Origin: Blastocatellia bacterium
GTDB taxonomy: Bacteria > Acidobacteriota > Blastocatellia > UBA7656
DNA length: 64,000 nucleotides
Direction of reading: 5' to 3'
Assembly: GCA_035575515.1 (NCBI GenBank)
Contig: DATLXU010000067.1
Span: forward strand, 6,519 to 70,518
Of this stretch, positions 1 through 64,000 are shown piece after piece; positions within the stretch are counted from its first letter, which is position 1, and every line of letters begins with the position of its first letter. The position numbers were made by a program, and so were the translations under genes. The notes beneath the pieces were generated by a model. The model was not told the DNA's origin. It worked only from the letters and a program-made list of their open reading frames with translations, and searched no databases.

Positions 1-1241
1 GGCCAGCTCCTTTGATTTCCCATCGTGATGATCGTGGCCAATCGCGCGGGGCTTCCATAAACCGAGCCGCGATCAAATATCCTCAAGCCGATTCCCTGAA
101 TATTGTTTCGCACGTTGAAGGAATGCGCTACGCCAAGCCCGTTGTCATAATCGAAATCGGCCCAGATGTAAGCGAAGTCAAATGCGTCATCGTGCGCGCT
201 GTAGAAGGCTCGCATCAGCGCGGGCACATCCAACAGCTTCTCTTTCGAAAACGCCTCGAAGAACGGGCCGGAGATTGTCTGTTCCGTCGGCTCGGATAAA
301 TCAACCGGCTGCGCGTCCGCGTCGGAATTGCCGGGCGAAATGCCAGCCACCGCGCTATGCGCTTTGATTTTTTTATAAACGAAGGCGATTCGCCCGTCGT
401 CGTATAGCACCGCTTGAAAAGTGTTCTTGCCACCGTAAACCGCATCAGGCACTTTGTCCCACGTGACGATGTGGCGATCGCTCAAGCGCGTGTAGTAAAT
501 ATTCCCTGCTTCACTGACGCTCAGGTCTGTCCACAGCGGCGCGATTCGCGGCAACCCCGTAGCAAGAGCCGCAGGCGAAGCGCGCCCGTTCGTGTCGCCC
601 CGACCGAATGTTATATAGCCGTTCGTGCCGATGTAGAGCGTGTCGTATTGCGCGCCGTAAAATGGGAAGAGCGGGCCGCGAACCGCTATGTCAATATCGT
701 GGTAGCCATTGTCGTAGTTGCCCAACTCGCCGTCAGCCCCGAAGAAAAATCCGAGCCTGAACCCGTAATTTCTGTTGAACGCGATGTCAGCAGGAGCGAC
801 GCGAAAGCCATTGCCATCGGGTGTAAAGATCACCGCGTTGTTGTTCAAATCGAACTTCGATGGCGGAAGGATAATCGTGCCGTCGTCTTCGATAATGGAC
901 GTGCCGCCGATGTCTTCTACCTTTGGCGCGCTCAGGCTCGCGGTAGTCATTAAAGCAGCAACGCGCTTATTCAATCGAAGCGCGTTGAGCCTGTGTTTGC
1001 TCAATTCATCTTCGGCGCCGCGCGGGTCGTAGCCGCAATCGAACTGGCCACCGGGCAACCGCGCGGCGCGCTTCTCAGTCTTCAATTTATCGCGACGGGC
1101 CGCGTCAGCCGAAATTCGACCGAGCGAAGGCGCGAGCGCAAACGCCGCGAGCGCGAGGGCAAGCCCCGCGCGGCGGTTGAACAACCGCCGCGCGCAAGCA
1201 AGAAATCTCGCAGGGTCAATTCCATTAAAGAGTTTATTCAT
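1..1241 (-). CDS. secreted hypothetical protein, N-terminal part (3' end runs off window start); twin-arginine-like signal (RRLFNRR + Ala/Leu h-region)
   Basis: Manual translation of the reverse strand gives an open frame from ATG at 1241 (alternative ATG 1280) to position 1 with no stop, MNKLFNGIDPARFLACARRLFNRRAGLALALAAFALAPSLG.... It is not in the ORF track because the stop lies outside the window. The plus-strand ORFs 12..1322 change frame repeatedly and look antisense. Confidence 0.5.
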   Translation of the reverse strand, partial: MNKLFNGIDPARFLACARRLFNRRAGLALALAAFALAPSLGRISADAARRDKLKTEKRAARLPGGQFDCGYDPRGAEDELSKHRLNALRLNKRVAALMTTASLSAPKVEDIGGTSIIEDDGTIILPPSKFDLNNNAVIFTPDGNGFRVAPADIAFNRNYGFRLGFFFGADGELGNYDNGYHDIDIAVRGPLFPFYGAQYDTLYIGTNGYITFGRGDTNGRASPAALATGLPRIAPLWTDLSVSEAGNIYYTRLSDRHIVTWDKVPDAVYGGKNTFQAVLYDDGRIAFVYKKIKAHSAVAGISPGNSDADAQPVDLSEPTEQTISGPFFEAFSKEKLLDVPALMRAFYSAHDDAFDFAYIWADFDYDNGLGVAHSFNVRNNIQGIGLRIFDRGSVYGSPARLATIITMGNQRSW

Positions 1242-1383
1242 ATTCTCGGTTTCGTCTTGCTGCCAAGCGCTCACGCGCATTATATGCAAGCCGCGCGCTG
1301 TGTCACAACCCGCCTTATTTAACACGTTCATTGCGGCAAATAGCTCAGTCGCGCAACCCGAAAGTTGCATTGCGAATGTAAGT

Positions 1384-1413
1384 GTTCAGACTACCGACAA
1401 AAAAGACTGAACA
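1384..1413. promoter_or_regulatory. 9-bp inverted repeat TGTTCAGAC-N12-GACTGAACA in an AT-rich divergent promoter region
   Basis: Seen directly. It lies between the divergent minus gene (start 1241) and the AAA+ gene (1688). Candidate operator. Confidence 0.2.
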
Positions 1414-1687
1414 GATACTTGCGAATTATGCGCTTGACAAACAAATGGTGATAGAATAAAAGGCAGTAAGCGACAACGTTCAGCCCCATTGTGCAGGAAG
1501 GGATGCGTAGCACGCTGCGCGAAATAGGTTTATAATTAAGTATCCGATGAAAAATTCTCCAACGTTTTAAGGCTGTGTTTCATCCATAGCTATTGAAATC
1601 GTTGTTTGTCAATCAGGAAGGTCGAACCCGCACAGCCCCGAGCGTTGCTTGCGCATCTGAGGGCGCGGTCTGACCTGCCCCGATTAG

Positions 1688-2887
1688 TTGGGAGTAGAAG
1701 AAGTGGAAGGAAAAGAACAAGCACAAAGTAGTCGAGTACCCCTCAATCCAGATTTGAAAAGTCCACGCGCCCAGGAGTTCGAGTCGAAACTCGCTTCTCT
1801 GATTGTCGGGCAGGAGCGCGCCGTGCGCCGCATATCGGGGCTTTATCAAATATATCTTGCAGGCATGCAGAATCCTGGAAGGCCGATTGGAACGATGCTG
1901 TTTTTAGGCCCTACCGGGTCGGGCAAAACGCGCGTCGTCGAGGCAGCCGCCGAAGTGCTCTTCAATGACGCGAATGCCGTCGTTAAGGTTGACTGCGCGG
2001 AGTTCCAGCATTCGCATGAGATCGCTAAACTGATCGGCTCGCCTCCCGGTTATCTGGGCCATCGTGAGACAGCGCCGATGCTCACGCAGGAAAACCTCGA
2101 CAAGTATCATACCGAGCAGGACAAGCTCACCTTTGTCCTGTTCGACGAAATAGAAAAAGCGTCGGACGCGCTCTGGCAATTATTGCTCGGCATATTGGAT
2201 AAGGCGACGCTCACGCTTGGCGACAACCGCAAAGTCGACTTCTCGCGCTGCATGATTTTTCTCACATCGAATCTCGGCGCGAAAGAGATGAGCGAACTGA
2301 TAACAGGCTCGATAGGCTTTGCGCCCGCGCGGGCCAAAGGGATGATTGAAGACGACGTCGACCAGAAGATTTATCGCACTGCGTCGGAAGCTGCGAAGCG
2401 GAAGTTTTCGCCCGAGTTCATGAACCGCATTGATAAGGTCGTCGTCTTCCGCAGCCTGAAGGAGCATCACCTGCGTCAGATACTCGAGCTTGAGCTTGGG
2501 CAGGTGCAGTCGCGCATCATGAAAGGCACAGGCGAGAAGTTCGTCTTCACCTGCACGGATGAAGCGAAGAAGTTTCTGCTCGATGAAGGGATTGATTTCA
2601 AATACGGCGCGCGACACTTGAAGCGAGCGATTGAAAGATTCCTCGTCTATCCGATCTCCAACCTCGTTGCCACAGGTCAGGTGGCGACGGGCGATCTTGT
2701 TGTTATTGATTATGACGGGGCGACTGGCAAGCTGGTCTTCACGAAAGAAGAAGGCGGTGCGCTGATTGACCCGTACCGCGAAAAGCATCCTGAGATGTTC
2801 GCTGGTCCTGAAGAAGGGCAAGCGGCGGAAGCAGCAGCGTCCAACACGGGACTTGTGACGGCCCCGCTGAAAGCGATTGAGAAGTAG
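1688..2887 (+). CDS. single-module Clp/Hsp100-type AAA+ ATPase (ClpA/ClpB D2-like domain plus C-terminal D2-small domain), with an IGF loop
   Basis: Walker A LFLGPTGSGKT and Walker B FVLFDEIEKA. Strong resemblance to ClpB D2 (VGQERAV, IGSPPGYLGH, sensor and D2-small domains). GSIGFAPARAKG resembles the ClpX ClpP-docking loop. TTG start. Confidence 0.8.
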   Translation: MGVEEVEGKEQAQSSRVPLNPDLKSPRAQEFESKLASLIVGQERAVRRISGLYQIYLAGMQNPGRPIGTMLFLGPTGSGKTRVVEAAAEVLFNDANAVVKVDCAEFQHSHEIAKLIGSPPGYLGHRETAPMLTQENLDKYHTEQDKLTFVLFDEIEKASDALWQLLLGILDKATLTLGDNRKVDFSRCMIFLTSNLGAKEMSELITGSIGFAPARAKGMIEDDVDQKIYRTASEAAKRKFSPEFMNRIDKVVVFRSLKEHHLRQILELELGQVQSRIMKGTGEKFVFTCTDEAKKFLLDEGIDFKYGARHLKRAIERFLVYPISNLVATGQVATGDLVVIDYDGATGKLVFTKEEGGALIDPYREKHPEMFAGPEEGQAAEAAASNTGLVTAPLKAIEK

Positions 2888-2914
2888 CGGCGGTTCCGAT
2901 ACGCTTTGTGCCAG

Positions 2915-2942
2915 GCCCGGCAGATAATGAATCTTGCCGGGC
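2915..2942 (+). terminator. hairpin GCCCGGCA-N12-TGCCGGGC followed by a T-rich tract
   Basis: Seen in sequence immediately after the AAA+ stop. Confidence 0.35.
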
Positions 2943-3053
2943 TTGATTATTTAAGAACAAAGCTCGGAGTTTGAAGTTCAGGGTTATAAGCGGAAGCATA
3001 CAACCGGCGAACACTGCTGATTTCGAAGGCCGCGCTCCGAAATCCCAACAGCT

Positions 3054-4280
3054 ATGCAAGTCATATTTGCCATCGTCACGATACTGGGTTTGAACGCGCA
3101 GGCTGGCGCGCGCGCAGAGACTATTCGCATTGGCCTGTTCAGCCTGTTCAAGCCGCAGGTCGTTCACGCACGCATTTGGTCGGGTGAAAGCGCGCGACTC
3201 GATCTGGATGGCTCATCAAGCGGCGTTTCGATAGCGCGCGGCGACGTTGTGCGTTGTTCGCTTTCGGGCGGGCGGCTTCAAATCAAGGTGAGCGATTCAT
3301 TCGGCAGAATCAAATTATCGCGTGCGGCAAGCGAAGCTCGCATAAGCCCAGCGGGCGCGACGATGATTGAATTGAGCCTGCCGGGAAAGATGCGCCGCAC
3401 GGTGCGCGGCGACGTCTCTATCGCACGAAGCGAGCGACGCTCGAGCAATCAATTAAAAATAATTCTTTCGACAGACGGCGAGATGGCCGTCGCTTCGATT
3501 GTCGCGGCAGAACTCGGCGGGCAGCGTGCGCCCGAAGCGTTCAAGGCGCTCGCCGTCGCGGTGAGAACTTACATGCTCTCGCACCAAAATCGTCACGCGG
3601 ACGAGGGCTTCGATTTTTGCGACACGACGCATTGCCAGCTTTATCGCGGCGAGCAGGATTTATCCCTCGAAGCCAGATCGCCCGTAGTCGCAAGCGCGGT
3701 CGCCCAAACTCGCGGCGAGTATCTCAGCTACCATGACAAAACGATTGAAGGTTATTACACAGCCGTATGCGGCGGCTTGTCCGTCACGCCTGAGATGGTC
3801 TGGGGCGGCGCGAATGCGAGCAATTATCCTTATCAGCGCATCGCGTGCCGCTGGTGTCGCAAGTCGCGTTATGCCAGATGGACGCGCTCGGCTGATGCTG
3901 CGCTCGCGCTCGATGCGCTGTCATCAACTGTAGGATTTCAGTTGTCGCAATTGTCGCAGCTTCGCGTCGAAAGCGACGAACCGAGCGGCTTCGCGCGCGC
4001 GGTGACGATTCGCGACAACGGGCGAGAAGTCCGATTGAGTGCAGATGAATTCCGGCGAGCGATTGGCCGCCGACTCGGATGGAACAAGGTTTTGAGTCCG
4101 TCATTCACGATTGAGCGTCAGGGTCGTTTGATGATTTTTCATGGGCGCGGATTCGGCAGTCAGATAGGGTTGTGTCTTGCGGGCGCGGTCGAGCAAGCGA
4201 AGGCGGGTCGCGGCTATCAGAACATTCTGAATTTCTACTATCCGCATACAGAAATCAAAGGCCGAGCAATGCATGAATAA
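3054..4280 (+). CDS. SpoIID/LytB domain protein (cell-wall amidase enhancer family)
   Basis: Motifs AVAVRTYMLSHQ and CDTTHCQLYRG are typical of the SpoIID/LytB domain. N-terminal signal-like segment. Confidence 0.7.
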   Translation: MQVIFAIVTILGLNAQAGARAETIRIGLFSLFKPQVVHARIWSGESARLDLDGSSSGVSIARGDVVRCSLSGGRLQIKVSDSFGRIKLSRAASEARISPAGATMIELSLPGKMRRTVRGDVSIARSERRSSNQLKIILSTDGEMAVASIVAAELGGQRAPEAFKALAVAVRTYMLSHQNRHADEGFDFCDTTHCQLYRGEQDLSLEARSPVVASAVAQTRGEYLSYHDKTIEGYYTAVCGGLSVTPEMVWGGANASNYPYQRIACRWCRKSRYARWTRSADAALALDALSSTVGFQLSQLSQLRVESDEPSGFARAVTIRDNGREVRLSADEFRRAIGRRLGWNKVLSPSFTIERQGRLMIFHGRGFGSQIGLCLAGAVEQAKAGRGYQNILNFYYPHTEIKGRAMHE

Positions 4281-4941
4281 AACCGGATTGATAATTATTC
4301 TCGGAATCAAAAGCAGCCTCAAGGGTTTTGGCGAGTGGCTTGTGGCGTTCGGCGCGCTGGGGCTGTTTGCCATATCGCTGTTGGATTCGGCATTCGTGCC
4401 GCTTCCGAGCGGGCCGGATTTGATAATGATAATCCTCACGGTCGAATCGCCCCGATGGATGCCGGTCTATGCATTTGCGGCGACGGCTGGCTCGACCATC
4501 GGCTGCGCGTTTTTGTATCTGGTTGCAAGGCGTGCTGGCGCGACTGCGCTCAGGCGCGTGAGCGCGGAGCGGCGCGAGCGAATCGAAAACCTGCTGGGCC
4601 GCTACGATATGCTTGCGGTTATGGTCCCGTCGGTGTTGCCGCCGCCTTTTCCGTTCAAGCCGTTCATTCTGGGCGCGGGCGTGTTCAGGCTGAAGCTTCC
4701 GAGATTTATTATCGCGATATTCATCGGGCGCGGCGCGCGGTTTCTAATCGAAGGATGGCTTGCGATACAGTTCGGCAAAGAAGCGACCGACGTGATCCAA
4801 CGGCATGGATTGAAAGTCTTGATTGCAGTTGCAGTGATATTTATAGTGAGCCTTGCGTTAAAGTTCTATCGCTTGCGCTCGCGCCGCGCGCAGCCCCTTG
4901 CGGTTGACGAAATCAGCGGACAGGAGTCAGAGTCCAAATAG
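4273..4941 (+). CDS. DedA/YqaA-family (SNARE-associated) membrane protein
   Basis: Multi-TM protein with a LLDSAFVPLPSGPD-type motif. Overlaps the upstream stop by 8 nt (operon). Confidence 0.55.
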   Translation: MNKTGLIIILGIKSSLKGFGEWLVAFGALGLFAISLLDSAFVPLPSGPDLIMIILTVESPRWMPVYAFAATAGSTIGCAFLYLVARRAGATALRRVSAERRERIENLLGRYDMLAVMVPSVLPPPFPFKPFILGAGVFRLKLPRFIIAIFIGRGARFLIEGWLAIQFGKEATDVIQRHGLKVLIAVAVIFIVSLALKFYRLRSRRAQPLAVDEISGQESESK

Positions 4942-5121
4942 CTGTTGTCCTGAAATAGGCTGCTGGAGCCAATTTCAAGGCAGCAATCATTTCTCCTCTG
5001 CCACCCGCTCGCTGACAACTGGCGATTGCTCACAGGCATCACAGTCATTGAGCAAGCCACGTCCCGCACATTCAGGGTGAGATGAAAAGGAACTTTCCCG
5101 CACCCTCGCGCGTGTGGTAGC

Positions 5122-5712
5122 ATGAACGACTTTGGAGAAATGGCCGGGCCTTACATGAGAAAGTTAGCATTAATAATCGCGCTGCTCCCGCTGCTGATTC
5201 CGGGACTCGCACAATCGCGCAATAATTGCTTGCGCGTCATGCCTGTTAATGAACTGACGCGCAACGCTATCCTCATCGCGCGCGTGAAAGTGTTTCGCAC
5301 AGAAAAAGCTAGATACAAGGGGCTGTTCAATCAATTGGCGACATTGCGTCCCGTTGATGTTATCGAAGGCGACTTCACGCTTACAGAGATTAACGTGCTG
5401 GCGCGCTCGAACGAACGCTGCGCCGAAGATAATTACATCAAAGACCAGGAGATGCTTGTTTTCCTTGAGCCTGAGGACAGCTTATTCCACACTGTGAATT
5501 TTCAATATGGTCAATTCCTCATCGTCGGCGACATCGTGAAAGGCTGGCGCGACAAAGCGAACAATGCAGTTGATAAGCCTTATGCGGAGGTGCGGCAGGA
5601 AATTACGGATTACGTCAAAGCCGCGCGCACTCCTAAGACCGAAGGCGAGCCGAAGCCGCCCGCGCCACAAAAGCCGCCTGCTCAGCCAGTCAAGCCGCCC
5701 GCGATTCCATAG
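5122..5712 (+). CDS. hypothetical secreted protein with Pro/Lys-rich C-terminal tail
   Basis: Signal peptide MRKLALIIALLPLLIPGLAQS (alternative start 5155). C-terminus EGEPKPPAPQKPPAQPVKPPAIP. Confidence 0.5.
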   Translation: MNDFGEMAGPYMRKLALIIALLPLLIPGLAQSRNNCLRVMPVNELTRNAILIARVKVFRTEKARYKGLFNQLATLRPVDVIEGDFTLTEINVLARSNERCAEDNYIKDQEMLVFLEPEDSLFHTVNFQYGQFLIVGDIVKGWRDKANNAVDKPYAEVRQEITDYVKAARTPKTEGEPKPPAPQKPPAQPVKPPAIP

Positions 5713-5744
5713 CCGCGTTAAAGGTCAATACTGACAGAATCAAT

Positions 5745-6878
5745 TCACTTTGCGCTCTTCACGTCGCGCAGGCTCACGTAGCCAACTATCAACCCGTTTG
5801 AATCAATCACGACGGCGCGGCCCATTCCGTTATTTGATAAGATCGTTTGCGCCTGCGCGATGATGGTGTTCGCATTGATGAACATCGAAGCGTCAACCGG
5901 GCGCATCACTTCGCGCACTTCGAGCCTCGCCCAATCCTCGCGCGGGACCGATTTCAAATCTTTGAGCATCAGCATTCCGTGAAGCCTGCGATCACGCACA
6001 ACAGGGAAGGTTGTATGGTGATTGTTCTGAAGAACCTTATTTATGAAATCGCTGACCTTCATCTCAGGCGGGATTTGGACTACGTTGCGGTTCATCACAT
6101 CTTCGACCGTGCCGCGCCTGACGCGCCACACGCCGTAGCTGCGACCTTCGGTTGTGCCGAGCATAAGCGCGACTATCAACCCGACAATCATCATCCACAT
6201 TCCCATCACCCAATCAACGCTGCGGAAATAGAGTATGCCCATAACTATTAGCGTGATGGCAATCATCAGCCCGGCGCGCACGGCCATCTGAGTCGCCGCG
6301 CGGAAATTCTTGTTCAAGCGCCACAGCAACGCTCTGAGCACGCGCCCGCCGTCGAGCGGCATTCCGGGAAGTATGTTGAAGCCTGCGAGGAATAGATTGA
6401 CGATGCCTAGATGACGAAGCACCTGCCCGATGCCTCTGTGCGTCGTGCCGTAAAGCAACAGTTCATCGGCTGCGAAGAAGATTATGCCTAACAGGAAACT
6501 GGCCGCAGGCCCGACGATTGCGATTTTGAATTCAGACGAAGGCTGCGCGGGCTGCCCGTTGAGCGCGGCAAGCCCGCCGAATATGTAGAGCGTGATGTTG
6601 CCAGTGCCGAGGCCTTCGGCCCGCGCCATAACGGAGTGCGCAAGCTCGTGCGCCAGCACCGATACGAAAAGCAGAAAGGTTGTGAATAGACCGAGCGCCC
6701 AGTACTCAGCCTGAGTCATCCCCGGCGCTTCGCGCGGCAAAAGCGCCGAAGCTATGGCCCACGCGTAAAAGGGGAATACGGGCAGCCAGCTATAATGCGC
6801 GCGGATGGGTATGCCGAAGATGCGACCGAGATAAATAGGCCGTGGGTTGATTCTCATTCGCTTCAGATTGAATCGCAT
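5745..6878 (-). CDS. site-2 protease family zinc metalloprotease (M50) with C-terminal CBS domain pair
   Basis: HELAHS zinc motif within TM helices, a GIPIRAHYSW start typical of M50B, and a C-terminal CBS-like region. The longest ORF extends to 6920. Confidence 0.8.
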   Translation of the reverse strand: MRFNLKRMRINPRPIYLGRIFGIPIRAHYSWLPVFPFYAWAIASALLPREAPGMTQAEYWALGLFTTFLLFVSVLAHELAHSVMARAEGLGTGNITLYIFGGLAALNGQPAQPSSEFKIAIVGPAASFLLGIIFFAADELLLYGTTHRGIGQVLRHLGIVNLFLAGFNILPGMPLDGGRVLRALLWRLNKNFRAATQMAVRAGLMIAITLIVMGILYFRSVDWVMGMWMMIVGLIVALMLGTTEGRSYGVWRVRRGTVEDVMNRNVVQIPPEMKVSDFINKVLQNNHHTTFPVVRDRRLHGMLMLKDLKSVPREDWARLEVREVMRPVDASMFINANTIIAQAQTILSNNGMGRAVVIDSNGLIVGYVSLRDVKSAK

Positions 6879-6998
6879 AAGATGGGCGCTCTGCAAAGAG
6901 TTTACCTTGCGCGGGCACACGCGACAAGCAATCCGGCCAAGGTGGATGACACGCTCCTGCGAAGCTGATCCATTTTGCGATCAACCGCATCGCTCAAT

Positions 6999-8159
6999 TC
7001 ACAAGATGAGCATCGCGTCGCCATAGCTGTAGAAACGATATTCATGCTCGACCGCGTGGCGGTATGCTTTCAGAATCAAATCCCGCCCGGCGAATGCTGA
7101 CACCAGCATCAAAAGCGACGAGCGCGGCAGGTGAAAATTGGTTATCAATCCGCTCAGCACCTGAAACTTGAAACCGGGATAAATAAAGAGGTCTGTCGTG
7201 CCTGCGCCGGGGGGCAGGGGTCGGTTGTCAGGATCAGATTCGGATAGCGCGTGGCTGGTACGGGAAGGAGATGAACTTGTTGATGTGATCTCCCGGTCCC
7301 CTGTCCCCTGCTCCCTGCTCCCTGCTCCCTGCCGACAGGCTGATTCAAGCGCGCGGGTTGTCGTCGTGCCGACGGCGATAACTCGTCGCCCTTCACCGAG
7401 CGCGCGATTGATTGAGCGCGCGGCCTCTTTGCCGATCGTGTACCTTTCAGGCTCGACGTGATGCTGTTCGACTTGCTCGACCCGAACAGGCTGAAACGTT
7501 CCGTAGCCGACGTGCAGAGTTATCTCAGCTATTTCGATCCCTTGCGCTCGCACGCGCTCAAGCAACTCAGGCGTGAAGTGCAATCCGGCGGTCGGGGCGG
7601 CGACGGCTCCGCGCTCGCGGGCGTAAACCGTTTGATAGCGCTCGGCGTCGAGCCGGTCCTCTTCGTCGCGCTTGATGTAGGGAGGAAGCGGCGTGCGGCC
7701 TATGCGGTCAATTATCTCGTCAAAGTCGCCTTCGCTTTCAAAGCGAACGATGCGGCGACCCATCTCGCGCCACTCGATTACTTCAGCCGTGAGCTTGCCG
7801 CGCGCGAACTCGATGCGCGCTCCCGGCAGCAATGATTTGCCGGGTCGCACCAGAGCTTCCCAAACTAAAGGCTCGATGCGCTGCACCAGAAAAACTTCGA
7901 CGCGCCCGCCTAAGACAGTCTCGCCTCGCGGAGTTTTTCTGAGCCTCCTGCCTATAAGCCGCGCGGGAAAGACTCGCGTGTTGTTGACGACGAGCAAATC
8001 GCCCGCTCTGAGATAATCGGGCAATTGTTCAAAGATTGAATCCGTCAGCGCGCCGCTTTTGCGATCAACAACGAGCAAGCGCGAGCGGTCGCGCCGCGCC
8101 GACGGTTCTTGCGCGATTAATCTTTCAGGAAGCTCGTAGTCGAAATCAGAGACCAGCAT
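6999..8159 (-). CDS. queA: S-adenosylmethionine:tRNA ribosyltransferase-isomerase QueA, with a lineage-specific low-complexity insertion
   Basis: The N-terminus MLVSDFDYELPERLIAQ and C-terminus IYPGFKFQ...TNFHLP are classical QueA. The longest ORF starts at 8210. Confidence 0.85.
   Translation of the reverse strand: MLVSDFDYELPERLIAQEPSARRDRSRLLVVDRKSGALTDSIFEQLPDYLRAGDLLVVNNTRVFPARLIGRRLRKTPRGETVLGGRVEVFLVQRIEPLVWEALVRPGKSLLPGARIEFARGKLTAEVIEWREMGRRIVRFESEGDFDEIIDRIGRTPLPPYIKRDEEDRLDAERYQTVYARERGAVAAPTAGLHFTPELLERVRAQGIEIAEITLHVGYGTFQPVRVEQVEQHHVEPERYTIGKEAARSINRALGEGRRVIAVGTTTTRALESACRQGAGSREQGTGDREITSTSSSPSRTSHALSESDPDNRPLPPGAGTTDLFIYPGFKFQVLSGLITNFHLPRSSLLMLVSAFAGRDLILKAYRHAVEHEYRFYSYGDAMLIL
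7291..7332. repeat. six tandem heptamers (TCCCGGT CCCCTGT CCCCTGC TCCCTGC x3) inside the queA coding sequence
   Basis: Seen directly. 42 nt is 14 codons, so it is frame-preserving. It encodes GAGSREQGTGDRE in QueA. The unit matches the CCCTGAC arms of the intergenic palindromic elements. Confidence 0.7.
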
Positions 8160-8206
8160 ACGTTGCGATGTGGCGACGCGGAGACGCAGCGGCACAGCGA
8201 AAATGA

Positions 8207-9169
8207 TCAAAGCTGGAGATTACCCTCTCGAATCTCCGTCCCTCCGCGTCCTTGCGCATCCGCGTCTTTTTCAACTACCTCCTCAACCGGCAACTCATCT
8301 GCGCTGCGATGAGGCGACTTATAAGATGCCTTCAAAAGATGATCGCGGTGAAGCAGCGCGGTGAATTGCGCGCCGAAAAGCAATATCACGCTCGACAGGT
8401 AAACCCACGACAGCAGAGCCACGCCCGCGCCAATCGAACCGTACAGCAAATCGTAATGGAAATATGGCAGCAAGGAAGCGAACCCGAACTTCGCGCCTTC
8501 CCACAGCACGCCCGCGATTGTCGCTCCCACGAGCGCCTCTGTAAGCACAACGCGCGTGTTGGGCAGAAACTTGTAGAGCACCGTAAACAAAATTATGGTG
8601 ACGGCAACGCTGATTATGATAAATATCACTTGCCACGCCAGCCCCGCGAGCCAGGCAAGCTCAGGCCCTAATTGCAGAGGCAGACGTTCTGCCGCAGCCC
8701 GCAATCCGGTTACAAGCGTCGTGAAGATAGCCGATGCGCCAAGCAGCGCCCAGACCAAAGTCATAACGGCCATGTTCACCGCGCGACCATGCAGAAAAGA
8801 GCGCGGCGACGTGCCCCACACGCGATTGAGCGCCTTCTCGATAACAGTGAACAACCACGAGGCAGCCCACAGCACGACTATCAAACAGCTAATTATTAAT
8901 CCCGTTGAGATGTTCGATATGGATTCGAGGTTCTTGCGAATGAAGCTTTGAGCGCCGGGCAGAAAGCCAAGAACTTGGCTCACGAGGTATCTTTCGACAG
9001 TTTGCGGCCCGAGCACATAGTTGCCGATGGTTATCAACAACAGCAGCATCGGAAACAACACCAACATCGAGAAATACGACGCGGCAGCGGCAGACGTAGT
9101 CAAATCGTTATCCATGAACGCAACGAAGCTGCGCGTGAGTATCTTTCGTTTGTGCATCTTCTCCGCCAT
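8207..9169 (-). CDS. yihY: YihY/BrkB (virulence factor BrkB / formerly RNase BN) family membrane protein
   Basis: A 6-TM protein with the characteristic N-terminus and SYFSMLVLFP plus Gly-rich helices. Confidence 0.7.
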   Translation of the reverse strand: MAEKMHKRKILTRSFVAFMDNDLTTSAAAASYFSMLVLFPMLLLLITIGNYVLGPQTVERYLVSQVLGFLPGAQSFIRKNLESISNISTGLIISCLIVVLWAASWLFTVIEKALNRVWGTSPRSFLHGRAVNMAVMTLVWALLGASAIFTTLVTGLRAAAERLPLQLGPELAWLAGLAWQVIFIIISVAVTIILFTVLYKFLPNTRVVLTEALVGATIAGVLWEGAKFGFASLLPYFHYDLLYGSIGAGVALLSWVYLSSVILLFGAQFTALLHRDHLLKASYKSPHRSADELPVEEVVEKDADAQGRGGTEIREGNLQL

Positions 9170-9246
9170 AGCACCGAGCGCCGTTTGCTCCTCCCATTGA
9201 ATTTTATGTGCCTACCAGTTGATTGGCAAAGCAACGATCGGGAATC

Positions 9247-9365
9247 GGAAGTCAGGGGCCAGATAGAAGGCGCAAGGCAACAGGCAGCCGCTTTAGCATG
9301 TTTTTTGCTCTCTGCCGTTTGCTGCTTTCCGCCTTCTATCTTCTTCTCACTGACCCCTGACTCCT
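9247..9365. repeat. heptamer-built imperfect palindrome (arms AGTCAGGGGCCAGATAGAAGGCG / CGCCTTCTATCTTCTTCTCACTGACCCCTGACTCC)
   Basis: Seen directly in the divergent region between yihY and the FAD oxidoreductase gene. Confidence 0.55.
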
Positions 9366-9387
9366 GCTGTGATACAATCGCGGCTGC

Positions 9388-10515
9388 ATGGAAACGTTCG
9401 ACTGCGTGATAACTGGCGCGGGGATTATGGGCGCGGCTGCGGCCTGTGAAGCCGCGCGCGAGGGCGCACGTGTCGCGCTAATGGATCAGACCGCGATTCC
9501 TAACCCGCGAGCCGCGTCCGTAGATCATTCAAAAGTATTTCGTTTCGCGTATCCAGACTCGCTCTACGTTCGGCTGGCAATTGACGCGCTCGCGCGATGG
9601 CGCGCGCTTGAACAGGAAACGGGTGCGCGACTGTTGACTGAAACTGGATTGTTGATGATAGGCCAGACTTCGTCAGCGTTTGAAATTCAATCTTTTGAAA
9701 CGCTGCGCTCGCTTGGCTGCGAAGCCGAGATGCTTGATGGTCGCGAAGCGACGCGGCGATTCCCTCAGTTCAACGCCGATGCTTTTCCTTTTGCGGTTTA
9801 TGATCCAAGCGGCGCGATTCTTCAGGCAGAGCAAGCCCTGCGCGCTCTTGTTAAGCTTGCTCGTAATCGCGGCGTGACCGTTATCGAAAATCAGCGAGCA
9901 GTTGAAATCAAACAGAGAGAGAGCAAGCGCGTGTTGATTGTGAGCGACGGCGGCAAGAAGCTTAAGTGCAAGCGGGCGATGATCGCTTCAGGTCCGTGGA
10001 CGCGAAAGCTGCTCCCCGTTCTGGATGATAAACTCACGACTACGCTTCAGGAGATTGTTTATTTCGAGCCGCACGATTCGCAAATGAATTTCGAGCCGGG
10101 CGCGTTTCCGATCTTCATCGAGCTTACGAGCGGGTTTTATGGCTTCCCTGTTCATCACGCGAGGGCGATGAAGATAGCCAATCATCACAAAGGCCCGCCA
10201 ATTGATCCATATTCATTTGACGAGCAGGTTAGTGATGATTTTATTCAAAGGTGCCGCGCGTTCTTTTCCGAGTTCATTCCGCATCTCGCCGAGGCAACGG
10301 TGAAAGAGACTCGCGTGTGCATATACAATAACACGAGGGATGACGACTTTATCATTGACTGGCACACGGAGATTGAAAACGCGCTCATCGTGACGGGCTT
10401 TTCAGGTCACGGCTTCAAGTTCGCAACGACCATTGGCCGCATCGGCGCAGAGCTATTGCTTTCAGGCCGGACCGAATTCGACATCGAGCGATTCAGCCTC
10501 GCGCGATTCCGTTAA
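9388..10515 (+). CDS. FAD-dependent oxidoreductase (DAO family; monomeric sarcosine oxidase / N-methyltryptophan oxidase-like)
   Basis: N-terminal dinucleotide-binding motif VITGAGIMGAAAA, size and C-terminal GHGFKF motif. Confidence 0.7.
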   Translation: METFDCVITGAGIMGAAAACEAAREGARVALMDQTAIPNPRAASVDHSKVFRFAYPDSLYVRLAIDALARWRALEQETGARLLTETGLLMIGQTSSAFEIQSFETLRSLGCEAEMLDGREATRRFPQFNADAFPFAVYDPSGAILQAEQALRALVKLARNRGVTVIENQRAVEIKQRESKRVLIVSDGGKKLKCKRAMIASGPWTRKLLPVLDDKLTTTLQEIVYFEPHDSQMNFEPGAFPIFIELTSGFYGFPVHHARAMKIANHHKGPPIDPYSFDEQVSDDFIQRCRAFFSEFIPHLAEATVKETRVCIYNNTRDDDFIIDWHTEIENALIVTGFSGHGFKFATTIGRIGAELLLSGRTEFDIERFSLARFR

Positions 10516-10532
10516 AAAGAGCAGGCGACAAA

Positions 10533-11279
10533 ATGAAAATTCTTTCGGGGGGCGCGGCAGTAATCGCAGGCGGCGCGTTCACACAAACGGAAGGCGCGCG
10601 CCGCTATCGCACGCCTGTCTCTCGCGCGATGGGAGCGCGCGACATCGTTCAAACCATCAGCCTGTACTCGCGCGGCTTTGCGGCGGCGCGCAGAAATCGG
10701 ACGAGCGAGGAAGTGCTTTACGTCACGCGCGGCGAAGGCGTTTGTCATATTGACGGGCACGCTTACGCGCTCGCGCCGGGCATGGCCGCATTCATTCCTA
10801 CAGCGAGCGTTTACAGAATAGAAAACACTGGCGAAAGCGATCTTGAAATCGTGAGCGTCTGCTGCCCTGAAGATGAGCAAGCGGAAATCGTAGAGGCTGA
10901 AATGAGAGGCGAGCCGAATGAAACAAAACCGATTCGCACGGTTCACGAAGCAGATCAAAAGCCGATTCCAACGGGCGACCGCACATTCAAGCTGTTAATC
11001 AGTCACGAACAGGGCGCAAGCCGCGTCACTCAATTCATCGGCGTCATTCCGCCGGGCCGCGCATCCATGCATCATCACACTTACGAAGAAGCGATTTACA
11101 TTATCGAAGGCAGAGGCCGCGTCTGGACTGATGGCGGAAGCGCGGAGTTTGAAGCGGGCGCGAGCATTTACCTTCCGCGCGGCGTGAGCCATTCGCTTGA
11201 AAACACCGGCGCGACTGACATCCGATTGCTCGGCGTCTTTCACCCATCGGGCAGCCCCGCCGCGCGGTATGACGATTGA
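10533..11279 (+). CDS. bicupin domain protein
   Basis: Two cupin-like repeats (GEGVCHIDGHAYALAPGMAAFIP and HHHTYEEAIYIIEGRGRVWTDG). Confidence 0.55.
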   Translation: MKILSGGAAVIAGGAFTQTEGARRYRTPVSRAMGARDIVQTISLYSRGFAAARRNRTSEEVLYVTRGEGVCHIDGHAYALAPGMAAFIPTASVYRIENTGESDLEIVSVCCPEDEQAEIVEAEMRGEPNETKPIRTVHEADQKPIPTGDRTFKLLISHEQGASRVTQFIGVIPPGRASMHHHTYEEAIYIIEGRGRVWTDGGSAEFEAGASIYLPRGVSHSLENTGATDIRLLGVFHPSGSPAARYDD

Positions 11280-11299
11280 TTGCTTTAATGGAAACAAAA

Positions 11300-11331
11300 A
11301 GCGCGCGAAAGGTATTGAACCCTCGCGCGCT
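11300..11331. terminator. bidirectional hairpin AGCGCGCGA-N14-TCGCGCGCT between convergent genes
   Basis: Seen directly; perfect 9-bp stem. Confidence 0.4.
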
Positions 11332-11355
11332 CCACAATTGAATTTTGCCCATGGG

Positions 11356-11518
11356 TTATCTTCTGATCAGGTGATCGTCGCAGGCGTTGCAATCATATTC
11401 GCTATGAAGATGGCAGAACTCCGCGTCGGGCGCTTCGTTGATGGGATTATGCGGACACACCGTCCAGAACTGCGATTCGTCAACCGACTTTCCACACTTC
11501 TTGCACTTGATAATCACG
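11356..11518 (-). CDS. small Cys-rich zinc-ribbon protein (53 aa)
   Basis: GGAGGG Shine-Dalgarno 6 nt upstream of a GTG start. VIIKCKKCGK...CPHNP...CHLH...CNACDDH suggests two CxxC-type metal sites. The longest ORF extends to 11598. Confidence 0.45.
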
Positions 11519-11855
11519 ATTGGTTTCCCTCCGTTAAAATGAAATTGACGTAAGAAAACGAGAGCAGGTGATCGAGCGTCTGGCCGCGCTTGCTGCAAAG
11601 CAAGCCTGACCTGGCCGGTTGCTGCCGGGTGGGCTTCAGCTATTCAATATGAATGAGTGGGAATAGCTCGAAAACAGTTCGGTTGCCCTAACCCTTTGTT
11701 GTTCGCCTGTGAGCGGCCTCGTCCCGATTATCCTTCTCGCGCGTTTTTGTCCACCCCTAACAATGACGCGCGGTAAGCCGTATGACTTATCGCGCGCTGT
11801 AAACGATACGAACGAGATTATTTTAAGATGCCTGTAAAGAGTTTGACAACCGCCT

Positions 11856-12446
11856 TCACAGTTTCGCCAGCGTAAGCCCCTTCTGGTCTTGATACTTCCC
11901 GCCGCGGTCGCTGTAACTCGTCTCGCACTCCTCGTCAGATTCAAAAAAGAGAATCTGAATGAATCCTTCTTCGGCGTAGAGCCGCACGGGCAGGTTCGCG
12001 GCGTTGTAAAGCTCTACGACGAGCCGCCCGCGCCAGTTCGCTTCAAGCGGAGTTGTGTTGGCTATCAATCCCGAACGCGCATACGTGCTTTTCCCGATCG
12101 CCAGAGCCGTCACGTTGCGCGGCATGTTGAATCGCTCGATTGTTACGCCCAACGCGTAAGAGTGCGGTGGCAGCAGCCAGTAATCCGAGCCGTCTTCGGC
12201 GCGGCGAAGCGGCACGTCGAGCAGACTGTTCGCGTCGAAGTTCTTCGGGTCTATCTCGGTCCCGGTCACGGGCGAAAAGACTTTGAATTCGTCGCGCGAC
12301 AACCGGCAGTCGTAACCGTAACTCGAAAGCCCGCAGCTTATGATGCGGCGGTCATTAACACGACGAACCAGCTTCTCTTCATAAGGCTCAATCAATCCAT
12401 GCTCGCGGCACATCCGCTTTATCCAAACGTCCGACTTGATAGCCAT
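11856..12446 (-). CDS. dcd: dCTP deaminase
   Basis: MAIKSDVWIKRMCREHGLIEPY closely parallels the Dcd N-terminus. The conserved fold continues through the ORF. The longest ORF extends to 12554. Confidence 0.85.
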   Translation of the reverse strand: MAIKSDVWIKRMCREHGLIEPYEEKLVRRVNDRRIISCGLSSYGYDCRLSRDEFKVFSPVTGTEIDPKNFDANSLLDVPLRRAEDGSDYWLLPPHSYALGVTIERFNMPRNVTALAIGKSTYARSGLIANTTPLEANWRGRLVVELYNAANLPVRLYAEEGFIQILFFESDEECETSYSDRGGKYQDQKGLTLAKL

Positions 12447-12561
12447 CCGCCCCCCTCCAAGTTGATTGCCGTGATTAGAACAGGCGAGAAATTTAGCCGC
12501 CGCCCGACGCGAAGTCAAATCGCAGAATTCAGTAGATACAATCCCGTGAGCCAACCCGCCA

Positions 12562-13702
12562 TCACACGGCTGGCGCGTTTACAAAATCATCCGCGCTCTC
12601 GCCGCGCCCGGCCTTGCTTTTATAAATGAGATACTGCTTGATGAATTCGTCAATGTCTCCGTCAAGGACCGCGTCAACATCGGACGTTTCATATTTCGTG
12701 CGCACGTCTTTGACGAGCCGGTACGGATGCAGGACATAGTTTCGTATCTGCGAGCCAAAGGAGATGTCGCGCTTCGATTCTTCTAGTTGAGCAGTCTCGG
12801 CGCGGCGCTTCTCCATCTCAAGCTCGTAAAGCCGCGACTTCAAGATTCGCATCGCCACTTCGCGGTTCTGATGCTGCGAGCGCTGATTCTGACAGGTCAC
12901 AACTATTCCTGTCGGCAGATGAGTGATTCGCACAGCCGAATCAGTAACGTTGACGTGCTGGCCGCCCGCGCCCGACGAGCGATATGTGTCGACGCGCAGG
13001 TCCTTCTCGTTAATGTCAATCTCAACATCTTCTTCGATCTCAGGATAGACAAAGACCGACGCGAAGCTCGTCTCGCGGCTCGAACCCGCGTTGAACGGGC
13101 TGAGGCGCACGAGGCGATGCACACCCGCTTCGGCAGCCATCAACCCGTAGGCGTACTCGCCCGACAGGGTGAAGGTCGCAGATTTTATCCCTGCCTCTTT
13201 GCCCGGCTGCTCGTCAATGACTTCGGTCTTGAACCCGTGACGCTCGGCCCATCGCAGGTACATCCTCAACAACATCTCGGCCCAGTCCTGCGCGTCGGTC
13301 CCGCCCGCGCCCGCGTTGATAGTGACTATCGCATCGCGCGCATCGTTCGGGCCTGACAGCAACATCTCTGTCTCGGTCTCTTCGACTTCGCGCTCAAGCC
13401 GTTCAATCAATGCTCGAAGCTCATTTAGAGAGCTTTCATCTTCTGTGGCGAACTCGATCAAGACCGCTGCATCGTCAACGTCGCGCTTGAACTGGTCCGC
13501 GCGCTCGATTGCAGCTTCCAATCGGCTGCGTCGGCGCAGCACTTTCTGAGCGCGCTCCGGGTCGCTCCAAAAATCCGGCTTCGTGGTTTCTTCTTCTATC
13601 TTCGCAAGCTCGCTGCGTTTCGCGTCGGCGTCAAAGAAACCTCCGCAGCTCGGCTGCGCGCGCCGCAAGCTCTTCGTATTTCTGTCTCAGTTCTTCAATC
13701 AT
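12562..13702 (-). CDS. prfB: peptide chain release factor 2, expressed through a programmed +1 ribosomal frameshift (shift site at about 13631-13636)
   Basis: Frame 0 is ATG 13702, MIEELRQKYEELAARAAELRRFL, then in-frame TGA within CTT TGA C preceded by GGAGG. The +1 frame continues DADAKRSELAKIEEE... with the RF2 SPF and GGQ (SGAGGQHVN) motifs. Confidence 0.9.
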
Positions 13703-13720
13703 AATCAACTCCCGCGAATA

Positions 13721-13811
13721 GTGAATCGTAAATCGTAAATCGCGAATTGCAGTTGAGGGCAGGCGATTGCCGTTGTTTACAGCTTATTGCGATTCCCGAT
13801 TTATGATTTAC
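13721..13811. repeat. heptamer-built palindrome (GTGAATC GTAAATC GTAAATC GCGAATT ... GCGATTC CCGATTT ATGATTT AC)
   Basis: Seen directly between the lnt stop and the prfB start. Confidence 0.55.
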
Positions 13812-15631
13812 CGCTCATGCTCTCTTTTCGGCAGTATCGAAACAATCACAAGCGTGATGCTTAACACCGCGCACGCGACGGCAAACACGTCGCCGTAGCG
13901 CGTGTAAAAAGTCAAAGAGTCGCCTCGCGCTTCGTCAACCGTCTTTATATTCCACAGCCGCGTCGTCTGCTCGAACATCGGCGTTTCATCGCGCACGATG
14001 CCGTAGCGGTCTATGCGCGCCGACAGCCCTGAATTTGTCGAGCGTATCAACTCAACATTGTTTTCAACCGCGCGAAACACCGCGCACGCGAGCATCTGTC
14101 GCGGAGCCGCGCCCGGGCCGAACCACAGTTCGTTTGAAATCTGCACGAGCGCAGTCGCTCCTTCGAGGCGAAGCCTGCGCACGATGTCAGGTCTCGTGGC
14201 TTCAAAACAGATTGCTGTTCCCAGTCGCGCTCCCGCGACATCGCCAAGCGTGAAGCTCGCGCCCGGAGTGATGTCGGCTACGAGCGCAGGTATTTTGTCC
14301 ATGAAAGGAAGCCAACTGCGCGCGGGAACGTACTCTCCGAAAGGAACCAAAGCAATCTTATCATACTCAAAAATCTTCCGGCCATCGGGCGCAATCGCGA
14401 GCGCGCTGTTGTATCGCGCATCAATCGTGTCGTCTTTGGGGAAGCCCCAACTGTTCATCAACAGAAAAACATTATTGCTGCTTGTGAATTCTGAGATTGT
14501 GCGTTGCAACTCGAAATCGCGGTCGTATTCAAAATTCATCGGCGATTCGGGCCAGATGACCACATCAACTCCCGCGCGGCGAAGCTGGCCGCCTGTCGCA
14601 TTGGAATCGCTTATTGAACGCGCGCCGGCTTCTCCCGAAGCAGCCTGTTTGGCTTTGTCTTGAATAGCTCGATTCGACAGCGCGATGAAATCTTCCACTG
14701 TTACAGGCCCGACTTCTATCGGCACGTCCGGTTGAATGATTGCTACCGTGACAGACCCCGCTTCTTCCTTCTCCGGCCTGAGCGATTCGCCGTAGATGAC
14801 CGTCAGTATCGCTATCACGCCTGCAGCCGTCAGCACTATAATGCCGCGCCGCCGCTCAAGGTAGATGAGTGCGAAGACAAGCGCCGTGCTTGCCGCAACC
14901 ATGATTGCGCTGACAAGGTAAACGCCGCCCAGTCGCGCCACTTGAATCACCGCCGGTTGAAACGCTTGAGAGTAGCCGAGCGCGTTCCATCCCACGCCCG
15001 TGATTTCCAATCGCGCCCATTCGCTTGCAGCCCAAAGCACCGGCGCTGAAAGAATCGCCCATCCTCGAAATCGCTTTATCGCAAGAGCCAACGCTCCGGC
15101 AAACAATCCCGTGAAGATGCTGAGCGCCGATGCGAACACAGTCGTGATTACATAAGAAAGCCACAACGGTATCTCGCCATAGTTGTGCATCGAATGCGTG
15201 ACCCAGTAGGATGAGCCTACATAAAAGATTGTGCCCGCGACGTAGCCCAACAGCAGCGAGCGCCAGAATCTCTGCTCGCGCACGACGGCCATAATCAGCG
15301 GAGCGGTGCATACCCAGCCTAATGACCACCAGTTCCATTCCGGAAACGCAAAGACGAGCAGCAGCCCTGAAAAGATCGCCAGCAGCAGGTTGCTTATGAA
15401 TGGCGGCGAGGCGCTCTGGTAGGGAATGACTTTCGACACGCGAAAGCGGGCGGCCAGCAAATCCTCGTGCGCGTAAACGGGCGGCGCGGCTTCTTCTTGA
15501 TGCTGAACACAGCAGTGTGAATGATGAACAAAGGAGGAAAAACCCTGAAAGGTAAACGCAGGCCGGATTATGTTGAGCAAAGCATTACGCACAGAATCAT
15601 TTTTATCACATCTTGATTCATCATTCATCAT
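13808..15631 (-). CDS. lnt: apolipoprotein N-acyltransferase
   Basis: N-terminal polytopic membrane domain plus C-terminal nitrilase-type CN-hydrolase domain (VVIWPES, ICFE). The first ~64 residues of the longest ORF are non-membrane. A GTG at 15439 gives a typical 544-aa Lnt. Confidence 0.8.
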   Translation of the reverse strand: MMNDESRCDKNDSVRNALLNIIRPAFTFQGFSSFVHHSHCCVQHQEEAAPPVYAHEDLLAARFRVSKVIPYQSASPPFISNLLLAIFSGLLLVFAFPEWNWWSLGWVCTAPLIMAVVREQRFWRSLLLGYVAGTIFYVGSSYWVTHSMHNYGEIPLWLSYVITTVFASALSIFTGLFAGALALAIKRFRGWAILSAPVLWAASEWARLEITGVGWNALGYSQAFQPAVIQVARLGGVYLVSAIMVAASTALVFALIYLERRRGIIVLTAAGVIAILTVIYGESLRPEKEEAGSVTVAIIQPDVPIEVGPVTVEDFIALSNRAIQDKAKQAASGEAGARSISDSNATGGQLRRAGVDVVIWPESPMNFEYDRDFELQRTISEFTSSNNVFLLMNSWGFPKDDTIDARYNSALAIAPDGRKIFEYDKIALVPFGEYVPARSWLPFMDKIPALVADITPGASFTLGDVAGARLGTAICFEATRPDIVRRLRLEGATALVQISNELWFGPGAAPRQMLACAVFRAVENNVELIRSTNSGLSARIDRYGIVRDETPMFEQTTRLWNIKTVDEARGDSLTFYTRYGDVFAVACAVLSITLVIVSILPKREHER

Positions 15632-16537
15632 TCAGCGTTCAGCGTTCGCCTCATCATGCACCATTTCAGCCATAAATGAGCTGCGCACGAGCGGGCCTGA
15701 GAAGACCGCGCGGAAGCCTAGCCGCTCGCCCCACTCGCGGTACTCGTCGAACACACGGGGATGAACGTACTCTTCAACAGGCAGATGGCGGCGCGTGGGC
15801 TGTAGGTACTGGCCTATGGTCACAACATCAACTTCGTGCGCGCGAAGGTCTTCGAGCAATGCGCGCACCTCGTCACGCGTTTCGCCAAGCCCGACCATGA
15901 ATCCTGATTTCGTAAGCACTCGCGGCGCATAACGTCGCGCGTTGAGCAGCACGTCCAGCGATTGTTGATAGTCGGCCTGCGGGCGCACGCGGCGATATAA
16001 GCGCGGCACAGTCTCTACGTTATGATTAAAAGTATCTGGCGCTGCATCCAGCACCATGCGAAGCGCAGCCTCGTCGCCTTTGAAATCAGGCGTGAGCACT
16101 TCAATCTTCGCCTGCGGCAAACGGCGGCGCACGGCCTGAATCGTCTTTGCAAAATGAGTCGCGCCGCCGTCCGTAAGCTCATCGCGATTAACCGAGGTGA
16201 TTACGACGTAGCGGAGATTCAATTGAGCCGCAGCTTCTGCTACCTGCTCAGGCTCGGCGGCGAGCGACTCTATTGGCAGCCCGCGACCTGTTTTGACGGA
16301 GCAGAATCCGCAACTGCGCGAGCAGATGTCGCCTAAGATCATGAAAGTCGCCGCGCCGCGCGCGAAGCAATCATTGCGATTCGGGCAGCGAGCTTCTTCG
16401 CACACGGTGTGAAGCCCGCGAGTGCGAAGCATCTTTTTAATATTGTGATCGGCTTCGACGTTTCGCTTCGGCTTGCGAAGCCACTCAGGGAGTCGCGGCC
16501 CTGCTTTCGGTTGGAGTCCTTCGAGTTGAATCAGCAT
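15632..16537 (-). CDS. lipA: lipoyl synthase
   Basis: CEEARCPNRNDC and radical-SAM CGFCSV cysteine motifs, with overall LipA collinearity. Confidence 0.9.
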   Translation of the reverse strand: MLIQLEGLQPKAGPRLPEWLRKPKRNVEADHNIKKMLRTRGLHTVCEEARCPNRNDCFARGAATFMILGDICSRSCGFCSVKTGRGLPIESLAAEPEQVAEAAAQLNLRYVVITSVNRDELTDGGATHFAKTIQAVRRRLPQAKIEVLTPDFKGDEAALRMVLDAAPDTFNHNVETVPRLYRRVRPQADYQQSLDVLLNARRYAPRVLTKSGFMVGLGETRDEVRALLEDLRAHEVDVVTIGQYLQPTRRHLPVEEYVHPRVFDEYREWGERLGFRAVFSGPLVRSSFMAEMVHDEANAER

Positions 16538-16680
16538 CTTGTCAGGGGTTAGGGGTCAGGGGTCGGTGATCGGTTGAGAGATTGGCCGTTGCCTTGAAAA
16601 TGGCTCTGGGAGCCTGTTTCAAGGATAACTATTATTCTTTCAACTGACCACCGATTACTGGCCGCTGACCACTAATTCTG
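16538..16680. repeat. heptamer-built imperfect palindrome (GTCAGGG GTTAGGG GTCAGGG GTCGGTG ... TGACCAC CGATTAC TGGCCGC TGACCAC)
   Basis: Seen directly between the SPOR-gene stop and the lipA start. Confidence 0.55.
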
Positions 16681-17079
16681 GTTCCATCGCTTGACTATCA
16701 CGCCCTTGCGCCCGTCTTTGCGAAGGTCCTCTGAGACTTGATCGGCGTCGCGCTTATCGAAAGGCCCGATGTTGACGTGATAAAGTCCGCTTTGATCGTT
16801 TGCATTCGGCGACTGCACGAACGCGCTTATGTACTTGCGGCGAAGTTCTGTCATCAGCTTCTTTGCCTCTTCATCCGTTCCGAACGAAGCGACGTGAACG
16901 ATGTAACGCGCCGCGCTGTCATTGCCGTTATTCCCCGCGCCGGGCGCGTTTGTTTTGTTCGCGTCGGTCGCAGGCGTAGAGTCCTGCTTGACGACATAGA
17001 GTCCGGCCCCGAACGCGCCAAGCAACAACACGATGCCCACTATGAAAATCGCTGCCACTTGTTTATTGCTCATTGCCAT
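16672..17079 (-). CDS. SPOR domain-containing membrane-anchored protein
   Basis: N-terminal TM anchor, Gly/Asn-rich linker, and a C-terminal YIVHVASF...LYHVNIGPF fold typical of SPOR. Confidence 0.55.
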   Translation of the reverse strand: MAMSNKQVAAIFIVGIVLLLGAFGAGLYVVKQDSTPATDANKTNAPGAGNNGNDSAARYIVHVASFGTDEEAKKLMTELRRKYISAFVQSPNANDQSGLYHVNIGPFDKRDADQVSEDLRKDGRKGVIVKRWNQN

Positions 17080-17086
17080 ATCTCAG

Positions 17087-17168
17087 GTTTCTAGTTTTTA
17101 GTTTCTGGTTCATCTGCTAGTTTCAACGGCTCGCTGCTTTTTGCGAAGCAAACCAGAAACTAGAAACC
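17087..17168. repeat. heptamer-built palindrome (GGTTTCT AGTTTTT AGTTTCT GGTT ... AACCAGA AACTAGA AACC)
   Basis: Seen directly between the SPFH stop and the SPOR start. Confidence 0.55.
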
Positions 17169-17172
17169 ATTA

Positions 17173-17979
17173 CTACGCGACTCCGAGCGGCTCGCGGGGC
17201 TGTCCTGCTATGGCCGTCTCCTTGCGCTTCAGGTTCAACAGAGAATCAATCATATCAAGCGGGAGCGGGAAAACGACAGTCGTATTTTGCTCCACCCCGA
17301 TTTCCGTCAGCGTCTGAAGATAACGCAACTGCACGGCGACAGGCTCCGCCGCGATTGTCTGCGCGGCTGCGAGCAGCTTCTCGGCGGCCTGGAACTCACC
17401 CTCGGCGTGAATGATCTTCGCGCGCTTTTCGCGCTCGGCTTCGGCCTGCTTCGACATGGCGCGGCGCATCTCCTGCGGCAGGTCGACGGCTTTGATTTCG
17501 ACCATCGAAACTTTTATGCCCCAAGGGTCTGTGTGCTTGTCGAGTATCTCCTGCAATCGCGCGTTCAACAACTCGCGCTCTGAAAGCAGCTCGTCAAGCT
17601 CGGCCTCGCCAAGAACCGAGCGCAGAGTCGTCTGCGATAGCTGAGAAGTCGCGTACAGGTAATTCTCAACCTCGACGACGGCGAGGCGCGGATCAATCAC
17701 GCGAAAGTAAACCACTGCGTTCACCGATACGGTCACGTTGTCGCGCGTGATGATGTCCTGCGGCGGAACGTCGAGCGCGACCGTGCGCAGACTCACGCGA
17801 ACGATGCGATCAATTGGCCGGAAAACGAGAATCAATCCCGGCCCTTTCGCTTGCGGCAGCAATCGCCCAAGTCGAAAGATCACTCCGCGCTCGTATTCGG
17901 GAATGATGTTGATGACGCTGAAAATGTATAGCAGCAGAATCGCGACTGCCACTAATGGCCCTAAGAATGTCTCCGGCAT
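17173..17979 (-). CDS. SPFH/band-7 (stomatin-like) family membrane protein
   Basis: N-terminal [14 protein letters not shown] start and a long SPFH core with coiled-coil tail. Confidence 0.8.
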
Positions 17980-18111
17980 AACTCACCTCCTATTCCAGAT
18001 TCATACAGCACTGAGGGAAAGACTCTGAATAAATCTGTGCTGTATGAATATACAACCATCGCGCCGTGAAGTGGTAGAAGATTTGTATGAACTGAATGGG
18101 CGGCGCGCGAC

Positions 18112-19296
18112 TTGAAATCGTTGCATCAAGTTGCAATCATTGCTCGCGCGTTTCAAACTGTGAAGGGAAAGAGTGTGTCAAACAAACTTGCCAAATTCGT
18201 TCAACTGATTGGCTCAACGCGCCGCGAAAGACGGCTCGGCACGGTGATACTGTTTGTCACTTCTCGATGCAATGCATTTTGCAGGACGTGCTTCTACTGG
18301 GACCATCTGAACCGGCCCGGCGACCTCACGCTTGAGCAGATCAAAAAAGTATCGCGCACGATGCCGCCGATAACCGACCTGTGGCTGTCGGGCGGCGAGC
18401 CTTCATTGCGCCGCGACGTCTCGGAAATCATAAACGAGTTTGTTACGAACAACGGCGTGAGCCGCGTGATTATTCCAACTAATGGGCTGGCTAAAACGCT
18501 CGTCCACAAGATGGTGGAGACGGCGCTCGCGCGCCACGCGATTGATCTTTACCTGAACATCGCGCTCGACGGCTACGGCAAGACGCACGACCGGATTAGA
18601 GGCGTGCCGGGACACTGGGAGAAGACGCTCGACTGCATTCGCTCGCTCTACCCGCTGAAAGAAAAATACGGCGACCGATTTCGATTGAACGTCAATACGG
18701 TCATCTGCGCCGAAAACTATACGGAGATCGAAAAGTTGGCTTCTTATCTTTGGGACAACTTCAATCTTGACGGTCAGTACTTCAACATCATTCGCGGCAC
18801 AACTCCCGTTGGCGACGAGATAAAACAGATTCCGGAAGATGCCCTGCCTGAGATTTACACGCTTGTGGCGCGACTGACGAAGATGTACGGCAACCGAATG
18901 TTTGCCAGCGACGATGCGCTTACGCGTTTCGTCAAGAACATCGCTTACGTCGGCGCGATAACGACACATTACCGGGTGCAGCACGCGAATTTTGAGAAGG
19001 CGAGCGCGTGGCCGTTTCCATGCACGGCTGGCGAGACGACGGCTGTGATTGATTACAATGGCGACGTGCGCGCCTGCGAGTTGCGCGAGCGGTTCGCGAC
19101 GCTCGCGGATTACAATTACGACTTTGGCGCGCTATGGAATGATGCGGCGCGTCAGCGAGAGCTACTGGCAATTGATGAAGGCCGCGCCTGCTGGTGCACA
19201 CATGTTTGTTTCATTCACGACTCGATGCGCCACTCGCGCCGCGCGCTGCTCGTCGAAGTTCCGAAGAGTTACCTCCGGCGGGAAAGCTGGAGATAG
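18112..19296 (+). CDS. radical SAM protein with C-terminal SPASM/twitch-type auxiliary Fe-S domain
   Basis: CNAFCRTC (Cx3Cx2C), then C-terminal C...GDVRAC...CWCTHVC cysteine clusters. TTG start; true start uncertain. Confidence 0.7.
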   Translation: MKSLHQVAIIARAFQTVKGKSVSNKLAKFVQLIGSTRRERRLGTVILFVTSRCNAFCRTCFYWDHLNRPGDLTLEQIKKVSRTMPPITDLWLSGGEPSLRRDVSEIINEFVTNNGVSRVIIPTNGLAKTLVHKMVETALARHAIDLYLNIALDGYGKTHDRIRGVPGHWEKTLDCIRSLYPLKEKYGDRFRLNVNTVICAENYTEIEKLASYLWDNFNLDGQYFNIIRGTTPVGDEIKQIPEDALPEIYTLVARLTKMYGNRMFASDDALTRFVKNIAYVGAITTHYRVQHANFEKASAWPFPCTAGETTAVIDYNGDVRACELRERFATLADYNYDFGALWNDAARQRELLAIDEGRACWCTHVCFIHDSMRHSRRALLVEVPKSYLRRESWR

Positions 19297-19381
19297 AACA
19301 AAACACGGAAACGCGGGGGGCACGGAGATAACACGGAAAGAATGGTTGCTGAGACTCTATGTTATCTCAGCGTCTCGGCGC

Positions 19382-20623
19382 TTAAATCGTTTCAATCAAT
19401 CGTGTGAGCAGCGCGGCGCGACGAGGGATGTCGCTAATGATAATGTGCTCGTGCTCGGCGTGCGCGCCTGCGCCGTCAACCCCTAGACCGTCAAGAACAG
19501 GCACGCCCTCAGCCGCGATGAAGTTGCCGTCGGAACCGCCGCCGACCGAGCCTTCTTTCAAGTCAATTTCTATCTCCGCAGCCAATAAGCGAGCGCGCTC
19601 GAACAACTCGCCTATCGCGGCGGTGCGAACGAGCGGCGGGCGATTGATTCCGCCGCGCACTTCTATTTGCGCGCCATCAATCACAGGACGGAGCGAGCGC
19701 ATCGCTTCTGTTACTCGCTGGCCTTCTTCAACGGTTTGAAATCTCATATCTACGAGCGCGCGAGCTTCTGCGGCGACTACATTTGAAAGCGTCCCGCCGC
19801 GCGCGACACCAACGTTGAGCGTCGTGCCTAGCTCTATGTCCCACAGCTTGCTGATTGCAAGTATCTGATGAGCAAGCTCGGAGATAGCGCTAATGCCCGC
19901 GCGCGGGTCGTTGCCAGCGTGAGCGGAGCGGCCTCGAATTATCAATTCAAATTCGCCGACGCCTTTGCGCGCGGTCTTGATCGTGCCGCCGGGAATTGGC
20001 GGCTCAAGCACTAGCGCGGCTCGCGCTCGACGAGCTTCGTCTTCGATCAACTCGCGCGAAAAGTGGCTGCCCGTCTCTTCATCGCAGGTCATCAATAGTG
20101 TCACAGGCCTTCGGGTTTTTCGGCTCAACTCTTTTATCGCGCGCACTGCGAAAGCAGCAATGCTGACGCCTGCTTTCATATCGAATATGCCCGGCCCGAA
20201 TGCGCGATCATCTTCTATGTGAAAGGGGCGCGCCGCGAGCGTGCCTGTCGGCCACACGGTGTCGAGGTGGCCTACTACGAGCAACTGCTTGTTGGTTGAT
20301 TCCGAATCCTCGTGCGCAGCGGTTTCATCAGCGTGCGATTTATCTGTCAAATCGTAGCGCGCGCGCACGGTCGAGCCATATAGCGGGTCGCTGAACAGAT
20401 CAACCTGCGCGCCCCATTTAGACAATCGCTCGGCGAAATTTTCTGCTATGCGCGCGAGCAGAGCGGCTTCGCGCGACATTGATTCCTGCTCGACGAGCCA
20501 GCGGATGAACTCAAGCATCTCCGTGCGATGTTCCTGAAAGTAAGAGAGCAGCGTTGCGCCTTGATTGATGTATGTCATCACGTAGATTTTTAGCAGAGCC
20601 GCAACCACGCGCGCCAGCTTCAT
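19382..20623 (-). CDS. M20-family metallopeptidase (carboxypeptidase G2 / ArgE-like)
   Basis: HLDTV, catalytic-Glu CDEETG and dimerisation-domain motifs. Alternative start at 20578. Confidence 0.75.
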   Translation of the reverse strand: MKLARVVAALLKIYVMTYINQGATLLSYFQEHRTEMLEFIRWLVEQESMSREAALLARIAENFAERLSKWGAQVDLFSDPLYGSTVRARYDLTDKSHADETAAHEDSESTNKQLLVVGHLDTVWPTGTLAARPFHIEDDRAFGPGIFDMKAGVSIAAFAVRAIKELSRKTRRPVTLLMTCDEETGSHFSRELIEDEARRARAALVLEPPIPGGTIKTARKGVGEFELIIRGRSAHAGNDPRAGISAISELAHQILAISKLWDIELGTTLNVGVARGGTLSNVVAAEARALVDMRFQTVEEGQRVTEAMRSLRPVIDGAQIEVRGGINRPPLVRTAAIGELFERARLLAAEIEIDLKEGSVGGGSDGNFIAAEGVPVLDGLGVDGAGAHAEHEHIIISDIPRRAALLTRLIETI

Positions 20624-20659
20624 TGCGCGATACGGTTGCGGCGGTCGAAAGCATTCAAT

Positions 20660-21256
20660 TCATTTAGCGTCAGATTTGGTTTGACGGACGAGGTTCGAAT
20701 AGATAACCCACTTGCCGTCGAATGGGCCGCCCGGAACGAGCGTATAAACCTGCGTCCCTGATTCTGTCCTCACTCTATAGTTGCGAAAAATCTTGTCGGG
20801 AGGTTTTTCGTTAAGCTCAATTTTGCCCTGAGGCAGCTCGCTTATCAATTTTGCGAAGGCGGCGATTTCGGCATCGCTCGCTTTCGCGAGCGACGCGGAT
20901 GATTGCAACTTTTCCATCTGCGCTTTCGCTTCGGCGCGGGCCTGCTCCTGCTTCTGCTTTTCTGCCATCAGCGCGTTGAGCTGTTGCTCCTGCTGCTGCG
21001 TGGTTGCTTTGAGCGAAGCGTTTTCGTCGCTGAGCCGTTTCTTTTCAGATTCGCTCTTTGAATAAAGCGCGTAGCTGGTCGTGAGCAGCGCGACTGCTCC
21101 GACGAGCGCGGCGAGTATTATTACAAGAGCAAGAACCAGCCAGCGCCTTTTGGCCGATTCGTTCTGCTCGATCTGTTCTCTGATTGTGTCAACGTCGCTC
21201 TGCGTATAGCTGACGGCCCAGCCGCCTTGCGATGATTGGTGTGAGGACGGGTTCAT
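20660..21256 (-). CDS. hypothetical membrane-anchored coiled-coil protein
   Basis: One TM helix, then a Gln/Glu/Lys-rich coiled-coil. No family recognised. Confidence 0.45.
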   Translation of the reverse strand: MNPSSHQSSQGGWAVSYTQSDVDTIREQIEQNESAKRRWLVLALVIILAALVGAVALLTTSYALYSKSESEKKRLSDENASLKATTQQQEQQLNALMAEKQKQEQARAEAKAQMEKLQSSASLAKASDAEIAAFAKLISELPQGKIELNEKPPDKIFRNYRVRTESGTQVYTLVPGGPFDGKWVIYSNLVRQTKSDAK

Positions 21257-21621
21257 GATGTCACCTCGGACGGGGGCGGAAATTCAGTTAAGCTCGCGGC
21301 TTCAACTACGTCCGCAGGTATATGTTACACCAGCGCGCAAGCCGAATGAATAGTCATCGCGCTTCCGTTTGAATTAAAGGATTGCCGCCGAATCGCGCGG
21401 ATTCTTTATCAGAATAGCCACTGAACCATACGCAAACCCACAACAATACTTTTGTGAATTTCTGTGTGATTCTGTGGCCAGCCCAACTTGAATCCGAACT
21501 GATACAGACCAACGGATTTATTAAGGGCGCAATCAAATTATTATTGAAGTTGCGCGGCGGTTGTTTTATAGGCTACCATGTCCAGTTTGATTCTGTTCCT
21601 GGTTCGTGACTGAGAGGATGT

Positions 21622-21990
21622 ATGGCTGGGAGAAGAGCAGAGCGGCTGGCCGAGCAGTTGAGGGAAGAAGTCAGCATGATAATTGCGGGCGAGGTCGAAG
21701 ACCCGAGGGTAGCCGACGCGACCGTGACCGAAGTGAGACTCAGCCCCGACCTGCGTTATGCAAAGATTTATGTCAGCGTGATGGGAACCGATGAAGAGAT
21801 AAAGGAGTCTGTCGCCGCTCTCAATCACGCGGCCAGATTTATAAGGCGGCAGCTTGCAGCTGCGCTCAGGTTGAGATACACGCCGGAATTACATTTTGTT
21901 TTTGACCAGACATCAGTGACTGCCGCACGAATCGAAGAGTTACTCAGTGAGGAGGTAGAAAAGGCGCGGGAACGAGAACAGGACAGATGA
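21622..21990 (+). CDS. rbfA: ribosome-binding factor A
   Basis: RAERLAEQLREEVSMIIAGEVEDPRV...LRYAKIYVSV matches the RbfA fold signature. Confidence 0.85.
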   Translation: MAGRRAERLAEQLREEVSMIIAGEVEDPRVADATVTEVRLSPDLRYAKIYVSVMGTDEEIKESVAALNHAARFIRRQLAAALRLRYTPELHFVFDQTSVTAARIEELLSEEVEKAREREQDR

Positions 21991-21994
21991 TTTT

Positions 21995-22081
21995 TGCATT
22001 TCAGATTTTGGATTGCCGGAGCCAGTTGCTACTAAGCCGAAACTCCAGAGCTTTGCCTCAATCTAAAATCCAAAATCTAAT
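21995..22081. repeat. heptamer-built palindrome (TTCAGATTTTGGATT ... AATCTAAAATCCAAAATCTAA)
   Basis: Seen directly after the rbfA stop. Same sequence family as the element at 52040-52146. Confidence 0.55.
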
Positions 22082-22103
22082 TGCGCCGTAGCCTTTTGAA
22101 GTT

Positions 22104-23069
22104 ATGCTTAGTCAGGTTGTTCAGCTTATAGAGCATCGTCAGCGTTTCATGATCACGTCGCACATACGGCCCGATGGCGACGGGCTTGGGTCGGGGCTTG
22201 CGCTCTACTGGATGCTCCGCAGCATGGGCAAAGAGGTTGACGTAGTGCTTCGCGACCGCGTGCCGCCCGCCTACATGGTGCTGCCCGGTTCCGAGCTTGT
22301 GCTGGTGCAGGATGATGTCACCGATATTTACGACGCAGCGTTCATTATCGAGTGCAGCGACGTTGAGCGACCAGGACTGCCGAGCCTGAGGCATCAATTC
22401 GTCGTCAATATTGATCATCATTCGACGACCGAACCGTTTGGCGATATTAACTGGATTGATTCGACTGCGGCTGCCGTCGGCGAGATGGTTTATAACCTCT
22501 GCAAGGCGCTTGGCCTCGAAGTCACGAAAGAGATTGCCGAATGCATCTACACGGCGCTGCTAACGGACACGGGAAGTTTTCATTTTTCAAACACAACGGA
22601 GCGGACGCTTAAGATTGCAAGCGAGCTTGTGCGTCGAGGCGTAGAGCCTGCGCGCATCTCGCAAGCGTTGTTTTATTCCTACCCATTTTCAAAAATCAGA
22701 CTGCTTGGACTTGTGCTGTCGGGCATAGAGCGCGACGAATCGGGCCGCATCGCGTGGGTCGTGATGGACCGCGCGATGATGTATGAAGCGGGCGCGAGCG
22801 AAGAAGATTCGGACGGCATAGTCAATCACGCGCTCTCGATTGGCGAAGTTGAAGCCGTCGCGTTTTTCAAAGAGCTTTCGCCGGGCGTCTATCGCGTGAG
22901 TCTGCGGTCGAAGAACCGCCACAACGTCGCTCGCGTGGCCGAGCAGTTCGGCGGTGGCGGCCATCGCAACGCAGCCGGGTGTAGAATCAGCGGCGACTTC
23001 GAAGACGTGAAGCGCCGCGTGATCGAACGGCTTCAGGCAGCAGTAGGCGTTGCGCCCGTTTCCGCCTGA
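22104..23069 (+). CDS. nrnA: DHH/DHHA1 phosphoesterase, bifunctional oligoribonuclease / pAp phosphatase NrnA
   Basis: DGDGLGS, DHH and C-terminal GGGH motifs. The gene order rbfA-nrnA is conserved. Confidence 0.8.
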   Translation: MLSQVVQLIEHRQRFMITSHIRPDGDGLGSGLALYWMLRSMGKEVDVVLRDRVPPAYMVLPGSELVLVQDDVTDIYDAAFIIECSDVERPGLPSLRHQFVVNIDHHSTTEPFGDINWIDSTAAAVGEMVYNLCKALGLEVTKEIAECIYTALLTDTGSFHFSNTTERTLKIASELVRRGVEPARISQALFYSYPFSKIRLLGLVLSGIERDESGRIAWVVMDRAMMYEAGASEEDSDGIVNHALSIGEVEAVAFFKELSPGVYRVSLRSKNRHNVARVAEQFGGGGHRNAAGCRISGDFEDVKRRVIERLQAAVGVAPVSA

Positions 23070-23244
23070 ATATCTTTTCACCCTGCTAATGAGTGCCGTT
23101 TAACCACTTTCAAACGGGCTGCCAAACATTACTATTGAGTTAGATTTCAGATGGATTTAATCTGTCACCAGCCTGCCCCTTTGCTGATTACACCGGTTCG
23201 CAACGAGTCTGAATCTTTCAAGTTTTATTAAAAGGGACAAGGGT

Positions 23245-23706
23245 ATGTTTAACGGCGTTGTTCGTAATCGAGGCGAGTTGGCGAAAGCGGAATCAACGCT
23301 CCAGGAGCTTGAAGAAAAATATGAGCGCGTTCGCTCGCTCCTCGAAGAGCGCAAGGCTGAGCGATTGCAGATAGAGACGCAAGTGCAGGCGGCGGCAGCG
23401 GCAGCAGGCGATATGGACAGGCTCGTGGCACTGCAATCTCGCGCCGTTGCTCTTGACCGCTCGATTGCGGAATTGAGCGCGGCGGAAGCCGAATGCTGCG
23501 AACGTGTGCAATCTGCGCGGCGTTACCTTTACACCCTTTACGTGCGGCTCGAAAAGCTCAGGCAGGAGGCTGTGCTCTTGAAGCGCAAGCTCTGGTTGAA
23601 CGAGGAGGCCGAAGCTCTTTCAGGCGAAGAGCGAGCGAGCCTTAGCCGACTCAAGATACAGATCAAAGCAATCACCGGCGAGAGCCAGACGGGACAACTG
23701 ATTTAG
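23245..23706 (+). CDS. hypothetical coiled-coil protein
   Basis: An uninterrupted ORF with a heptad-rich sequence. No known family. Confidence 0.4.
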   Translation: MFNGVVRNRGELAKAESTLQELEEKYERVRSLLEERKAERLQIETQVQAAAAAAGDMDRLVALQSRAVALDRSIAELSAAEAECCERVQSARRYLYTLYVRLEKLRQEAVLLKRKLWLNEEAEALSGEERASLSRLKIQIKAITGESQTGQLI

Positions 23707-23790
23707 GCAGTTGCCAGTTGTCAGTGCTCAGTTGTCAGTATCCAATGCACATTTCAACTCACAACCGAGCACTGGCAACCGACAACTGCT
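23706..23790. repeat. heptamer-built palindrome / bidirectional terminator (GCAGTTG CCAGTTG TCAGTGC TCAGTTG ... GAGCACT GGCAACC GACAACT)
   Basis: Seen directly between convergent genes. Confidence 0.55.
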
Positions 23791-24453
23791 TTATTCAAAC
23801 TGGCTCTTGAAATCTAGAAACTGTTGGCGAAGCTCGGCCAGTTCCGCGCGTAGAGTTTCGATCGCGCTTTCAAGCTTGGCAATCCGCTCGTTTTCGGCGC
23901 GCACTTCGATCATCGCAGGCTCAAGTCGCGGCTCTACGGCGCGCTCTTCAATCTGCGGCTCGCCTGAAAGCAGGTGCGCGTAACGCGATTCCTTCGTGCC
24001 TGGAAGTCGCGGCAGCTTCGCTACAAGCGGCGGCTCTGCTGCCGCAAGCGAGGCCAGCACTGCTTCTACTTCTTCGATGCTTGTGAATTCGTAAAGCCGA
24101 GTGGTGCGCCCTCGAATCTCGCCTGCCGTCTGCGGCCCGCGCAACATCAACACGCACATCACCGCCACCTCTTGTTCAGCCAGCTTGAATTGCTCAGCAA
24201 AGCGATGCTCGTATTTCGGCACGCGGCTGCCCGGCCCCGTGACCATCCATATGAGACCCCTTTCACGAAGACTATCGAGCGCGCGGGCTATGATCTTTTC
24301 GTCGAAGGAAACCACAGGCTCGCGGTTCGTCGTCTGATTGCACGCATTGACGAGCGCATTGAGAGTGAGCGGGTAGTATTCGGGCGTGGTTATCTGCTTT
24401 TCGATGAGTGAACCGATGACGCGAACTTCCACAGGGTTGAGCGTGACGTTCAC
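23791..24453 (-). CDS. yceH: YceH (DUF480/UPF0502) family protein
   Basis: The N-terminus LNPVEVRVIGSLIEKQITTPEYYPLTLNALVNACNQTTNREPV is almost a consensus YceH sequence. Confidence 0.8.
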   Translation of the reverse strand: MNVTLNPVEVRVIGSLIEKQITTPEYYPLTLNALVNACNQTTNREPVVSFDEKIIARALDSLRERGLIWMVTGPGSRVPKYEHRFAEQFKLAEQEVAVMCVLMLRGPQTAGEIRGRTTRLYEFTSIEEVEAVLASLAAAEPPLVAKLPRLPGTKESRYAHLLSGEPQIEERAVEPRLEPAMIEVRAENERIAKLESAIETLRAELAELRQQFLDFKSQFE

Positions 24454-24622
24454 TGTTGATGATTCCTTTTAATAAGATTAGTGAACCCGTCATTGCTGAT
24501 GAGCAGGTCAATAAAGTTTTATCACAGGCGGGCGGCGATGGCTAAGCGAGTATAGACCGGGAGCGCGTTGGGCAGTGGAGAGAGCTTTCAAAGTTCAACT
24601 CGCGCGCCCGGTTGAATTGCGG

Positions 24623-25069
24623 TCACGCGGTTTGAGCCTTTTGATAAGCGGCAACGGCTGTGTCGAGGTATTCGTGGAAAGCGACGATTCTGCCGTCGCG
24701 AACCGTGAAGTCATGAGCGAAGTCGCTGGCAAACTCGCGGCCAGTTGATCTGACGCGCCAATGGCAGTGGCCGAGCGCGACCACTTTATCTCCCTGCGCG
24801 ACGAACTCTTTCGGCGAAAACTCCAAAACCTCCTGCGATTCATTGACCGACGCGAAAAACCGCGCGACGGCCTCGCGCCCGGCTCGCTTTCCTGCAAAGG
24901 GAACGCCTTCAATATCGGGCAACTGCCACGTCACATCATCCGACATGAGATCAAGCAGAGACTCAATGTCGCCGCTCTTGAAACTATTGTAAGCCCGCTG
25001 CGCGACATTTATGTTTTCCTGACTAATGATTTCCTCCTGAGATTTAATCTTGTGGGAACCCACACGCAT
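24623..25069 (-). CDS. SnoaL-like / NTF2-fold protein
   Basis: AQRAYNSFKSGDIESLLDLMSDDVTWQLP is typical of ketosteroid-isomerase-like proteins. The longest ORF extends to 25099. Confidence 0.55.
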   Translation of the reverse strand: MRVGSHKIKSQEEIISQENINVAQRAYNSFKSGDIESLLDLMSDDVTWQLPDIEGVPFAGKRAGREAVARFFASVNESQEVLEFSPKEFVAQGDKVVALGHCHWRVRSTGREFASDFAHDFTVRDGRIVAFHEYLDTAVAAYQKAQTA

Positions 25070-25113
25070 ATACGGCGGGCCTGTTTTACGTAGATGCATC
25101 AGCGATTAATTGA

Positions 25114-25497
25114 TTGAGCGAGGGTCATAAAGATTGCGCGGCTCAGGAACAATCTCTGATAATACTTGCCGTGAGCGAAAGCTATTCGGTTTTAATCATC
25201 GAGATGTCGCGCTACATGGATGAAGAAGGCGAGCGCGAGGTGCGCGGCTTTGCGACGTTGGAGCTTGCGCGCGAGTTCGCGCAGCGATGGGTTAGAGATT
25301 CGCTCGAAGAACAGCGCAGGCCCGGCCAAAGCTGCGAGCAGTTGCGCAAGATGTGGCTGATGTTCGGCGACGATGCCGTAGTCATCGGCGGCGCAAGTTA
25401 TGCCGCATCGGACGAGTTGGATTATTTCATCGCCAACCCCGCGACTCGCGAAGAGCGCGATTGGCAATCAATCAAAGAGAGGGCCGGGATTAAATAG
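25114..25497 (+). CDS. hypothetical protein
   Basis: ORF only; the likely start is the internal MSRYMDEEGE. Confidence 0.3.
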   Translation: MSEGHKDCAAQEQSLIILAVSESYSVLIIEMSRYMDEEGEREVRGFATLELAREFAQRWVRDSLEEQRRPGQSCEQLRKMWLMFGDDAVVIGGASYAASDELDYFIANPATREERDWQSIKERAGIK

Positions 25498-25552
25498 ATT
25501 CGCCGACAGCCATCAATTCCCTCGATCAAATTGCTGCGTTAGAATTGAAGTG

Positions 25553-26050
25553 ATGGCTAAAGAGAAGATTGATTATCCGATAACTCCAGCCGTGCGCGCG
25601 CTCAGAGAAAAGAAGATCGAGTTCGCGCCGCACCTCTACGCGTACAAAGAGCACGGCGGCACTCGGCATTCAGCCGCAGAGCTTGGCGTGGATGAACATT
25701 CAGTCATCAAGACTCTCGTGATGGAAACCGATTCGCGCGAGCCGCTTATTATATTGATGCACGGCGACCGCGAAGTTTCCACGAAAGAGCTTGCGCGAGC
25801 ACTCGGAGTAAAGACGGTCTTGCCCTGCTCGCCCGACACGGCACAAAAGCACACTGGCTACATGGTCGGCGGGACAAGCCCGTTCGGCACGCGCAAGCGT
25901 TTGCCGGTTTATGCCGAGAAGACGATTTTCGATCTGCCGCGCATCTTCATCAACGGCGGCAAGCGCGGCTTTCTCGTCGAGATTGATCCGAAAGATTTGC
26001 GAGCCGCGCTCGATGTGAAAGAAGTCGACGTGGCGATAGCGCAGCATTGA
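25553..26050 (+). CDS. ybaK: Cys-tRNA(Pro)/Cys-tRNA(Cys) deacylase YbaK
   Basis: MAKEKIDYPITPAVRALREKKIEF...HTGYMVGGTSPFGTRKRLPVY...INGGKRG is collinear with YbaK. Confidence 0.85.
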   Translation: MAKEKIDYPITPAVRALREKKIEFAPHLYAYKEHGGTRHSAAELGVDEHSVIKTLVMETDSREPLIILMHGDREVSTKELARALGVKTVLPCSPDTAQKHTGYMVGGTSPFGTRKRLPVYAEKTIFDLPRIFINGGKRGFLVEIDPKDLRAALDVKEVDVAIAQH

Positions 26051-26084
26051 AGCTAAGGATTGATTGTGGGAAGAGACTGATTGC

Positions 26085-26717
26085 ATGGCTGAACTGAACA
26101 GAGATTATTCGCAACCGCCTTTGCGCAAGAGCGACGTTGACCCGAACCCGCTTGTGGAATTTCAGAAATGGTTCAATCGAGCAATTGAGGTCGTGCCGAT
26201 TTTGCCGAACGCGATGACGCTTGCGACGGCGACGCGCGACGGCGTGCCTTCGGCGCGAACTGTGCTGCTTAAAGATTACGATGAGCGTGGATTCGTTTTT
26301 TACACGAACTACGACAGCCAAAAAGCGAAGGAGTTGGAAGAAAATCCGGTGGCGACGCTGCTTTTCTACTGGCCTGAGCTTGAGCGTCAGGTGCGCATCA
26401 CTGGCCGCGCGACGCGAACTACGCGCGAAGAATCGGAAGAGTATTTTCGCACGCGCCCGCGAGACAGCCAGCTCAGCGCGTGGGCGTCGCGACAAAGCGA
26501 AGTCATTGCGAGCCGCGAGGTTTTGCAGAATAAGATGGCCGAGTTAGTCGCTGAGTACGAAGGCCGCGAAGTTCCGCTGCCGCCGAACTGGGGCGGCTAC
26601 CGCGTCGCGGCTGAGGTGATAGAATTCTGGCAGGGCCGACCGAGCCGCCTGCACGACCGATTGCGCTACACACGACAGAGCGACGGCGAGTGGCTGATTG
26701 AGAGATTGTCGCCTTGA
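26085..26717 (+). CDS. pdxH: pyridoxamine 5'-phosphate oxidase
   Basis: YTNYDSQKAKELEENP, FYWPELERQVRITG, RPRDSQLSAWAS and EFWQGRPSRLHDR are all PdxH hallmarks. Confidence 0.9.
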   Translation: MAELNRDYSQPPLRKSDVDPNPLVEFQKWFNRAIEVVPILPNAMTLATATRDGVPSARTVLLKDYDERGFVFYTNYDSQKAKELEENPVATLLFYWPELERQVRITGRATRTTREESEEYFRTRPRDSQLSAWASRQSEVIASREVLQNKMAELVAEYEGREVPLPPNWGGYRVAAEVIEFWQGRPSRLHDRLRYTRQSDGEWLIERLSP

Positions 26718-26952
26718 GTGAATAGCTCATCGTCTCCTGCCAGAATCCGAGGTCGTTATTGGATTGACAAGAAGCGGCTTGAAGTTATCCACTTTCATTT
26801 CGCACACGCGGTCGGCCCGCGCAGATTGACAACTTTTTCAAGCGTATGCTAAAAGCAATCGAGGCAAGGGACTTTGGTTCTTTTTCGGCAGCATTTCTTT
26901 TCTCAGAGCAGTCACAGTCGTCAATATAAGTCTCAGCGCATCGTGAGCGTGT

Positions 26953-28056
26953 TTGCGCACGGCATATTCGAGTCACGCAATGGCAGACGAAACTAAAGAT
27001 AAATCAACGAGCGAGACGGAGAACAAATCGCGCGATGTTGAGCAAACGGAATCAGCTCAACCAAACAAATCATCTAGCGATGCGGATAAAGCTCAAGAAA
27101 TCGCATCTCGCGCCGATTCAAATGAAACAATAGGGGCCGATGTGCCTGAAAAAGCGAAGCCGCTTCCGCCCGAAGCCGGTTCGGTTTCGCCCGCCGATGA
27201 GATTGAGTCGAAAGCCAAAGTCTCGCTGCCTCCTGAAGAAAAGCTCAAGACCGAAGCGAAGGACGAAGCCGCGCTGCCCGGCGTTGAAAAGCCTTCGCTG
27301 ACTCCGACAGTCGAGGGCGCGTCGGAAAAGGGCGAGCCTGCGGCCCCTGAGAAAGTTGAGCCAAGTGCGCCCGAAGCGGGCGCGCCAGCGCCGAAACCAA
27401 CGCCGCCGCGAGCGCCCGCTGCCGGAAAGCCCGCTCCCCCGAAAGCGGCTCCCGCTGCCGGTCACAAGCCAGCCGCCCCGCCGCGCAAAGGGCCGGAGAT
27501 TACGACCGAAATCACAGGCGACCCGTTTATTGATAGAATCAAGCAGCGCTTCGGTGACGCTATCACGGAAGCAGTCGCGACGCTCGGCCAGCAGATTCTT
27601 CGCGTGAAGAAAGACGCTTACCTTGAGCTTTGCCGCTACTTGCGCGATGACGAAGAGTTCCCTTTCGATATGTGCACGGACCTGACGGCGATTCACTGGC
27701 CCGAGCGCGCGGGACAGGAGTTCGATGTTGTCTTGTTGCTTTATTCAGTGGCGAAGAATCGTCGCCTGCGCGTCAAGGTCGGGCTTGCAGACGGCGATGC
27801 GTGTCCGAGCGTCACTTCAATATGGGAAGGCGCGAACTGGATGGAGCGCGAAGTCTTCGACATGTTCGGCGTTAAATTCGACGGCCATCCTGACCTGCGG
27901 CGGATACTGCTGCCGGAGGACTGGCCCGGCCATCCGCTTCGCAAAGAGTATCCGATTGAGTATCGCGACAACGAATGGACAGACAAGCACCTTGAGTACC
28001 GCGAGATTGATTACGACACGAGCTTGATTGATGTGAAGTACGCGGAACGGAGATAG
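26953..28056 (+). CDS. nuoC: NADH-quinone oxidoreductase subunit C with ~170-aa Pro/Ala/Glu/Lys-rich N-terminal extension
   Basis: The C-terminal 190 aa are canonical NuoC (ELCRYLRDDEEFPFDMCTDLTAIHWP...EREVFDMFGVKFDGHPDLRRILLPEDW). The N-terminus is low complexity. Confidence 0.85.
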   Translation: MRTAYSSHAMADETKDKSTSETENKSRDVEQTESAQPNKSSSDADKAQEIASRADSNETIGADVPEKAKPLPPEAGSVSPADEIESKAKVSLPPEEKLKTEAKDEAALPGVEKPSLTPTVEGASEKGEPAAPEKVEPSAPEAGAPAPKPTPPRAPAAGKPAPPKAAPAAGHKPAAPPRKGPEITTEITGDPFIDRIKQRFGDAITEAVATLGQQILRVKKDAYLELCRYLRDDEEFPFDMCTDLTAIHWPERAGQEFDVVLLLYSVAKNRRLRVKVGLADGDACPSVTSIWEGANWMEREVFDMFGVKFDGHPDLRRILLPEDWPGHPLRKEYPIEYRDNEWTDKHLEYREIDYDTSLIDVKYAERR

Positions 28057-28057
28057 T

Positions 28058-28146
28058 GGTCAGAAGTCAGAGGTCAGGGAACAGGGATAGAAAGCAGAAG
28101 AATCTGTTTTACCCTGACCCCTGACCCCCTGACCCCCGACCCCTGT
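28058..28146. repeat. heptamer-built palindrome (GGTCAGA AGTCAGA GGTCAGG GAACAGG ... CCCTGAC CCCTGAC CCCCTGA CCCCCGA CCCCTGT)
   Basis: Seen directly in the nuoC-nuoD spacer. Confidence 0.6.
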
Positions 28147-29287
28147 GAGGAATATGCAAGAGCAGGGATTGACGAAGCCGCAAGAAACCCTCTTCGATGC
28201 CGAAGAGATGATTCTCAACATGGGTCCGCAGCATCCTTCTACTCACGGAGTGCTGCGCGTTATCCTCAAGCTCGACGGCGAAACCGTCCGTGACCTCGAC
28301 TGCGACATCGGTTATCTCCATCGCGGCGTTGAGAAGATCGCTGAAAACGACACCTATGCAATGATAACGCCTTACTGGGACCGACTAGATTACGTCGCCG
28401 CAGTCTCGAACGATCTCTGCTACGTCGAAGCCGTCGAAAAACTCCTTCAGGTCGAAGTTCCCAAGCGAGCCGAATACCTGCGCGTCATCCTCACAGAGCT
28501 TCAGCGCATTGCGTCGCACCTGCTCTGGTTGGGCACGCACGCGATGGACATAGGCGCGGTCACGGTTCTGCTTTATTGCTTCCGCGAGCGCGAAGAGATT
28601 CTGAAAATCTTCGAGGACTTCATAGGTGCGCGGCTCACGGCTCATGCGTTCCGTATCGGAGGACTCTGGTGGGACGCTTACCCTGAGTTTGAAACTCGCG
28701 TGCGCGAATTCTTGAAGATACTTCCGGGCCGCATAGAGGAGTACGAAACGCTTCTGAACGCGAACCGCATCTGGCTGCAACGCACGGTCGGCATCGGCAT
28801 CATCACCGCAGAAGACGCAATCAACATGAGCCTTACGGGACCGTGCCTGCGCGGGTCGGGCGTGAAGTATGACGTGCGCAAAGCGACGCCTTATTCGGCT
28901 TATTCCGATTTTAATTTCGAGATACCGATAGGCGAAAACGGCGACACGTATGACCGCTACCTTGTGCGCATGGAAGAGATTAAACAGTCGGCAATCATAA
29001 TCGAGCAGGCGCTGGACGGATTGCCGGAAGGGCCTGTGATGGCGAAGGTGCCGAAGATAATCAAGCCGCCCGTAGGCGAAGTCTATCATTCGATAGAAGG
29101 GCCGAAGGGCGAGCTTGGCGCTTATCTTGTGAGCGACGGCACGGGCAAGCCTTATCGAATGCGCATCCGTCCGCCGTCATACATCAACCTGCAATCGCTC
29201 AAGAAGATGTCTGTCGGCCATCTCGTTGCAGACGTTGTCGCAATCATCGGCACGATTGACATCGTGCTGGGCGAAGTTGATAGATAG
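28145..29287 (+). CDS. nuoD: NADH-quinone oxidoreductase subunit D
   Basis: [17 protein letters not shown]...LHRGVEK and the C-terminal NuoD signature. Confidence 0.9.
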
Positions 29288-29309
29288 CTGAACGCTTTGA
29301 ATTAACGCC

Positions 29310-30665
29310 ATGCAATCTTTTCTAGCAATCCTGATGATAGTCGCGCCCGACTGGGTTCGGCGCTTAACGGGCGAACGACAGCCCAACGTCTTCTGGTCAG
29401 AATACATCGTCTGGCCGATCATTCAAATCATCATCGTGCTGTTCATCGTGCTGACGATTGTCGCCTACCTCGTTTACATGGAGCGCAAAGTTTCGGCCTT
29501 CATGCAGGCGCGGCTCGGTCCCATGCGCGTCGGCCCGTGGGGACTCTTGCAGCCTGCAGCCGACGGATTGAAGCTGCTTCTCAAAGAAGACATCATCCCG
29601 CTGAAAGCCGACCGCGCTGTCTTTATGATCGCACCCATCATCTGCGTGGCTGCCGCGCTCGTCGTTCTGTCAGTTATCCCGTGGGGCGCGGCGTGGGCGA
29701 CGATTGCAAACATCAACATCGGATTATTATTCATCCTCGCCGTCTCGTCGGTAGGCGTGCTGGGACTCGTGCTCGCGGGTTGGGCGTCAAACTCGAAATA
29801 CTCTTTGCTCGGCGCGCTGCGCTCGTCGGCACAGATGGTGAGCTACGAAGTCGGCATGGGACTTTCGATAATCGGCGCGCTGATGTTCGCGCGAACGCTT
29901 TCGATGTCAGGCATAGTTGACGCGCAGCAGGCCGACGGCATCTGGTACGTCTTCTTTCAACCGCTCGGCTTCTTGATTTACCTTACGAGCGCGCTCGGTG
30001 AAACCAACCGCGCGCCGTTCGATCTGCCCGAAGCCGAATCCGAACTCGTCGCCGGTTATCACACTGAATACTCAGGCTTTCGCTGGGCGCTGTTTTTCAT
30101 GGCTGAGTATTCGGCGATGATAGTGACTGCGGCGGTCGCGGTGACGCTCTTTTTAGGCGGCTGGCATTTTCCGGGACTCGATTGGATAAGAACAAACGCG
30201 GGCGAAACGCTCTTTGTGCTTCTGAGCGTCTTCGTTTTCGCCGCGAAGGTCTTCGCTCTCATTTATGCTTACATGTGGTTCCGCTGGACGTGGCCGCGCT
30301 ATCGCTACGACCAGTTGATGGAGCTTGGCTGGAAATGGATGATACCGGCGGGGCTTGCTAATATAGTATTAACGGGCGTCTGGTACGTCCTGGCTCTGCC
30401 GAAATCGCAGGGCGGCTTGCTCGACCTGATGCATCAGGAGAGCGGGCGGCTCGTGCCGAACAAGTATGCGGGCATCATCTACTTCATCGTCACCGGCGCG
30501 CTTGTTACCGTCCCGATAGTCTGGGGAGTGCTTGCGGCGATCAATCGCCGGTCGCGCGACTTCAACCTGCACGAGCAGCGCCAGCTTCAAATTCAACTCC
30601 GCCGCGAGCGATTGGAAAAGATGCTTCAGGAGCGCGCAGAGCCGCAGACGGCACAGCAGAGTTAG
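29310..30665 (+). CDS. nuoH: NADH-quinone oxidoreductase subunit H with ~110-aa C-terminal extension
   Basis: YMERKVSAFMQARLGP, GLLQPAADGLKLLLKE, and FFMAEY motifs. Confidence 0.9.
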   Translation: MQSFLAILMIVAPDWVRRLTGERQPNVFWSEYIVWPIIQIIIVLFIVLTIVAYLVYMERKVSAFMQARLGPMRVGPWGLLQPAADGLKLLLKEDIIPLKADRAVFMIAPIICVAAALVVLSVIPWGAAWATIANINIGLLFILAVSSVGVLGLVLAGWASNSKYSLLGALRSSAQMVSYEVGMGLSIIGALMFARTLSMSGIVDAQQADGIWYVFFQPLGFLIYLTSALGETNRAPFDLPEAESELVAGYHTEYSGFRWALFFMAEYSAMIVTAAVAVTLFLGGWHFPGLDWIRTNAGETLFVLLSVFVFAAKVFALIYAYMWFRWTWPRYRYDQLMELGWKWMIPAGLANIVLTGVWYVLALPKSQGGLLDLMHQESGRLVPNKYAGIIYFIVTGALVTVPIVWGVLAAINRRSRDFNLHEQRQLQIQLRRERLEKMLQERAEPQTAQQS

Positions 30666-30671
30666 CAATTA

Positions 30672-30710
30672 TTCGATTTGAGATTTAAGATTTAAAATCT
30701 CAAGACAGGT
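30672..30710. repeat. short heptamer palindrome (GATTTGA GATTTAA GATTTAA AATCTCA)
   Basis: Seen directly in the nuoH-nuoI spacer. Confidence 0.45.
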
Positions 30711-30715
30711 GATTT

Positions 30716-31261
30716 ATGCCAGCAGTAACAACGCCAGCAAAGAAGCGAACCATCGGGCAGATAATCAGGCGACTCTTGTTGCTCGATCTGTTCAAAGGTC
30801 TCGCCGTAACGTTCAAGTATAACGCTCGCGCATTTGTTGAGCCGCGCGACGGCGGTAATCCCAATCAGGCGATTTACACCGAGCAGTACCCGCTTGAGCC
30901 TGCGCGAGTCTCGGAAAGATTTCGCGGCGCGCCGCGACTCAATCTCGACCCTGAAACGGGCGGCACGCTCTGCATCGCGTGCGACCTGTGCGCGCTGGCC
31001 TGCCCGGTTGATTGCATCGAAGTCGGCTCGATCCGCCGCGAAGTGCGCGACGGCGACAAGGTGAACAAGAAGAAAGTGCTGACGACTTTCACCTTCGACA
31101 CATCGCGCTGCATGTTCTGCAATCTCTGCTCGGAGGCGTGTCCGACAGATTGCCTTGAGCTTACTCAGAGTTTTGAATTAGCGGTCTATCACCGCTCAGG
31201 TTTTCGCTGGGATCGCGAGATGCTCGAAAAGGGCATCAATTACGTTCGCTATACACGCTAG
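30716..31261 (+). CDS. nuoI: NADH-quinone oxidoreductase subunit I (2x[4Fe-4S] ferredoxin)
   Basis: CIACDLCALACP and CMFCNLCSEACP motifs. Confidence 0.9.
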   Translation: MPAVTTPAKKRTIGQIIRRLLLLDLFKGLAVTFKYNARAFVEPRDGGNPNQAIYTEQYPLEPARVSERFRGAPRLNLDPETGGTLCIACDLCALACPVDCIEVGSIRREVRDGDKVNKKKVLTTFTFDTSRCMFCNLCSEACPTDCLELTQSFELAVYHRSGFRWDREMLEKGINYVRYTR

Positions 31262-31378
31262 GAGCTAGGGGCCAGGGGGCTAGGGGCTGGGAGTCAGTGG
31301 ATTTGAGATTTGAGATTTCAAATTTGAAATTCATCCGACCCTGACCCCCGGCCCCCAACCCCTGACCCCGTGCCGGAG
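31262..31378. repeat. heptamer-built palindrome (GCTAGGG GCCAGGG GGCTAGG GGCTGGG AGTCAGT ... CCTGACC CCCGGCC CCCAACC CCTGACC CC)
   Basis: Seen directly in the nuoI-nuoJ spacer. The loop contains GATTTGA GATTTGA GATTTCA heptamers. Confidence 0.6.
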
Positions 31379-31382
31379 GCAC

Positions 31383-31979
31383 ATGCAACTACACGGGTGG
31401 GAAGCAATCCTGTTTTACGCGCTAGCCATCATGACTTTGTTCATGGCGGTCTTCGTCGTGACGGCGCGCGTTGCGGTTCACTCGGCGCTCTTTTTGATCT
31501 CGACGCTTGTCAACGTCGCGCTGCTGTTCATATTGCTGCGCGCCGAGTTCGTTGCGGGCGTTCAGATACTCGTTTACGTCGGCGGCGTGATGGTGCTGTT
31601 TTTATTTGTCATCATGCTCGTTCAGACTCGCGCCGAAGAGGAAGCGCGCGTGCGGCTCTACACGGGTCAGACGTGGCCTGCGGTGATAATCGCGCTGCTG
31701 CTTGCCGTCGCGTTTTATTTTGCGATGAACCCTGCGCAATCGGCTTTTCGCCCGGCTGAAGTCGCAGCAGCAACCGCCACTCAAGCGCCGCCTGAAACGG
31801 GCGAGCGCGTTCAAGCGGGCGCGGGCCAGAACATCTCCAGAGACACGCAGACCGTCGGCCACGCGCTCTACACCGACGCGGCTCTGCCTTTTGAAGTCGC
31901 GTCCTTGCTGCTGCTCGTTGCAATGATAGGCGCGGTGCTGTTGGCGCGCGGAACGAAGCAAGAGAAATATTATGAGTAA
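31383..31979 (+). CDS. nuoJ: NADH-quinone oxidoreductase subunit J
   Basis: TM pattern and the [20 protein letters not shown] motif. Confidence 0.85.
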
Positions 31980-31996
31980 TAACTGAGGGGGACGTT

Positions 31997-32440
31997 GTGA
32001 ATAGCTTACTGATGGGCGCATTAGCCTACGCCGCTCCGCTGCTCTTGCAGGCCCAGCAGCAACAATCGGCCCTGAAACGATTCGAGCCTACGCTCATCAA
32101 CTTTTTGATGTTGAGCTTTCTGCTTTTCGTCGTCGGCGTAGCGGGCGTGCTGTCGCGACGCAACATCATCATCATCTTCATGTCAATCGAGCTGATACTG
32201 AACGCGGTCAATCTGAACCTGATTGCGTTCTCGCGCTACTTGCAACTCAACGAGCAGTCGCTCAACGCTCAGTTTCAAGCTTCAGGCGTCACGGTGAACC
32301 CGCTGGCCGGGCCTGTCTTTACTGTCTTCATAATCGTCGTCGCAGCAGCAGAAGCAGCCGTAGGTCTTGGCATCGTCATAGCAATGTTCCGCAATCGCGA
32401 AACGGTCGCGATTGACGAGATTGATATGTTGAAGTGGTAA
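31997..32440 (+). CDS. nuoK: NADH-quinone oxidoreductase subunit K (extended)
   Basis: The [22 protein letters not shown] motif is NuoK. Extra N-terminal and internal segments make it 147 aa against ~100 aa. Confidence 0.8.
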
Positions 32441-32528
32441 TCATTTGTCATTGGTCATTTGTCCCTTGTCCTTTGTTTATTCTTTAAGGACAAGCGAGCA
32501 AATGACCAATGACAAGTGACCAATGACA
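32441..32528. repeat. heptamer-built palindrome (TCATTTG TCATTGG TCATTTG TCCCTTG TCCTTTG ... ACAAGCG AGCAAAT GACCAAT GACAAGT GACCAAT GACAAAT)
   Basis: Seen directly in the nuoK-nuoL spacer. The right arm overlaps the annotated nuoL ATG at 32516. Confidence 0.6.
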
Positions 32529-34951
32529 AATTTATGTTAAAACTCGTCTGGCTCATTCCGGTCTTTCCGCTTCTCGGCTTTCTAGTCAATTTTATTCTCG
32601 GTCGCAGCCTGAGGCTGTCGGAGCGCGCAGTTTCAATCATCGGATGCGGCGTGATACTCGCCTCGCTCCTGCTCACGCTCGGAGCCTTTTACGATTATGC
32701 TGCGAACTACGCGCCTGCGAACAACCACAAGCCATACATCTCAACTCAGTTCACGTGGCTGCCCGGCGGCAAAGCGCACAAGACGCTTGTGCCGGAGACA
32801 GCCGAGCATGCACAGGCTGGCGAACGCGGCGAGTCAGACCATAACAAATCAGCAGGCTCGCGGCTCTCGGATTTCAACATCACATGGAGTTATCAAATAG
32901 ACCCGCTCTCGCTCGTGATGATGTTCATTGTCACGTTCGTGGGCTTCTGGATTCACGTCTTCGCCACCGGCTACATGCACGGCGACACGGGCTTCTATCG
33001 CTTCTTCGCTTACCTCAACCTGTTCATGTTCATGATGCTGTTGCTCGTGATGGCGTCGAACTTCATGGTCATGTTCATCGGGTGGGAGGGCGTGGGCCTG
33101 TGCTCGTACCTGCTCATCGGTTATTACTTCGACAGGCAGGAAGCTGGCGACGCATCAAAGAAAGCATTTGTCGTCAACCGTATTGGCGACGCCGGAATGG
33201 TCCTGGCCATATCGGGCATCTTCGCAGCGTTCGGAACACTTGAATTCAGCGAAGTCGCGCAGGCCGTCAGTTCCATTGGAGTCGAACAACTCTGGCAGTT
33301 CGGATTGATGTCGTGGCTTGCGTTAGGACTCTTCATCGGCGCGACGGGCAAGAGCGCGCAGATACCGCTCTACATCTGGCTGCCCGACGCGATGGCCGGC
33401 CCGACTCCCGTTTCGGCTCTGATTCACGCGGCGACGATGGTGACGGCGGGCGTCTTTATGGTCGTGCGGACGAACTTCATCTTTCAACGCTCGGTCACGA
33501 TGATGATGATAGTTGCGCTCGTCGGACTTCTCACCGCATTCATCGCTGCGACCATCGGCATCACACAGACGGACATCAAGAAGGTTCTCGCTTATTCGAC
33601 CGTCTCGCAACTTGGCTATATGTTTTTGGCTTGCGGCGTGGGCGCGTTCGTCGCCGGAATCTTTCACGTATTCACTCACGCATTCTTCAAAGCCCTTCTC
33701 TTTTTAGGCTCAGGCTCGGTCATTCACGCGATGCACCATGAACAGGAGATGCCGCGAATGGGCGGCTTGGCGAAATATCTGCCGACGACTTATAAGGCGA
33801 TGATGATGGGATGGCTTGCCATCTGCGGCATCATCCCGTTTGCGGGCTTCTGGTCGAAAGACGAGATACTGTGGAAGACCTTTGACACTCAAATCTTCGG
33901 TGGCGGAAAGCTGCTGTGGTTTTTCGGATTCGTCACAGCCGGAATGACTGCGTTTTACATGACTCGATTGATGGGGCTGACCTTCTGGGGCGAAGAGCGA
34001 TTTCGCAAAGTTCACGCCGGAGGCGAAGCCGACGAAGCGCACGCAGCGGCGCACGATAAAGAACTCAAGCCGCACGATGCAATCACCGCTTCGGCAGGTG
34101 ATCGGCCTCATCACGCGCCCGGCGAGCACGTAGGCGCGCACGACGCAACTGACCGACTGAATGCTCACGGCATCGCTCACGCGCATTACGAGCCGCACGA
34201 ATCGCCGCGCAACATGACATTGCCGTTGGTCGTGCTCGCGTTCTTTTCAGTAGTCGCGGGACTCGTAGGCATACCGGCGGCGCTATCGGGCGGCGCGAAC
34301 ATAAATCTGTTCGAGCGATGGCTTGAGCCTGTCGTCCAAGAAGTGCACAGCGAACCGGCAACAGCGAACGAAGCCTCAGAACCGGCTCCGGGAGCCGGTT
34401 CTGAGGCAGCGGCAGAAGCTGGCGGCGCGCACGGCGAAGGCTCGCATCCGGTTGATCCGATGGAGTACGTCCTGATGCTCGCTTCGCTCGGCATCGCAGC
34501 GGGCGGCATCTATCTCGGACGATTGTTCTACGTGAAGCGGCCTGACCTGCCGCGCATCTGGGCCGAAAAGCTTCGCCCGCTCTACACGCTCAGTTTCAAC
34601 AAATGGTATTGGGATTGGCTGCTCGACGTGAAGGGAGTCGAGGCGGCTAAAGCCGTCAACAACGCGCTGTGGTCGGTTGACGCTGAAGTGGTTGACGGCG
34701 GCGTGAACGGCGCGGGATGGTTCGCGCGATTCTGGGCGAAGGTCACAGGTTGGTGGGACAAGTGGGTTATTGATCTTGCGGTGAACGCGACCGGATGGAT
34801 AACGCGCGCAGGCTCGATCATCCTGCGCAGTTTTCAGACGGGCTTCTGGCAGAACTACGCGCTGCTGTTCGCCATCGGGCTGTTTATTCTTCTGGCTGTG
34901 TATGTGTACTCGGCTGTGCCGATTACGCTCAAAGGACTTTTCGGGAAATAG
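32516..34951 (+). CDS. nuoL: NADH-quinone oxidoreductase subunit L with large His-rich insertions
   Basis: Antiporter-like NuoL core (WLPDAMAGPTPVSALIHAATMVTAGV). 811 aa against ~620-650 aa in typical NuoL. The true start may be MLKLVWLIPVFPLLGF at 32534. Confidence 0.85.
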   Translation: MTNDKFMLKLVWLIPVFPLLGFLVNFILGRSLRLSERAVSIIGCGVILASLLLTLGAFYDYAANYAPANNHKPYISTQFTWLPGGKAHKTLVPETAEHAQAGERGESDHNKSAGSRLSDFNITWSYQIDPLSLVMMFIVTFVGFWIHVFATGYMHGDTGFYRFFAYLNLFMFMMLLLVMASNFMVMFIGWEGVGLCSYLLIGYYFDRQEAGDASKKAFVVNRIGDAGMVLAISGIFAAFGTLEFSEVAQAVSSIGVEQLWQFGLMSWLALGLFIGATGKSAQIPLYIWLPDAMAGPTPVSALIHAATMVTAGVFMVVRTNFIFQRSVTMMMIVALVGLLTAFIAATIGITQTDIKKVLAYSTVSQLGYMFLACGVGAFVAGIFHVFTHAFFKALLFLGSGSVIHAMHHEQEMPRMGGLAKYLPTTYKAMMMGWLAICGIIPFAGFWSKDEILWKTFDTQIFGGGKLLWFFGFVTAGMTAFYMTRLMGLTFWGEERFRKVHAGGEADEAHAAAHDKELKPHDAITASAGDRPHHAPGEHVGAHDATDRLNAHGIAHAHYEPHESPRNMTLPLVVLAFFSVVAGLVGIPAALSGGANINLFERWLEPVVQEVHSEPATANEASEPAPGAGSEAAAEAGGAHGEGSHPVDPMEYVLMLASLGIAAGGIYLGRLFYVKRPDLPRIWAEKLRPLYTLSFNKWYWDWLLDVKGVEAAKAVNNALWSVDAEVVDGGVNGAGWFARFWAKVTGWWDKWVIDLAVNATGWITRAGSIILRSFQTGFWQNYALLFAIGLFILLAVYVYSAVPITLKGLFGK

Positions 34952-35109
34952 ATTGTAGGGGGCGGGTCTCGACCCGCTGCGCGGGTTCCCCGGCCCGAAT
35001 CGCGCATTAATCAAATTGGCCGATGGCAAATCTATCTCATTGCCTTCGGCAATCCGGGCAGGGACAAGCCCCGCCCCTACAGGTCGGTTAATCAAAGGAG
35101 ACTCTGGCT

Positions 35110-36960
35110 ATGCCTGGTCGCATGGAGATTTTTGGAATCGGCATTCTGTCGTGGGTGACGTGGTTACCGGCGGCTGGCGGGTTGATGCTGCTCTTTTTCA
35201 ATCGCGCTAAAAACGACCGCATCCGCTGGTTTGCAAACCTCTGGATCGTGCTCTGCTTCTTGGTTTCAATCCCGCTCGTCACAGGACTTGGCGCGGGGCG
35301 TCCCGGTTATGACCGCGCTTACGGCGGATTGCAATTCATCGAAGACCACGAATGGATACCGCTAATCGGCGCGCGTTATCAATTAGGCATTGATGGTCTC
35401 GCGCTCGTGCTCTTGATGCTGACGACGCTTTTGGGAGTCGTGTCGGTCATCTGCTCGTGGGACTACATCCGCGAGAAGGGGCGCGAGAAAGAGTATTACA
35501 TCATGCTGCTGCTGTTGCAGACGGGCATGATCGGCGCGTTCGTGTCGGCTGATCTCTTTCTGTTCTTCATCTTCTGGGAAGTAATGCTCGTGCCGATGTA
35601 TTTTTTAATCGGCATCTGGGGCGGCAAGAACCGGCTCTATTCCGCAATCAAGTTTTTCCTTTACACCCTTGTCGGCTCGGTCGTGATGCTGCTTGCGGTA
35701 TTGAAGCTCTACTTCATTTTTCCCGAAGTCGTGCAGAAGCGCGCGCCTGATGTTTTGGCAACAGCGGAACAGATCACGGCGAGCAGCGTGACCGATCCTT
35801 CGCGAGCAGGCCAGCGCAACGAGCAGATGTTCAAGATGATTGACGATGCGATGAAGCGCGCCGAAGGCATTGACCCCGCTGACCCCGAAGGCAAGCGCGC
35901 GCTGCCATCAAGTTATGTCCGCAGCTCGTTCAACATCCCTGCGCTCACAGCTATCGGTCCGCACATAAAAACCGTATTCGGCCTGAGCGTAGTCATCTGG
36001 CTGTTCATAGGCTTTTCGCTTTCGTTCGCAATAAAAGTTCCGATGTTTCCATTTCACACGTGGCTGCCGGATGCGCACTACGACGCGCCGACGGCTGGCT
36101 CTGTGATTCTTGCGGGCGTGCTGCTCAAGATGGGAACGTATGGCTTCATGCGATTTTCGCTTCCGATGTTTCCCGATGCGGCGACTCATCCGCGAGTCCG
36201 TCAGGTGATGATAGTGCTTGCGATTATCGGCATCATCTACGGCGCGCTCGTGGCGATGGCGCAAAAGGATGTTAAGAAGCTCGTCGCTTACTCGTCGGTC
36301 TCGCATCTTGGATTTGTGATGCTTGGCTTGTTCGCCCTTAACCCGAACGGCATCAACGGCGCGGTGATGCAGATGATTAATCACGGCATCTCAACGGGCG
36401 CGCTCTTTATGCTTGCAGGCATCCTCTACGAGCGGCGGCATACGTACGATATTGCCGAGTTCGGCGGGCTTGCGCACGTGATGCCGATCTACTCGACGAT
36501 ATTTTTAATCGTCACGCTGTCGTCTTTAGGCTTGCCGTTGATGAATAATTTCATCGGCGAGTTTCTGACGATTCGAGGCGCATTTGAAGCGAACCCCTAC
36601 TGGGGCGGCTTCGCCGTCATCGGGATCATTCTCGGCGCGGCCTATATGCTGTGGCTGTATCAACGAGTCTTCTTCGGGCAGGTGACGAAGGAAGAGAATC
36701 GCGGGTTGCGCGATTTGAACGCGCGCGAGGCATGGCAGTTCGCGCCGCTGATTTTCCTGATCTTCTGGATCGGCGTTTACCCGAAGCCCGTGCTTTCCTA
36801 CATCAACCCGCAGACTGAGGTAGTCGTCGCGCAGGTGCAGCCTGATTACTTCAAGAACGCGCCCGCTGCCCAGCGGCCTCAGATGGCGAAAGAAGAGCCT
36901 GCGGCGAACGAAGCCGCTCCGGCTCACGTTGAAATCGAAGAGCCGGAAGAGAGCAAGTAA
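35110..36960 (+). CDS. nuoM: NADH-quinone oxidoreductase subunit M with ~80-aa insertion
   Basis: NuoM core (WLPDAHYDAPTAGSVILAGVLLKMG). Inserted hydrophilic segment around 35700-35950. Confidence 0.85.
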   Translation: MPGRMEIFGIGILSWVTWLPAAGGLMLLFFNRAKNDRIRWFANLWIVLCFLVSIPLVTGLGAGRPGYDRAYGGLQFIEDHEWIPLIGARYQLGIDGLALVLLMLTTLLGVVSVICSWDYIREKGREKEYYIMLLLLQTGMIGAFVSADLFLFFIFWEVMLVPMYFLIGIWGGKNRLYSAIKFFLYTLVGSVVMLLAVLKLYFIFPEVVQKRAPDVLATAEQITASSVTDPSRAGQRNEQMFKMIDDAMKRAEGIDPADPEGKRALPSSYVRSSFNIPALTAIGPHIKTVFGLSVVIWLFIGFSLSFAIKVPMFPFHTWLPDAHYDAPTAGSVILAGVLLKMGTYGFMRFSLPMFPDAATHPRVRQVMIVLAIIGIIYGALVAMAQKDVKKLVAYSSVSHLGFVMLGLFALNPNGINGAVMQMINHGISTGALFMLAGILYERRHTYDIAEFGGLAHVMPIYSTIFLIVTLSSLGLPLMNNFIGEFLTIRGAFEANPYWGGFAVIGIILGAAYMLWLYQRVFFGQVTKEENRGLRDLNAREAWQFAPLIFLIFWIGVYPKPVLSYINPQTEVVVAQVQPDYFKNAPAAQRPQMAKEEPAANEAAPAHVEIEEPEESK

Positions 36961-37058
36961 TTTGACGTGGCGCCGCCGTCTCGGCGGCAGTTGCGTGAGC
37001 GAGACGCTCACTAGACAGCCAGCTAGAAGCTGGCGCTACCATTGGCACGACAAAAAGT

Positions 37059-38711
37059 ATGCTGCTACTACAAGCACCACCTGATTTTCTGAATCTCGCG
37101 CGACAGGCTGCGCAATACATAATGCCTGAAGCTATCCTGACGCTATTCGCCTGCGCCGCGCTCGTGTTGGATGTCATGCTGCCGCGCAATCAGAAGCGTA
37201 TAGTCGCGTGGGTGAGCCTCGCGGGCGTTGGCTTTGCCCTTGCTTCGCTTGGCATTCTTTATTTCAACTTCGTCAGCCGCAGCGGGTCGAGCACGGCTTT
37301 CTACAACATGATCGTGCTCGATAATTATGCTGTCGTCTTCAAGCTGATCTTCCTCATCGGCGCGGCGCTTTCGATATTGCTCTCGATTCGCTACCTCGAA
37401 GAAGAAGGCGAGCAGCGCGGCGAATACTACGGGCTGATACTGTTTTCCGTAGTCGGCATGATGTTTATGGCATCAGGCGTTGACCTGCTGATGTTGTTCA
37501 TCTCGCTCGAACTGATGGCCATCTCGATTTACATACTGGTCGGCTATCTTCGACGCGACAGAAAATCAAACGAAGCCTCGATGAAGTATTTTCTGCTCGG
37601 CGCGTTCTCATCTGGTGTGTTGCTGTACGGCATCTCGCTCGTCTATGGAATTACGGGCACGACCAACCTTGAACAGATTGCGAACGCGCTGCCGAAAGTG
37701 ATCTCAGGACTCAACGCGCTCAACCCTCAAGCCGCTGCGCCCGATATGCGGTACATGCTTATGATAGGCATGACGCTTATGGCCGCAGGGATGTTCTTCA
37801 AGGTTGCAGCGGTGCCGTTTCACATGTGGGCGCCCGACGCTTACGAAGGCGCACCTACTTCCACTACAGCTTTCATGTCGGTCGCGGTCAAGGCCGCGAG
37901 CTTTGCGATGTTCGGACGAATATTTTTGTATGGACTGCCCGGATTAAGAAGCGGCATCACGGGCACGCCATCGCTTCCGGGATGGGCCACGCTGTTGGGA
38001 GTGATTGCAGCAATAACGATTGTCTGGGGGAATCTCGCCGCGATCACTCAACAAAACACCAAGCGGCTGCTCGCTTATTCATCAATCTCACACGCGGGCT
38101 ACACGCTGCTCGGTTTGATTGCCGGAAACGAAACCGGCTACACAGGGTTCATCGTCTATCTGCTCATCTACACGATAATGAATCTCGGCGTGTTCGGCTG
38201 CATCATCGCGCTGCGCCGTCGAGGCATCATCGGCGACCGCATGGAAGATTTGAATGGCTTGATGCGCAAAGCGCCGTGGCTAACGGTGATGATGACGATT
38301 TTCCTGCTCTCGCTCGGCGGCATACCTCCGACAGCAGGCTTCATCGGAAAGTTCTATCTGTTTGCTGGTCTGATTCAAACCGGCAACGTCTGGATGGTGC
38401 GGCTTGCGGTGCTTGCAGTCTTGATGAGCGCGGTGTCGCTTTATTATTACATCCGATTCATCCGCGCGATGTACATCGAACCTGAATCGGAGCCGCAGCC
38501 GGTCAGGCTCGCCGCCCCGCTTTACGTCGCGCTCGGAGTTGCCACAGTCCTTGTGCTCTACATAGGCATATTTCCGCAGCGCGCGATTGATTTGACGAAG
38601 CGGGCGGGAGCGGTCCTCGTCGAACAACAGAACAAAGCAGAGCAGAACAAGACAAGGCAAAGCGGGCCTGGCGTACCGCAGGATGTTTCCGAGATGACTC
38701 CCTCGCCGTAA
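37059..38711 (+). CDS. nuoN: NADH-quinone oxidoreductase subunit N
   Basis: NuoN core (FHMWAPDAYEGAPTSTTAFMSVAVKAASFA). Confidence 0.85.
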   Translation: MLLLQAPPDFLNLARQAAQYIMPEAILTLFACAALVLDVMLPRNQKRIVAWVSLAGVGFALASLGILYFNFVSRSGSSTAFYNMIVLDNYAVVFKLIFLIGAALSILLSIRYLEEEGEQRGEYYGLILFSVVGMMFMASGVDLLMLFISLELMAISIYILVGYLRRDRKSNEASMKYFLLGAFSSGVLLYGISLVYGITGTTNLEQIANALPKVISGLNALNPQAAAPDMRYMLMIGMTLMAAGMFFKVAAVPFHMWAPDAYEGAPTSTTAFMSVAVKAASFAMFGRIFLYGLPGLRSGITGTPSLPGWATLLGVIAAITIVWGNLAAITQQNTKRLLAYSSISHAGYTLLGLIAGNETGYTGFIVYLLIYTIMNLGVFGCIIALRRRGIIGDRMEDLNGLMRKAPWLTVMMTIFLLSLGGIPPTAGFIGKFYLFAGLIQTGNVWMVRLAVLAVLMSAVSLYYYIRFIRAMYIEPESEPQPVRLAAPLYVALGVATVLVLYIGIFPQRAIDLTKRAGAVLVEQQNKAEQNKTRQSGPGVPQDVSEMTPSP

Positions 38712-38714
38712 TTT

Positions 38715-38951
38715 ATGCCTTCCGACGATGACAAGCAGAATGGCGGAATAAGCTGGCGGCAGGCGCTGACGACCGTAGGGCTTGCGCTTGCCATCCCCTG
38801 GATGATTGGCGTGCCTGCAGTCGTCGGCTGGTACGTTGATAAGAAGTACGCGACGTGGCCGCTGTGGTTCATCGTCGGCCTTTCGATAGGACTCATCGGA
38901 ACTGCGCTCGACATCTATCGCCTGCTGAAACGATTCGGACAATTCAAATGA
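38715..38951 (+). CDS. AtpZ/AtpI-like small two-TM membrane protein
   Basis: ALAIPWMIGVPAVVGWYVDKKYATWPLWFIVGLSIGLIGTALDIYRL follows the AtpZ (ATPase_gene1) pattern ...G.G.ylD.....P.f.....g...g....yr. The ATG lies 4 nt after the nuoN stop. Confidence 0.5.
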   Translation: MPSDDDKQNGGISWRQALTTVGLALAIPWMIGVPAVVGWYVDKKYATWPLWFIVGLSIGLIGTALDIYRLLKRFGQFK

Positions 38952-39028
38952 CAGACGGCTCCGCCTGTCCTCTCGCCCGATTATCAGGTTATATTTCTCG
39001 TCTGACTAAACCACACAAGAGGGATTGA

Positions 39029-39796
39029 ATGATTGACTTTGCCATTCGCGTGGCTCAAGACGCGGGCCGATTGCTCCGCGACCGGCTCGGCACAACTATT
39101 GACATAGGCCACAAAGGCGCAATCAATATCGTCACCGACGTTGACCTGGCGAGCGAGCGGTTGATTCGCGAAGCGATTGCGACGCACTACCCGCGCCACG
39201 AAGTGCTGGCCGAAGAGGGCGGCCTTGCCGAAAGCACGTCGGATTATCGCTGGATTGTTGACCCGTTGGACGGAACAACAAACTACGCGCACGGCTATCC
39301 GATCTTCTGCGTTTCGATTGCGCTCGAATACAAAGGCGAGACGATTCTCGGCGTCGTTTATGATCCTATGCGCGAAGAGGTCTTCACAGCCGAACGCGGC
39401 AGCGGCGCGTGGTTGAACAATCGGCGCATTCGAGTGTCTCAGACTGTTGACTTGATGCAAAGTTTGCTTTCGACTGGCTTCCCTTACGACATCAAAACGT
39501 CGAGCCTGACGAACCTCGATCACTGGGCTAACTTCGCGATGAACGCGCAGGCGCTTCGACGCGACGGCGCGGCGGCGATTGACCTGTGCTACGTTGCATG
39601 CGGCAGGTTTGACGGATTCTGGGAATTGAATCTCAGCCCTTGGGACACAGCAGCAGGCGCGTTGATCGCAGAAGAAGCCGGTGGCCGCATCACCGATTTT
39701 GATGGCGGCAAGTTTTCAAACTACAAGCCGCAAATCGTGGCGAGCAACGGTCTCATTCATGATCGCATGATTGAAGTGCTGGCTATGGCGAAGTAG
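39029..39796 (+). CDS. inositol monophosphatase family protein (SuhB-like)
   Basis: EEGG, WIVDPLDGTTNY and WDTAAG motifs. Confidence 0.85.
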   Translation: MIDFAIRVAQDAGRLLRDRLGTTIDIGHKGAINIVTDVDLASERLIREAIATHYPRHEVLAEEGGLAESTSDYRWIVDPLDGTTNYAHGYPIFCVSIALEYKGETILGVVYDPMREEVFTAERGSGAWLNNRRIRVSQTVDLMQSLLSTGFPYDIKTSSLTNLDHWANFAMNAQALRRDGAAAIDLCYVACGRFDGFWELNLSPWDTAAGALIAEEAGGRITDFDGGKFSNYKPQIVASNGLIHDRMIEVLAMAK

Positions 39797-39799
39797 GTA

Positions 39800-39875
39800 C
39801 CATGTCCTGGGTGCCGGGGATCAATTCCTCATGACCTCTCCCTGACACCCGGCATCTGACACCTGATGTCGAGAG
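39800..39875. repeat. heptamer-built imperfect palindrome (CATGTCC TGGGTGC CGGGGAT ... TGACACC CGGCATC TGACACC TGATGTC)
   Basis: Seen directly in the spacer before thrB. Confidence 0.45.
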
Positions 39876-39878
39876 CGG

Positions 39879-40802
39879 ATGCAAAAAGCTGAAATCACAA
39901 TTCCCGCGTCGACTTCAAATCTGGGCGCGAGCTTTGACGCTTGCGGTCTTGCGCTCGCGCTCTACCTGCGTGTGACGGTTGAAGAGAGCGCGAGCGAGTT
40001 TGAGATAATTCCAACGGGTGAAGGCTCGGAGCGTGTCGAACGCGGCGAATCGAATCTGATTGCGCGGGTTGCTCGCGCGGTGGCCGATGATCGCAAGAGA
40101 AAAATAAGCGGCGCGCGGCTCGCGGTTCACAGCGAGATACCGCTTGCTCGCGGGCTTGGCTCAAGCAGCGCGGCTATCATCGCGGGCATTTCGGTCTATG
40201 AAACCCTTTCAGGCGAGCGATTGAGCGAAGATGATATTTTCAATTACGCGCTTCGGTTTGAAGAGCACGGCGACAACCTCGCGCCCAGCCTTCTTGGCGG
40301 ACTTGTAGCCGCGTGCGTAGTCGAGCGCAATGCCACCCGCTCGCTTGTAACCGTCAAGCGCGCGTGGCCCGAAGAAGTGAAGATAGTTCTCATGGTGCCC
40401 GACTTCGAGATGAACACAGCGGAGATGCGCCGCGCGCTTCCCCGCGAAGTTTCGATGAAGGATGCTGTTTTCAACGTGCAGCGCGCGGCGTTATTACAGG
40501 CTCTGATTTCAGAGCGGCGTTTTGAATTGCTCAATGAAGCGTTGCGCGATAGACTTCATCAGCCGTATCGCGTGCCGCGCGCACAGGGACTCAGCGATGT
40601 GCTTGCGATGAATGACGAAGTCGAGGAGTATCGCGGCTTGCTCGGCGTTGCCGTGAGCGGCGCGGGTTCAACTATGGTCGCGTTTGCAACGGAGAATTTT
40701 TCGGCCATAGCCGATGAGATGATTGACCGGCTCGCCCGTCACGGCGTCGGCTCGCGCGCGCTTCAGGTCGCCGTCGACAACACGGGCCGCATAATCAAAT
40801 GA
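39879..40802 (+). CDS. thrB: homoserine kinase
   Basis: GHMP-kinase motifs [19 protein letters not shown] and [13 protein letters not shown]. Confidence 0.85.
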
Positions 40803-40812
40803 AGGTGAAGAA

Positions 40813-41808
40813 GTGAACGCTTATATTTTAACCGCCGCTCTTTTGATGACGCTGTCTCTGAACGGATGCCAGGACGTGATGATAAATGACAGAGCCACGC
40901 AGCCATCTTCAAGCGGGCAGGTCGAAAAAGAGACGCCCGCGCCGCAGGTGAGCGCAGAGTTTCGTCCCGTCATCGCGCAGCTCGCTTCCGAAGGCTTGCG
41001 GCTGAAAGAGGCTCTGGGAGCCGATTTGGAGGCGGGCACACATCATCTCGCCGCCATTTTTCAAAACACGAAAAAGAAAGAAGCGTTTCAGGAATACGAA
41101 TTCAGAATAATCGAAAGCGACGGGCGAGCGGCTAAAACCATCTATCGCCGCGCGGAGTTCTTTTACTCGTTCGATCTCGACGACGCGGAAGCAAACAAGC
41201 TCAACGGCACAGACATCAACGGCGACGGCATCAAGGAAATCATTGTGCAGAGTTCGAGCGGGGGAAACTGCTGGAGTTGCAACCCGACGGAAATCTATCA
41301 GGTGAAGAATCACAAGGCAGAGCTTATAGCAGCGGGTCCCGTGCAGAAGATTGTTGATCTTAACAAAGACGGCGTTCAGGAACTTGTCATAACCGACGCC
41401 CGATGGGAAGCATACGATGACTTTTCGCACGCGTCCGCGCCGGGAGCATTTATCATCTATACATGGCGAAATGGCAAGTACGTTTATGCCTCGCGCGATT
41501 TTCCGGATTACTACAAAACCGAAATAGAGCGACTGCGCAAGGAGATCGAACAGGCGAAAGCCGACATCACTGCGGATGAGCTTTCAGACGAATCTTACAC
41601 AGGTCTGGCCGTCTCGCTTGCAATCACCTACGCGCACGCGGGCGACGTGGAGCGCGGGCTGAAAGAACTGGAGACGCTGCTCAATTCAAATGTGAAATCG
41701 CCCGCGCAGGCGAAACATCGCGCGGAGATACTTGAAGATTTTCGCAAAGGCGAAAGCAATGCGAAGCTGCGCGAGATGAAGCCGGGCGACCCCATGCCGC
41801 TCGGATGA
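40813..41808 (+). CDS. hypothetical lipoprotein
   Basis: Signal peptide ending LSLNGC (lipobox-like). No family recognised. Confidence 0.5.
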   Translation: MNAYILTAALLMTLSLNGCQDVMINDRATQPSSSGQVEKETPAPQVSAEFRPVIAQLASEGLRLKEALGADLEAGTHHLAAIFQNTKKKEAFQEYEFRIIESDGRAAKTIYRRAEFFYSFDLDDAEANKLNGTDINGDGIKEIIVQSSSGGNCWSCNPTEIYQVKNHKAELIAAGPVQKIVDLNKDGVQELVITDARWEAYDDFSHASAPGAFIIYTWRNGKYVYASRDFPDYYKTEIERLRKEIEQAKADITADELSDESYTGLAVSLAITYAHAGDVERGLKELETLLNSNVKSPAQAKHRAEILEDFRKGESNAKLREMKPGDPMPLG

Positions 41809-41841
41809 AGAGAACGTCGCCGGGATGAGCGTGGTTGCGCT

Positions 41842-42594
41842 TTGCCCGCTGATTCTCTGCTGGTTCAGGATGATTGCATGGAGCACGAGCACACGCCTGA
41901 AGCGATAAAAGAAAGGCTGCGCGCGGGACCGCGACACAGCTACTTGCGCGATTGGGTTTATGGCGGAATTGACGGTTCGGTCACTACGTTTGCAGTAGTC
42001 GCGGGCGTCGTTGGCGCGCAGCTTTCAACCGGAGTCATTCTCATAATCGGCGCGGCCAACATCATCGCTGATGGTTTCTCGATGGCCGCGAGCAACTTCT
42101 TGGGCACGCGCACCGAGCACGAAGAGATAAAAAACATCGAAGCCATCGAGCGCCGTCACATCAAAGATTTTCCCGAAGGCGAGCGCGAAGAGGTGCGCCA
42201 GATTTTTCGCGACAAAGGCTTCGAGGGCGAAACGCTTCAGCGCATAGTTGATTCGATAACAAGCAATAGGGAAATCTGGGTGCGCACGATGCTCACGGAA
42301 GAATACGGGCTGCCGCGCGAAGTGCGCTCGCCGTGGCTCGCCGCCGCAAGCACTTTCAGCGCGTTTATGCTCTGCGGGCTTGTGCCGCTGCTCCCATTCA
42401 TCTTTGGAGCGGCAAACGCGTTCTTGCTCTCGATTGTCTTAACGGGCCTTGTGTTTTTTGTTATCGGCTCAATCAAAAGCATCTGGTCAACTGTCGCGTG
42501 GTGGCGCTCAGGACTTGAGACGCTCATTGTAGGCTCGATGGCCGCCGCTCTCGCTTACGCGGCTGGCATTGTGCTGAAAGGGTTCGGCGGGTAG
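41842..42594 (+). CDS. VIT1/CCC1-family (vacuolar iron transporter-like) membrane protein
   Basis: YLRDWVYGGIDGSVTTFAVVAGV and the C-terminal TM bundle. Alternative start at 41878. Confidence 0.75.
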   Translation: MPADSLLVQDDCMEHEHTPEAIKERLRAGPRHSYLRDWVYGGIDGSVTTFAVVAGVVGAQLSTGVILIIGAANIIADGFSMAASNFLGTRTEHEEIKNIEAIERRHIKDFPEGEREEVRQIFRDKGFEGETLQRIVDSITSNREIWVRTMLTEEYGLPREVRSPWLAAASTFSAFMLCGLVPLLPFIFGAANAFLLSIVLTGLVFFVIGSIKSIWSTVAWWRSGLETLIVGSMAAALAYAAGIVLKGFGG

Positions 42595-42604
42595 CAACTC
42601 GCGT

Positions 42605-43402
42605 TTAGCTTTCTTTGACGGCAACGACTCTGAGCCTTCGATAATCAATGAACCATTTGCCATCTCGAAACAATGTGGGCCGCAACTCGTCTTTGACGGC
42701 TCGAATGATTCCATCGCGCTCGCTTGCTGGCACTGCGCTCATCTCGTTATCTGCAAAGACTTCGAGCCAATTGCGCAAACCATCGTCGCCGCCTTCAAGC
42801 GCAGTAGGACGCTCGAAGTGATAAGCCTTCCTCACGCTCAGTCTGTGATGTTCCAAAAGAGTCGCGTACTCGCCTACGCTCGGATAATACCGAAACGCCG
42901 CTTCTTCGCTGACAGTGTAGCCCGCCGCTTCGATTGCTCGATGCAGAGCCGCTTTCACGGCGCGCAAGTTTCCTTTGCCTCCAAACTCCGCGACAAATCG
43001 CCCGCCCGCTTTCAACGCGCGCGAGATTGATTCAGTCAGCGAGTCTTGATCCTTTATCCAGTGAATCGCTGCGTTCGAGAAGATGGCATCGAAGGATTCA
43101 TCAAAACGAAAGTTGGTCGCGTTCATTAGCTCGAATTGCAAATCAGGATAACTCTTTCGCGCTTGCTCAAGCATAGCGGGCGAAATGTCTATGCCGACGA
43201 CGCGAGCGCCGCGCCGCGCAATCTCTGCCGTGAGGTGGCCCGTGCCGCAACCGATGTCGAGTATCTGCTCTCCCTCGCGCGGCGCGAGAAACTCGATCAC
43301 GCCCGCGCCGTACTTCCACACGAACGAGTGCCCGCCATCATAACGCGCTGCGTCCCATTGCTTTTCGGATGTTGATTGAGTGCTGCCTGTTTCGTCTTGC
43401 AT
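42605..43402 (-). CDS. class I SAM-dependent methyltransferase (Tam/trans-aconitate MTase-like)
   Basis: ILDIGCGTGHLT motif I and the downstream motifs. Confidence 0.75.
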   Translation of the reverse strand: MQDETGSTQSTSEKQWDAARYDGGHSFVWKYGAGVIEFLAPREGEQILDIGCGTGHLTAEIARRGARVVGIDISPAMLEQARKSYPDLQFELMNATNFRFDESFDAIFSNAAIHWIKDQDSLTESISRALKAGGRFVAEFGGKGNLRAVKAALHRAIEAAGYTVSEEAAFRYYPSVGEYATLLEHHRLSVRKAYHFERPTALEGGDDGLRNWLEVFADNEMSAVPASERDGIIRAVKDELRPTLFRDGKWFIDYRRLRVVAVKES

Positions 43403-43405
43403 GGC

Positions 43406-44317
43406 TCATCCTATCGGCCTTCGCTCAATGAAGCTTTCTATGTGCGCCGCGATCTCATCGCCTTTTTCTTCCTGGAGGAAATGGCCCGCGTCGTAAATCG
43501 TTATCTCAGGCTCGCGGCTCGCCGTTGGAATCAGCTTGCGAAAGAAACGATCTCCGCCCGCCGTCACGGGGTCTTTGTCAGAAAACATCACGAGCGCGGG
43601 CTTCGTCCATCGGGATAACGCTTCGCGCGTCTCACGCATCTCGCGCGCGCCCGGCTGATCATATTCAATCGGCACAAGCTGCGGGAACATCTGCGCGCCC
43701 GCTTTGTACGAAGCGTCGGGAAACGGCGCGTCATAAGCAGCAACTATTTCATCGGTGATTAGCTCAGGATGCGCCGCGCTTCGTTTGATTATCTGCCCGA
43801 CGGGAAGGTCCTCTGTCCTCATCGCGTAAGCGCGCCATCGCATGAAGCCTTCGCTCGGAGGCACGTCGCCCGTCGGCAGCCCCGTGTTCATTATCACGAG
43901 CCGCGCAAATCGTTCGGGCATCTCGGTCGCAACGCGCAGCCCTATTATTCCGCCCCAGTCCTGAACGACCGCCGTAATATTTTTCAGATCGAGTTGCTTA
44001 ATGAACGCGGCAACGGTGCCGCGATGCATCTCAAACGAGTAGGCTTGGCGCTCGGCAAATTTATCTGAGCGGCCAAATCCGATGAAGTCCATCGCGATGA
44101 CTCGATGTCGTCTGCTCAAGGTCGGAATCATCCTGCGATACAGGTACGACCACGACGGCTCGCCGTGCAAACATAAAATGGTTTCGCCCGCGCCTTCGTC
44201 AACGTAATGCACCCGTGCGCCGTTTATTTCCGTGTATCGCGGCTCAAATGTCCAGCCGGGCAAGTTTGCAAATCGCTCATCTGGCGTGCGAAGAATTTTC
44301 ATCGCGGCTCCTCTCAT
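43406..44317 (-). CDS. haloalkane dehalogenase (alpha/beta-hydrolase, DhlA/HLD-I type)
   Basis: ILRTPDERFANLPGW...LCLHGEPSWSYLYRRMIP...DFIGFGRSDK...VVQDWGG is near-collinear with DhlA. Confidence 0.8.
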   Translation of the reverse strand: MRGAAMKILRTPDERFANLPGWTFEPRYTEINGARVHYVDEGAGETILCLHGEPSWSYLYRRMIPTLSRRHRVIAMDFIGFGRSDKFAERQAYSFEMHRGTVAAFIKQLDLKNITAVVQDWGGIIGLRVATEMPERFARLVIMNTGLPTGDVPPSEGFMRWRAYAMRTEDLPVGQIIKRSAAHPELITDEIVAAYDAPFPDASYKAGAQMFPQLVPIEYDQPGAREMRETREALSRWTKPALVMFSDKDPVTAGGDRFFRKLIPTASREPEITIYDAGHFLQEEKGDEIAAHIESFIERRPIG

Positions 44318-44331
44318 CGAATTGATAAACC

Positions 44332-45156
44332 TTACAGCCCGCCCGTGACCTCAAGCACCTGGCCTGAAACGTAATCAGAAAGCGGCGACGCAAAGAACAA
44401 TATCGCGCCTGCTGCCTCCTGGACTGTTCCCGCGCGGCCCATCGGAATCATCGGAGTTGTCCGCTCAAGCCTCTCGGCAGGGATGCCGACTGCAATCTCC
44501 GCATCGCCGCGCTTGATGGTTTCGCCTTTCTCTTTCGCTTGCGTGAGCCGCGTGTCAATGCGCCCGAACGCTACGGCATTGACCTGAATGTTGAACTGGC
44601 CCCATTCTTTCGCAAGCGTTTTGGTCAGCCCCACAACGCCTGCTTTAGCCGACGAATAATTCGCCTGCCCCGCGTTGCCTCGCGTTCCAGAAGTTGAGCT
44701 GATGTTTACGATCTTGCGGGCACGGGCCTCGCCGCGCTCGGCCTTCTCGCGCCTGGCAGTCTCGCGCAAGAAAGAAGACGCCGCGCGGATGATGCGAAAC
44801 GGCGCGGTCAGGTGAACCGCGAGAATCGCTTCCCACTGCTCGTCGCTCATCTTGTGGATCACTGCATCCCACGTGTAGCCAGCGTTGTTGACGATGATGT
44901 CAAGGCCACCGAATCTTTCAATCGCGGTGTTCACTATCAACTGAGGAAACGCCGGGTCGGTCACATCGCCCGGCACACTCAGCCCTTGCCCGCCTGCCTC
45001 CAAAACGGCTCCCAGAGCCGATTCTGCGGGTTCAGGGTCAATGTCGCTAAGGACTACGCGAGCGCCGTGACGAGCGAATAACTCCGCCGTCGCGCGCCCA
45101 ATGCCGCGCCCCGCGCCTGTGATGATTGCTCTCTTTCCTTCAAGCAAGCCTTCCAC
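44332..45156 (-). CDS. SDR-family oxidoreductase
   Basis: TGAGRGIGRA, NNAG, YSSAKAG motifs. Confidence 0.85.
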   Translation of the reverse strand: MEGLLEGKRAIITGAGRGIGRATAELFARHGARVVLSDIDPEPAESALGAVLEAGGQGLSVPGDVTDPAFPQLIVNTAIERFGGLDIIVNNAGYTWDAVIHKMSDEQWEAILAVHLTAPFRIIRAASSFLRETARREKAERGEARARKIVNISSTSGTRGNAGQANYSSAKAGVVGLTKTLAKEWGQFNIQVNAVAFGRIDTRLTQAKEKGETIKRGDAEIAVGIPAERLERTTPMIPMGRAGTVQEAAGAILFFASPLSDYVSGQVLEVTGGL

Positions 45157-45166
45157 GGTTATCCTC

Positions 45167-46192
45167 CTACTTCTTAAAAATTGATTTCGGTATCATCGCG
45201 TGCACGCCTTTGTTGCCGTCAACGAGTTGCGTGATGTGCAGGTCAGCCGCGACGCTCGAAAGCATATAGGCGTCATCACGCGAGAGTCCTTTTTGCGTGA
45301 CGAGAAAATCTATCATCTCGCGCAGAGCCATCTTCGTCGCTTCGTTGAGGTCTTCGTGAATGCCCATCGTGATGAAGTGCGTCGGCGTTTCCGCGCGCGG
45401 CCATTTCAAATGCATGTCCTTGCGCACGATTAATTGAAAAGTTCCGATGAGCGAAGTCTCAAGCGCGGTGATGTCAACTTCGCCGTCGCCCTGACCGGCG
45501 TGGCCATCGCCGGCAAGGAATAACGCGCCTGCAACGTGAACAGGAATATAAAGAGTCGTGCCCGCGACAAGCTCTTTATTGTCGAGGTTGCCCGCGTGAA
45601 TCCATGGGGGCGCGCTGCTTATGCGACCCGACACTTCGGGCGGAGCGACGCCGAGACTTCCGAAGAACGGGCGCAATGGTATTTCAATGTTATCGCTGAA
45701 CTGAGCGACCATGCGCCGCTCGTCGAGCGGAATTATTTTCATTCGCGCGTAAGGAAAATCTTCGGGCAGATAGCCGCGACCCGGCCCGAACGCGTTGTAG
45801 GCGTAAGGAATCGCAAGTTTGATCTCTTTGATTCTGACTTCGAGCACGTCGCCGGGACTCGCGCCTTCGACATAGATCGGCCCTGTGAGTATGTGGCCGC
45901 CCGGCCCTTTATTGGTGACTTCTTTGTAAATGTCGCGCAGAGATTGCTCGACCTGTTCAGGTGGAACTCCCGCCGATTCGAGCCGCGTCGGGCTTGAAGT
46001 TATCAGCGTTTGAACCTCAACGGTGTCGCCGGATTTCACGCGCAGCGCTGGCGGAGTGCTCGCGTCGTAATAACCCCATGCTACGGTTTTTGGTGTCGGC
46101 TTCAGCTTGTGCGTTGCTTGCGCGCGGGCCGTTGTTTCAAAAGCAACGAGCGTGAGCGCGCAAACAGCAAACATGGCAATTCGCTTCATAGC
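45167..46192 (-). CDS. acetamidase/formamidase (FmdA/AmdA) family protein, secreted
   Basis: GGAGGAG Shine-Dalgarno before ATG 46192, signal peptide MKRIAMFAVCALTLVAFETTARA, and an FmdA_AmdA-like core. The longest ORF extends to 46240. Confidence 0.7.
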   Translation of the reverse strand, partial: AMKRIAMFAVCALTLVAFETTARAQATHKLKPTPKTVAWGYYDASTPPALRVKSGDTVEVQTLITSSPTRLESAGVPPEQVEQSLRDIYKEVTNKGPGGHILTGPIYVEGASPGDVLEVRIKEIKLAIPYAYNAFGPGRGYLPEDFPYARMKIIPLDERRMVAQFSDNIEIPLRPFFGSLGVAPPEVSGRISSAPPWIHAGNLDNKELVAGTTLYIPVHVAGALFLAGDGHAGQGDGEVDITALETSLIGTFQLIVRKDMHLKWPRAETPTHFITMGIHEDLNEATKMALREMIDFLVTQKGLSRDDAYMLSSVAADLHITQLVDGNKGVHAMIPKSIFKK

Positions 46193-46315
46193 TTCTCCTC
46201 GCGGTGAAGAATGTATGACGTGCGTTGCCGAGTCTATCATAATGCATTGCTCTTGTTTAATCTCTCGAATATCATTTTCCGGTCAAAGCCATTATTTTAT
46301 TAACGAGGTTAATCA

Positions 46316-47062
46316 ATGAAAGGAATTGTACTTGCAGGAGGATTAGGCACGAGGCTCGCGCCATTGACCCGGATTTCGAACAAACATTTATTGCCGATTT
46401 ATGACCAGCCGATGATCTACTATCCGATTCAAACGCTGATTGAAGCGGGTATCACCGAAATTCTCATCGTAACGGGCGGCAACAGCGCGGGCGATTTCTT
46501 GAAATTACTGCGCAACGGAGCTGAGTTTGGACTGCGGCGCGTTCACTATGCTTATCAGGAAGGCGAAGGCGGAATCGCGGCGGCGCTCTCGCTGGCCGAA
46601 GACTTCGCCGATGGCGGGCCGATTTGTGTTGTGCTTGGCGATAACATTCTGGAGAACAGCATTGCGCCTTACGTGAAGAAGTTTCGCCATCAGGGAGTGG
46701 GCGCGAAGATACTGCTTTCAGAAGTTCCAGACCCGCAGCGATTCGGCGTGCCTGTGATAGAAGATGGCCACATAGTTCGCATTGAAGAAAAACCTGCCGA
46801 TCCGAAATCGCCCTACGCCGTCATCGGCGTTTATATGTACGACAATCGCGTCTTCGACATAATCAAAACGCTCAAGCCGAGCGGGCGAGGCGAGCTTGAA
46901 ATAACCGACGTGAACAACGCATACATCGAGTCGGGCGATTTGACGTGGGACGTGATTAACGGCTGGTGGACCGACGCAGGCACATTTGACAGTTTGCTTC
47001 ACGCATCGAACCTCGTGGCCGAGATGCGCGCCCGCAAATCGAAAATCGCAAGCGGCGATTAA
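46316..47062 (+). CDS. sugar-phosphate nucleotidyltransferase (RmlA/GlmU-N-like)
   Basis: MKGIVLAGGLGTRLAPLT nucleotide-binding motif. Confidence 0.8.
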   Translation: MKGIVLAGGLGTRLAPLTRISNKHLLPIYDQPMIYYPIQTLIEAGITEILIVTGGNSAGDFLKLLRNGAEFGLRRVHYAYQEGEGGIAAALSLAEDFADGGPICVVLGDNILENSIAPYVKKFRHQGVGAKILLSEVPDPQRFGVPVIEDGHIVRIEEKPADPKSPYAVIGVYMYDNRVFDIIKTLKPSGRGELEITDVNNAYIESGDLTWDVINGWWTDAGTFDSLLHASNLVAEMRARKSKIASGD

Positions 47063-47086
47063 GGAACAATAGCGCGGAGGTGGACG

Positions 47087-49249
47087 ATGTTGAGAAGAGT
47101 TGGATTGCATAATAAGCCGTTGGCTTTGTTTTGCCTTGCGCTTGTCGCATGGTGCATCAGCATCGCAAGTCTGTCGCGCGTTATCGCAAACAGCGATGCT
47201 TTGCAATCCATTCAAAGCGCGCAGCCGAGCCGTCGAGCAATTGAATTGAAGGATTACTACGCAATCGAGAGCGCCGATGGTCCCGCCATCTCGCCCGATG
47301 GCCGATGGGTCGCCTTCACTCGGACATACATCGTCGAAGCGGAGAATCGCCGCCAGAGCGAAGTATGGCTTGCGCCCGCTGACGGCTCCGCAGCCGCTGT
47401 GCGAATCACAAGTCCCGCGTTCAGCTCATCGAACCCTCGCTGGAGTCCCGATGGCAAGCTGCTCGCCTTCACTTCGCGCCGCAAGGTTGCGGGCGATGAA
47501 GAATCAGCAGTCTGGTTTCTCAGGATGGACGAGCCGCGCGGCGAAGCTTTTCAAATTGCGGGCGTCGGCGGCGCGCCAATCTTCAGCCCCGATAATCAAT
47601 GGATAGCTTTCACAAAACGAACGCCGCCCGAAACGAAAACGAAGAAGCAATACGCATCGGATTTCGAGCGGCAGATTGATGAGCGATTCAAGGGGCGCAT
47701 CTACGATTGGATGAATTATCGCTTCGACGGGCGAGGCTACCTCGCGGACCCGCGCGATTCGTCTGCCACTCCGCCTGAAGAACTCTACATCGTGCCGCGA
47801 GCGGGCGGCGCGCCGCGTCAACTTACGCGGCTCGGCGTTAATGTGCAATCCGCCGCGTGGCGGCCCGACAGCAGCGCGCTCGCGATCATTGCAAACGAGC
47901 GCGAGCGCGATGAATACACTTATGAAAGGGCGGATATCTGGATTGCCGCGCTCGATGGAAAAATCAACCGGCTCACGAATGACGGGTACGATCACAGCGC
48001 GGCTTCGTGGTCGCCCGATGGCCGCTCGATAGTCTTTCTGCGCGAGCAGAGCCTGAATGAGATCATCAAATCGAAGCAGGATCACGGCTCGGCGGTTGAT
48101 ATTTATCGTATGCCCGCAGACGGCGGCGAGATGAAGAATCTAACAGCCGAATGGGATTTGATTCCGAGCGCGCCGCGCTGGAGCGCCGATGGCCGTTGGG
48201 TTTATTTCAGCGGCGGCATCGGCGGAAACAATCACCTGTTTCGAGTGAAAGCGGGCGGCGGCGCGGTGGAGCAAATCACTCAGGGCGACCGCATGCTAAC
48301 GGGCTTTAGCATTTCGAGCGCGTTTGATCGAATCGCGTATGCGGCTTCGGACGCCACACATCCATCGGAAGTTTTTTCAGCGCGCATTGACGGCGCAGGC
48401 GAAAAGAAGCTCTCTGCGCTGAACGACAAAATGTTGAATGAAGTACGACTGAGCCGCGCGGAGCGAATTTCGTTTTCGAGCAGAGACGGAACGCAGATTG
48501 AAGGCTGGGTGGTGTTGCCGCGCGGCTACGATGCTGAGAAAAGTTCTTTCCCGCTAATCCTCAGCATTCACGGCGGGCCGCACGGCGCATACGGCAACAG
48601 CTTCTCGTTTCAGTTTCAACTCTGGGCCGCAAACGGCTACCTGGTCGTTTACACGAACCCGCGAGGCTCTACGGGCTACGGCGAAAAGTTTCTGTGGGCG
48701 ACGTGGGGCGGCTGGGGCGCGAAGGATTACGAAGACGTGATGGCGGGCGTTGATTACGTCGTGAAGCATTATCGCATTGATGAAAAACGTATGGGCGTGA
48801 CCGGATATTCTTACGGCGGCTTTCTTACGAACTGGATAATCACGCAGACGGATCGCTTCGCGGCGGCAATCACAGGCGCGGGGATTTCAAACTGGTTAAG
48901 CGATTACGGCACGGCTGACATCCCGCGCACGAAAGAGAGCGAGTTCTTCGGCTCGCCGTGGGAGCCGCGAGGGCGTGAGCTGTTGACGAAGTACTCGCCG
49001 GTTTATTACGCTGCGAACGTGAAGACGCCGACGCTGTTCATTCACGGCGAATCGGATTTAAGAGTTCCGATAGAGCAAGGTGAGCAGATGTATACGGCGT
49101 TGAAGAAGCGGCGCGTGCCTGCGCGCTTCATACGATACCCCGATTCGTATCATGGCGGCTGGAGTCCGTGGAATATGATTCATCGGTATTACAACGAATT
49201 GAAATGGTTGGGCGAGTACCTGACCCTGAATCGAGCCGCGATGCAATAG
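47087..49249 (+). CDS. S9-family serine peptidase (acylaminoacyl-peptidase / prolyl oligopeptidase type), secreted
   Basis: N-terminal beta-propeller repeats (SPDG..., WSPDG...) and a C-terminal alpha/beta hydrolase with GYSYGG and a His near the C-terminus. Confidence 0.85.
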   Translation: MLRRVGLHNKPLALFCLALVAWCISIASLSRVIANSDALQSIQSAQPSRRAIELKDYYAIESADGPAISPDGRWVAFTRTYIVEAENRRQSEVWLAPADGSAAAVRITSPAFSSSNPRWSPDGKLLAFTSRRKVAGDEESAVWFLRMDEPRGEAFQIAGVGGAPIFSPDNQWIAFTKRTPPETKTKKQYASDFERQIDERFKGRIYDWMNYRFDGRGYLADPRDSSATPPEELYIVPRAGGAPRQLTRLGVNVQSAAWRPDSSALAIIANERERDEYTYERADIWIAALDGKINRLTNDGYDHSAASWSPDGRSIVFLREQSLNEIIKSKQDHGSAVDIYRMPADGGEMKNLTAEWDLIPSAPRWSADGRWVYFSGGIGGNNHLFRVKAGGGAVEQITQGDRMLTGFSISSAFDRIAYAASDATHPSEVFSARIDGAGEKKLSALNDKMLNEVRLSRAERISFSSRDGTQIEGWVVLPRGYDAEKSSFPLILSIHGGPHGAYGNSFSFQFQLWAANGYLVVYTNPRGSTGYGEKFLWATWGGWGAKDYEDVMAGVDYVVKHYRIDEKRMGVTGYSYGGFLTNWIITQTDRFAAAITGAGISNWLSDYGTADIPRTKESEFFGSPWEPRGRELLTKYSPVYYAANVKTPTLFIHGESDLRVPIEQGEQMYTALKKRRVPARFIRYPDSYHGGWSPWNMIHRYYNELKWLGEYLTLNRAAMQ

Positions 49250-49310
49250 AGATGCGCCCGGTTCCTACTGCAAAGTCGAAAGCGTTTTCCGGCCTCAATC
49301 AGTTGCTACG

Positions 49311-50579
49311 CTATTCATGCCTGAGCGCGGCAATCGGGTCCAATCGAGCGGCTTTCACCGCAGGCCACAAGCCGAAAACTATTCCCACCATCACCGAGCC
49401 GAAGAAGCCGAACGCCGCCGCCCACAGCGGTATCACCATGTAAAGCGCAGGGATGAGCGAAGACACAACCGTCGCAAGCAGCCAGCCGAACAATAGTCCC
49501 GCAATTCCGCCAACTCCTGTGAGTGTTACGGCTTCGGTTAAAAACTGCCAGATTATATCTGATCGCCGCGCGCCTACGGCTTTGCGTATGCCTATCTCGC
49601 GCGTGCGCTCCGTGACGGCCACAAGCATTATATTCATCACGCCGACGCCGCCGACCATAAAGGCAATCGAAGAGATTATCAGCATCACGCCGAAGACCGC
49701 GCCCACTATGTCGTCGAACGTCGAGATGAACGATTCCGGCGTGCCTACCTCGAAATCGTTATCTTCGTTCAACGGCACACCGCGACGGCGGCGCAGCACC
49801 TGCTCAATCTTTTCGATGCCTTCTTTCATTCGCCCTTCGCGCATCCGCACGATGATGAAGTGGTCGTCTACAGTCGGGAACATCTTGCGAAACGTATAGT
49901 AGGGAATGAATATATCGTTGTCTTCTTGATTTTCGGAGCCGAACGGCCCGGCCTTCTGTTTCTTGACGGTGCCGACAACTTTGAAATCCTGCCCGCCGAG
50001 ATTTATCGTCTTGCCAATCGGGTCTTCAGCCGGAAAGAGCGCGTCGACTACATTGTACGCAAGCACGCATACATTGGCGCGATGCTCATTTTCAGCGTCG
50101 TTGAAGTAACGCCCTTCAGCTACGGGAACATTCATCACAAGCTCGGCGACGGGGAAATTGCCGACCACGCGCGGGCGGCCCATCACGCGGTCGCGATAGC
50201 GGGCTTCTGGCGGAACGGGCGGCACTTCGCCCGGCAAAGGTATCCCGTAAATCAAACCCGCATAGACGTGCTCGACTGCGGCGACTTCCTGCTCAATCGC
50301 CTGCGCGTCTTCGAGCGTGAGCGGCTTGCGATTTAAGACCTTAGCGGGCGGGCGGCTCGTCATTATGAACGGGTAGCGCCAGAAATAGACGTTGCGCGTG
50401 CCGAAGCTCTCGGCCTGATCGAGTATTGATTGGCGAAAGCCATTCAGCACCGCAGCCATCGCCACGATGACGAGCACGCCGATGAACACACCGACAATCG
50501 TGAGCGCGGCGCGGAACTTGTGCGCCGCGAGCGTCTGCATCGCCAGTTGAGTGTTCTCTTTTACGCTCGACCAGTTCAT
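49311..50579 (-). CDS. ABC transporter permease, FtsX/MacB type (4 TM plus large periplasmic domain)
   Basis: MacB_PCD-like N-terminal part and the C-terminal FtsX motif VTERTREIGIRKAVGA. Confidence 0.85.
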   Translation of the reverse strand: MNWSSVKENTQLAMQTLAAHKFRAALTIVGVFIGVLVIVAMAAVLNGFRQSILDQAESFGTRNVYFWRYPFIMTSRPPAKVLNRKPLTLEDAQAIEQEVAAVEHVYAGLIYGIPLPGEVPPVPPEARYRDRVMGRPRVVGNFPVAELVMNVPVAEGRYFNDAENEHRANVCVLAYNVVDALFPAEDPIGKTINLGGQDFKVVGTVKKQKAGPFGSENQEDNDIFIPYYTFRKMFPTVDDHFIIVRMREGRMKEGIEKIEQVLRRRRGVPLNEDNDFEVGTPESFISTFDDIVGAVFGVMLIISSIAFMVGGVGVMNIMLVAVTERTREIGIRKAVGARRSDIIWQFLTEAVTLTGVGGIAGLLFGWLLATVVSSLIPALYMVIPLWAAAFGFFGSVMVGIVFGLWPAVKAARLDPIAALRHE

Positions 50580-50586
50580 GAAAATT

Positions 50587-50697
50587 AGCAGGCAGCAGGC
50601 AGCAGGCAGCAGGCAGTTAAGGGGTTATAGTGGATGCTATATTTTTTCAAAAGGTTCATAGCTATTGAAGTTCTGTTCCTCACTGCCTACTGCCTAT
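50587..50697. repeat. heptamer-built palindrome ((CAGCAGG)x4 ... CCTCACTGCCTACTGCCT)
   Basis: Seen directly between the two FtsX genes. Confidence 0.5.
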
Positions 50698-51983
50698 TAT
50701 TCAGTCCTCAGCGCCTCGATAGGGTCCAATCGGCCTGCGCGCCGCGCCGGATAGATTCCGAAAAAGACTCCGATGATCGTGCAGAGCACAAACGCAAGCA
50801 GCGGAGCCCACACCGGAAATGACGACGGCAGCGGCGTGTAGGTCGCAAGCAGCCACGATATGCCATAAGCTACGGCCACTCCGCCCACGCCGCCCGCGCA
50901 GCATAACACGACCGACTCAACAAGAAATTGCTTGACCACGTCCTGTTGCCGCGCGCCTACGGCTTTGCGTATCCCTATCTCGCGCGTGCGCTCGACCACA
51001 GAGACGAGCATGATGTTCATAATCACGATGCCGCCGACGACGAGCGATATGCCAACGACGAATAAAGAGACGGAAAAAATAATGCTCGTCAGACTGTTGA
51101 ACAGATCGTTCACGCCTTCTGATGTAATCGTCCCGAAATCGTCTTCTTCGTTGTAATTCAATTTGTGCCGCGTGCGCATGATGAGCCGCGCCTGATCCTG
51201 CGCCTGCTGCATCTGGCCTTCGCGCGCTTTGATCGAGATGTTGACCGTGCGACGCGAGCCGTAGATTTTTTGAAAAGTCGAGATCGGTATTCGCACGAAG
51301 TTGTCGCGCGAAAACCCCAGCACCGTCCCTTTCTTTTCCGCCACGCCGATGATCGTGTACGTGTGGTCGCCAATCTGGATTGATTTGCCGATGGGGTCAA
51401 CCGTCGGGAAGAGCTTTTCGGCGATGTCCCATCCGACAAATGTCACGAAGCGCGAATGCTCGTCTTCCCAATCGAGCAGCACGCGGCCCATCGCTACGTC
51501 ATAAGGCTCGATTGAAAGAATATTCGGCGTGATGCCCGAAAGGTCAACCTGCTCAAGCGTCTGGTTGCCCGCGCGGACATTGACTATCCTGTGCGTCTCG
51601 ACTCCAACGGCTTCGCAGGCCGCGCACTGGCTGCGAATCGCGTCGCCGTCTTCAGCGTGAACGTCGGGGTTGCGGCGAATCGCTTCGTAGAGCTTGTCGA
51701 AGTTTGTGATTATTGGATACTGCGTGATGACGAAAGTGTTCGGCCCGAAGTTAGAAACTTTCGCCTTCCAGTATTTATCTAAACCTTGAATGATCGAGAT
51801 GACGGCGATGATAGAAGCGATGCCGATGATTATCCCTAGGAGCGTCAGAAACGAGCGCAGCTTGTTTGCGCGCAGCGAATCCAGTGCGACGCCGAGATAA
51901 TCGAAGAAGCGAGCGTGCCGCCCGCCTTCGTCTTGAGTTGCGTTTTTTCTTCTATCAATCTGTGGGGCTGAAATTGTTGCCAT
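50697..51983 (-). CDS. ABC transporter permease, FtsX/MacB type (paralogue of the downstream gene)
   Basis: Same architecture, with VVERTREIGIRKAVGA. Confidence 0.85.
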   Translation of the reverse strand: MATISAPQIDRRKNATQDEGGRHARFFDYLGVALDSLRANKLRSFLTLLGIIIGIASIIAVISIIQGLDKYWKAKVSNFGPNTFVITQYPIITNFDKLYEAIRRNPDVHAEDGDAIRSQCAACEAVGVETHRIVNVRAGNQTLEQVDLSGITPNILSIEPYDVAMGRVLLDWEDEHSRFVTFVGWDIAEKLFPTVDPIGKSIQIGDHTYTIIGVAEKKGTVLGFSRDNFVRIPISTFQKIYGSRRTVNISIKAREGQMQQAQDQARLIMRTRHKLNYNEEDDFGTITSEGVNDLFNSLTSIIFSVSLFVVGISLVVGGIVIMNIMLVSVVERTREIGIRKAVGARQQDVVKQFLVESVVLCCAGGVGGVAVAYGISWLLATYTPLPSSFPVWAPLLAFVLCTIIGVFFGIYPARRAGRLDPIEALRTE

Positions 51984-52039
51984 ACCGCCGCTCTATTCAA
52001 GTTATAGCTGCTGCCTGTGACGGGGTCAATCATTATCAT

Positions 52040-52146
52040 CTTGGATTTTAGATTTTGGATTTACGACTGTCTGAAGCCGTTTCCCGAAGTCGTCCGGGGC
52101 TTGTGCTCTGTTAATCCAAAATCCGAAATCTAAAATCCAAAATCGA
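52040..52146. repeat. heptamer-built palindrome (CTTGGAT TTTAGAT TTTGGAT TT ... AATCCAA AATCCGA AATCTAA AATCCAA AATCG)
   Basis: Seen directly upstream of the FtsX pair. Same family as 21995-22081. Confidence 0.55.
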
Positions 52147-52272
52147 ACGGGCTTTACAAAGGCTCGCCGGATGTGCGATTGTAGCGAACACCCACGGAAA
52201 ACTGAGTTAGCAAAAAGCAAGCGCATGAGTTGAACGACTATTCGCGCGATTTAGTTTGATGATTGTCGGAGG

Positions 52273-53835
52273 GTGGTTGTGAGCGTTATCGAGGGATTGA
52301 AAAGGGCTGTCGCCTCTAACCCTGAAAAGACCGCGACCATCTGCAACGGCGCGCGGCTTAATTTCAGAGAAACGGGCGAGCGAATCAATAGGTTGTCGAA
52401 CGCGCTTCGACGATTGGGAATTGCGCCGGGCGACCGCGTTGCAATCCTCTCATTGAACTGTCATCGCTTTCTTGAGCTTTACTACGGCGTGCCGCAGACG
52501 GGAGCCGCCGTTGTGCCGATAAACTTTCGCATCCCCGCGAGCGAAGTCAAATACATACTCGATCATTCCGAAGCGCGCGCGCTTGCTGTTGACGCTCAGC
52601 TTGCGCCGATGATTGACTCGCTTCGCCCGCAGCTTCAGGTTGAGTATTTCATCCTGCTGAGCGATGACCGGCGCGAAGGGTATTACTGTTATGAAGAGTT
52701 GATTGCGTGTGAATTGCCCGAGTTCGAGCCGATTGAAATCAGTGACGACGATTTGTTAGGGCTGTTCTACACGTCGGGGACCACTGCCGAGCCGAAGGGC
52801 GTGATGTTGACGCACAGAAACGTGCTGGCGAACGTCGCGCACGGCGAAGCGGTTTTCGAGTATCTGCCGGATGATATTTTTCTGCACACCGCGCCGATGT
52901 TTCACTTGGCCGACGGCGCGGCTGTCTTTTCAAACATTACGCGAGCGGCGACGCAGGCGTTCATTCCGCGATTTGAGCCGAAGCGTGTGCTTGAAACAAT
53001 CTCGCGCGAGCGCATAACGGGAATGGTGCTTGTGCCGACGATGATTAACTTTTTGCTTCAGGAGCCTGACTTTGCCGATTATGATCTCTCGTCGCTTCGG
53101 CAAATAAACTACGGCGCATCGCCCATCGCGCCTGAGTTACTCCGTCGCGCGATGAACACATTCAAGTGCCGCTTCGCGCAAGGCTACGGGCTGAGCGAAG
53201 CCTCGCCGTTGCTGACTGTGCTTCTGCCTGAAGACCATGTCGTGATGGATGAGAAGAGCGCGCGGCGGCTTGCCTCCTGCGGAAAGCCCGTGCCGGGCGT
53301 TGAGGTGCGCGTCGTGGATTTGGATAATCGAGACGTTGCGCCGGGCGAGGTCGGAGAGATAATCGCGCGCGGGCCGAACATAATGGCAGGCTACTGGAAG
53401 CGGCCCGCAGAAACCGAAGCCACAATAGTTGATGGTTGGCTGCGCACGGGCGACCTCGCGACGGTTGACGAAGACGGTTACATCTACCTCGTTGACCGAA
53501 AGAAAGACATGATCGTGACGGGCGGCGAGAATGTCTATTCGACGGAAGTTGAGGCGGCTATCTACGCGCATCCGGCAATTAAAGAAGCGGCGGTGATTGG
53601 AGTGCCCGATGCAGATTGGGGCGAAGCGGTTCACGCCTGCGTGACGCTTCGCGATGGCCGAGGCGTCACGCCGGAGGAGTTGATTGAGTTTTGCCGCGAG
53701 CGATTGGCTCATTACAAGGTTCCGCGCTCGGTCGAGATCATCGAAGGCGAATTGCCCAAAGGCGGGACGGGAAAGATTTTGAAAAAAGATTTGCGCGAGC
53801 GTTACTGGCATGGCCGCGCGCGCAGGGTTGGGTGA
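52273..53835 (+). CDS. AMP-dependent acyl-CoA synthetase/ligase (FadD-like)
   Basis: YTSGTTAEPKGV AMP-binding motif, TGD, and C-terminal PKGGTGKILK. Confidence 0.9.
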   Translation: MVVSVIEGLKRAVASNPEKTATICNGARLNFRETGERINRLSNALRRLGIAPGDRVAILSLNCHRFLELYYGVPQTGAAVVPINFRIPASEVKYILDHSEARALAVDAQLAPMIDSLRPQLQVEYFILLSDDRREGYYCYEELIACELPEFEPIEISDDDLLGLFYTSGTTAEPKGVMLTHRNVLANVAHGEAVFEYLPDDIFLHTAPMFHLADGAAVFSNITRAATQAFIPRFEPKRVLETISRERITGMVLVPTMINFLLQEPDFADYDLSSLRQINYGASPIAPELLRRAMNTFKCRFAQGYGLSEASPLLTVLLPEDHVVMDEKSARRLASCGKPVPGVEVRVVDLDNRDVAPGEVGEIIARGPNIMAGYWKRPAETEATIVDGWLRTGDLATVDEDGYIYLVDRKKDMIVTGGENVYSTEVEAAIYAHPAIKEAAVIGVPDADWGEAVHACVTLRDGRGVTPEELIEFCRERLAHYKVPRSVEIIEGELPKGGTGKILKKDLRERYWHGRARRVG

Positions 53836-53858
53836 ACGCGCGTTTTTGATATTCGAGT

Positions 53859-53900
53859 TGTGCGCCGATGGCGCACAAAGAGGGTAGCCAGACGTCTGGC
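53859..53900 (+). terminator. tandem hairpins TGTGCGCC-GAT-GGCGCACA and GCCAGACGTCTGGC
   Basis: Seen directly after the stop of the acyl-CoA synthetase. Confidence 0.35.
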
Positions 53901-53971
53901 TCCCTTCTGGCTGCCGCTTTGCGGCAAAGAGCAGATTCAAAATATTCTCAGCCATAATTGAATGGAGCGAA

Positions 53972-54481
53972 ATGCCAACAGAAGAGACGAAAGATAATTC
54001 CAGCGGCGGCCTCGTGCTTGCGCCGGGCGAAGGCAAAAAGATTACAGTTGGACCGAACACAGTTACTTATAAGCTGCGCGGCGAACACACGGGCGGCGCG
54101 TTTTCTATGATTGAGTATTCAGTCGCAGGCAAATTTGAAGCGCCTTCCGCCTTGCACTATCATACGAAAGACGCGGCGGCCATCTACGTGCTCGAAGGCA
54201 CGTTCGGCTTTCAACTTGGCGAATGCGAGGTGCTCGCACCGGCAGGCTCGGTCGTGCTGCTTTCGAGCGGGTTGCCATTCAAATGGTGGAACGCGGAAGA
54301 CAGGCCCGCGAGATATCTAGCGATTTATTTTCCGGCAGGCTTTGAAAAGTATTTTGAAGAGGTGAACGAAGCGGCAAACAGCTTGCCGCCCGGCCCGCTC
54401 GATATGGAGAAGCTGGCGCCGCTGATTAAACCAATCTGGGAAAAGTATGGCATCGCCATATATAAACCCGAAGACAAATAA
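53972..54481 (+). CDS. cupin domain protein
   Basis: Single cupin barrel; conserved His positions HYH. Confidence 0.5.
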   Translation: MPTEETKDNSSGGLVLAPGEGKKITVGPNTVTYKLRGEHTGGAFSMIEYSVAGKFEAPSALHYHTKDAAAIYVLEGTFGFQLGECEVLAPAGSVVLLSSGLPFKWWNAEDRPARYLAIYFPAGFEKYFEEVNEAANSLPPGPLDMEKLAPLIKPIWEKYGIAIYKPEDK

Positions 54482-54503
54482 GATTAAGCTTGAGGTGAAA
54501 TTG

Positions 54504-56081
54504 ATGAACCTGACGCTTACACCAATCAGATTCAAAGACCGCGCAGAAAAACTTTTCGCAAACAAAGTCGGCATCGTTGACGGCGACACGCGACTCACTT
54601 ACCGCGAATTCGGCGAGCGCGCAGATCGTCTCTCAAATGCGCTCGCAGAGCTTGGCGTCAAACGCGGCGAGCGAGTCGCGTGGCTCGGCTACAACAGCCA
54701 CGAGCTGCTTGAAGCCTACTACGGCGTGGTTCAGATGGGAGCCGTTCTGCTGCCTCTAAACATAAGGCTCACGCCCGAAGAGATTGCTTTCATCCTGAAC
54801 GACTCGGAGTCGGTCGCGCTCTTTTACAATCAGGATTTTCTTCCGCTCGTTGAAGGCTTGCGCGCTCACACGCCGACCGTTAAACATTTCATTCCGCTTG
54901 AAGCCGGCAGCAGCGAGACGCACTACGAAACCTTGCTTTCGGCTGCCGGAGCCGATTTCACGCCGCCCGCAGATATTCGCGACGACGACCTCGCGGAGTT
55001 ATTCTACACGTCTGGCACGACCGCTAATCCCAAAGGCGTGATGATGACGCATCGCAATCTTTATCTTCATGCTATACAGGCGATGGCGGGACTTTCAATA
55101 AAAGACACGGGCGTGCAGCTTCACACCATCCCGCTCTTTCACGTCAACGGTTGGGGCACGCCTCACACGATAACCTGCATGGGCGCGCGCCACGTCGTCG
55201 TTCGCAAATTCGATCCGACCGAAGTGCTTGAGTTGATTCAACGCGAGCGCGTCACGCATTTCTCGATGGTGCCGACTATGGCGATTGCTCTAATCAATCA
55301 CCCGCAGCTTGGGCATTATGATTTGTCGAGCTTGGAATTCGTAGGACTTGGCGGCGCGGCCTCTGCGCCTGAGCTTATACGCGACGTTGAACAGAAACTC
55401 GGATGCCGCGCTTACGGCGGTTATGGATTGACCGAGACGACCCCTGTGCTGACGTTTTCGTTTATCAAAGACCACCTGAAAGATCTGCCCGACGAAGAAC
55501 GGTGGCGAAGGCAAGCGATGGCCGGCTATCCGCTGCCCGGCATTGAACTCGACATCTTTGATCCTGATGACAAACCTGTGCCGCACGATGGCTCAAGCGT
55601 CGGCGAAGTAGTTGTGCGCGCGGACAGTGTGATGGCCGGTTACTGGAAGCAGCCAGAAGATACAGCAAATGTCATGCGCGGCGGCTGGTTCCACACGGGC
55701 GACATGGCCGTCGTTGATGAAGAAGGTTATTTCCTGATTGTGGATCGCAAGAAGGACATAATCATTTCGGGCGGCGAAAACATTTCTTCAATCGAAGTCG
55801 AAAAAGCAATCTACTCGCATCCGGCTGTGCTCGAATGCGCGGTGATACCTGTGCCCGACGACCGCTGGGGCGAAGTGCCGAAGGCGTTAGTCGTGTTGAA
55901 GCCCGGCCAGTCGCTCACTGAACAGGAATTGATTGACCACTGCCGGACGAAGCTGCCCGGCTTCAAAGTGCCTAAGTCGGTGGAGTTCTTCGACTCGCTT
56001 CCGAAAGGCGGCACGGGGAAGATTTTGAAAAAAGACCTGCGCGAGCGTTACTGGCAGGGCTACGAAAAGCGCGTTCACTAA
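54504..56081 (+). CDS. AMP-dependent acyl-CoA synthetase/ligase (paralogue)
   Basis: YTSGTTANPKGV and PKGGTGKILKKDLRERYW. About 45% identical to 52273..53835 by eye. The longest ORF extends to 54447. Confidence 0.9.
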   Translation: MNLTLTPIRFKDRAEKLFANKVGIVDGDTRLTYREFGERADRLSNALAELGVKRGERVAWLGYNSHELLEAYYGVVQMGAVLLPLNIRLTPEEIAFILNDSESVALFYNQDFLPLVEGLRAHTPTVKHFIPLEAGSSETHYETLLSAAGADFTPPADIRDDDLAELFYTSGTTANPKGVMMTHRNLYLHAIQAMAGLSIKDTGVQLHTIPLFHVNGWGTPHTITCMGARHVVVRKFDPTEVLELIQRERVTHFSMVPTMAIALINHPQLGHYDLSSLEFVGLGGAASAPELIRDVEQKLGCRAYGGYGLTETTPVLTFSFIKDHLKDLPDEERWRRQAMAGYPLPGIELDIFDPDDKPVPHDGSSVGEVVVRADSVMAGYWKQPEDTANVMRGGWFHTGDMAVVDEEGYFLIVDRKKDIIISGGENISSIEVEKAIYSHPAVLECAVIPVPDDRWGEVPKALVVLKPGQSLTEQELIDHCRTKLPGFKVPKSVEFFDSLPKGGTGKILKKDLRERYWQGYEKRVH

Positions 56082-56103
56082 TTCTTTCGATAAGGAGAAG
56101 AAC

Positions 56104-56430
56104 ATGGCCGAAGTGAAGATACTTGTTATCTATCCGCGCCCGACCGACGTTGACGCGTTCGAGAAGGCTTACATTGAAGAGCACGTGCCGCTGGCAAAAG
56201 CGAAGATTAAGGGCGTGACGAAATTTGTGGCGACCAGAGTTATCGGCGCTCCCGATGGCAGCACGCCACCGTTTTATCGGATAGCCGAGCTGCACTTTGC
56301 TTCGATGGATGCGCTTCAGCAATCGGCCTCGTCGCCTGAAACTCAGGAAGCCGTCAAGCACGCATTCGAGATTTCAACCGGCGGCAGCCCCGTCATCATG
56401 GTCGCGGAAGAAGAGACGATGACGTTTTAG
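56104..56430 (+). CDS. EthD-family / Dabb-type small alpha+beta barrel protein
   Basis: Size and pattern MAEVKILVIYPRPTDVDAFEKAYIEEHVPLA. Confidence 0.5.
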   Translation: MAEVKILVIYPRPTDVDAFEKAYIEEHVPLAKAKIKGVTKFVATRVIGAPDGSTPPFYRIAELHFASMDALQQSASSPETQEAVKHAFEISTGGSPVIMVAEEETMTF

Positions 56431-56445
56431 ATTGAGGGTGATCGT

Positions 56446-57978
56446 ATGAAGAAAATAATCGCGCTCGCGCTCATCCTTGTGGAGATGGTCGCGCAATCGG
56501 TCTTCGCGCAATCGCAGAAGCAAGCGCCGCAGCACGGCAAGCGTTATCCGCGACTCGTCATTCGCAACGCGATGATCGTTGACGGCAACGGCACGCCCGC
56601 CTCGGGACCAAAAGATATAGTCATCGAAAACAACGTTATCACCGAGATCGTCGCGCTCGACCCCGTAGCCGTTAAAGAAGGCCGCGCGCAACGGCCAGCG
56701 GGCGACACGGAGATTGACGCGACGGGCAAATACGTTCTGCCGGGACTGATTAACGCGCACGGGCATGTTCAGGACGAGCGCGGCGGCGTGCCTCAGCCGG
56801 TTGATTATTGCCTGAAGCTATGGCTCGCGTGCGGCATAACAACAGTTCGTGATGTTGGAAGCGACACGAAAAAGACTCTAGCCTTGCGCGAGCAAAGCGC
56901 GAAGGGCGAAGTAGCCGCGCCGCGGCTTTTCGTTTATCCGATGTTTTCCGTGCCCCGCATGCCGCGAAACGTAGATGAGGCTCGCGCTCGCGTGCGCGAG
57001 TTGAAACAGATGGGCGCGGACGGAATAAAGATTCTCGGCATTGACCGCGACCTGATGGCTGCGATGGAAGACGAGGCGCACAAGCTCGGCCTACGTATCG
57101 CGCACCACGTCGGCGTTGAAGAAACGAACGCATGGGATGACATCAAGTTCGGCACGACGTCAATCGAGCACTGGTATGGCATCCCTGACGCTGCAATCAT
57201 AAGCGGCAGGCAGAATTTCCCCGCGACCTACAATTACAACAATGAGACGGATCGCTTTCGTTATGCTGGCCGATTGTGGCGCGAGGCCGATTGGGACCGC
57301 CTGATGAAAGTTCTTGACGCGATGGTTGCCGCAAACGTCGCGTGGGACCCGACGCTCGATATTTATGAAGCGAGCCGTGACCTGCAACGCGCGCAGACTC
57401 AGCCGCAGTTTGCCGAATACCTGCATCCGACCCTCGAAGAATTCTTCAAGCCTAATCCGTCGCATCACGGTTCGTACTTCATCGGATGGAGCTCTACGGA
57501 CGAAGCGTACTGGAAAGAGAATTATCGAATATGGATGGCGGCGCTTCGCGAGTTTGAAAATCGGGGCGGGCTGATTGGCGCGGGCGAAGACGCGGGATTC
57601 ATCTATCAGATGTACGGCTTCGGATTATTGCGCGAGCTTGAGCTTCATCAGGAAGCGGGCTTTCACCCGCTGAAAGTCATTCAGCACGCGACCGGAAACA
57701 ACGCGAAGATATTAGGTCAAGAAGATAAACTTGGTCGCGTGCGCGTCGGCTACTCGGCGGATTTGATAGTCGTCAACGGCAACCCGCTTGAAAATTTCAA
57801 GGTGCTATATCCGACTGGCATTGATGTAATCCGTGACGGCAAAGTTGTGCATTCGGGCGGCATTGAATGGACCATCAAAGATGGCTTCACGTATCACGTC
57901 CCAACTTTGATGAGAGAGATCAAAGAGATGGTCGCGCGAGCTCGAATAGAGCGCAAAGCAAAAGCCGCGCAGCAGTAG
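56446..57978 (+). CDS. secreted amidohydrolase-family metal-dependent hydrolase
   Basis: Signal peptide, LPGLINAHGH metal-binding motif and the C-terminal Asp motif region. Confidence 0.8.
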   Translation: MKKIIALALILVEMVAQSVFAQSQKQAPQHGKRYPRLVIRNAMIVDGNGTPASGPKDIVIENNVITEIVALDPVAVKEGRAQRPAGDTEIDATGKYVLPGLINAHGHVQDERGGVPQPVDYCLKLWLACGITTVRDVGSDTKKTLALREQSAKGEVAAPRLFVYPMFSVPRMPRNVDEARARVRELKQMGADGIKILGIDRDLMAAMEDEAHKLGLRIAHHVGVEETNAWDDIKFGTTSIEHWYGIPDAAIISGRQNFPATYNYNNETDRFRYAGRLWREADWDRLMKVLDAMVAANVAWDPTLDIYEASRDLQRAQTQPQFAEYLHPTLEEFFKPNPSHHGSYFIGWSSTDEAYWKENYRIWMAALREFENRGGLIGAGEDAGFIYQMYGFGLLRELELHQEAGFHPLKVIQHATGNNAKILGQEDKLGRVRVGYSADLIVVNGNPLENFKVLYPTGIDVIRDGKVVHSGGIEWTIKDGFTYHVPTLMREIKEMVARARIERKAKAAQQ

Positions 57979-57986
57979 GAAGATTG

Positions 57987-58061
57987 AACCGCCAAGACGC
58001 CAGGAACGCCAAGAAAAACAGAGCAAGAGAAACCCTTGTCGTTCCTGGCGTCTTGGCGGTT
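57987..58061 (+). terminator. perfect 22-bp inverted repeat AACCGCCAAGACGCCAGGAACG-N31-CGTTCCTGGCGTCTTGGCGGTT
   Basis: Seen directly after the amidohydrolase stop. Confidence 0.5.
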
Positions 58062-58077
58062 AGAAGAGATTTGAGAT

Positions 58078-59982
58078 ATGAAGACTCGCAGATCAAAAGC
58101 CTCATTGTTTCTCATCTTGCTTCTGTTGAGCGTTTCGTTTTCTTCGATTCGCGCGCAAGAGCAGGCTGGCGAGGTAATCGCAATAGTCGGCGGCACGGTC
58201 GTTGACGGCACAGGCGCGCAGCCGTTCAAGGCGACAGTCCTTATTCGCGGTGAGCGCATCGCCGCCGTCGGGCCGAACGTCGAGATTCCTTCAGACGCTC
58301 GCGTCATCCGAGCCGATGGGCAGACGATCATTCCCGGCTTGTTCGACCTGCACACGCACCTGCCTTACTCAGCAGTCAATGGTCTTGATGCTGATTGGGG
58401 CAAGAACCTTAAAGCGTATCTCTATTGCGGAGTCACATCGGTTGTTGATTTTGGAACCTACCCTGAAACCTACGAGCCGATGCGCAGGCTCACACGTAGC
58501 GGCGCGGTCTTAAGCCCGCGACTCACGCTTGCGGCTCGCATCACAACGCCCGGCGGTCACGGCGCAGAAGGCGGGCGAGGGGATTTCTTTTCGCTCGAAG
58601 TTCTCACGCCGCGTGAAGGCCGCGCAGCCATTCGCCGCGTGCTTCCCTACAAGCCCGACGTGATTAAAGTTTTCACTGACGGCTGGCGATACGGGGCCGC
58701 GCCCGATATGACAAGCATGACCGAAGAGACGCTCGCGGCCATCGTTGACGAAGCGCACAAGAACGGCTTAGAGGTCCTCACTCACACTGTGACGCTTGAG
58801 AAAGCGAAGATAGCCGCTCGCGCAGGCGTTGACGTGATAGCTCACGGCGTGGGCAATGCCGACGTTGATGATGAATTGATTCAATTGATGAAATCGAAAG
58901 GCACAAGCTATGTGTCAACGCTTGCGGTTTATGAAAATCGCGCCCGCGGATTTATGGCTCCGCTGCTTGAAACTACTCTTGAGCCGGCGGCGAAAGAGAT
59001 AATCAAAGCGCAAGCGATTGCATCGGATGAAACTCAACTGCGCCCCGCGCGCGAAGGCGAATCGCCGCAAGCGCGTCGCTGGCGGTACTTGATGCGCAAC
59101 ATCGAAGCGTTAAGGAAAGCTGGCATCAGTTTCGGAGTCGGAACCGATGCTGGTGTCACGGGAACGTATCACGGTTGGGCGACGCTGCGCGAAATGCAAC
59201 TGCTCGTAGCAGGCGGGCTGACGCCGCTCGAAGCAATCACTGCCGCGACGGGCAACGCTGCGCGCGCGCTCAAAGTTGACAGCGAGCGCGGCACTATCAC
59301 GCCGGGCAAACTCGCAGACCTCGTTTTAATCGCGGGCGAACCGCACAAGAATATCGCCGACATCGAGCGCACGAGTCGAGTCTTTCTAGGCGGGCGCGAG
59401 ATTGATCGTGAAAAACTAGCGCGCGATATTCAATCATCGGAGCAAACTCCCATTACCGCAATCAAAGCGAAAGAGAAGATTGACGATTTTGAATCTGCCA
59501 CGGGACGCAGCTCGATTGACACCCTTTGGGTGAACAGCACCGACAGCGGGCATGATAATTCAAAGATGGTGTGGGGCCGCACGCTTCGCGACCGTGCGAA
59601 TCATGCGCTGACGGTGATGAGCCGCTTTTCAGAAAAAGACCGTCCCGTCGCGCGCGTAAGCCTACCGCTCAGCCGCGGCGCGGTCGAGCCAGTTGACGCG
59701 AGCGCGTTTCGAGGCGTTGAGTTCGACGCGCGAGGCGATGGTGATTATCTTTTAGTAGTGCCAACTGCTGGCGTGCGCGACTCGGCTTACTACCGCGCGC
59801 CGTTCAAAGCTGAAGCAAAGTGGCGGCGTGTGCGGATTGATTTCGCTTCGCTCAAACAGGAATCGCCAAAGAAGCCTGTCGCGTGGACTGGCGCGGATGT
59901 TTTGATGCTGACATTTGAAGTAGCGCGCGGGGCCGGCCAGATCGGCTGGCTTGAGATTGATAACCTTCGCTTCTTCAAATGA
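58078..59982 (+). CDS. secreted amidohydrolase-family hydrolase with additional ~170-aa C-terminal domain (CIA30-like?)
   Basis: Signal peptide, [10 protein letters not shown] motif, and an extra beta-rich C-terminal domain ending [12 protein letters not shown]. Confidence 0.75.
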
Positions 59983-60781
59983 CATCAGCCTGAGTGTTAC
60001 AGTTTTGACGAACGATACAAACGAATCGGTCATAGAGTTCAGAGAGGTGGGCCTTGCGGTTCACGACGGCAAATCGCTTGTGCGCGAGTTGAACTTTGAA
60101 GTGAAGCGAGGCGAGACGCTCGTGCTTCTTGGCCGCAGCGGTTCGGGTAAGACTACAACGCTCAAGCTCATCAATCGCCTGCTCGATCCTACGAGCGGCG
60201 AGATTCTCGTTGAAGGCAAAGCAACAACTGCGTGGGATGCGATTCAACTCAGGCGACACATAGGCTACGTGATTCAAGAGACAGGATTGTTCCCGCATTT
60301 CACCGTCGAGCGCAATGTCGCGCTCATTCCGCGACTCGAAGGCTGGCCGGAAGAAAAAATTTCGATTCGCGTACGCGAGCTTTTGAAACTTGTCGGGCTT
60401 GCGCCAGATGAGTTCGTTCACCGCTACCCGCGAGAGCTATCGGGCGGGCAGCGCCAGCGCGTAGGAGTCGCCCGCGCGCTTGCGGCTGATCCGCCAATCA
60501 TCTTGATGGACGAGCCATTTGGCGCGCTCGACCCGCTCACGCGCGCAGAGCTTCAGCGCGAATTCGCCGCGCTTGCCGAGAGATTGAATAAAACCATTGT
60601 CTTCGTAACGCATGACATACGCGAGGCGTTCACGCTCGCCTCGCGCATCGGGCTTTTCAAAGATGGGCGACTCGTAGAGCTTGCCGCGCCCGACGAGTTC
60701 GCCCGCTCTGAAAGCGCAGAGGCGAAAGCGTTTCTTGAAACACTCGACAGGGATCAGAGGTTGGGAGGCAGGGGCCAGTGA
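59951..60781 (+). CDS. ABC transporter ATP-binding protein (glycine betaine/choline OpuA/OpuC type)
   Basis: Walker [19 protein letters not shown] signature and Walker [12 protein letters not shown]. Start is ambiguous (TTG 59951 or TTG 60005). Confidence 0.85.
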
Positions 60782-60871
60782 AAAGAAGGCAGAGGGCGCA
60801 AGGCGGCAGACAGTGATATGAGCATGCCTTCTGCTTTGTGCCATCTATACGGCCCTGCCCCTCTGACTGCA

Positions 60872-62413
60872 ATGGAGCTTCTAAAATTTTTCATCGAAAA
60901 GCGCGATGAGGTGTTGCAGCTAACGATTGAGCACCTGTTGCTTGTCGTCGTCGCAATCGGCGCAGCCATCGTTATAGGCGTGCCTGTAGGCATTCTGCTC
61001 ACGAGGCGGGCGAGGCTTGCCCGACCTGTGCTTGCAGTTGCGAATGTGCTTCAAACGATTCCGAGCCTTGCGCTGTTCGGCTTTCTGATTCCCCTCTTAG
61101 GCTCTTATGGTATCGGGCGCGTGCCCGCGATCATCGCGCTCTTTTTGTACTCGCTGCTGCCGATAATCCGAAACACCTACACGGGCATCACTGGCGTCGA
61201 CCCGGCTGTGCGTGAGGCGGCACGCGGCATGGGCATGAGCGATTGGCAGATGCTTCGACAGGTAGAGCTTCCGCTTGCGATGAGCGTGATAATCGCGGGC
61301 GTGCGCGTCGCAACTGTGATTGCCGTTGGGACGGCAACAATCGCCGCTGCGATAGGCGCGGGCGGGCTTGGAATGTACATCTTTCGCGGCCTCAGGATGG
61401 ACGACAACACCTTGATATTCGCCGGCGCCGTGCCTGCCGCGATAATGGCTCTGGGAGCCGATTTCGTGTTGGGGTGGGTTGAAAAACGGCTCGCGCCCGG
61501 CGCTCGTCGCAAATCGCGCAAGGTCGCGAGGGCAACGATCATTGCAGGCCTTCTTGTGATATTCATAGGCTCGACTTTCTTTATCAGCAAAGGGCGATGC
61601 GTATCGGCTGGCGGCTGCATTATCGTCGGCTCGAAGGATTTTACGGAACAGGTGATACTCGGCGAATTAATCGCGCAGACGATTCGCTCGCGCGCGGGCA
61701 TTGATGTTGAGCAGCAGTTCGAGCTTGGCGGCAATATGTGCCATCGCGCGATGCTCGCGGGCGAGATGGATGTTTACATCGAATATACAGGCACGGCTTT
61801 CATGTCACTACTCAAGCGCGAGCCGTTGACGGATGCGCGCGAAGTTTTCAATCAGGTGAAACAGGAATATGCCGCGCGCTTTGGATTTGAGGTGCTGCCG
61901 TCGCTTGGCTTCAACAACACATTTGCCATTTTGGTGCGCGGCGAGGACGCGCGCCGCTTGAACCTGAAAACAATCTCAGATGCGGCGAAGTATGCACCGC
62001 AGTGGCGCGCAGGGTTCGGGCAGGATTTCATGTCGCGCGAGGATGGCTATCCGGGATTTGCGCGAGCCTACGGTTTGAAATTTGCCGAGCCACCGCGCGA
62101 GATGGATTTGTCGCTGACGTATCGCGCGCTTGCCGGTCGCCAGGTTGATTTAATCGCAGGTAACTCTACTGATGGGTTGATTGATAAGCTCGATCTTTAT
62201 CAATTAGAAGACGACCGCCATTATTTTCCGCCGTATGAAGCGGTGCCGATTGTTCGCCGAGAAGCGATTGAGCGTCATCCTGAAATTGCCAACGCGCTCC
62301 GTAGCCTCGCCGGAAAGATAACTGATGCCGATATGCGGCGGTTGAACTATGCCGTTGACGGCGAGAAACGCGACGTGCGAGAAGTCGTGCGCGAGTTCTT
62401 ATCTCAACACTGA
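60872..62413 (+). CDS. fused ABC permease plus periplasmic substrate-binding domain (OpuBB/OpuBC-like osmoprotectant transporter)
   Basis: N-terminal 6-TM BPD permease with EAA-like loop, and a C-terminal OpuAC-like binding domain (NNTFAILVRGEDA...). The longest ORF extends to 60818. Confidence 0.8.
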   Translation: MELLKFFIEKRDEVLQLTIEHLLLVVVAIGAAIVIGVPVGILLTRRARLARPVLAVANVLQTIPSLALFGFLIPLLGSYGIGRVPAIIALFLYSLLPIIRNTYTGITGVDPAVREAARGMGMSDWQMLRQVELPLAMSVIIAGVRVATVIAVGTATIAAAIGAGGLGMYIFRGLRMDDNTLIFAGAVPAAIMALGADFVLGWVEKRLAPGARRKSRKVARATIIAGLLVIFIGSTFFISKGRCVSAGGCIIVGSKDFTEQVILGELIAQTIRSRAGIDVEQQFELGGNMCHRAMLAGEMDVYIEYTGTAFMSLLKREPLTDAREVFNQVKQEYAARFGFEVLPSLGFNNTFAILVRGEDARRLNLKTISDAAKYAPQWRAGFGQDFMSREDGYPGFARAYGLKFAEPPREMDLSLTYRALAGRQVDLIAGNSTDGLIDKLDLYQLEDDRHYFPPYEAVPIVRREAIERHPEIANALRSLAGKITDADMRRLNYAVDGEKRDVREVVREFLSQH

Positions 62414-62822
62414 TTTCGCGCGTTGCAAATGGCAGTCGGATGCGCTCAATCAAATCAACATATGCGGATAATCGCCTTACCTCGCGGCTGCTTTCGCGTA
62501 TTTCTCGACCAGTGAGTTCATCTCGGCTGGCTTTGTTGCATAATTGGCTACACATTGTGGTTTTGAGCCAATCTTATATAGCGAAAAACGCAAGTAATAG
62601 AATTATGCAACAAAGCCCCGTGTCGGGAGCGATTGACTGAAGCTGTTGCCAGATGGCGCTCTCTTTTTCCATGTTGCGCTCGCTTTTGCCGCTTGTGTAA
62701 GTCTTTAATTTCGCTTGCGAATGGCGAAGGCGACTGCGCTGATGTAACATGGCTGCAAGATTCAGGCGGTCAGGCTTATTAATCCTATATCGTTTGCTGA
62801 ACACTTTGTGTAGGAGATTGCT

Positions 62823-64000
62823 ATGAATAAAACTTTAGCGATTCTTTTTTCGCTTGTTCTGCCATTAACAACCCTCGCGCAATCGAAACAGGACGGGCAA
62901 CCAAACTCTCTTGTTATCAACAACGTCACGGTAATTGACGCGACGGGCAAGCCGCCCATGCCAGGCATGACGGTTGTTATAAGAGATGGTCGCATTGCAA
63001 CCATCGCCAGAGGTTTGAAAGCCAAAATGGCCGCAGGCACACGGGTCATTGATGGCAGTGGCAAATATCTCATTCCCGGCCTGTGGGATATGCACGTTCA
63101 CGAATGGGATAAAGATTATTTCTTGCCGCTGTTCATCGTAAACGGCATAACCGGCGTGCGCGATATGTTCGGCCCGCTTGCGCTAATCAAACAATGGCGT
63201 GAAGAGATGAAAGCGGGGACTCTCACGGGACCGCACATCATCGCCGCAGGGCAGATTGTTGATGGTCCGAAGCCTGTGTGGCCCGGCTCGATTGCAGTGA
63301 GCAACGCGGAAGACGGCGTGAAGGCTGTCAACAAAGTGAAGCAGGACGGCTCGGATTTCGTAAAGGTCTACAGCCTGCTCCCGCGCGACGGGTTCTTCGC
63401 CATCGCTGCGGAGGCCAAGCGGCAGGGGATGGTCTTTGCCGGTCACGTACCGGTATCAGTGACGGCAGCCGAAGCGAGCGACGCGGGCCAAAAAAGCATA
63501 GAGCATCTGACGGGCCTGTTTTCCGGCTGCTCGTCGAAAGAAGAAGAATTGATGAAGGCGTCGCTCGAAAGGAAAGAGACGGGCCTCGCCGGTTTCGTCA
63601 AATCATTCGTCGAGGATGGAGCTAAGGCGCTTGAAAGCTATGACGATAAGAAAGCAGCCGCGCTCTTTGCTCGCTTCAAAAAGAACGGAACGTGGATGAC
63701 GCCGACGCTCACGGTGCTGCGCGCCATCGCGTATGTGGGCGACGAGGATTTCAGAAACGATCCGCGAATGAAATACGTCCCGCCGTTTCTGAAATATGGG
63801 ATGTGGGGACCAACTGCGTTCGGGCTTAACATTCGCACACCGGGCGACAACGCAATCGCAAAGAAGCTCTTTCAAAAACAGCTTGAGATGGTAGGCGCGA
63901 TGAACCGCGCGGGCGTGGATATACTAGCCGGAACCGACACGCCTAATCCGTACGTCTTTCCCGGCTTCAGCCTGCACGACGAGCTTGCGTTGCTCGTGAA
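62823..64000 (+). CDS. secreted amidohydrolase-family hydrolase (third paralogue), 3' end beyond window
   Basis: Manual translation from ATG 62823 gives MNKTLAILFSLVLPLTTLAQS...IPGLWDMHVHEWD..., open to the window end. Not in the ORF track because no stop is present. Confidence 0.75.
   Translation, partial: MNKTLAILFSLVLPLTTLAQSKQDGQPNSLVINNVTVIDATGKPPMPGMTVVIRDGRIATIARGLKAKMAAGTRVIDGSGKYLIPGLWDMHVHEWDKDYFLPLFIVNGITGVRDMFGPLALIKQWREEMKAGTLTGPHIIAAGQIVDGPKPVWPGSIAVSNAEDGVKAVNKVKQDGSDFVKVYSLLPRDGFFAIAAEAKRQGMVFAGHVPVSVTAAEASDAGQKSIEHLTGLFSGCSSKEEELMKASLERKETGLAGFVKSFVEDGAKALESYDDKKAAALFARFKKNGTWMTPTLTVLRAIAYVGDEDFRNDPRMKYVPPFLKYGMWGPTAFGLNIRTPGDNAIAKKLFQKQLEMVGAMNRAGVDILAGTDTPNPYVFPGFSLHDELALLV

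Follow-up and report, generated by a model that had tools for sequence, protein, structure and literature searches.

We analysed a 64,000-nucleotide stretch of DNA from a soil Blastocatellia bacterium (hereafter, the window) that encodes ~60 genes, among them queA, lnt, lipA, rbfA, and a nuo operon, and in which the gaps between genes are repeatedly occupied by hairpins composed of tandem 7-nt units. The NuoH encoded in the window is identical to that of MAG GCA_037024535.1, and the nearest relatives of the window are Blastocatellia (Acidobacteriota). A fixed array detector (at least 11 of 14 matches at lag 7) identified 27 period-7 arrays in the window, compared to 1.36 ± 1.0 (maximum 4) in 50 local shuffles. 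The same detector recovered 3, 11, 4, 9, and 4 arrays for periods of 5, 6, 8, 9, and 10, respectively, such that the 7-nt unit is over-represented in the window relative to other unit lengths. Period 7 also accounted for 21 of the 44 rows reported by Tandem Repeats Finder.

The arrays are predominantly intergenic. Non-coding DNA comprises 10% of the window, and 22 of the 27 arrays fell within intergenic DNA or on its borders, including intercistronic gaps within operons, where four nuo junctions are occupied. Lag-7 identity was 0.310 in non-coding DNA (6,292 bases), compared to 0.25–0.28 at other lags, and was 0.253 in coding DNA. The architecture reported in a preliminary description of this DNA is real and non-random (1.4 arrays expected in 64 kb), and its usual layout is a left array followed by a complementary right array. 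The periodicity that it called ‘strict’ is likewise real, but the term is overstated because the arms are only imperfect tandem repeats.

Ten of the 14 loci listed in the preliminary description are clear members, three (7291, 9247, and 30672) are partial or decayed, and one (39800) is unsupported; the gene contexts that it assigned, namely co-directional (the nuo operon), convergent (23707), divergent (9170–9387 and 51984–52272), and coding (queA), are correct. The hairpin at 13724–13811 separates two minus-strand genes, lnt and that for a prfB-like release factor, and pairs a left arm of (AATCGTA)x2.7 with a complementary right arm of CGATTCC CGATTTA TGATTTA. Its loop contains two weaker terminator-like sites (13749–13771 and 13758–13771). 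A member absent from the earlier list was identified between lipA and lnt (15502–15647), with a right arm of (TTCATCA)x2.7 (TTCAGCG)x2.4 and a left arm that is its complement. Upstream of lipA (minus strand), in the gap that separates it from a SPOR-domain gene, the hairpin at 16541–16671 begins with a 5' arm of (GTCAGGG)x3.4 followed by drifting units and has a predicted fold of -75.9 kcal/mol (z -8.9).

Further hairpins were identified at 17086–17169 (GTTTCTA/TAGAAAC; 19-nt arms, 89% complementary), at 21995–22085 (GATTTTG/CAAAATC; flanked by rbfA and a gene for a DHH phosphoesterase), and at 23707–23789 between convergent genes (CAGTTGN/CAACTG; 33-nt arms, 85% complementary, z -11). Two macB/ftsX-type permease genes are separated by an element at 50587–50696 that comprises a perfect left arm of (AGCAGGC)x4.3 and a right arm of (ACTGCCT)x2.1, and the divergent intergenic region 51984–52272 hosts a hairpin at 52038–52147 (GATTTTR/YAAAATC) with arms of 25–27 nt that are 81–92% complementary. 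In the divergent gap between a brkB-like gene and a DAO oxidoreductase gene (9170–9387), the partial member at 9250–9362 is a strong, long hairpin with heptamers only in the outer one to two units (GTCAGGG/CCCTGAC); its inner stem is non-periodic, and lag-7 identity is 0.46. The region 39800–39878 lacks support as a member, with a fold no better than that of shuffles (z -1.1) and weak periodicity (best lag-7 score 10/14).

Elements in the nuo operon are located 1–10 nt past stop codons and 2–13 nt ahead of start codons. That at nuoC|nuoD (28058–28146; GTCAGRR/CCCTGAC, z -7) starts 2 nt past the stop codon and ends ~8 nt ahead of the nuoD ATG. That at nuoK|nuoL (32441–32531; GTCATTT/AAATGAC, z -8.1) begins on the very next base past the stop codon and leaves 2 nt to the nuoL ATG. 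The nuoI|nuoJ element (31257–31369, z -6.2) is nested, with complementary arms that comprise outer arrays of (GCTAGGG)x4.4 and (CCGACCC)x5.1 and inner arms of (GATTTGA)x4.6; the nuoI stop codon falls within its first unit. One MAG contig breaks at this element. A small, partial element at nuoH|nuoI (30672–30703), with (GATTTRA)x3 on the left and ~1.5 complementary units on the right, is missing in most relatives.

The partial member listed at 7291 is an in-frame heptamer element within queA (7209..7336, minus strand). Its sense strand reads (AGCAGGG)x4 GACAGGG GACCGGG, a spacer, and a degenerate C-rich partner (ATCCTGACAACCGACCCCTGCCCCCC). The array thus comprises six units, the partner arm is degenerate, and the fold z is -1.9. 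The element encodes an insertion of ~45 amino acids in a surface loop, and relatives carry different units at the same QueA loop.

Of 47 further Blastocatellia loci, most had period 7 as the dominant one among periods 4–12, and period-7 arrays were also detected in some Nitrospirota loci and other soil contigs. The elements are therefore not genome-specific, as had been proposed, nor confined to the window, since the same architecture is present in these relatives and contigs and equivalents have been published (PMC2670836; PMC4692102). At nuoK|nuoL, 31 of 40 genomes have a period-7 array, drawn from at least 10 unit families, and 34 of 40 have a hairpin of any sequence; some (L007, L034, and L047) have non-periodic, GC-rich stems instead. 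Presence or absence at other junctions varies among genomes. In general, orthologous sites retain the hairpin in the same gene context while its length and sequence vary and the 7-nt unit is replaced. Of the 167 arrays located in nuo operons, 147 are accompanied by a complementary partner no more than 160 nt away. Among genomes that are 90–93% identical in nuoI, one element has apparently grown from its centre and others have deletions, in keeping with the earlier suggestion that the elements are expanding: arrays lengthen, shorten, and are remodelled in place. No indels were detected in any element among eight near-identical assemblies (≥ 99.85% identity), which argues that the arrays are not hypermutable in the manner of phase-variable repeats.

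Period-7 arms were present in 98 of 190 long hairpins. At 122 sites a variant base of the 5' arm had its mirror image in the 3' arm, compared to 74 sites that match the array consensus, and arm complementarity was 0.90 in the native register versus 0.73 when shifted by 7 nt. In addition, the spacer of one element is inverted between the related genomes L037 and L039. Among 66 operon hairpins, the sense strand folds better in 28 and the antisense strand in 38, and G-U pairs number 123 versus 136. The operon hairpins thus lack a signature of selection on the RNA sense strand. Collectively, the mirroring of arms, the flipped spacer, the absence of a sense/antisense fold bias, and the in-frame queA element point to a DNA-level process.

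The two arms differ in composition. Of 96 periodic hairpins, 89 had a G/T-rich 5' arm (89:7), compared to a ratio of 29:44 in other hairpins, and further counts of polarity (G-rich array first) were 72:7 and 135:12; inverted foldable pairs are accordingly in convergent orientation, with the G-rich array first. This strict polarity is not accounted for by slippage alone and favours the involvement of some strand-specific reader or writer. The units themselves are diverse, with 95 distinct 7-nt units among 228 arrays, and their consensus is weak (2.98 bits of information versus 2.71 ± 0.10 in a composition-matched null). Stop and start codons occur in units at the frequency expected from composition. 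Exact units nonetheless recur at 8.5% among sites within a genome versus 2.1% between genomes (permutation p < 0.0005): in genome L002, one pair of unit variants is repeated at three junctions, and L002 and L029 each have one unit family at 3–4 junctions. Recurrence of this kind needs copying between loci, which we postulate. A nested or composite arrangement, with units interleaved within arms, is present in genome L008.

A terminator scan of the window identified 29 terminator-like sites, compared to 24.7 ± 3.8 expected. None of the heptamer hairpin stems in the window were among these sites and none have a T tract downstream, in agreement with the earlier statement that they are not ordinary Rho-independent terminators. 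Both are stem-loops downstream of genes, but stems here are 20–35 bp rather than 5–12 bp, loops are long, and, unlike terminators, the elements recur at most junctions within one operon and appear once in a coding sequence. Intrinsic termination was therefore rejected as an explanation, given the missing T tracts, the unflagged stems, and the in-frame element within queA. The window contained no matches to Rfam families at or above the gathering score.

The closest parallels are with the heptamer pairs of Xanthomonas and with the STRR (short tandemly repeated repetitive) hairpins of cyanobacteria, the latter reportedly described by Mazel in 1990 and Vioque in 1997. STRR are also present inside a structural gene, in the P12 helix of RNase P RNA, which parallels the queA element. 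One unit in the window, TTGGTCA (32441–32476), matches a classical STRR unit. Both systems comprise tandem 7-bp units that form several families per genome, are intergenic (including within operons), and can form hairpins. However, the host here is an acidobacterium with 55% G+C, 88% of arrays are paired into hairpins, and unit diversity far exceeds that of cyanobacterial STRR; in 200 kb sampled from a Nostoc plasmid, arrays were few and pairs absent. In the strict sense, STRR belong to heterocystous cyanobacteria, and because the host is a Blastocatellia bacterium we assign the elements to a broader heptamer-repeat phenomenon. In cyanobacteria, 7-bp STRR hairpins between hupS and hupL have been suggested to affect transcript stability or translational coupling (PMC2670836).

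Intergenic heptamer arrays are also known from Xanthomonas, where 70–75 paired GGGAATC sites per genome are ‘always’ convergent (Rehm et al., 2015, PMC4692102), which we read as the same G-rich-arm-first polarity. Of the Xanthomonas repeats, 83% share gene context across species, with variable length and a preserved pair or single type, and the same paper cites polymerase slippage as a suggested origin for heptamers (PMC4692102). In contrast to the dozens of units observed here, a single G-rich unit with the potential to form G-quadruplexes predominates in Xanthomonas; since many units here lack G runs (GATTTTG, GTCATTT, and GTTTCTA), G-quadruplexes are not a general explanation. A further comparison is with the TAACTGA repeats found in Beggiatoaceae and in some Cyanobacteria and Bacteroidetes, for which a reader that binds single-stranded RNA was proposed (MacGregor, 2015, PMC4679880), but they comprise one unit and are nearly always direct (one indirect repeat among 170 sets), whereas inverted pairs and diverse units prevail here. 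REP, BIME, and REPIN elements with their RAYTs (Bertels and Rainey, 2011, PMC3116915) are also short extragenic palindromes, present within operons, with two inverted arms that flank a spacer and families that are uniform within a genome and different between genomes (PMC3116915). They differ in having a conserved sequence of 20–40 nt, hundreds of near-identical copies, and no 7-nt periodicity, while here only units recur and both loops and arm composition vary by site.

One rival explanation is that the elements are REPIN- or MITE-like mobile DNA. A single-strand transposase of RAYT or IS200 type, acting in trans, would then copy a few palindromic families per genome into hairpin-prone intergenic sites, and older occupants would be displaced over time. 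The sharing of units among sites of one genome, as in L002 and L029, would be expected of such DNA, as would differences in junction occupancy among genomes, nested or composite elements (31257–31369 and in L008), an element within a coding loop, and a MAG contig break at an element. Yet when the 14 window elements were compared all against all, similarity was restricted to 12–24 nt of the arms, every loop is unique, and neither conserved termini nor a core accompanies the 95 units. Orthologous sites keep the hairpin but swap the unit, close relatives have diverged gradually and in place, and the interleaved units of L008 suit array evolution better than nested insertion. No transposase, RAYT (Y1) included, was identified among the genes of the 64-kb window, and filled-versus-empty comparisons of relatives revealed no clean insertion with a target-site duplication. 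A transposase model also leaves the 7-nt periodicity without a reason. Mobile DNA is thus an unlikely origin. The elements are not MITEs, which have full-length copies, terminal inverted repeats, and target-site duplications, because their loops are unique and no core is shared, and the earlier ‘MITE-like’ label does not hold. The earlier distinction from classical REP and REPIN does, as no conserved palindrome of 20–40 nt was shared among the window elements.

Polarity argues that the two arms are not equivalent, and because it is strict in heptamer hairpins only (89:7 and 135:12 versus 29:44), the G/U-rich 5' arm might offer consecutive sites to a candidate single-strand RNA or DNA binder with a 7-nt footprint (cold-shock-domain or S1-type) that competes with hairpin folding and thereby tunes read-through, stability, or translation of the next cistron. 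The positions of nuo elements relative to stops and starts would suit such a role. However, the unit consensus barely exceeds its null, hairpins lack sense/antisense asymmetry, the stop and start codon content of units is that predicted by composition, and elements are also present within queA and divergent spacers. We know of no candidate protein and doubt this explanation, although CSP, S1, or CsrA binders have been proposed for TAACTGA heptamers, CspB binds one heptamer per protein as noted by MacGregor (PMC4679880), and Nostoc heptamer repeats have regulatory effects for which a partner was postulated (preprint 10.1101/2022.06.06.494920). Alternatively, the hairpins may be selected RNA structures, kept for a role between cistrons in mRNA stabilisation, processing, attenuation, or translational coupling, with the heptamer period just the cheapest mutational path to a long stem. 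The nuoK|nuoL site, which retains a hairpin regardless of sequence and periodicity and where the 3' arm adjoins the nuoL start codon and leaves no free ribosome-binding site, is consistent with this, as are the functions proposed for STRR hairpins (PMC2670836). It nevertheless appears improbable: G-U pairs do not outnumber A-C mismatches in the sense transcript, the intrinsic-terminator signature is lacking, elements are present in coding sequence and divergent promoter regions, and other hairpins do not follow the polarity rule.

We consider it somewhat more probable than its negation that the elements are a Blastocatellia version of intergenic heptanucleotide-repeat hairpins, generated by slippage and arm symmetrisation, in which each element is a local quasi-palindrome with arms of imperfect tandem 7-nt arrays. 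Three observations weigh against this reading: the arm polarity, the recurrence of exact units within genomes, and the lack of indels among the near-identical assemblies. Slipped-strand replication would create and resize arrays in place, a process that may favour 7-nt units in many bacteria, and template switching (quasipalindrome correction) together with arm-arm recombination would keep the arms mirror images. Units might now and then spread among the hairpins of one genome by ectopic conversion or a comparable route, and the product would survive where a long hairpin is tolerated, as in intercistronic gaps, 3' ends, divergent spacers, and permissive protein loops. In transcripts, the position of the hairpin suggests that it is probably a secondary intercistronic structure, involved in mRNA 3'-end protection or translational coupling, and not a terminator. 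A kind of element already known from cyanobacteria (STRR) and Xanthomonas would thus now be represented in the Acidobacteriota.

Tandem Repeats Finder returned 44 rows for the window, 21 of which had a period of 7 nt. Lag autocorrelation was likewise highest at period 7 in intergenic DNA, with a self-identity of 0.310 across 6,292 non-coding bases, as compared to 0.25-0.28 at other lags and 0.253 in coding DNA. A fixed array detector, which required 11 or more matches out of 14 at lag 7 and skipped low-complexity runs, identified 27 period-7 arrays in the window versus 1.36 ± 1.0 in 50 local shuffles; at periods of 5, 6, 8, 9, and 10, the same detector identified 3, 11, 4, 9, and 4 arrays, respectively. 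Twenty-two of the 27 period-7 arrays were located within intergenic DNA or at its edge. Inverted-repeat searches and folding revealed that most are paired, with a left array followed by a spacer of 17-75 nt and a complementary right array (i.e., a heptamer hairpin), and fold z-scores reached -11. Collectively, these observations show that the palindromes with tandem heptamer arms reported in a preliminary description of the window are real. Among the 14 loci listed in that description, 10 were clear members (13721, 16538, 17087, 21995, 23706, 28058, 31262, 32441, 50587, and 52040) and three were partial members: in 9247, heptamers are confined to the outer end of a strong hairpin; the right arm of 30672 is short; and the partner of 7291 has decayed. 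The fold at 39800 was no better than chance, and a member at 15502-15647 had been overlooked.

The window is 55% G+C and 90% coding, comprises housekeeping genes, and includes an 11-subunit-type nuoCDHIJKLMN operon (26953-38711) in which nuoE, nuoF, and nuoG are missing between nuoD and nuoH. Heptamer hairpins occupy the intercistronic gaps of this operon almost entirely, beginning 1-10 nt past the stop codon and finishing 2-13 nt ahead of the next start codon; at 31259, the stop codon falls inside the first unit of the element. Several called ORFs exceed their NCBIfam profiles in length (NuoC, 367 aa; NuoH, 451; NuoK, 147; NuoL, 811; NuoM, 616), and some called nuo starts may be placed too far upstream. 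Start codons adjoining hairpins also differ between ORF callers (nuoD, 372 vs. 377 aa; nuoL, 32516 vs. 32534), and NuoL is 805 aa in the annotation of a metagenome-assembled genome (MAG) versus 811 aa as called in the window.

Other spacers in the window are structured without heptamers. Strong, non-periodic, GC-rich multi-hairpin folds (z-scores of -3.6 to -4.2) were identified at nuoL|M (34952-35109), at nuoM|N (36961-37058), and between an AMP-binding (acyl-CoA synthetase-like) gene and a cupin gene (53836-53971). Spacers with structure appear to be a general feature of this genome. Between two amidohydrolase genes, a nearly perfect 27-bp hairpin (57987-58061; 96% complementary) has arms with a 9-nt period (CGCCAAGAA-like) and reversed polarity, with the A/C-rich arm first, and represents another kind of periodic palindrome.

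The element reported inside a coding sequence was also recovered, since the array at 7291 (element at 7209-7336) is in frame within queA (minus strand; Pfam Queuosine_synth, 1.4e-133). It lies between TTTTRALESA and DLFIYPGF, where it lengthens a surface loop by about 45 residues. The same QueA loop carries (GATGGGG)x4 ... (CCCTAAC)x4 in one numbered comparison locus (L074, 420-1526), a longer purine-rich/pyrimidine-rich quasi-palindrome in a second (L073, 4210-5376), and almost nothing in a third (L075, 6001-7065). Given the other units, or their near-absence, in relatives, the protein insertion is a by-product of the DNA element. Neither a terminator nor an operon-specific function can account for these cases.

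The preliminary description considered the family to be genome-specific, a view that did not survive comparison with other genomes. MAG GCA_037024535.1 encodes a protein identical to NuoH of the window, on a contig that is 99.97% identical to the window across 12 kb, and a further seven loci (other MAGs from the same study and Logan read assemblies) share at least 99.85% identity with the window. The closest species-level relatives have NuoH proteins that are 66-85% identical, and almost all are labelled Blastocatellia or Acidobacteriota. Across the 21 kb surrounding nuoH in each of 47 other Blastocatellia genomes, the same detector picked out period 7 over periods 4-12 in the majority of cases, and a single locus had as many as 19 arrays. 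Period-7 excess was also detected in some Nitrospirota/Thermodesulfovibrionia loci and in soil metagenome contigs retrieved via queA. Units outside of Blastocatellia included GTTGTTA/TAACAAC and CAGCTGT in Nitrospirota loci (Nitrospirae MAG JACRHB010000103.1 [L049], L053, and L058), and four heptamer-armed hairpins were found in 13 kb of soil contig Ga0193747_1000001. Within nuo operons, 147 of 167 arrays had a complementary partner within 160 nt, and of 190 long hairpins without gaps (arms of 16 nt or more with at least 80% complementarity), 98 had arms with a lag-7 identity of at least 0.7.

Orthologous junctions, set by tblastn, were compared among these genomes. Of 40 genomes compared at nuoK|nuoL, 31 carried a period-7 array and 34 had a strong fold. 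The unit at this junction is GTCATTT in the window and GTCCTGA, GTGATNC, GGGTTCN, GTTTTCA, GTCCTTT, AGTCCTT, GTGATGA, GTGACAA, or CAGCGGT in other genomes, with a few genomes having a GC-rich stem without periodicity. Occupancy of the remaining junctions ranged from 5 to 22 of about 43 genomes, and gain and loss are thus frequent. At nuoH|nuoI, some relatives have almost perfect, non-periodic palindromes of ~160-190 nt (L004, 2010-2235; L028, 11345-11578; L041, 4220-4385), two of which (L004 and L028) have CATTAACACCCAACTTCAGTTGGGTG... in common; these look like a separate palindromic element that is possibly mobile.

At positions where the 5' arm deviated from the consensus of its array, the base opposite in the 3' arm complemented the variant in 122 cases and the consensus in 74. 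Moreover, arm complementarity was 0.90 in the native register versus 0.73 after one arm was slid by 7 nt. The arms are therefore mirror copies of one another rather than two independent arrays. The nuoK|nuoL spacer is flipped, with the arms retained, between two related loci (L037, 3280-3401; L039, 3123-3245), and the centre of the former matches the reverse complement of the latter at 20 of 25 positions, which is the outcome expected from recombination between arms. Among three relatives whose nuoI is 90-93% identical (L032, L033, and L036), one element has apparently been enlarged symmetrically from its centre, array copy numbers differ, and lost elements leave arm remnants. No copy-number change or indel was detected in any element when eight near-identical assemblies from one population were compared, and the elements are stable over short times.

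The arms also exhibit a consistent polarity, with G/T-rich sequence in the 5' arm and A/C-rich sequence in the 3' arm whichever strand is read. This orientation was favored 72:7 in adjacent inverted array pairs, 135:12 in arrays with a partner, and 89:7 in periodic hairpins, versus 29:44 in non-periodic hairpins from the same loci. Polarity is therefore a property of the heptamer phenomenon and not a general constraint on stem-loops. The few periodic hairpins of the Nitrospirota group and soil contigs lean the same way (16:4). Codon content was rejected as the cause of polarity, since both the excess of stop codons in the 5' arm and the shortage of start codons in the 3' arm match the expectation from composition.

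Units were diverse, with 95 distinct units among the 228 arrays of the whole data set. A common heptamer "grammar" evaluated by rotation-EM was rejected: the shared pattern is weak and composition-like (approximately one A in a G/T-rich background), and its information content (2.98 bits) barely exceeds composition-matched nulls (2.71 ± 0.10). Unit families do recur within a genome, as originally proposed; an exact unit was common to 8.5% of site pairs from the same genome versus 2.1% between genomes (permutation p < 0.0005). For example, variants GTCCTGA and GTGCTGA both occur at three junctions of one relative (L002) in differing order and with unrelated loops, and AGTCCTT occurs at four sites in another (L029). 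Sharing of units without loops suggests that arm sequence is copied to some extent from locus to locus, or that a genome-specific bias exists.

Several readings of these elements were weighed. If the elements were MITE-like and mobile, as initially suggested, unit recurrence might reflect transposition of whole elements; sharing units without sharing loops counts against this. In whole-element comparisons of window copies, only arms matched (over 12-24 nt), every loop was unique, and no whole-element copies were found, and changes among relatives occurred in place. No transposase, RAYT, or cold-shock gene was identified within the 64-kb window. The elements have no common alignable sequence, and one covariance model would capture merely "a hairpin"; an Rfam scan of the window returned no matches. 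A role as intrinsic terminators was rejected, given that a terminator scan was not enriched in the window and flagged no heptamer hairpin stem, and that none has a T tract. Selection on the sense transcript would be expected to favor G-U over A-C, and this asymmetry was absent from 66 nuo-operon hairpins, in which the fold was more stable for sense RNA in 28 and antisense in 38, with 123 and 136 G-U pairs, respectively.

Heptamer repeats in intergenic DNA have been on record since 1990. Many bacteria reportedly have an excess of heptamers among their simple repeats (Mrazek 2007, cited in PMC4692102). In filamentous cyanobacteria, 7-bp STRR repeats (short, tandemly repeated, repetitive) give rise to hairpins in the hupS-hupL gap and at other sites; roles in transcript stability or translational coupling have been put forward but not demonstrated, and repeat function was still called unknown in 2009 (PMC2670836). 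A Nostoc preprint reports that heptamer repeats affect expression and postulates an unknown partner (10.1101/2022.06.06.494920). In Beggiatoaceae, TAACTGA direct repeats are immediately upstream of start codons, with cold-shock, S1, or CsrA proteins suggested as readers (PMC4679880). The 70-75 paired GGGAATC sites per Xanthomonas genome are "always" convergent (Rehm et al., PMC4692102), which we read as the same polarity as in Blastocatellia hairpins. A 200-kb sample of Nostoc plasmid pCC7120alpha had few arrays and no pairs, too few for comparison with STRR. The cited literature covers cyanobacteria, Xanthomonas, Beggiatoaceae, and a few Bacteroidetes, and our literature search found no description of heptamer repeats in Acidobacteria. 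The window elements are the acidobacterial representative of a class that is known but little understood, rather than a novel mobile element specific to this genome.

The best-supported model for heptamer hairpins combines in-place slippage, arm-to-arm copying, and persistence where tolerated. Slippage would generate and resize arrays in place, DNA-level copying between arms would maintain the palindrome, and hairpins would persist where tolerated, with a secondary role as intercistronic RNA structures being likely. The polarity rule and the within-genome sharing of units fall outside of this model and point, with modest probability, to a possible strand-specific reader or writer. That polarity is the footprint of a dedicated process that writes G/T-rich 7-nt arrays and copies them by fold-back, or of a process that reads them strand-specifically, is unlikely; if true, heptamer hairpins of several bacterial phyla would have one molecular machine in common and would not be passive products of slippage.

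The elements also have practical consequences. A 26.2-kb MAG contig that matches the window (JBAIGN010001223.1) terminates at 31262, the coordinate originally given for the nuoI|nuoJ element and a few bases inside its first array, and the elements appear to interrupt short-read assemblies; gene callers also conflict on neighboring start codons. These results extend the range of heptamer repeats to Acidobacteriota (class Blastocatellia) and probably to some Nitrospirota. Any mechanism is constrained by a polarity limited to periodic hairpins, mirrored arms, spacer inversion between related genomes, units shared within a genome without loops, tolerance in a protein loop, and the lack of an RNA-sense signature. 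With dozens of genomes in which the same operon junctions carry hairpins of different units, the Blastocatellia offer rich comparative material.

Follow-up and report, generated by a model that had tools for sequence, protein, structure and literature searches.

A tandem-heptamer array in queA of a Blastocatellia bacterium, probably the remnant of an in-frame hairpin cassette

The queA array and the loop that holds it

The window (the whole stretch of DNA analysed, 64 kb) comes from a MAG of Blastocatellia (Acidobacteriota) and carries on its minus strand a queA gene that starts with ATG and whose product begins MLVSDFDY. This product is a member of the QueA family, matching Pfam PF02547 from end to end of the profile (positions 1-322 of 322, E 1e-133). 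It also matches PDB entries 1yy3, 1vky and 1wdi, the first (E 5e-101) in two blocks, one on either side of an insert. The identical protein is present at NCBI (HXG92460.1) and on the Blastocatellia MAG contigs L001 and L002. The features of the gene, in window positions and with the basis for each in brackets, are:

6999-8159, minus strand: queA coding sequence, 386 aa, tRNA preQ1(34) S-adenosylmethionine ribosyltransferase-isomerase (ORF, translation, Pfam, PDB)
7191-7340, minus strand: variable loop of QueA, 50 codons (ACRQ...GTTD), between the conserved GTTTTRALES and LFIYPG (homologue comparison)
7291-7332, minus strand: G-rich 5' arm, six heptamers (GCAGGGA x3, GCAGGGG, ACAGGGG, ACCGGGA), encoding QGAGSREQGTGDRE (sequence, Tandem Repeats Finder, shuffles)
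7305-7329, minus strand: canonical G-quadruplex (G4) motif, G3+N4 x4, inside the array on the sense strand (regex scan)
7236-7290, minus strand: non-repetitive cassette spacer with a small internal stem, GGAGAT...ATCTCC (sequence, fold)
7200-7235, minus strand: decayed C-rich 3' arm (...GATCCTGACAACCGACCCCTGCCCCCCGGCGCAGGC), encoding DPDNRPLPPGAG (inverted-repeat arms, minimum-free-energy fold)

That the array consists of six heptamers had been noticed in a first-pass annotation, and it is real. Inspection of the plus strand gives TCCCGGT, CCCCTGT, CCCCTGC and three copies of TCCCTGC, and only 0.01 matches to a 20-nt three-unit pattern (up to three mismatches) are expected by chance, as estimated from 100 dinucleotide shuffles of the window. 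The array occupies queA codons 276-290, encodes the peptide (R)QGAGSREQGTGDRE and lies 72-75% into the gene. Only about four of its units are perfect, because Tandem Repeats Finder (TRF) gives 3.9 copies at 100% (7306-7332); the same program gives 3.3 copies at 88% for 7292-7315, and both outer units differ from GCAGGGA at two of seven positions. The regex scan found five canonical G4 motifs in the window, four of them inside heptamer arrays. The array unit has a CCCTGNN frame in common with intergenic palindrome arms at 16545, 28070, 28112, 28127 and 31339, which bears out the earlier view that array and arms are one kind of repeat-element sequence. To call the unit CCCTGAC-type was right as to this frame, although the two are not identical.

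Where in QueA does the array fall? About 35 of the 50 loop codons are cassette when the site is compared with that of an empty-site relative (L087). The loop was already suspected of being expanded and tolerant of insertions, and rightly so, since its 50 aa compare with ~16 aa in most bacteria; the extra residues are also real, but the 14 contributed by the array are among the ~35 and not on top of them. Loop length ranges from 15 to 100 aa among 120 close QueA homologues, and at 53 other bacterial loci the modal length is 16 aa, expansions being found in unrelated lineages too. In Bacillus subtilis QueA (1yy3) the equivalent loop is ~3 unaligned residues, and the PDB alignment puts the insert between residues 273 and 277 of this structure, preceded by the helix with ...TRALES at its end and followed by the strand TDLFIYPG. 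Judged from these comparisons, the QueA loop is one that tolerates insertions. The part encoded by the cassette is rich in Gly, Arg, Glu, Ser and Pro and is probably disordered: residues 278-309 have pLDDT <50 and lack secondary structure in an AlphaFold model, itself weak overall. This model, built with 40 close homologues, has a mean pLDDT of 64.5 and superimposes on 1vky, 1yy3 and 1wdi with TM scores of 0.48-0.67 and rmsd of 8-10 A. The earlier question of a surface loop is answered by the 1yy3 alignment as far as the loop is concerned, the model being too weak to prove surface exposure.

The array had been taken for a lone arm with no obvious partner. This does not hold, for a degenerate complementary arm lies at 7200-7235 and two arms are plain in relatives. 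The best piece of the complementary arm is 7205-7220 (CGCCGGGGGGCAGGGG), which is 80-91% complementary to array units (7205-7219 with 7320-7334, 80%; 7210-7220 with 7305-7315, 91%), and in the minimum-free-energy fold the two arms pair as the outer stem. As RNA, the 150-nt loop region folds with -62.1 kcal/mol and z of -2.77 or -2.88 in two runs; as DNA the fold is weaker, at z -1.75. Because this hairpin is weak, the two-arm reading of the window leans on the relatives. The spacer 7236-7290 was found again only on the same-strain contigs L001 and L002 and not elsewhere in the window or at the other loci fetched, and for the cassette only 16-nt chance matches turned up in the 64 kb and all fetched loci. 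Rfam matched zero families at the gathering threshold over the whole window and at E up to 1 over 7000-7600.

Cassettes at the same loop in relatives

Homologues were collected as intact predicted proteins, so frameshifted alleles would be missed (an ascertainment bias). A metagenome scan with a degenerate pattern for the flanks of the ACRQ clade matched two loci (L093 and L094) and zero loci from the window's own species; a scan of genome contigs yielded four close relatives (L003-L006), the other loci being distant QueA with basal loops.

For the relatives read at the DNA level, the insert is a hairpin that keeps the frame and is built of tandem units of 7 or 8 nt; it is often near-perfect and reaches up to 300 nt. 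The L083 hairpin reaches -192 kcal/mol (z -7.4), further examples have z of -7.6 (L086), -6.0 (L089) and -4.6 (L088), and strength across the relatives spans z -7.6 to ~0. Unit counts in the two arms are unequal (14 vs 8 in L083, 3.7 vs 9.6 in L085), as might be expected if each arm slipped independently. The loop has at least five types of unit: GGGGTCA-type, GGAGCAGA, GGCCAGT, GGGGCCN and CAGGGAG/CAGGTGA. Sites without a cassette (L087, L006 and L004) have loops of 15-22 aa, and a single arm is left in P0014, P0063 and P0104. It is of note that the G-rich arm is strongly biased towards the 5' position.

It had been supposed that the array was tolerated only because six units preserve the reading frame. 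Preservation of the frame stands, only in-frame versions having been seen, but the count of six does not explain it: compared with L087 the site has gained 35 codons net, only some of them from the array, and L094, which has five units of the array's type, is also in frame. The same locus bears on the argument that conservation of the peptide with non-repetitive DNA in distant homologues would speak against a repeat. Here the outcome is mixed: the peptide REQGTGD is indeed common to the window's QueA and that of L094, which is 69% identical to it, but the L094 DNA is likewise repetitive.

The cassettes carry a mark of translation. In the C-arm of L085 all three units whose TAA position falls in frame read CAA there, while all six out-of-frame units read TAA or TGA, and zero frame-0 stops occur in every cassette read. 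This pattern points to translation of the cassette and to selection against in-frame stops. Translational bypassing has precedents in T4 gene 60 and the mitochondrial 'byp' elements. Bypassing by the ribosome and excision of the hairpin from RNA were both considered and rejected as the main reading, given the specific avoidance of in-frame stops. The idea that cassette types A and B are one DNA in different frames was rejected because the DNAs differ (heptamer GGGGTCA-type and octamer GGAGCAGA). A search with the type-A cassette peptide for other host proteins had zero matches, low-complexity filtering being probably responsible. An artefact of assembly was likewise rejected, as an independent Logan assembly (L091) contains the L090 cassette, and L001 and L002 contain that of the window.

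Between strains the cassettes turn over. QueA proteins with backbones 98-99.4% identical have cassettes that differ in type, or in length by 8 or 16 aa (3 or 6 octamer units). L090 and L092 show 97.4-99.0% identity over 21 kb, yet have unrelated queA cassettes, the cassette loop of L092 being AATGGAGAAGTGACGGTTCATCGCGCGGTC. Their alignment breaks at only two places, the queA cassette and one intergenic hairpin; the remaining indels are all <=4 nt, and divergence of the flanks stays at the ~1% background up to ~35 nt from the cassette. In L089 the queA cassette aligns without gaps over ~130 nt, loop included, to an intergenic hairpin 1 kb upstream; this is the only such pair among the fetched loci. 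Unit families also recur across loci within a genome (ACGGACT in L086 and L092, AGAGGCT in L089). Variation of unit number among relatives had been anticipated, and the site is in fact hypervariable, with in-frame unit changes and cassette replacement, but this differs from on/off slippage.

Intergenic hairpins, other genes and known repeat families

The window has ~12 intergenic tandem-unit hairpins, including the following (no strand assigned):

9251-9360: intergenic hairpin between the BrkB-family and DAO genes, ends GTCAGGGG ... CCCCTGAC (fold, spacers of relatives)
28051-28160: intergenic hairpin nuoC/nuoD, GTCAGAA/GTCAGAG/GTCAGGG ... CCCTGAC x4, of the same class as the queA cassette (sequence, fold)
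31257-31370: nested intergenic hairpin nuoI/nuoJ, with a GCTAGGG-type arm, an inner GATTTGA palindrome and a TGACCCC-type arm (TRF, fold)
32431-32540: intergenic tandem-heptamer hairpin nuoK/nuoL, TCATTTG x5 ... CAAATGA x4.7 (TRF, fold)
52031-52144: intergenic tandem-heptamer hairpin, GGATTTT x2.7 ... AATCCAA x4.6 (TRF, fold)

The strongest of the window's hairpins is that of nuoK/nuoL (z -6.8). In relatives, the spacer orthologous to that of the BrkB-family and DAO genes holds hairpins of unrelated sequence. Period 7 accounts for 21 of the 43 TRF arrays in the window, and a separate period scan gave five period-7 runs against 0, 0, 1 and 0 for periods 5, 6, 8 and 9. No second copy of any hairpin was found in the 64 kb, nor a consensus among the hairpins there. 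Two more genes of the clade have in-frame elements at permissive positions and are unrelated to queA. In the GCS2 glutamate-cysteine ligase a loop of 4-10 aa is expanded to 20-51 aa with two-arm peptides, and variants of 28 and 21 aa differ by three heptamers; an EgtB-like linker has a single-arm array.

Several known repeats resemble these elements by description. Rickettsia palindromic elements (RPEs) are hairpins of ~100-150 bp that are found between genes and also in frame inside unrelated housekeeping genes, where they are translated (PMC10969869). The likeness lies in a hairpin, here of up to 300 nt in relatives, that is both intergenic and genic, in frame (arms 7200-7235 and 7291-7332 in the window's queA, z -2.8), translated and at fold-compatible positions. 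Each RPE family, however, has its conserved consensus sequence and peptide, whereas the elements described here are arrays of 7-9-nt units of many unrelated types. Unlike the dispersed, multi-copy RPEs, they gave a single copy pair (L089) and none in the 64 kb; the queA loop is reoccupied or its content replaced between strains, the phylum differs, and the likeness drawn is one of description. REPs are 20-40 bp long, with a conserved GTAG or CGTC head and a per-genome consensus tied to a RAYT transposase (PMC3733652). Like REPs and REPINs, the hairpins reported here are abundant, GC-rich, intergenic stem-loops that also occur within one operon (nuo), but they are diverse, have tandem-unit arms and are without a common consensus.

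Heptamers have been described elsewhere. Those of Xanthomonas and Nostoc (GGGNATC and GGGGA(C/T)T) are mostly intergenic, often of about four units and G4-capable, and some are 'tandemly inverted repeats' (PMC4692102). These G-rich heptamers and the STRR heptamers of cyanobacteria have in common with ours a genome-wide excess of tandem heptamers, which in the 64-kb window is likewise mainly intergenic, as well as the G-tracts and the inverted stem-loop arrangements. The G-rich consensus (GGGNATC; GGGGA(C/T)T) is not that of our units (GCAGGGA, GTCAGGG, CCCTGNN and others), and in-frame, two-arm cassettes in enzyme loops with swapping between strains are not described for the G-rich heptamers (PMC4692102). 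The TAACTGA heptamers of Beggiatoaceae, cyanobacteria and Bacteroidetes are a lineage-restricted excess of tandem heptamers of unknown origin; most lie between genes, and now and then one is found within an ORF (PMC4679880). They resemble the present ones in these respects, but there one conserved unit forms direct repeats just upstream of starts, with one inverted case, and here many units form inverted pairs. The mechanism by which tandem heptamers arise has not been identified in any of these bacterial lineages (PMC4679880, PMC4692102).

Origin of the array

We think it probable that the array is the surviving G-rich 5' arm of a partly decayed tandem-repeat hairpin cassette, carried in frame as a passenger in a tolerant QueA loop. 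Genomes of this clade would hold many hairpins with complementary arms of 7-9-nt units, mostly between genes, a few of which would occupy permissive loops of housekeeping enzymes. Replication slippage may lengthen and shorten the arrays, and whole cassettes may be copied or replaced, whether through recombination or gene conversion from one hairpin to another or through the exchange of short patches among strains. Within a gene, the survivors would be those with a total length divisible by three and no in-frame stop. The cassette would be translated into a probably disordered loop and be neutral for QueA catalysis. In the window's genome the 3' arm would have mostly decayed, the six heptamers being what still shows of the cassette.

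The first-pass annotation saw in the site a candidate contingency locus. On such a reading, gain or loss of one heptamer by slippage would switch queA and so bring about a reversible, heritable loss of queuosine modification. In its favour, queA is dispensable in model bacteria, the unit number at the site changes between close relatives, and the 7-nt unit is not a whole number of codons; in simulations, a change of one or two units cuts QueA short at residues 303-339, with loss of the conserved C-terminus FIYPG...NFHLP...YGDAML. The likeness to the SSR contingency loci of Haemophilus and Neisseria (background in PMC12721329) goes as far as this, non-triplet units in frame with truncation on a one-unit change. 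But the perfect tract is short (3.9 units, with degenerate units on its flanks) and lies late in a housekeeping gene for tRNA modification rather than towards the 5' end of one for surface or restriction-modification functions; the three available assemblies (the window, L001 and L002) are identical at the array, though near-clonal at 99.97-99.99% overall identity; an exact look-up of six variant proteins (-3 to +3 units) in a 15-billion-protein collection found zero; and the changes seen in relatives all keep the frame, being of 3 or 6 units or swaps of whole cassettes. We accordingly regard phase variation as very unlikely here, and the array by itself is no evidence of it. Still less probable is a selected protein feature, that is, an extra loop that functions through its amino acids (in tRNA contact, or as a partner-binding linker) and whose repetitive DNA is incidental. 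Retention of REQGTGD in L094 over a backbone only 69% identical, and expansion of the loop in unrelated lineages, would suit such a feature, but dissimilar loops of different lengths sit in backbones 98-99.4% identical, the loop is missing in some close relatives, and the peptides are mere translations of complementary repeat arms.

Two further readings are somewhat easier to entertain, though we judge both to be unlikely. One is that the nucleic-acid structure is selected, a hairpin or sense-strand G4 regulating queA through ribosome pausing, RNase processing or internal termination/attenuation, or having a role at the DNA level, which the intergenic hairpins may share. Across the clade one site keeps a hairpin whose sequence turns over, and orthologous intergenic spacers always hold a hairpin, of unrelated sequence; such persistence could mean that the structure itself is selected. 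The G4 motif is on the sense strand (predicted, as a motif only), and both inverted heptamer arrangements and G4 folding have been reported for the GGGNATC repeats of Xanthomonas and Nostoc (PMC4692102). Against this, several relatives have no cassette (15-22 aa) or one arm (P0014, P0063, P0104), hairpin strength falls from z -7.6 to ~0, that of the window being mostly decayed, and Rfam matches are zero. The other is a transposing miniature element (MITE-, RPE- or REP-like), which a transposase put into queA rather than its being generated or converted in place. The full-length copy in L089, the tight boundaries of replacement between strains, the unit families at several loci per genome and, as a precedent, the in-frame insertions of RPEs (PMC10969869) speak for this. 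However, the window's hairpins are each unique and do not make up a dispersed family sharing a conserved consensus; the cassette edges showed neither terminal inverted repeats nor target-site duplications; the unit numbers of the arms are unequal and variable; and the loop is occupied in nearly all relatives, so that transposition would need an extreme target preference.

The decayed-cassette reading has several consequences. In annotation, the extra residues of QueA would be translated repeat DNA and not a functional domain, and the Rickettsia precedent for palindromic repeats inside proteins would extend to a free-living soil phylum. We raise more tentatively the possibility that sequence-diverse tandem-repeat hairpin cassettes are an undescribed class in Blastocatellia, actively made, copied or replaced at fixed sites (among them QueA and glutamate-cysteine ligase, in frame) and replaced so fast as to differ between strains ~99% identical, and that a dedicated hairpin-directed mechanism, rather than plain slippage and homologous recombination, lies behind the heptamer periodicity and the bias of the G-rich arm to the 5' side. 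The clade is clean material on the origin of heptamers, since the loop may be empty, one-armed or two-armed and has at least five unit types, and turnover rates, donors and boundaries are directly measurable in strain pairs that differ only at hairpin sites and in the one copied neighbouring hairpin.

The repeat array in queA and its partner arm

The product of queA in the window (6999-8159, minus strand; 386 aa) matches Pfam PF02547 (E 1e-133) and the PDB entries 1yy3, 1vky and 1wdi, and two Blastocatellia (Acidobacteriota) MAGs, GCA_037024475.1 and GCA_037024435.1, have contigs that encode exactly this protein. At 7291-7332 the gene contains a head-to-tail array of heptamers, on the coding (minus) strand GCAGGGA three times and then GCAGGGG, ACAGGGG and ACCGGGA, which translates as QGAGSREQGTGDRE (QueA residues 277-290). 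Sequence and Tandem Repeats Finder thus bear out the six-heptamer array of the first-pass annotation, although only about four units are perfect: 7306-7332 makes up 3.9 perfect copies and 7292-7315 is a degenerate continuation. By chance, a pattern of three units that tolerates as many as three mismatches would be expected 0.01 times.

The array lies between the conserved GTTTTRALES and (L/I)FIYPG. This stretch is 50 aa long in the window QueA. Of 53 other bacterial queA loci, 36 have 16 aa here, and among the 120 closest homologues (70-78% identity) the length is anywhere from 15 to 100 aa; its equivalent in B. subtilis QueA is, by alignment, a three-residue gap (residues 273 to 277). Alignment to solved QueA structures suggests that the loop is permissive; the AlphaFold model here is weak. 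Foldseek lists the solved chains 1vky, 1yy3 and 1wdi at only 280-315 residues, shorter than their own sequences (345-347 residues), so that large parts of QueA appear to be unmodelled in these crystal structures.

The first-pass annotation took the array for a single arm with no obvious partner. There is a partner, and the insert has three parts:

7291-7332, minus strand: G-rich arm, six units
7236-7290: non-repetitive spacer
7200-7235: decayed C-rich arm; best piece 7205-7220, 80-91% complementary to array units

The 150-nt loop region folds as a single long imperfect hairpin (-62.1 kcal/mol; z -2.77 as RNA, -1.75 as DNA), only marginally more stable than shuffled sequence. Having a complementary C-rich arm and a single-hairpin fold, the array does not stand alone but forms one half, the better kept, of a degenerate two-arm cassette that, by alignment, gives the window QueA ~35 extra codons relative to an empty site. 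The same unit type recurs in L094, a locus from another genome with just 69% identity in the QueA backbone; its cassette consists of five units, a short loop and a C-arm that is short but perfectly complementary, and encodes VTGDREQGTGDK.

Cassettes in relatives and their turnover

The loop peptides of the homologues read as translated complementary repeat arms (for example GLGAGGQGLG...PLTPNPQPLTPNPQ; GAEEQRSGGAEEQRSG...SAPLLRSSAPLLCSS). DNA from ten homologues bears this out: the insert forms a hairpin, in frame, and each of its arms is built of tandem units of 7 or 8 nt, usually unequal in number between the two arms of a cassette. At least five unit types occupy the QueA loop: GGGGTCA-type, GGAGCAGA, GGCCAGT, GGGGCCN and CAGGGAG/CAGGTGA, the last being that of the window and L094. 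The relative L087 has an empty site of 15 aa (ACRRGPLVPGAATTD), and further relatives are empty or one-armed. The strongest folds are these, the other fetched cassettes being weaker:

L083 queA cassette: 300 nt, -192 kcal/mol, z -7.4
L086 queA cassette: z -7.6
L089 queA cassette: z -6.0
L088 queA cassette: z -4.6

Cassettes turn over between close relatives. Unrelated ones sit on QueA backbones with 98-99.4% identity outside the loop (proteins P0062 and P0078; P0025 and P0041), other near-identical backbones differ in the loop by 8 or 16 aa, equal to three or six octamers, and on the backbone tree the two main types of cassette are intermingled. L090 and L092, contigs of one species, are 97.4-99.0% identical over 21 kb, and their alignment breaks only twice. 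One break is the queA cassette, a hairpin of GGGGTCA-type heptamers in one contig and of GGAGCAGA-type octamers in the other, both in frame (that of L090 is recovered in an independent assembly, L091); SNP density stays at the ~1% background up to ~35 nt from it. The other is an intergenic hairpin (L090 2943-3102, L092 2816-3106). Outside these two breaks every indel is of 4 nt or less. At the intergenic break the L090 segment holds two GGGGTCA-type hairpins in tandem with a loop common to both, and the L092 segment a GTCCGTA/GTCAGTA-type hairpin with a called 63-aa ORF within its long loop.

In L089 the queA cassette (10836-11000) is ~80% identical, ungapped over ~130 nt and with the loop included, to a hairpin (9841-10000) 1 kb upstream, between a BrkB-family gene and queA. 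The two are copies of one element of ~135 nt, and such a match indicates that whole hairpins can be copied between intergenic and queA sites.

Hairpins elsewhere in the window and clade

Of the 43 tandem arrays that Tandem Repeats Finder reports in the window, 21 have a period of 7, and a sliding fold scan found about a dozen strong hairpins with arms of tandem 7-9-nt units, nearly all intergenic. Those in one NADH dehydrogenase operon almost fill their spacers and so lie inside the operon, not at its end; six further ones each have a unit of their own.

28056-28145: hairpin, nuoC-nuoD spacer
31261-31383: hairpin, nuoI-nuoJ spacer
32440-32516: hairpin, nuoK-nuoL spacer
13721-13830: intergenic hairpin, unit AATCGTA
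16541-16660: intergenic hairpin, unit GTCAGGG
23691-23800: intergenic hairpin, unit CAGTTGC
50587-50696: intergenic hairpin, unit AGCAGGC
57981-58062: intergenic hairpin, unit CGCCAAGAA
60761-60870: intergenic hairpin, unit GGCAGGGGCC

CCCTGNN repeats akin to the queA unit form hairpin arms at 16545, 28070, 28112, 28127 and 31339. Each window hairpin is unique, with no dispersed consensus family in the window, and orthologous spacers of relatives hold hairpins of unrelated sequence. G exceeds C in the 5' arm of 23 of 28 hairpins from the window and from L003-L006 and L083-L092 (the reverse holds in 4), a set that is not independent since about nine are queA cassettes; in an inverted repeat the 5' arm has this property whichever strand is read, and the bias is therefore not a strand artefact.

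The analysis took in no more than some 250 kb of DNA from the clade. A second housekeeping gene, that of glutamate-cysteine ligase (PF04107), behaves like queA. In L088 (640-740, minus strand) it contains a GGGGTCA/GGGGCCA hairpin, in frame, that encodes GVRGQGSGAREEPKPAPGPQHPTP; the loop varies among 120 homologues from 4-10 aa up to 20-51 aa, two-arm peptides of several types occur in it, and its 28-aa and 21-aa variants differ by three heptamers. L088 also carries (2715-2746, plus strand) a perfect in-frame TCAGGAT array of 4.6 copies, with no partner arm evident, encoding SGFRIQDSGFRS in the linker of an EgtB-like protein (DinB_2 + FGE-sulfatase).

Several other features of the window were noted. 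In nuoL (32516-34951, plus strand), whose product is unusually long (811 aa), there is an in-frame, perfect palindrome of 17 bp, GCCTCAGAACCGGCTCC|GGGAGCCGGTTCTGAGGC, at 34373-34407. It falls just past the last Pfam domain, and encodes ASEPAPGAGSEA; it has no tandem units and may be another in-frame palindromic insertion. Internal similarities of 82% (49565-49655 and 50948-51038) and 66% (53383-53814 and 55632-56060) fall in genes 49311-50579 and 50697-51983, and 52273-53835 and 54447-56081, pairs that look like adjacent paralogues. The ORF at 5122-5712 (plus strand) has a proline-rich, low-complexity C-terminal tail (PKTEGEPKPPAPQKPPAQPVKPPAIP).

By mode of working, the closest known match is the Rickettsia palindromic elements, also found in frame within unrelated genes (PMC10969869), but these have a conserved multi-copy consensus that the window hairpins, all unique, lack. 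Cyanobacterial and Xanthomonas heptamer repeats (PMC4692102) are alike in periodicity, intergenic bias, G-tracts and occasional inverted arrangement, and TAACTGA repeats (PMC4679880) more loosely so; the units differ from those of the window, however, and neither source describes in-frame two-arm cassettes with strain-level swapping as in queA. REP/REPIN sequences (PMC3733652) share only abundant intergenic stem-loops. Full-text searches of one literature collection turned up no account of hairpins like these in Acidobacteria, which is absence of evidence.

Origin and maintenance of the queA cassette

The insert is probably a hairpin cassette of tandem repeats that is carried as a passenger in a permissive loop of QueA. 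Judged from the comparative patterns, slippage within arms would change unit number, copying or replacement between hairpins (conversion) would exchange cassettes, and selection would act only to keep the reading frame and to exclude stops, the cassette being presumably neutral for the enzyme. A miniature element that truly transposes is unlikely; the L089 pair resembles such copying, and the window hairpins form no family. Equally doubtful is a selected RNA or DNA structure, the hairpin or a sense-strand G4. That the protein loop itself is selected seems very improbable, given the unrelated peptides on near-identical backbones.

The first-pass annotation proposed a contingency site. If one or two units were gained or lost, QueA would be cut short at residues 303-339 with loss of the conserved C-terminus, so a switch is possible in principle, but we consider it improbable: the perfect tract is short and lies towards the end of a housekeeping gene, a 15-billion-protein collection contains none of the six variants (-3 to +3 units), and changes in relatives all preserve the frame, though the homologues were collected as intact proteins, so that frameshifted alleles could be missed. 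The three assemblies at hand do not differ at the array, which at 99.97-99.99% overall identity is uninformative on this point.

No cassette read has a frame-0 stop, while stops are often present in other frames. In L085, a locus from another genome with the C-arm unit CCCCTAA, the last triplet reads CAA in all three units in the queA frame and TAA or TGA in all six out of it. This avoidance argues for selection on the open frame and counts against excision of the cassette from RNA or its bypassing by ribosomes.

Follow-up and report, generated by a model that had tools for sequence, protein, structure and literature searches.

The window analysed here, a 64-kb stretch of DNA from a Blastocatellia (Acidobacteriota) population, a soil acidobacterium, carries the nuo genes and spacer features collected in Table 1. 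The predicted identities of nuoC, nuoD, nuoH, nuoI, nuoJ, nuoK, nuoL, nuoM and nuoN were borne out by Pfam, and the true starts of nuoD (ATG 28154) and nuoL (ATG 32534) were corrected according to the genes called in same-species contigs. NuoC bears a low-complexity N-terminal extension of approximately 190 aa, and its start may be placed at TTG 26953 (longest ORF) or, as gene callers have it, at 26980 or 27142. The NuoI protein is identical across 16 contigs. An AtpI-like ORF of 78 aa (38715-38951; Pfam PF09527) was also observed 3 nt downstream of nuoN.

Table 1. Genes and intergenic elements of the nuo cluster (window positions).
Feature	Position	Strand	Evidence
nuoC (30-kDa subunit)	26980..28056	+	Pfam PF00329, E 8.6e-47; called genes in same-species contigs
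C-D heptamer palindrome	28058-28145		TRF period 7; inverted repeat I24; MFE -44.6 kcal/mol, z -6.18
nuoD (49-kDa subunit)	28154..29287	+	Pfam PF00346, E 6.8e-102
D-H spacer, 22 nt, unstructured	29288-29309		MFE 0
nuoH	29310..30665	+	Pfam PF00146, E 1.7e-123
H-I short heptamer palindrome, GATTTGA/GATTTAA units	core 30675-30704		TRF; MFE -11.5 kcal/mol, z -2.84
nuoI	30716..31261	+	Pfam Fer4 families
I-J composite palindrome	31264-31369		TRF rows 31257-31369; MFE -68.6, z -6.12
nuoJ	31383..31979	+	Pfam PF00499
nuoK	31997..32440	+	Pfam PF00420
K-L heptamer palindrome	32441-32531		inverted repeat I3; TRF; MFE -46.3, z -11.17
nuoL (805 aa)	32534..34951	+	Pfam PF00361/PF00662/PF01010
L-M structured spacer, non-heptamer type	34954-35081		z -2.98
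nuoM	35110..36960	+	Pfam PF00361
M-N three hairpins	36972-36988, 36995-37011, 37018-37034		z -4.26
nuoN	37059..38711	+	Pfam PF00361

The original prediction placed heptamer palindromes in the C-D, H-I, I-J and K-L spacers, and TRF indeed detected period-7 arrays in each of them, with inverted arms made of tandem heptamers. When each spacer was compared with 200 dinucleotide shuffles, fold z-scores of -6.2 (C-D), -2.8 (H-I), -6.1 (I-J), -11.2 (K-L), -3.0 (L-M) and -4.3 (M-N) were obtained. The claim that almost every spacer is structured thus holds for six of the eight spacers from nuoC to nuoN (z -2.8 to -11.2), but not for D-H and J-K (17 nt), which are short and unstructured. The C-D element begins 2 nt past the nuoC stop codon and ends directly upstream of the nuoD Shine-Dalgarno sequence (SD; GAGGA). 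Its 5′ arm (GGTCAGA/AGTCAGA/GGTCAGG) faces 4.7 copies of CCCTGAC across a small central hairpin, and the antisense strand folds more stably than the sense strand (-54.2 vs -44.6 kcal/mol). The H-I element is the weakest of the four. At I-J, outer arms of GCTAGGG/GCCAGGG and CCCTGAC/CCCCGGC enclose a second, centrally nested palindrome of GATTTGA units (about 31299-31336), and a small hairpin 3′ of the element (31370-31382) presents the nuoJ SD. The K-L element, whose 33-nt arms (I3) are 85% complementary, is built of TCATTTG/TCATTGG and mirror CAAATGA/CCAATGA units, and extends from the first base past the nuoK stop codon to 2 nt before the nuoL ATG, with no SD for nuoL visible at its end.

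The remaining two structured spacers are small palindromes unrelated to the heptamer elements. At L-M, the outer inverted repeat described as 13 bp does have arms of 13 nt (34954-34966 and 35069-35081; TGTAGGGGGCGGG / CCCCGCCCCTACA), but these are only 85% complementary. They surround the small hairpins GCGGGTC/GACCCGC and ATTGCC-TTC-GGCAAT (35039-35053); the latter, reported as a UUCG tetraloop, in fact has a 3-nt loop, and the minimum-energy fold pairs this segment differently. The L-M element has GTAG...CTAC ends resembling those of GTAG-tagged REPs and is followed by a conserved nuoM SD (AGGAGA), and its outer stem recurs directly past the nuoL stop codon in the related loci L079 and L084. 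The three short hairpins expected at M-N were found, and could be specified as perfect 7-bp stems with 3-nt loops (GCCGCCG-TCT-CGGCGGC, GTGAGCG-AGA-CGCTCAC and GCCAGCT-AGA-AGCTGGC) spaced exactly 23 nt apart.

The heptamer elements are not specific to nuo: of the window's 41 intergenic regions, 11 hold elements of the same kind, whether the flanking genes are co-directional, convergent or divergent. Stringent period-7 sites numbered 67 in 604 kb of Blastocatellia loci (1.11 per 10 kb) and zero in 127 kb from other Acidobacteriota and other phyla, whereas periods 5, 6, 8 and 9 gave 1-7 sites in the same 604 kb, being 9-67 times rarer. This class is therefore specific to period 7 and to the Blastocatellia lineage; as a coding baseline, 0.44% of 100-nt coding windows pass a 12-of-14 cut-off that is slightly looser than the stringent one. 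No Rfam family matched the elements. Almost every array is matched with a second one to form a palindrome, in some cases a nested one, and at least 67 canonical heptamer units occur, several per genome. Since many units are not G-rich (e.g., TCATTTG and GATTTGA), G-quadruplex formation cannot be their common denominator. Among same-strand junctions of the window, four of eight in nuo and five of 35 elsewhere are occupied (p=0.046); across relatives, the corresponding values are 23% and 9%, based on crude ORF calls and phylogenetically non-independent genomes.

Junction occupancy was then compared across about 110 related nuo clusters, comprising 31 species-level genomes and 79 metagenome contigs. 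An element was found at K-L in 22 of 28 relatives (79%), at J-K in 18/29 genomes and 33/62 metagenome contigs (53-62%), at I-J in 14/30 and 37/65, at D-H in 14/31 and 13/33 (39-45%), and at H-I in 2/31 and 2/50 (4-6%). The window, in turn, has the rare H-I element and none at J-K or D-H. At M-N, nine of 22 relatives have a heptamer palindrome where the window has three hairpins instead, and at L-M no heptamer element was found in any of 23 relatives. The outgroup Acidobacteriota sampled have spacers of 0-18 nt, in agreement with the view that nuo genes usually lie close together. Orthologous nuo clusters of related genomes hence do contain such elements, but the occupied junctions vary, which argues against a role in subunit stoichiometry.

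Spacers could not be aligned across species; only the short repeat unit is common to them. An identical canonical unit was shared by 11.3% of pairs from the same junction of different genomes, 10 times the 1.1% of pairs differing in both, and by 4.4% of pairs from different junctions of one genome. Examples of the latter include C-D with outer I-J and H-I with inner I-J in the window, and K-L with M-N in L002, L005 and L020. Ten same-species contigs (99.93-99.98% identity) displayed no indel, one spacer SNP, and no presence/absence or length polymorphism of the elements; genome pairs of intermediate divergence were not found. A given nuo junction thus tends to keep a related heptamer family across species, with nearly perfectly complementary arms, so that the elements have long been in place and are not newly arrived. 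Same-junction unit identity, together with the invariance of the ten contigs, points to long-term residents that have evolved where they are, with a degree of exchange among adjacent junctions of a genome.

The elements also share a characteristic placement and polarity. The 5′ arm has more G than C in 160 elements vs 12, and more T than A in 128 vs 41; almost all elements (92%) put the G/T-rich arm first. Their stems begin, at the median, 1 nt past the stop codon and stop 6 nt short of the next start codon, and so fill the neutral stretch that separates one cistron's stop codon from the ribosome-binding site of the following cistron. Start codons and SD-like tetramers are 4 times scarcer in the 3′ half of the spacers than in the 5′ half, and the SDs of nuoD, nuoJ, nuoK and nuoM lie outside the stems. 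Over 85 elements, folding energies of the sense and antisense strands were equal (40 vs 36, Wilcoxon p=0.84), and G-U pairs numbered 244 vs 220.

We propose, with a probability of roughly 55%, that these elements are palindromic heptamer microsatellites of the DNA level, tolerated between cistrons, the nuo copies being local members of a Blastocatellia-wide intergenic repeat class. Each element consists of two heptamer microsatellites in convergent (inverted) orientation, the G/T-rich arm coming first on either strand. We infer that the 7-nt arrays lengthen and shorten through replication slippage, that the likeness of the arms is maintained by intrastrand template switching or gene conversion inside the palindrome, and that arrays are occasionally copied among neighbouring arrays of one genome. 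Selection would serve only as a survival filter, sparing elements that have no U-tail, leave the SD free and have few start codons or SD-like motifs in their 3′ arm. As the nuo cluster forms one long co-directional unit, the repeats should be transcribed and must form stems that begin about 1 nt past the stop codon and measure some 10 to 30 bp, those at I-J and K-L being the longest. These stems are likely to slow 3′-to-5′ exonucleases and may serve as RNase III substrates, which would be side effects and not a device for complex I stoichiometry. Several points weigh on the other side, among them the nuoL junction discussed below: the higher occupancy in nuo could mean that the elements are selected for and not just tolerated, arms that stay almost perfectly complementary across about 15% protein divergence would also be expected under hairpin selection, and slippage alone does not predict the 92% polarity.

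The strongest competitor, which we regard as possible though clearly less probable, is that selection maintains the hairpins as RNA elements of the polycistronic nuo mRNA. The stem might shield upstream segments from 3′ exonucleases or create RNase III processing sites; alternatively, the 80-120 nt spacer might be looped out so that the terminating ribosome melts the stem base and re-initiates on the next cistron. Such translational coupling would matter most for nuoL, for which no relative has an SD and 79% of relatives have a hairpin ending a few nucleotides before the ATG, hinting at a role in translation. The approximately 3-fold enrichment at nuo junctions, the occupation of K-L and J-K in 53-79% of the relatives with arms complementary despite diverged units, the tight stop-to-start placement, the exposed SDs and the absence of U-tails, by which read-through is expected, all fit this explanation. 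There is also a precedent in E. coli, where REPs reportedly stabilise upstream mRNA and, if located within about 15 nt of a stop codon, stall ribosomes (Newbury 1987; Liang, Rudd and Deutscher 2015). However, neither stability nor G-U pairing is biased to the sense strand, the same elements also occupy divergent and convergent intergenic regions, and the occupied junctions vary by species, with J-K and D-H, the commonest after K-L, empty in the window. Furthermore, other Acidobacteriota cope with spacers of 0-18 nt, and the subunits of complex I are needed 1:1, leaving stoichiometric tuning without an obvious target. The observation behind the original prediction is therefore largely real and partly confirmed, and its interpretation partly supported; the comparative sequence evidence (variable occupancy, equal antisense folds and 1:1 subunits) is unfavourable to segmental mRNA processing or stabilisation that sets stoichiometry, and nothing in these data shows that the hairpins control nuo expression.

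Repeated invasion, the other origin put forward earlier, is correct in that the four palindromes belong to a genome- and lineage-wide class, but the term is misleading given the junction-kept units and the invariant contigs. A recent spread of a mobile non-autonomous element (MITE-, REPIN- or RAYT-type) targeting intergenic hairpins appears unlikely. Unit sharing between neighbouring junctions of one genome does exceed expectation (4.4% vs 1.1%), palindromes are nested at I-J of the window and at K-L of L003, and the L-M ends resemble REPs recognised by RAYT transposases (PMC3733652). The copies nevertheless have only a short unit in common, with neither a core nor termini conserved, target-site duplications were not seen among them, the junction-specific unit families argue for vertical persistence, and the population is not polymorphic for the elements. 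No transposase, RAYT-type or other, emerged from the Pfam scan of the nuo genes and ten downstream ORFs, although a 64-kb window is too small to exclude one.

It is still more improbable that the hairpins are internal terminators or attenuators grading transcription along the operon. Strong stems do occupy intercistronic positions, and hairpin clusters have been proposed as terminators lacking canonical U-tracts (PMC8355165). Yet no terminator-like site or U-tail was found at any nuo spacer, so that termination is not expected there, and the 3′ arms and tails are C/A-rich. Moreover, the nuo spacers offer no good candidate for the internal promoters that would compensate, intra-operon termination would be deleterious for an equimolar complex, and the elements also lie between divergent genes. 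Chance or an assembly artefact can practically be dismissed: three same-species contigs break off inside the I-J element or at its edge and a fourth 33 nt into nuoJ, so that the repeats do trouble assemblers, but ten independent assemblies carry an identical sequence, fold z-scores reach -11, the coding baseline for period-7 windows is 0.44%, and about 110 other contigs show the same pattern.

Several known systems resemble these heptamer palindromes. The REP/BIME elements of E. coli act as 3′-exonuclease barriers that give transcript segments different stabilities (malEFG), and cause ribosome stalling near stop codons. They are extragenic palindromes within polycistronic transcripts, and the earlier interpretation and the selected-RNA explanation resemble their known effects. 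The L-M element has GTAG...CTAC ends like those of GTAG/CGTC-tagged REPs (PMC3733652). REPs are conserved sequences of 20-40 bp, present in hundreds of copies and linked to RAYT transposases, whereas the heptamer palindromes span 30-106 bp with neither a conserved sequence nor a GTAG tag. Cyanobacterial STRRs (short tandemly repeated repetitive sequences), reportedly built of the heptamers CCCCAGT, TTGGTCA and CAACAGT (Mazel et al. 1990), likewise provide several different intergenic units per genome. The K-L unit TCATTGG is a rotation of TTGGTCA and identical to STRR2, and GGGGTCA and CAGTTGT resemble STRR1 and STRR3. STRRs belong to another phylum and are mostly described as direct arrays, and the unit identity may be convergent.

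The TAACTGA repeats of marine Beggiatoaceae, Cyanobacteria and Bacteroidetes (MacGregor 2015, PMC4679880) are also abundant intergenic heptamer arrays adjoining translation signals, for which a post-transcriptional role was proposed. They differ in being direct repeats (1/170 inverted) of a single unit in fixed orientation immediately upstream of start codons (PMC4679880). In Fusarium mitochondria, an organellar and eukaryotic system, palindromic microsatellite-like units also spread in intergenic DNA (PMC7218506). The GGGAATC repeats of Xanthomonas form 70-75 convergent pairs per genome, with the G-rich arm first on each strand; the pairs can form stem-loops or cruciforms, and most are transcribed (Rehm et al. 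2015, PMC4692102). They lie preferentially between aligned ORFs, no more than about 50 bp from the preceding stop codon, and their positions are kept between species while length and sequence vary (PMC4692102). The same study mentions STRR heptamers for Calothrix PCC 7601 and a Nostoc repeat, GGGGA(C/T)T, with one array inside the pec operon (PMC4692102). Whereas Xanthomonas has essentially one unit per genome, the Blastocatellia elements use several, many of them not G-rich, and nearly all their arrays are palindromic, some nested, with unit families specific to the junction. Both consist of tandem 7-nt intergenic units in convergent pairs, preferentially located between co-directional ORFs near the stop codon.

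The Pfam scan, which covered the nuo genes and ten downstream ORFs (38715-49249), placed nuoC-D-H-I-J-K-L-M-N in one co-directional cluster, which lacks nuoA, B, E, F and G and has pdxH upstream. Start codons were refined by means of gene calls in same-species contigs together with conservation, giving ATG 28154 for nuoD and ATG 32534 for nuoL; the start of nuoC is disputed among gene callers (304, 358 or 367 aa). NuoC carries an N-terminal extension of ~190 aa (26953-27520) that is low-complexity and rich in Pro, Ala, Lys and Glu. At the other end of the cluster, a 78-aa AtpI-like ORF (PF09527; 38715-38951) lies 3 nt past nuoN and is kept in most relatives with 64-81% identity.

Six of the eight nuo spacers (designated C–D, D–H and so on, after the flanking genes) folded well beyond their shuffles, and the other two, D–H and J–K, were short and unstructured; the original prediction that almost every nuo spacer is structured thus stood for the six and not for these two. 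The palindrome lengths given there were about right. The arms at C–D, H–I, I–J and K–L consist of imperfect tandem heptamers in inverted orientation, with at least 2-3 unit copies, and the units in the nuo palindromes are GGTCAGG/CCCTGAC, GATTTGA, GCTAGGG and TCATTTG/TCATTGG. The I–J element is composite: a G-rich palindrome encloses a GATTTGA palindrome at its centre. The three short hairpins predicted at M–N are present; they are mutually unrelated in sequence, and relatives have heptamer palindromes at this junction instead. At L–M, the predicted outer repeat is indeed 13 nt long, but its complementarity is 85%, and the supposed UUCG tetraloop is really ATTGCC-TTC-GGCAAT, with a loop of 3 nt. 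The L–M stem TGTAGGGGCG...CGCCCCTACA was found again directly 3' of the nuoL stop codon in two metagenome relatives (L079, ~9583; L084, ~9594), where the interiors differ, and a third locus, L106, also has a pair of this type with GTAG...CTAC ends. Inside nuoL itself, an inverted repeat with 40-nt arms of 73% complementarity (34350-34430) encodes the low-complexity, Ala/Glu/Pro/Gly-rich loop EPATANEASEPAPGAGSEAAAEAGG.

Table. Spacers of the nuo cluster in the window, with folding z-scores against dinucleotide shuffles and the fraction of Blastocatellia relatives whose spacer is heptamer-periodic (where two fractions are given, species-level genomes precede metagenome contigs)
Spacer	Length (nt)	Folding z	Feature	Position	Evidence	Relatives
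C–D	97	-6.2	period-7 array	28059-28145	TRF	3/28; 13/25
D–H	22					14/31; 13/33
H–I	50	-2.8	period-7 array	30675-30695	TRF	2/31; 2/50
I–J	121	-6.1	period-7 array	31257-31369	TRF	14/30; 37/65
J–K	17					18/29; 33/62
K–L	93	-11.2	period-7 array	32441-32531	TRF	22/28
L–M	158	-3.0	stem closing the spacer	34954-35081		0/23
M–N	98	-4.3	three perfect 7-bp stems, 3-nt loops TCT, AGA, AGA	36972-37034	exact 23-nt spacing	9/22

Period-7 arrays occur in 11 of the 41 window intergenic regions of at least 20 nt, nearly all of them palindrome-paired, and the arrayed regions lie between co-directional, convergent and divergent gene pairs (e.g., 16538-16671, 17080-17172, 23699-23797, and 52038-52143). The pattern first noticed in the nuo operon is real and statistically solid, but it is not specific to nuo and had been over-interpreted as operon-specific regulation. 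Extrapolation from 11 elements in 64 kb gives ~1 element per 6 kb, and the window holds at least four unit families, GGGGTCA, GATTTGA, TCATTTG and CAGTTGC among them. NuoD assigned the window to Blastocatellia (Acidobacteriota) with a best species-level match of 93%, and the exact NuoI protein was present in the MAGs GCA_037024415.1, GCA_037024555.1 and GCA_037024435.1 and in related read assemblies. Stringent period-7 sites reached a density of 1.11 per 10 kb over 604 kb of Blastocatellia loci, which is 9-67 fold above periods 5, 6, 8 and 9 in the same 604 kb (0.02-0.12 per 10 kb), and 127 kb of sequence belonging to other Acidobacteriota and other phyla contained none; as a coding baseline, 0.44% of 100-nt coding windows passed a slightly looser threshold. 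Overall, 67 canonical units were distinguished.

Several further features of the window were recorded. A palindrome with 27-nt arms of 96% complementarity and a 9-nt unit, CGCCAAGAA, lies between two co-directional genes at 57987-58061. A direct CCCTGTC/CCCTGCT heptamer array at 7292-7332 falls within an ORF called by the greedy caller on the minus strand (6999-8210), which is either a mis-called gene or a case of an intragenic array. Two co-directional runs at 39879-46240 (GHMP kinase to VIT1, and methyltransferase/hydrolase/SDR/formamidase) have spacers of 3-33 nt and no repeat elements, indicating that tight packing does occur in this genome.

The order nuoCDHIJKLMN is kept in all Blastocatellia relatives, whose K–L and L–M spacers were delimited from the MLKLVWLIP motif. 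The comparison with orthologous clusters that the original prediction called for revealed that heptamer spacers are common in Blastocatellia at junctions that vary from one relative to another, and that the measurable nuo junctions of Terriglobia and other Acidobacteriota span 0-18 nt. The window therefore represents the usual Blastocatellia condition with a pattern of its own, in which the arrays common at D–H and J–K are missing and the rare H–I array is present. Arrays occupy four of the eight nuo junctions in the window, compared with 5/35 of the other same-strand regions (p=0.046). In relatives, the occupancy was 23% at nuo, 9% at other same-strand, 7% at convergent and 4% at divergent junctions, which are rough figures, because genes outside nuo were called by a greedy longest-ORF heuristic and the related genomes are non-independent and thus phylogenetically pseudo-replicated. 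In some relatives, certain nuo junctions are occupied not by heptamer arrays but by long near-perfect palindromes of a second family (I–J and L–M in L002; D–H in L006; D–H, J–K and L–M in L015; H–I in L012; C–D in L028; M–N in L018), with cores such as CCGCCTTTAGGCGG, CAGACTTTAGTCTG and CCAACTTCAGTTGG, common termini such as GTTCAGAGTACCGCC, and a REP- or MITE-like appearance.

When each window spacer was searched by blastn against 39 genome and 79 metagenome loci, only short repeat-unit matches were returned, and orthologous spacers could not be aligned in this search save for the surroundings of the nuoM Shine-Dalgarno (SD) sequence and a portion of the nuoC upstream region. The arms nevertheless stay near-perfect complements, although the spacers are unalignable between species. 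Across species, each junction tends to its own canonical heptamers: mainly AATCCGC, AATCGGC and AATGATG at J–K, mainly ACGCATC at D–H, and ACTCATC, AACTCTG and AAGTGAC at K–L. Units were identical in 11.3% of pairs from the same junction in different genomes, in 4.4% from different junctions of the same genome, and in 1.1% when both differed. Junction-specific units in unalignable spacers with complementary arms point to vertical inheritance at each junction, concerted evolution of the arms, and some intragenomic exchange. Among ten contigs from this population (99.93-99.98% identity), indels were absent and the spacers differed at one SNP only, so the arrays are not hypermutable on that time scale. 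In a search for genomes of intermediate divergence, an exact-protein look-up gave only near-identical contigs, again at 99.93-99.98%, and the closest sequences in a metagenome scan had ~75-80% nucleotide identity. The loci L121 and L123, considered as close relatives, were near over the NuoJ N-terminus and otherwise not close.

The best-supported account, to which we assign a probability of roughly 0.55, is that the elements are lineage-wide palindromic heptamer microsatellites acting at the DNA level, which would be maintained by slippage together with arm-to-arm template switching or conversion. The arrays fill the space from the stop codon to the RBS: over 178 elements, the median distance is 1 nt from stop codon to stem and 6 nt from stem to start codon, and the SDs of nuoD, nuoJ, nuoK and nuoM all lie outside the stems (conserved as AGGAGA at nuoM and GGAGG at nuoK and nuoJ). 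At the sequence level the hairpins sit in a transcribed-type setting like that of the mRNA-stabilising or processing hairpins of the malEFG REP and puf operon type, with co-directional genes, stable stems, and no intervening terminators or promoters; a promoter scan of the spacers gave no convincing internal promoter. Co-transcribed with the operon, the elements must form stems of ~10 to 30 bp, which could act as barriers to exonucleases or as targets for RNase III. The proposal that such hairpins set subunit stoichiometry is disfavoured by the variable occupancy, by the strand symmetry, and by the fact that complex I subunits are required 1:1.

A selected role in RNA, notably stop-to-start coupling at K–L, is a serious rival that we regard as possible, if doubtful, and it stays serious because nuo junctions are enriched and the K–L and J–K arrays persist. 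No recognisable SD was found for nuoL in any Blastocatellia relative (window 32441-32533; K–L of L001-L034), and a long hairpin mostly stops 2-10 nt short of the nuoL ATG, with the stem itself reaching to within 2-3 nt of it. A selected mRNA hairpin would be expected to tolerate G-U pairs and to fold better on the sense strand. However, the sense strand folded better in 40 elements and the antisense strand in 36 (Wilcoxon p=0.84), and G-U pairs numbered 244 on the sense and 220 on the antisense strand. Moreover, Rfam 15 at permissive E-values returned, for 26000-40000, only matches to generic hairpins of miRNA precursors, all below threshold (44.9 bits or less, with gathering scores of at least 63).

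Two oddities remain, namely the hairpin abutting the SD-less nuoL start and a 92% G/T-first polarity. In the 5' arm, G exceeds C in 160 elements against 12, and T exceeds A in 128 against 41; since a palindrome reads identically on both strands, this polarity is intrinsic and not relative to transcription. It leaves start codons and SD-like tetramers scarcer beside the following gene, with four times fewer of these potential signals in the next-gene half of the spacer than in the stop-codon half, and this scarcity is plausibly a filter and not a proof. G-quadruplex formation was rejected as a general explanation, as several units, about half, are A/T-rich. It is also conceivable, though unlikely, that the palindromes are the product or substrate of a dedicated Blastocatellia system. 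In one version, an enzyme would work in one direction, much as at telomeres, adding or copying G/T-rich heptamers, and each strand would then run G/T-rich toward the palindrome centre; such directional addition would account for the 92% polarity, for which slippage by itself is not sufficient. In the other, a lineage-wide translational device would use the stem to zip the stop codon to the next start, in which case long membrane-protein operons would be translationally coupled without gene overlap, and the SD-less nuoL would depend on it.

Recent invasion by a mobile element is improbable, as the junction-specific units point to vertical inheritance. The arms are inverted repeats, as in MITEs; the cores differ between copies and species, and no target site duplication was visible by eye. 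Transcription termination by the hairpins is very improbable despite the stable stems, as the 25 terminator-like sites in 26500-40000 all lie away from the spacer elements and U-tails are absent. An artefact can practically be dismissed, given the near-identical arrays in ten contigs.

For the nuo operon, the microsatellite account is a deflationary outcome, and we found no evidence of a special regulatory architecture. The Blastocatellia nuo cluster nonetheless offers a natural comparative series of eight fixed junctions in more than 100 sampled genomes, in which all junctions but L–M, seven of the eight, carry heptamer palindromes in some relatives and the arrays have persisted, switched unit, nested, or been lost. 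With this series it can be tested whether template switching or selection makes the arms co-evolve, what causes the G/T-rich arm to come first, and how a 30-bp stem 1 nt past a stop codon affects termination, coupling and mRNA decay. The elements also have a practical cost, in that they break short-read assemblies and mislead gene callers, with ORFs entering the arms and starts being mis-set. Start calls in the window were ambiguous for nuoD, nuoL, nuoC and nuoN; of the ten same-species contigs, four (L045-L048) break off here, three of them inside the composite I–J palindrome or at its edge (31262, and 31318 twice) and the fourth at 31415, 33 nt into nuoJ.

Among the long microsatellites of bacteria, heptamer repeats are the most over-represented, and to our knowledge no function has been established for them since the cyanobacterial STRRs were first described. 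Our literature search found no paper describing heptamer repeats in Blastocatellia or Acidobacteria. The L–M element resembles RAYT-type REPs in its GTAG...CTAC ends, a pair that occurs once in the window and a few times in 1.29 Mb of loci. The heptamer elements are similar to REPs in possible effect and not in membership, as they share only the unit, with no conserved common sequence such as the 20-40 bp palindrome of REPs, and have no GTAG/CGTC tag. The cyanobacterial STRR heptamers are also close to them, and the K–L unit TTGGTCA is the same as STRR2. The closest described system is the GGGAATC repeat of Xanthomonas, whose intergenic heptamer arrays form 70-75 convergent pairs per genome and lie between aligned ORFs near the stop codon; most of them are transcribed, and their positions are conserved from species to species (PMC4692102). 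Like these, the Blastocatellia elements consist of tandem 7-nt units in facing opposite-strand arrays that have the G-rich arm first and are stem-loop capable, and they lie intergenically, mainly between co-directional ORFs and near the upstream stop codon (median 1 nt). Unlike the Xanthomonas type, they have no single dominant G-quadruplex-capable unit and many units per genome, and they differ from both the Xanthomonas repeats and the STRRs in their near-universal palindrome pairing, their nesting, and their junction-specific unit families. The elements are thus a known kind of repeat in a new lineage, where it takes a multi-unit form.
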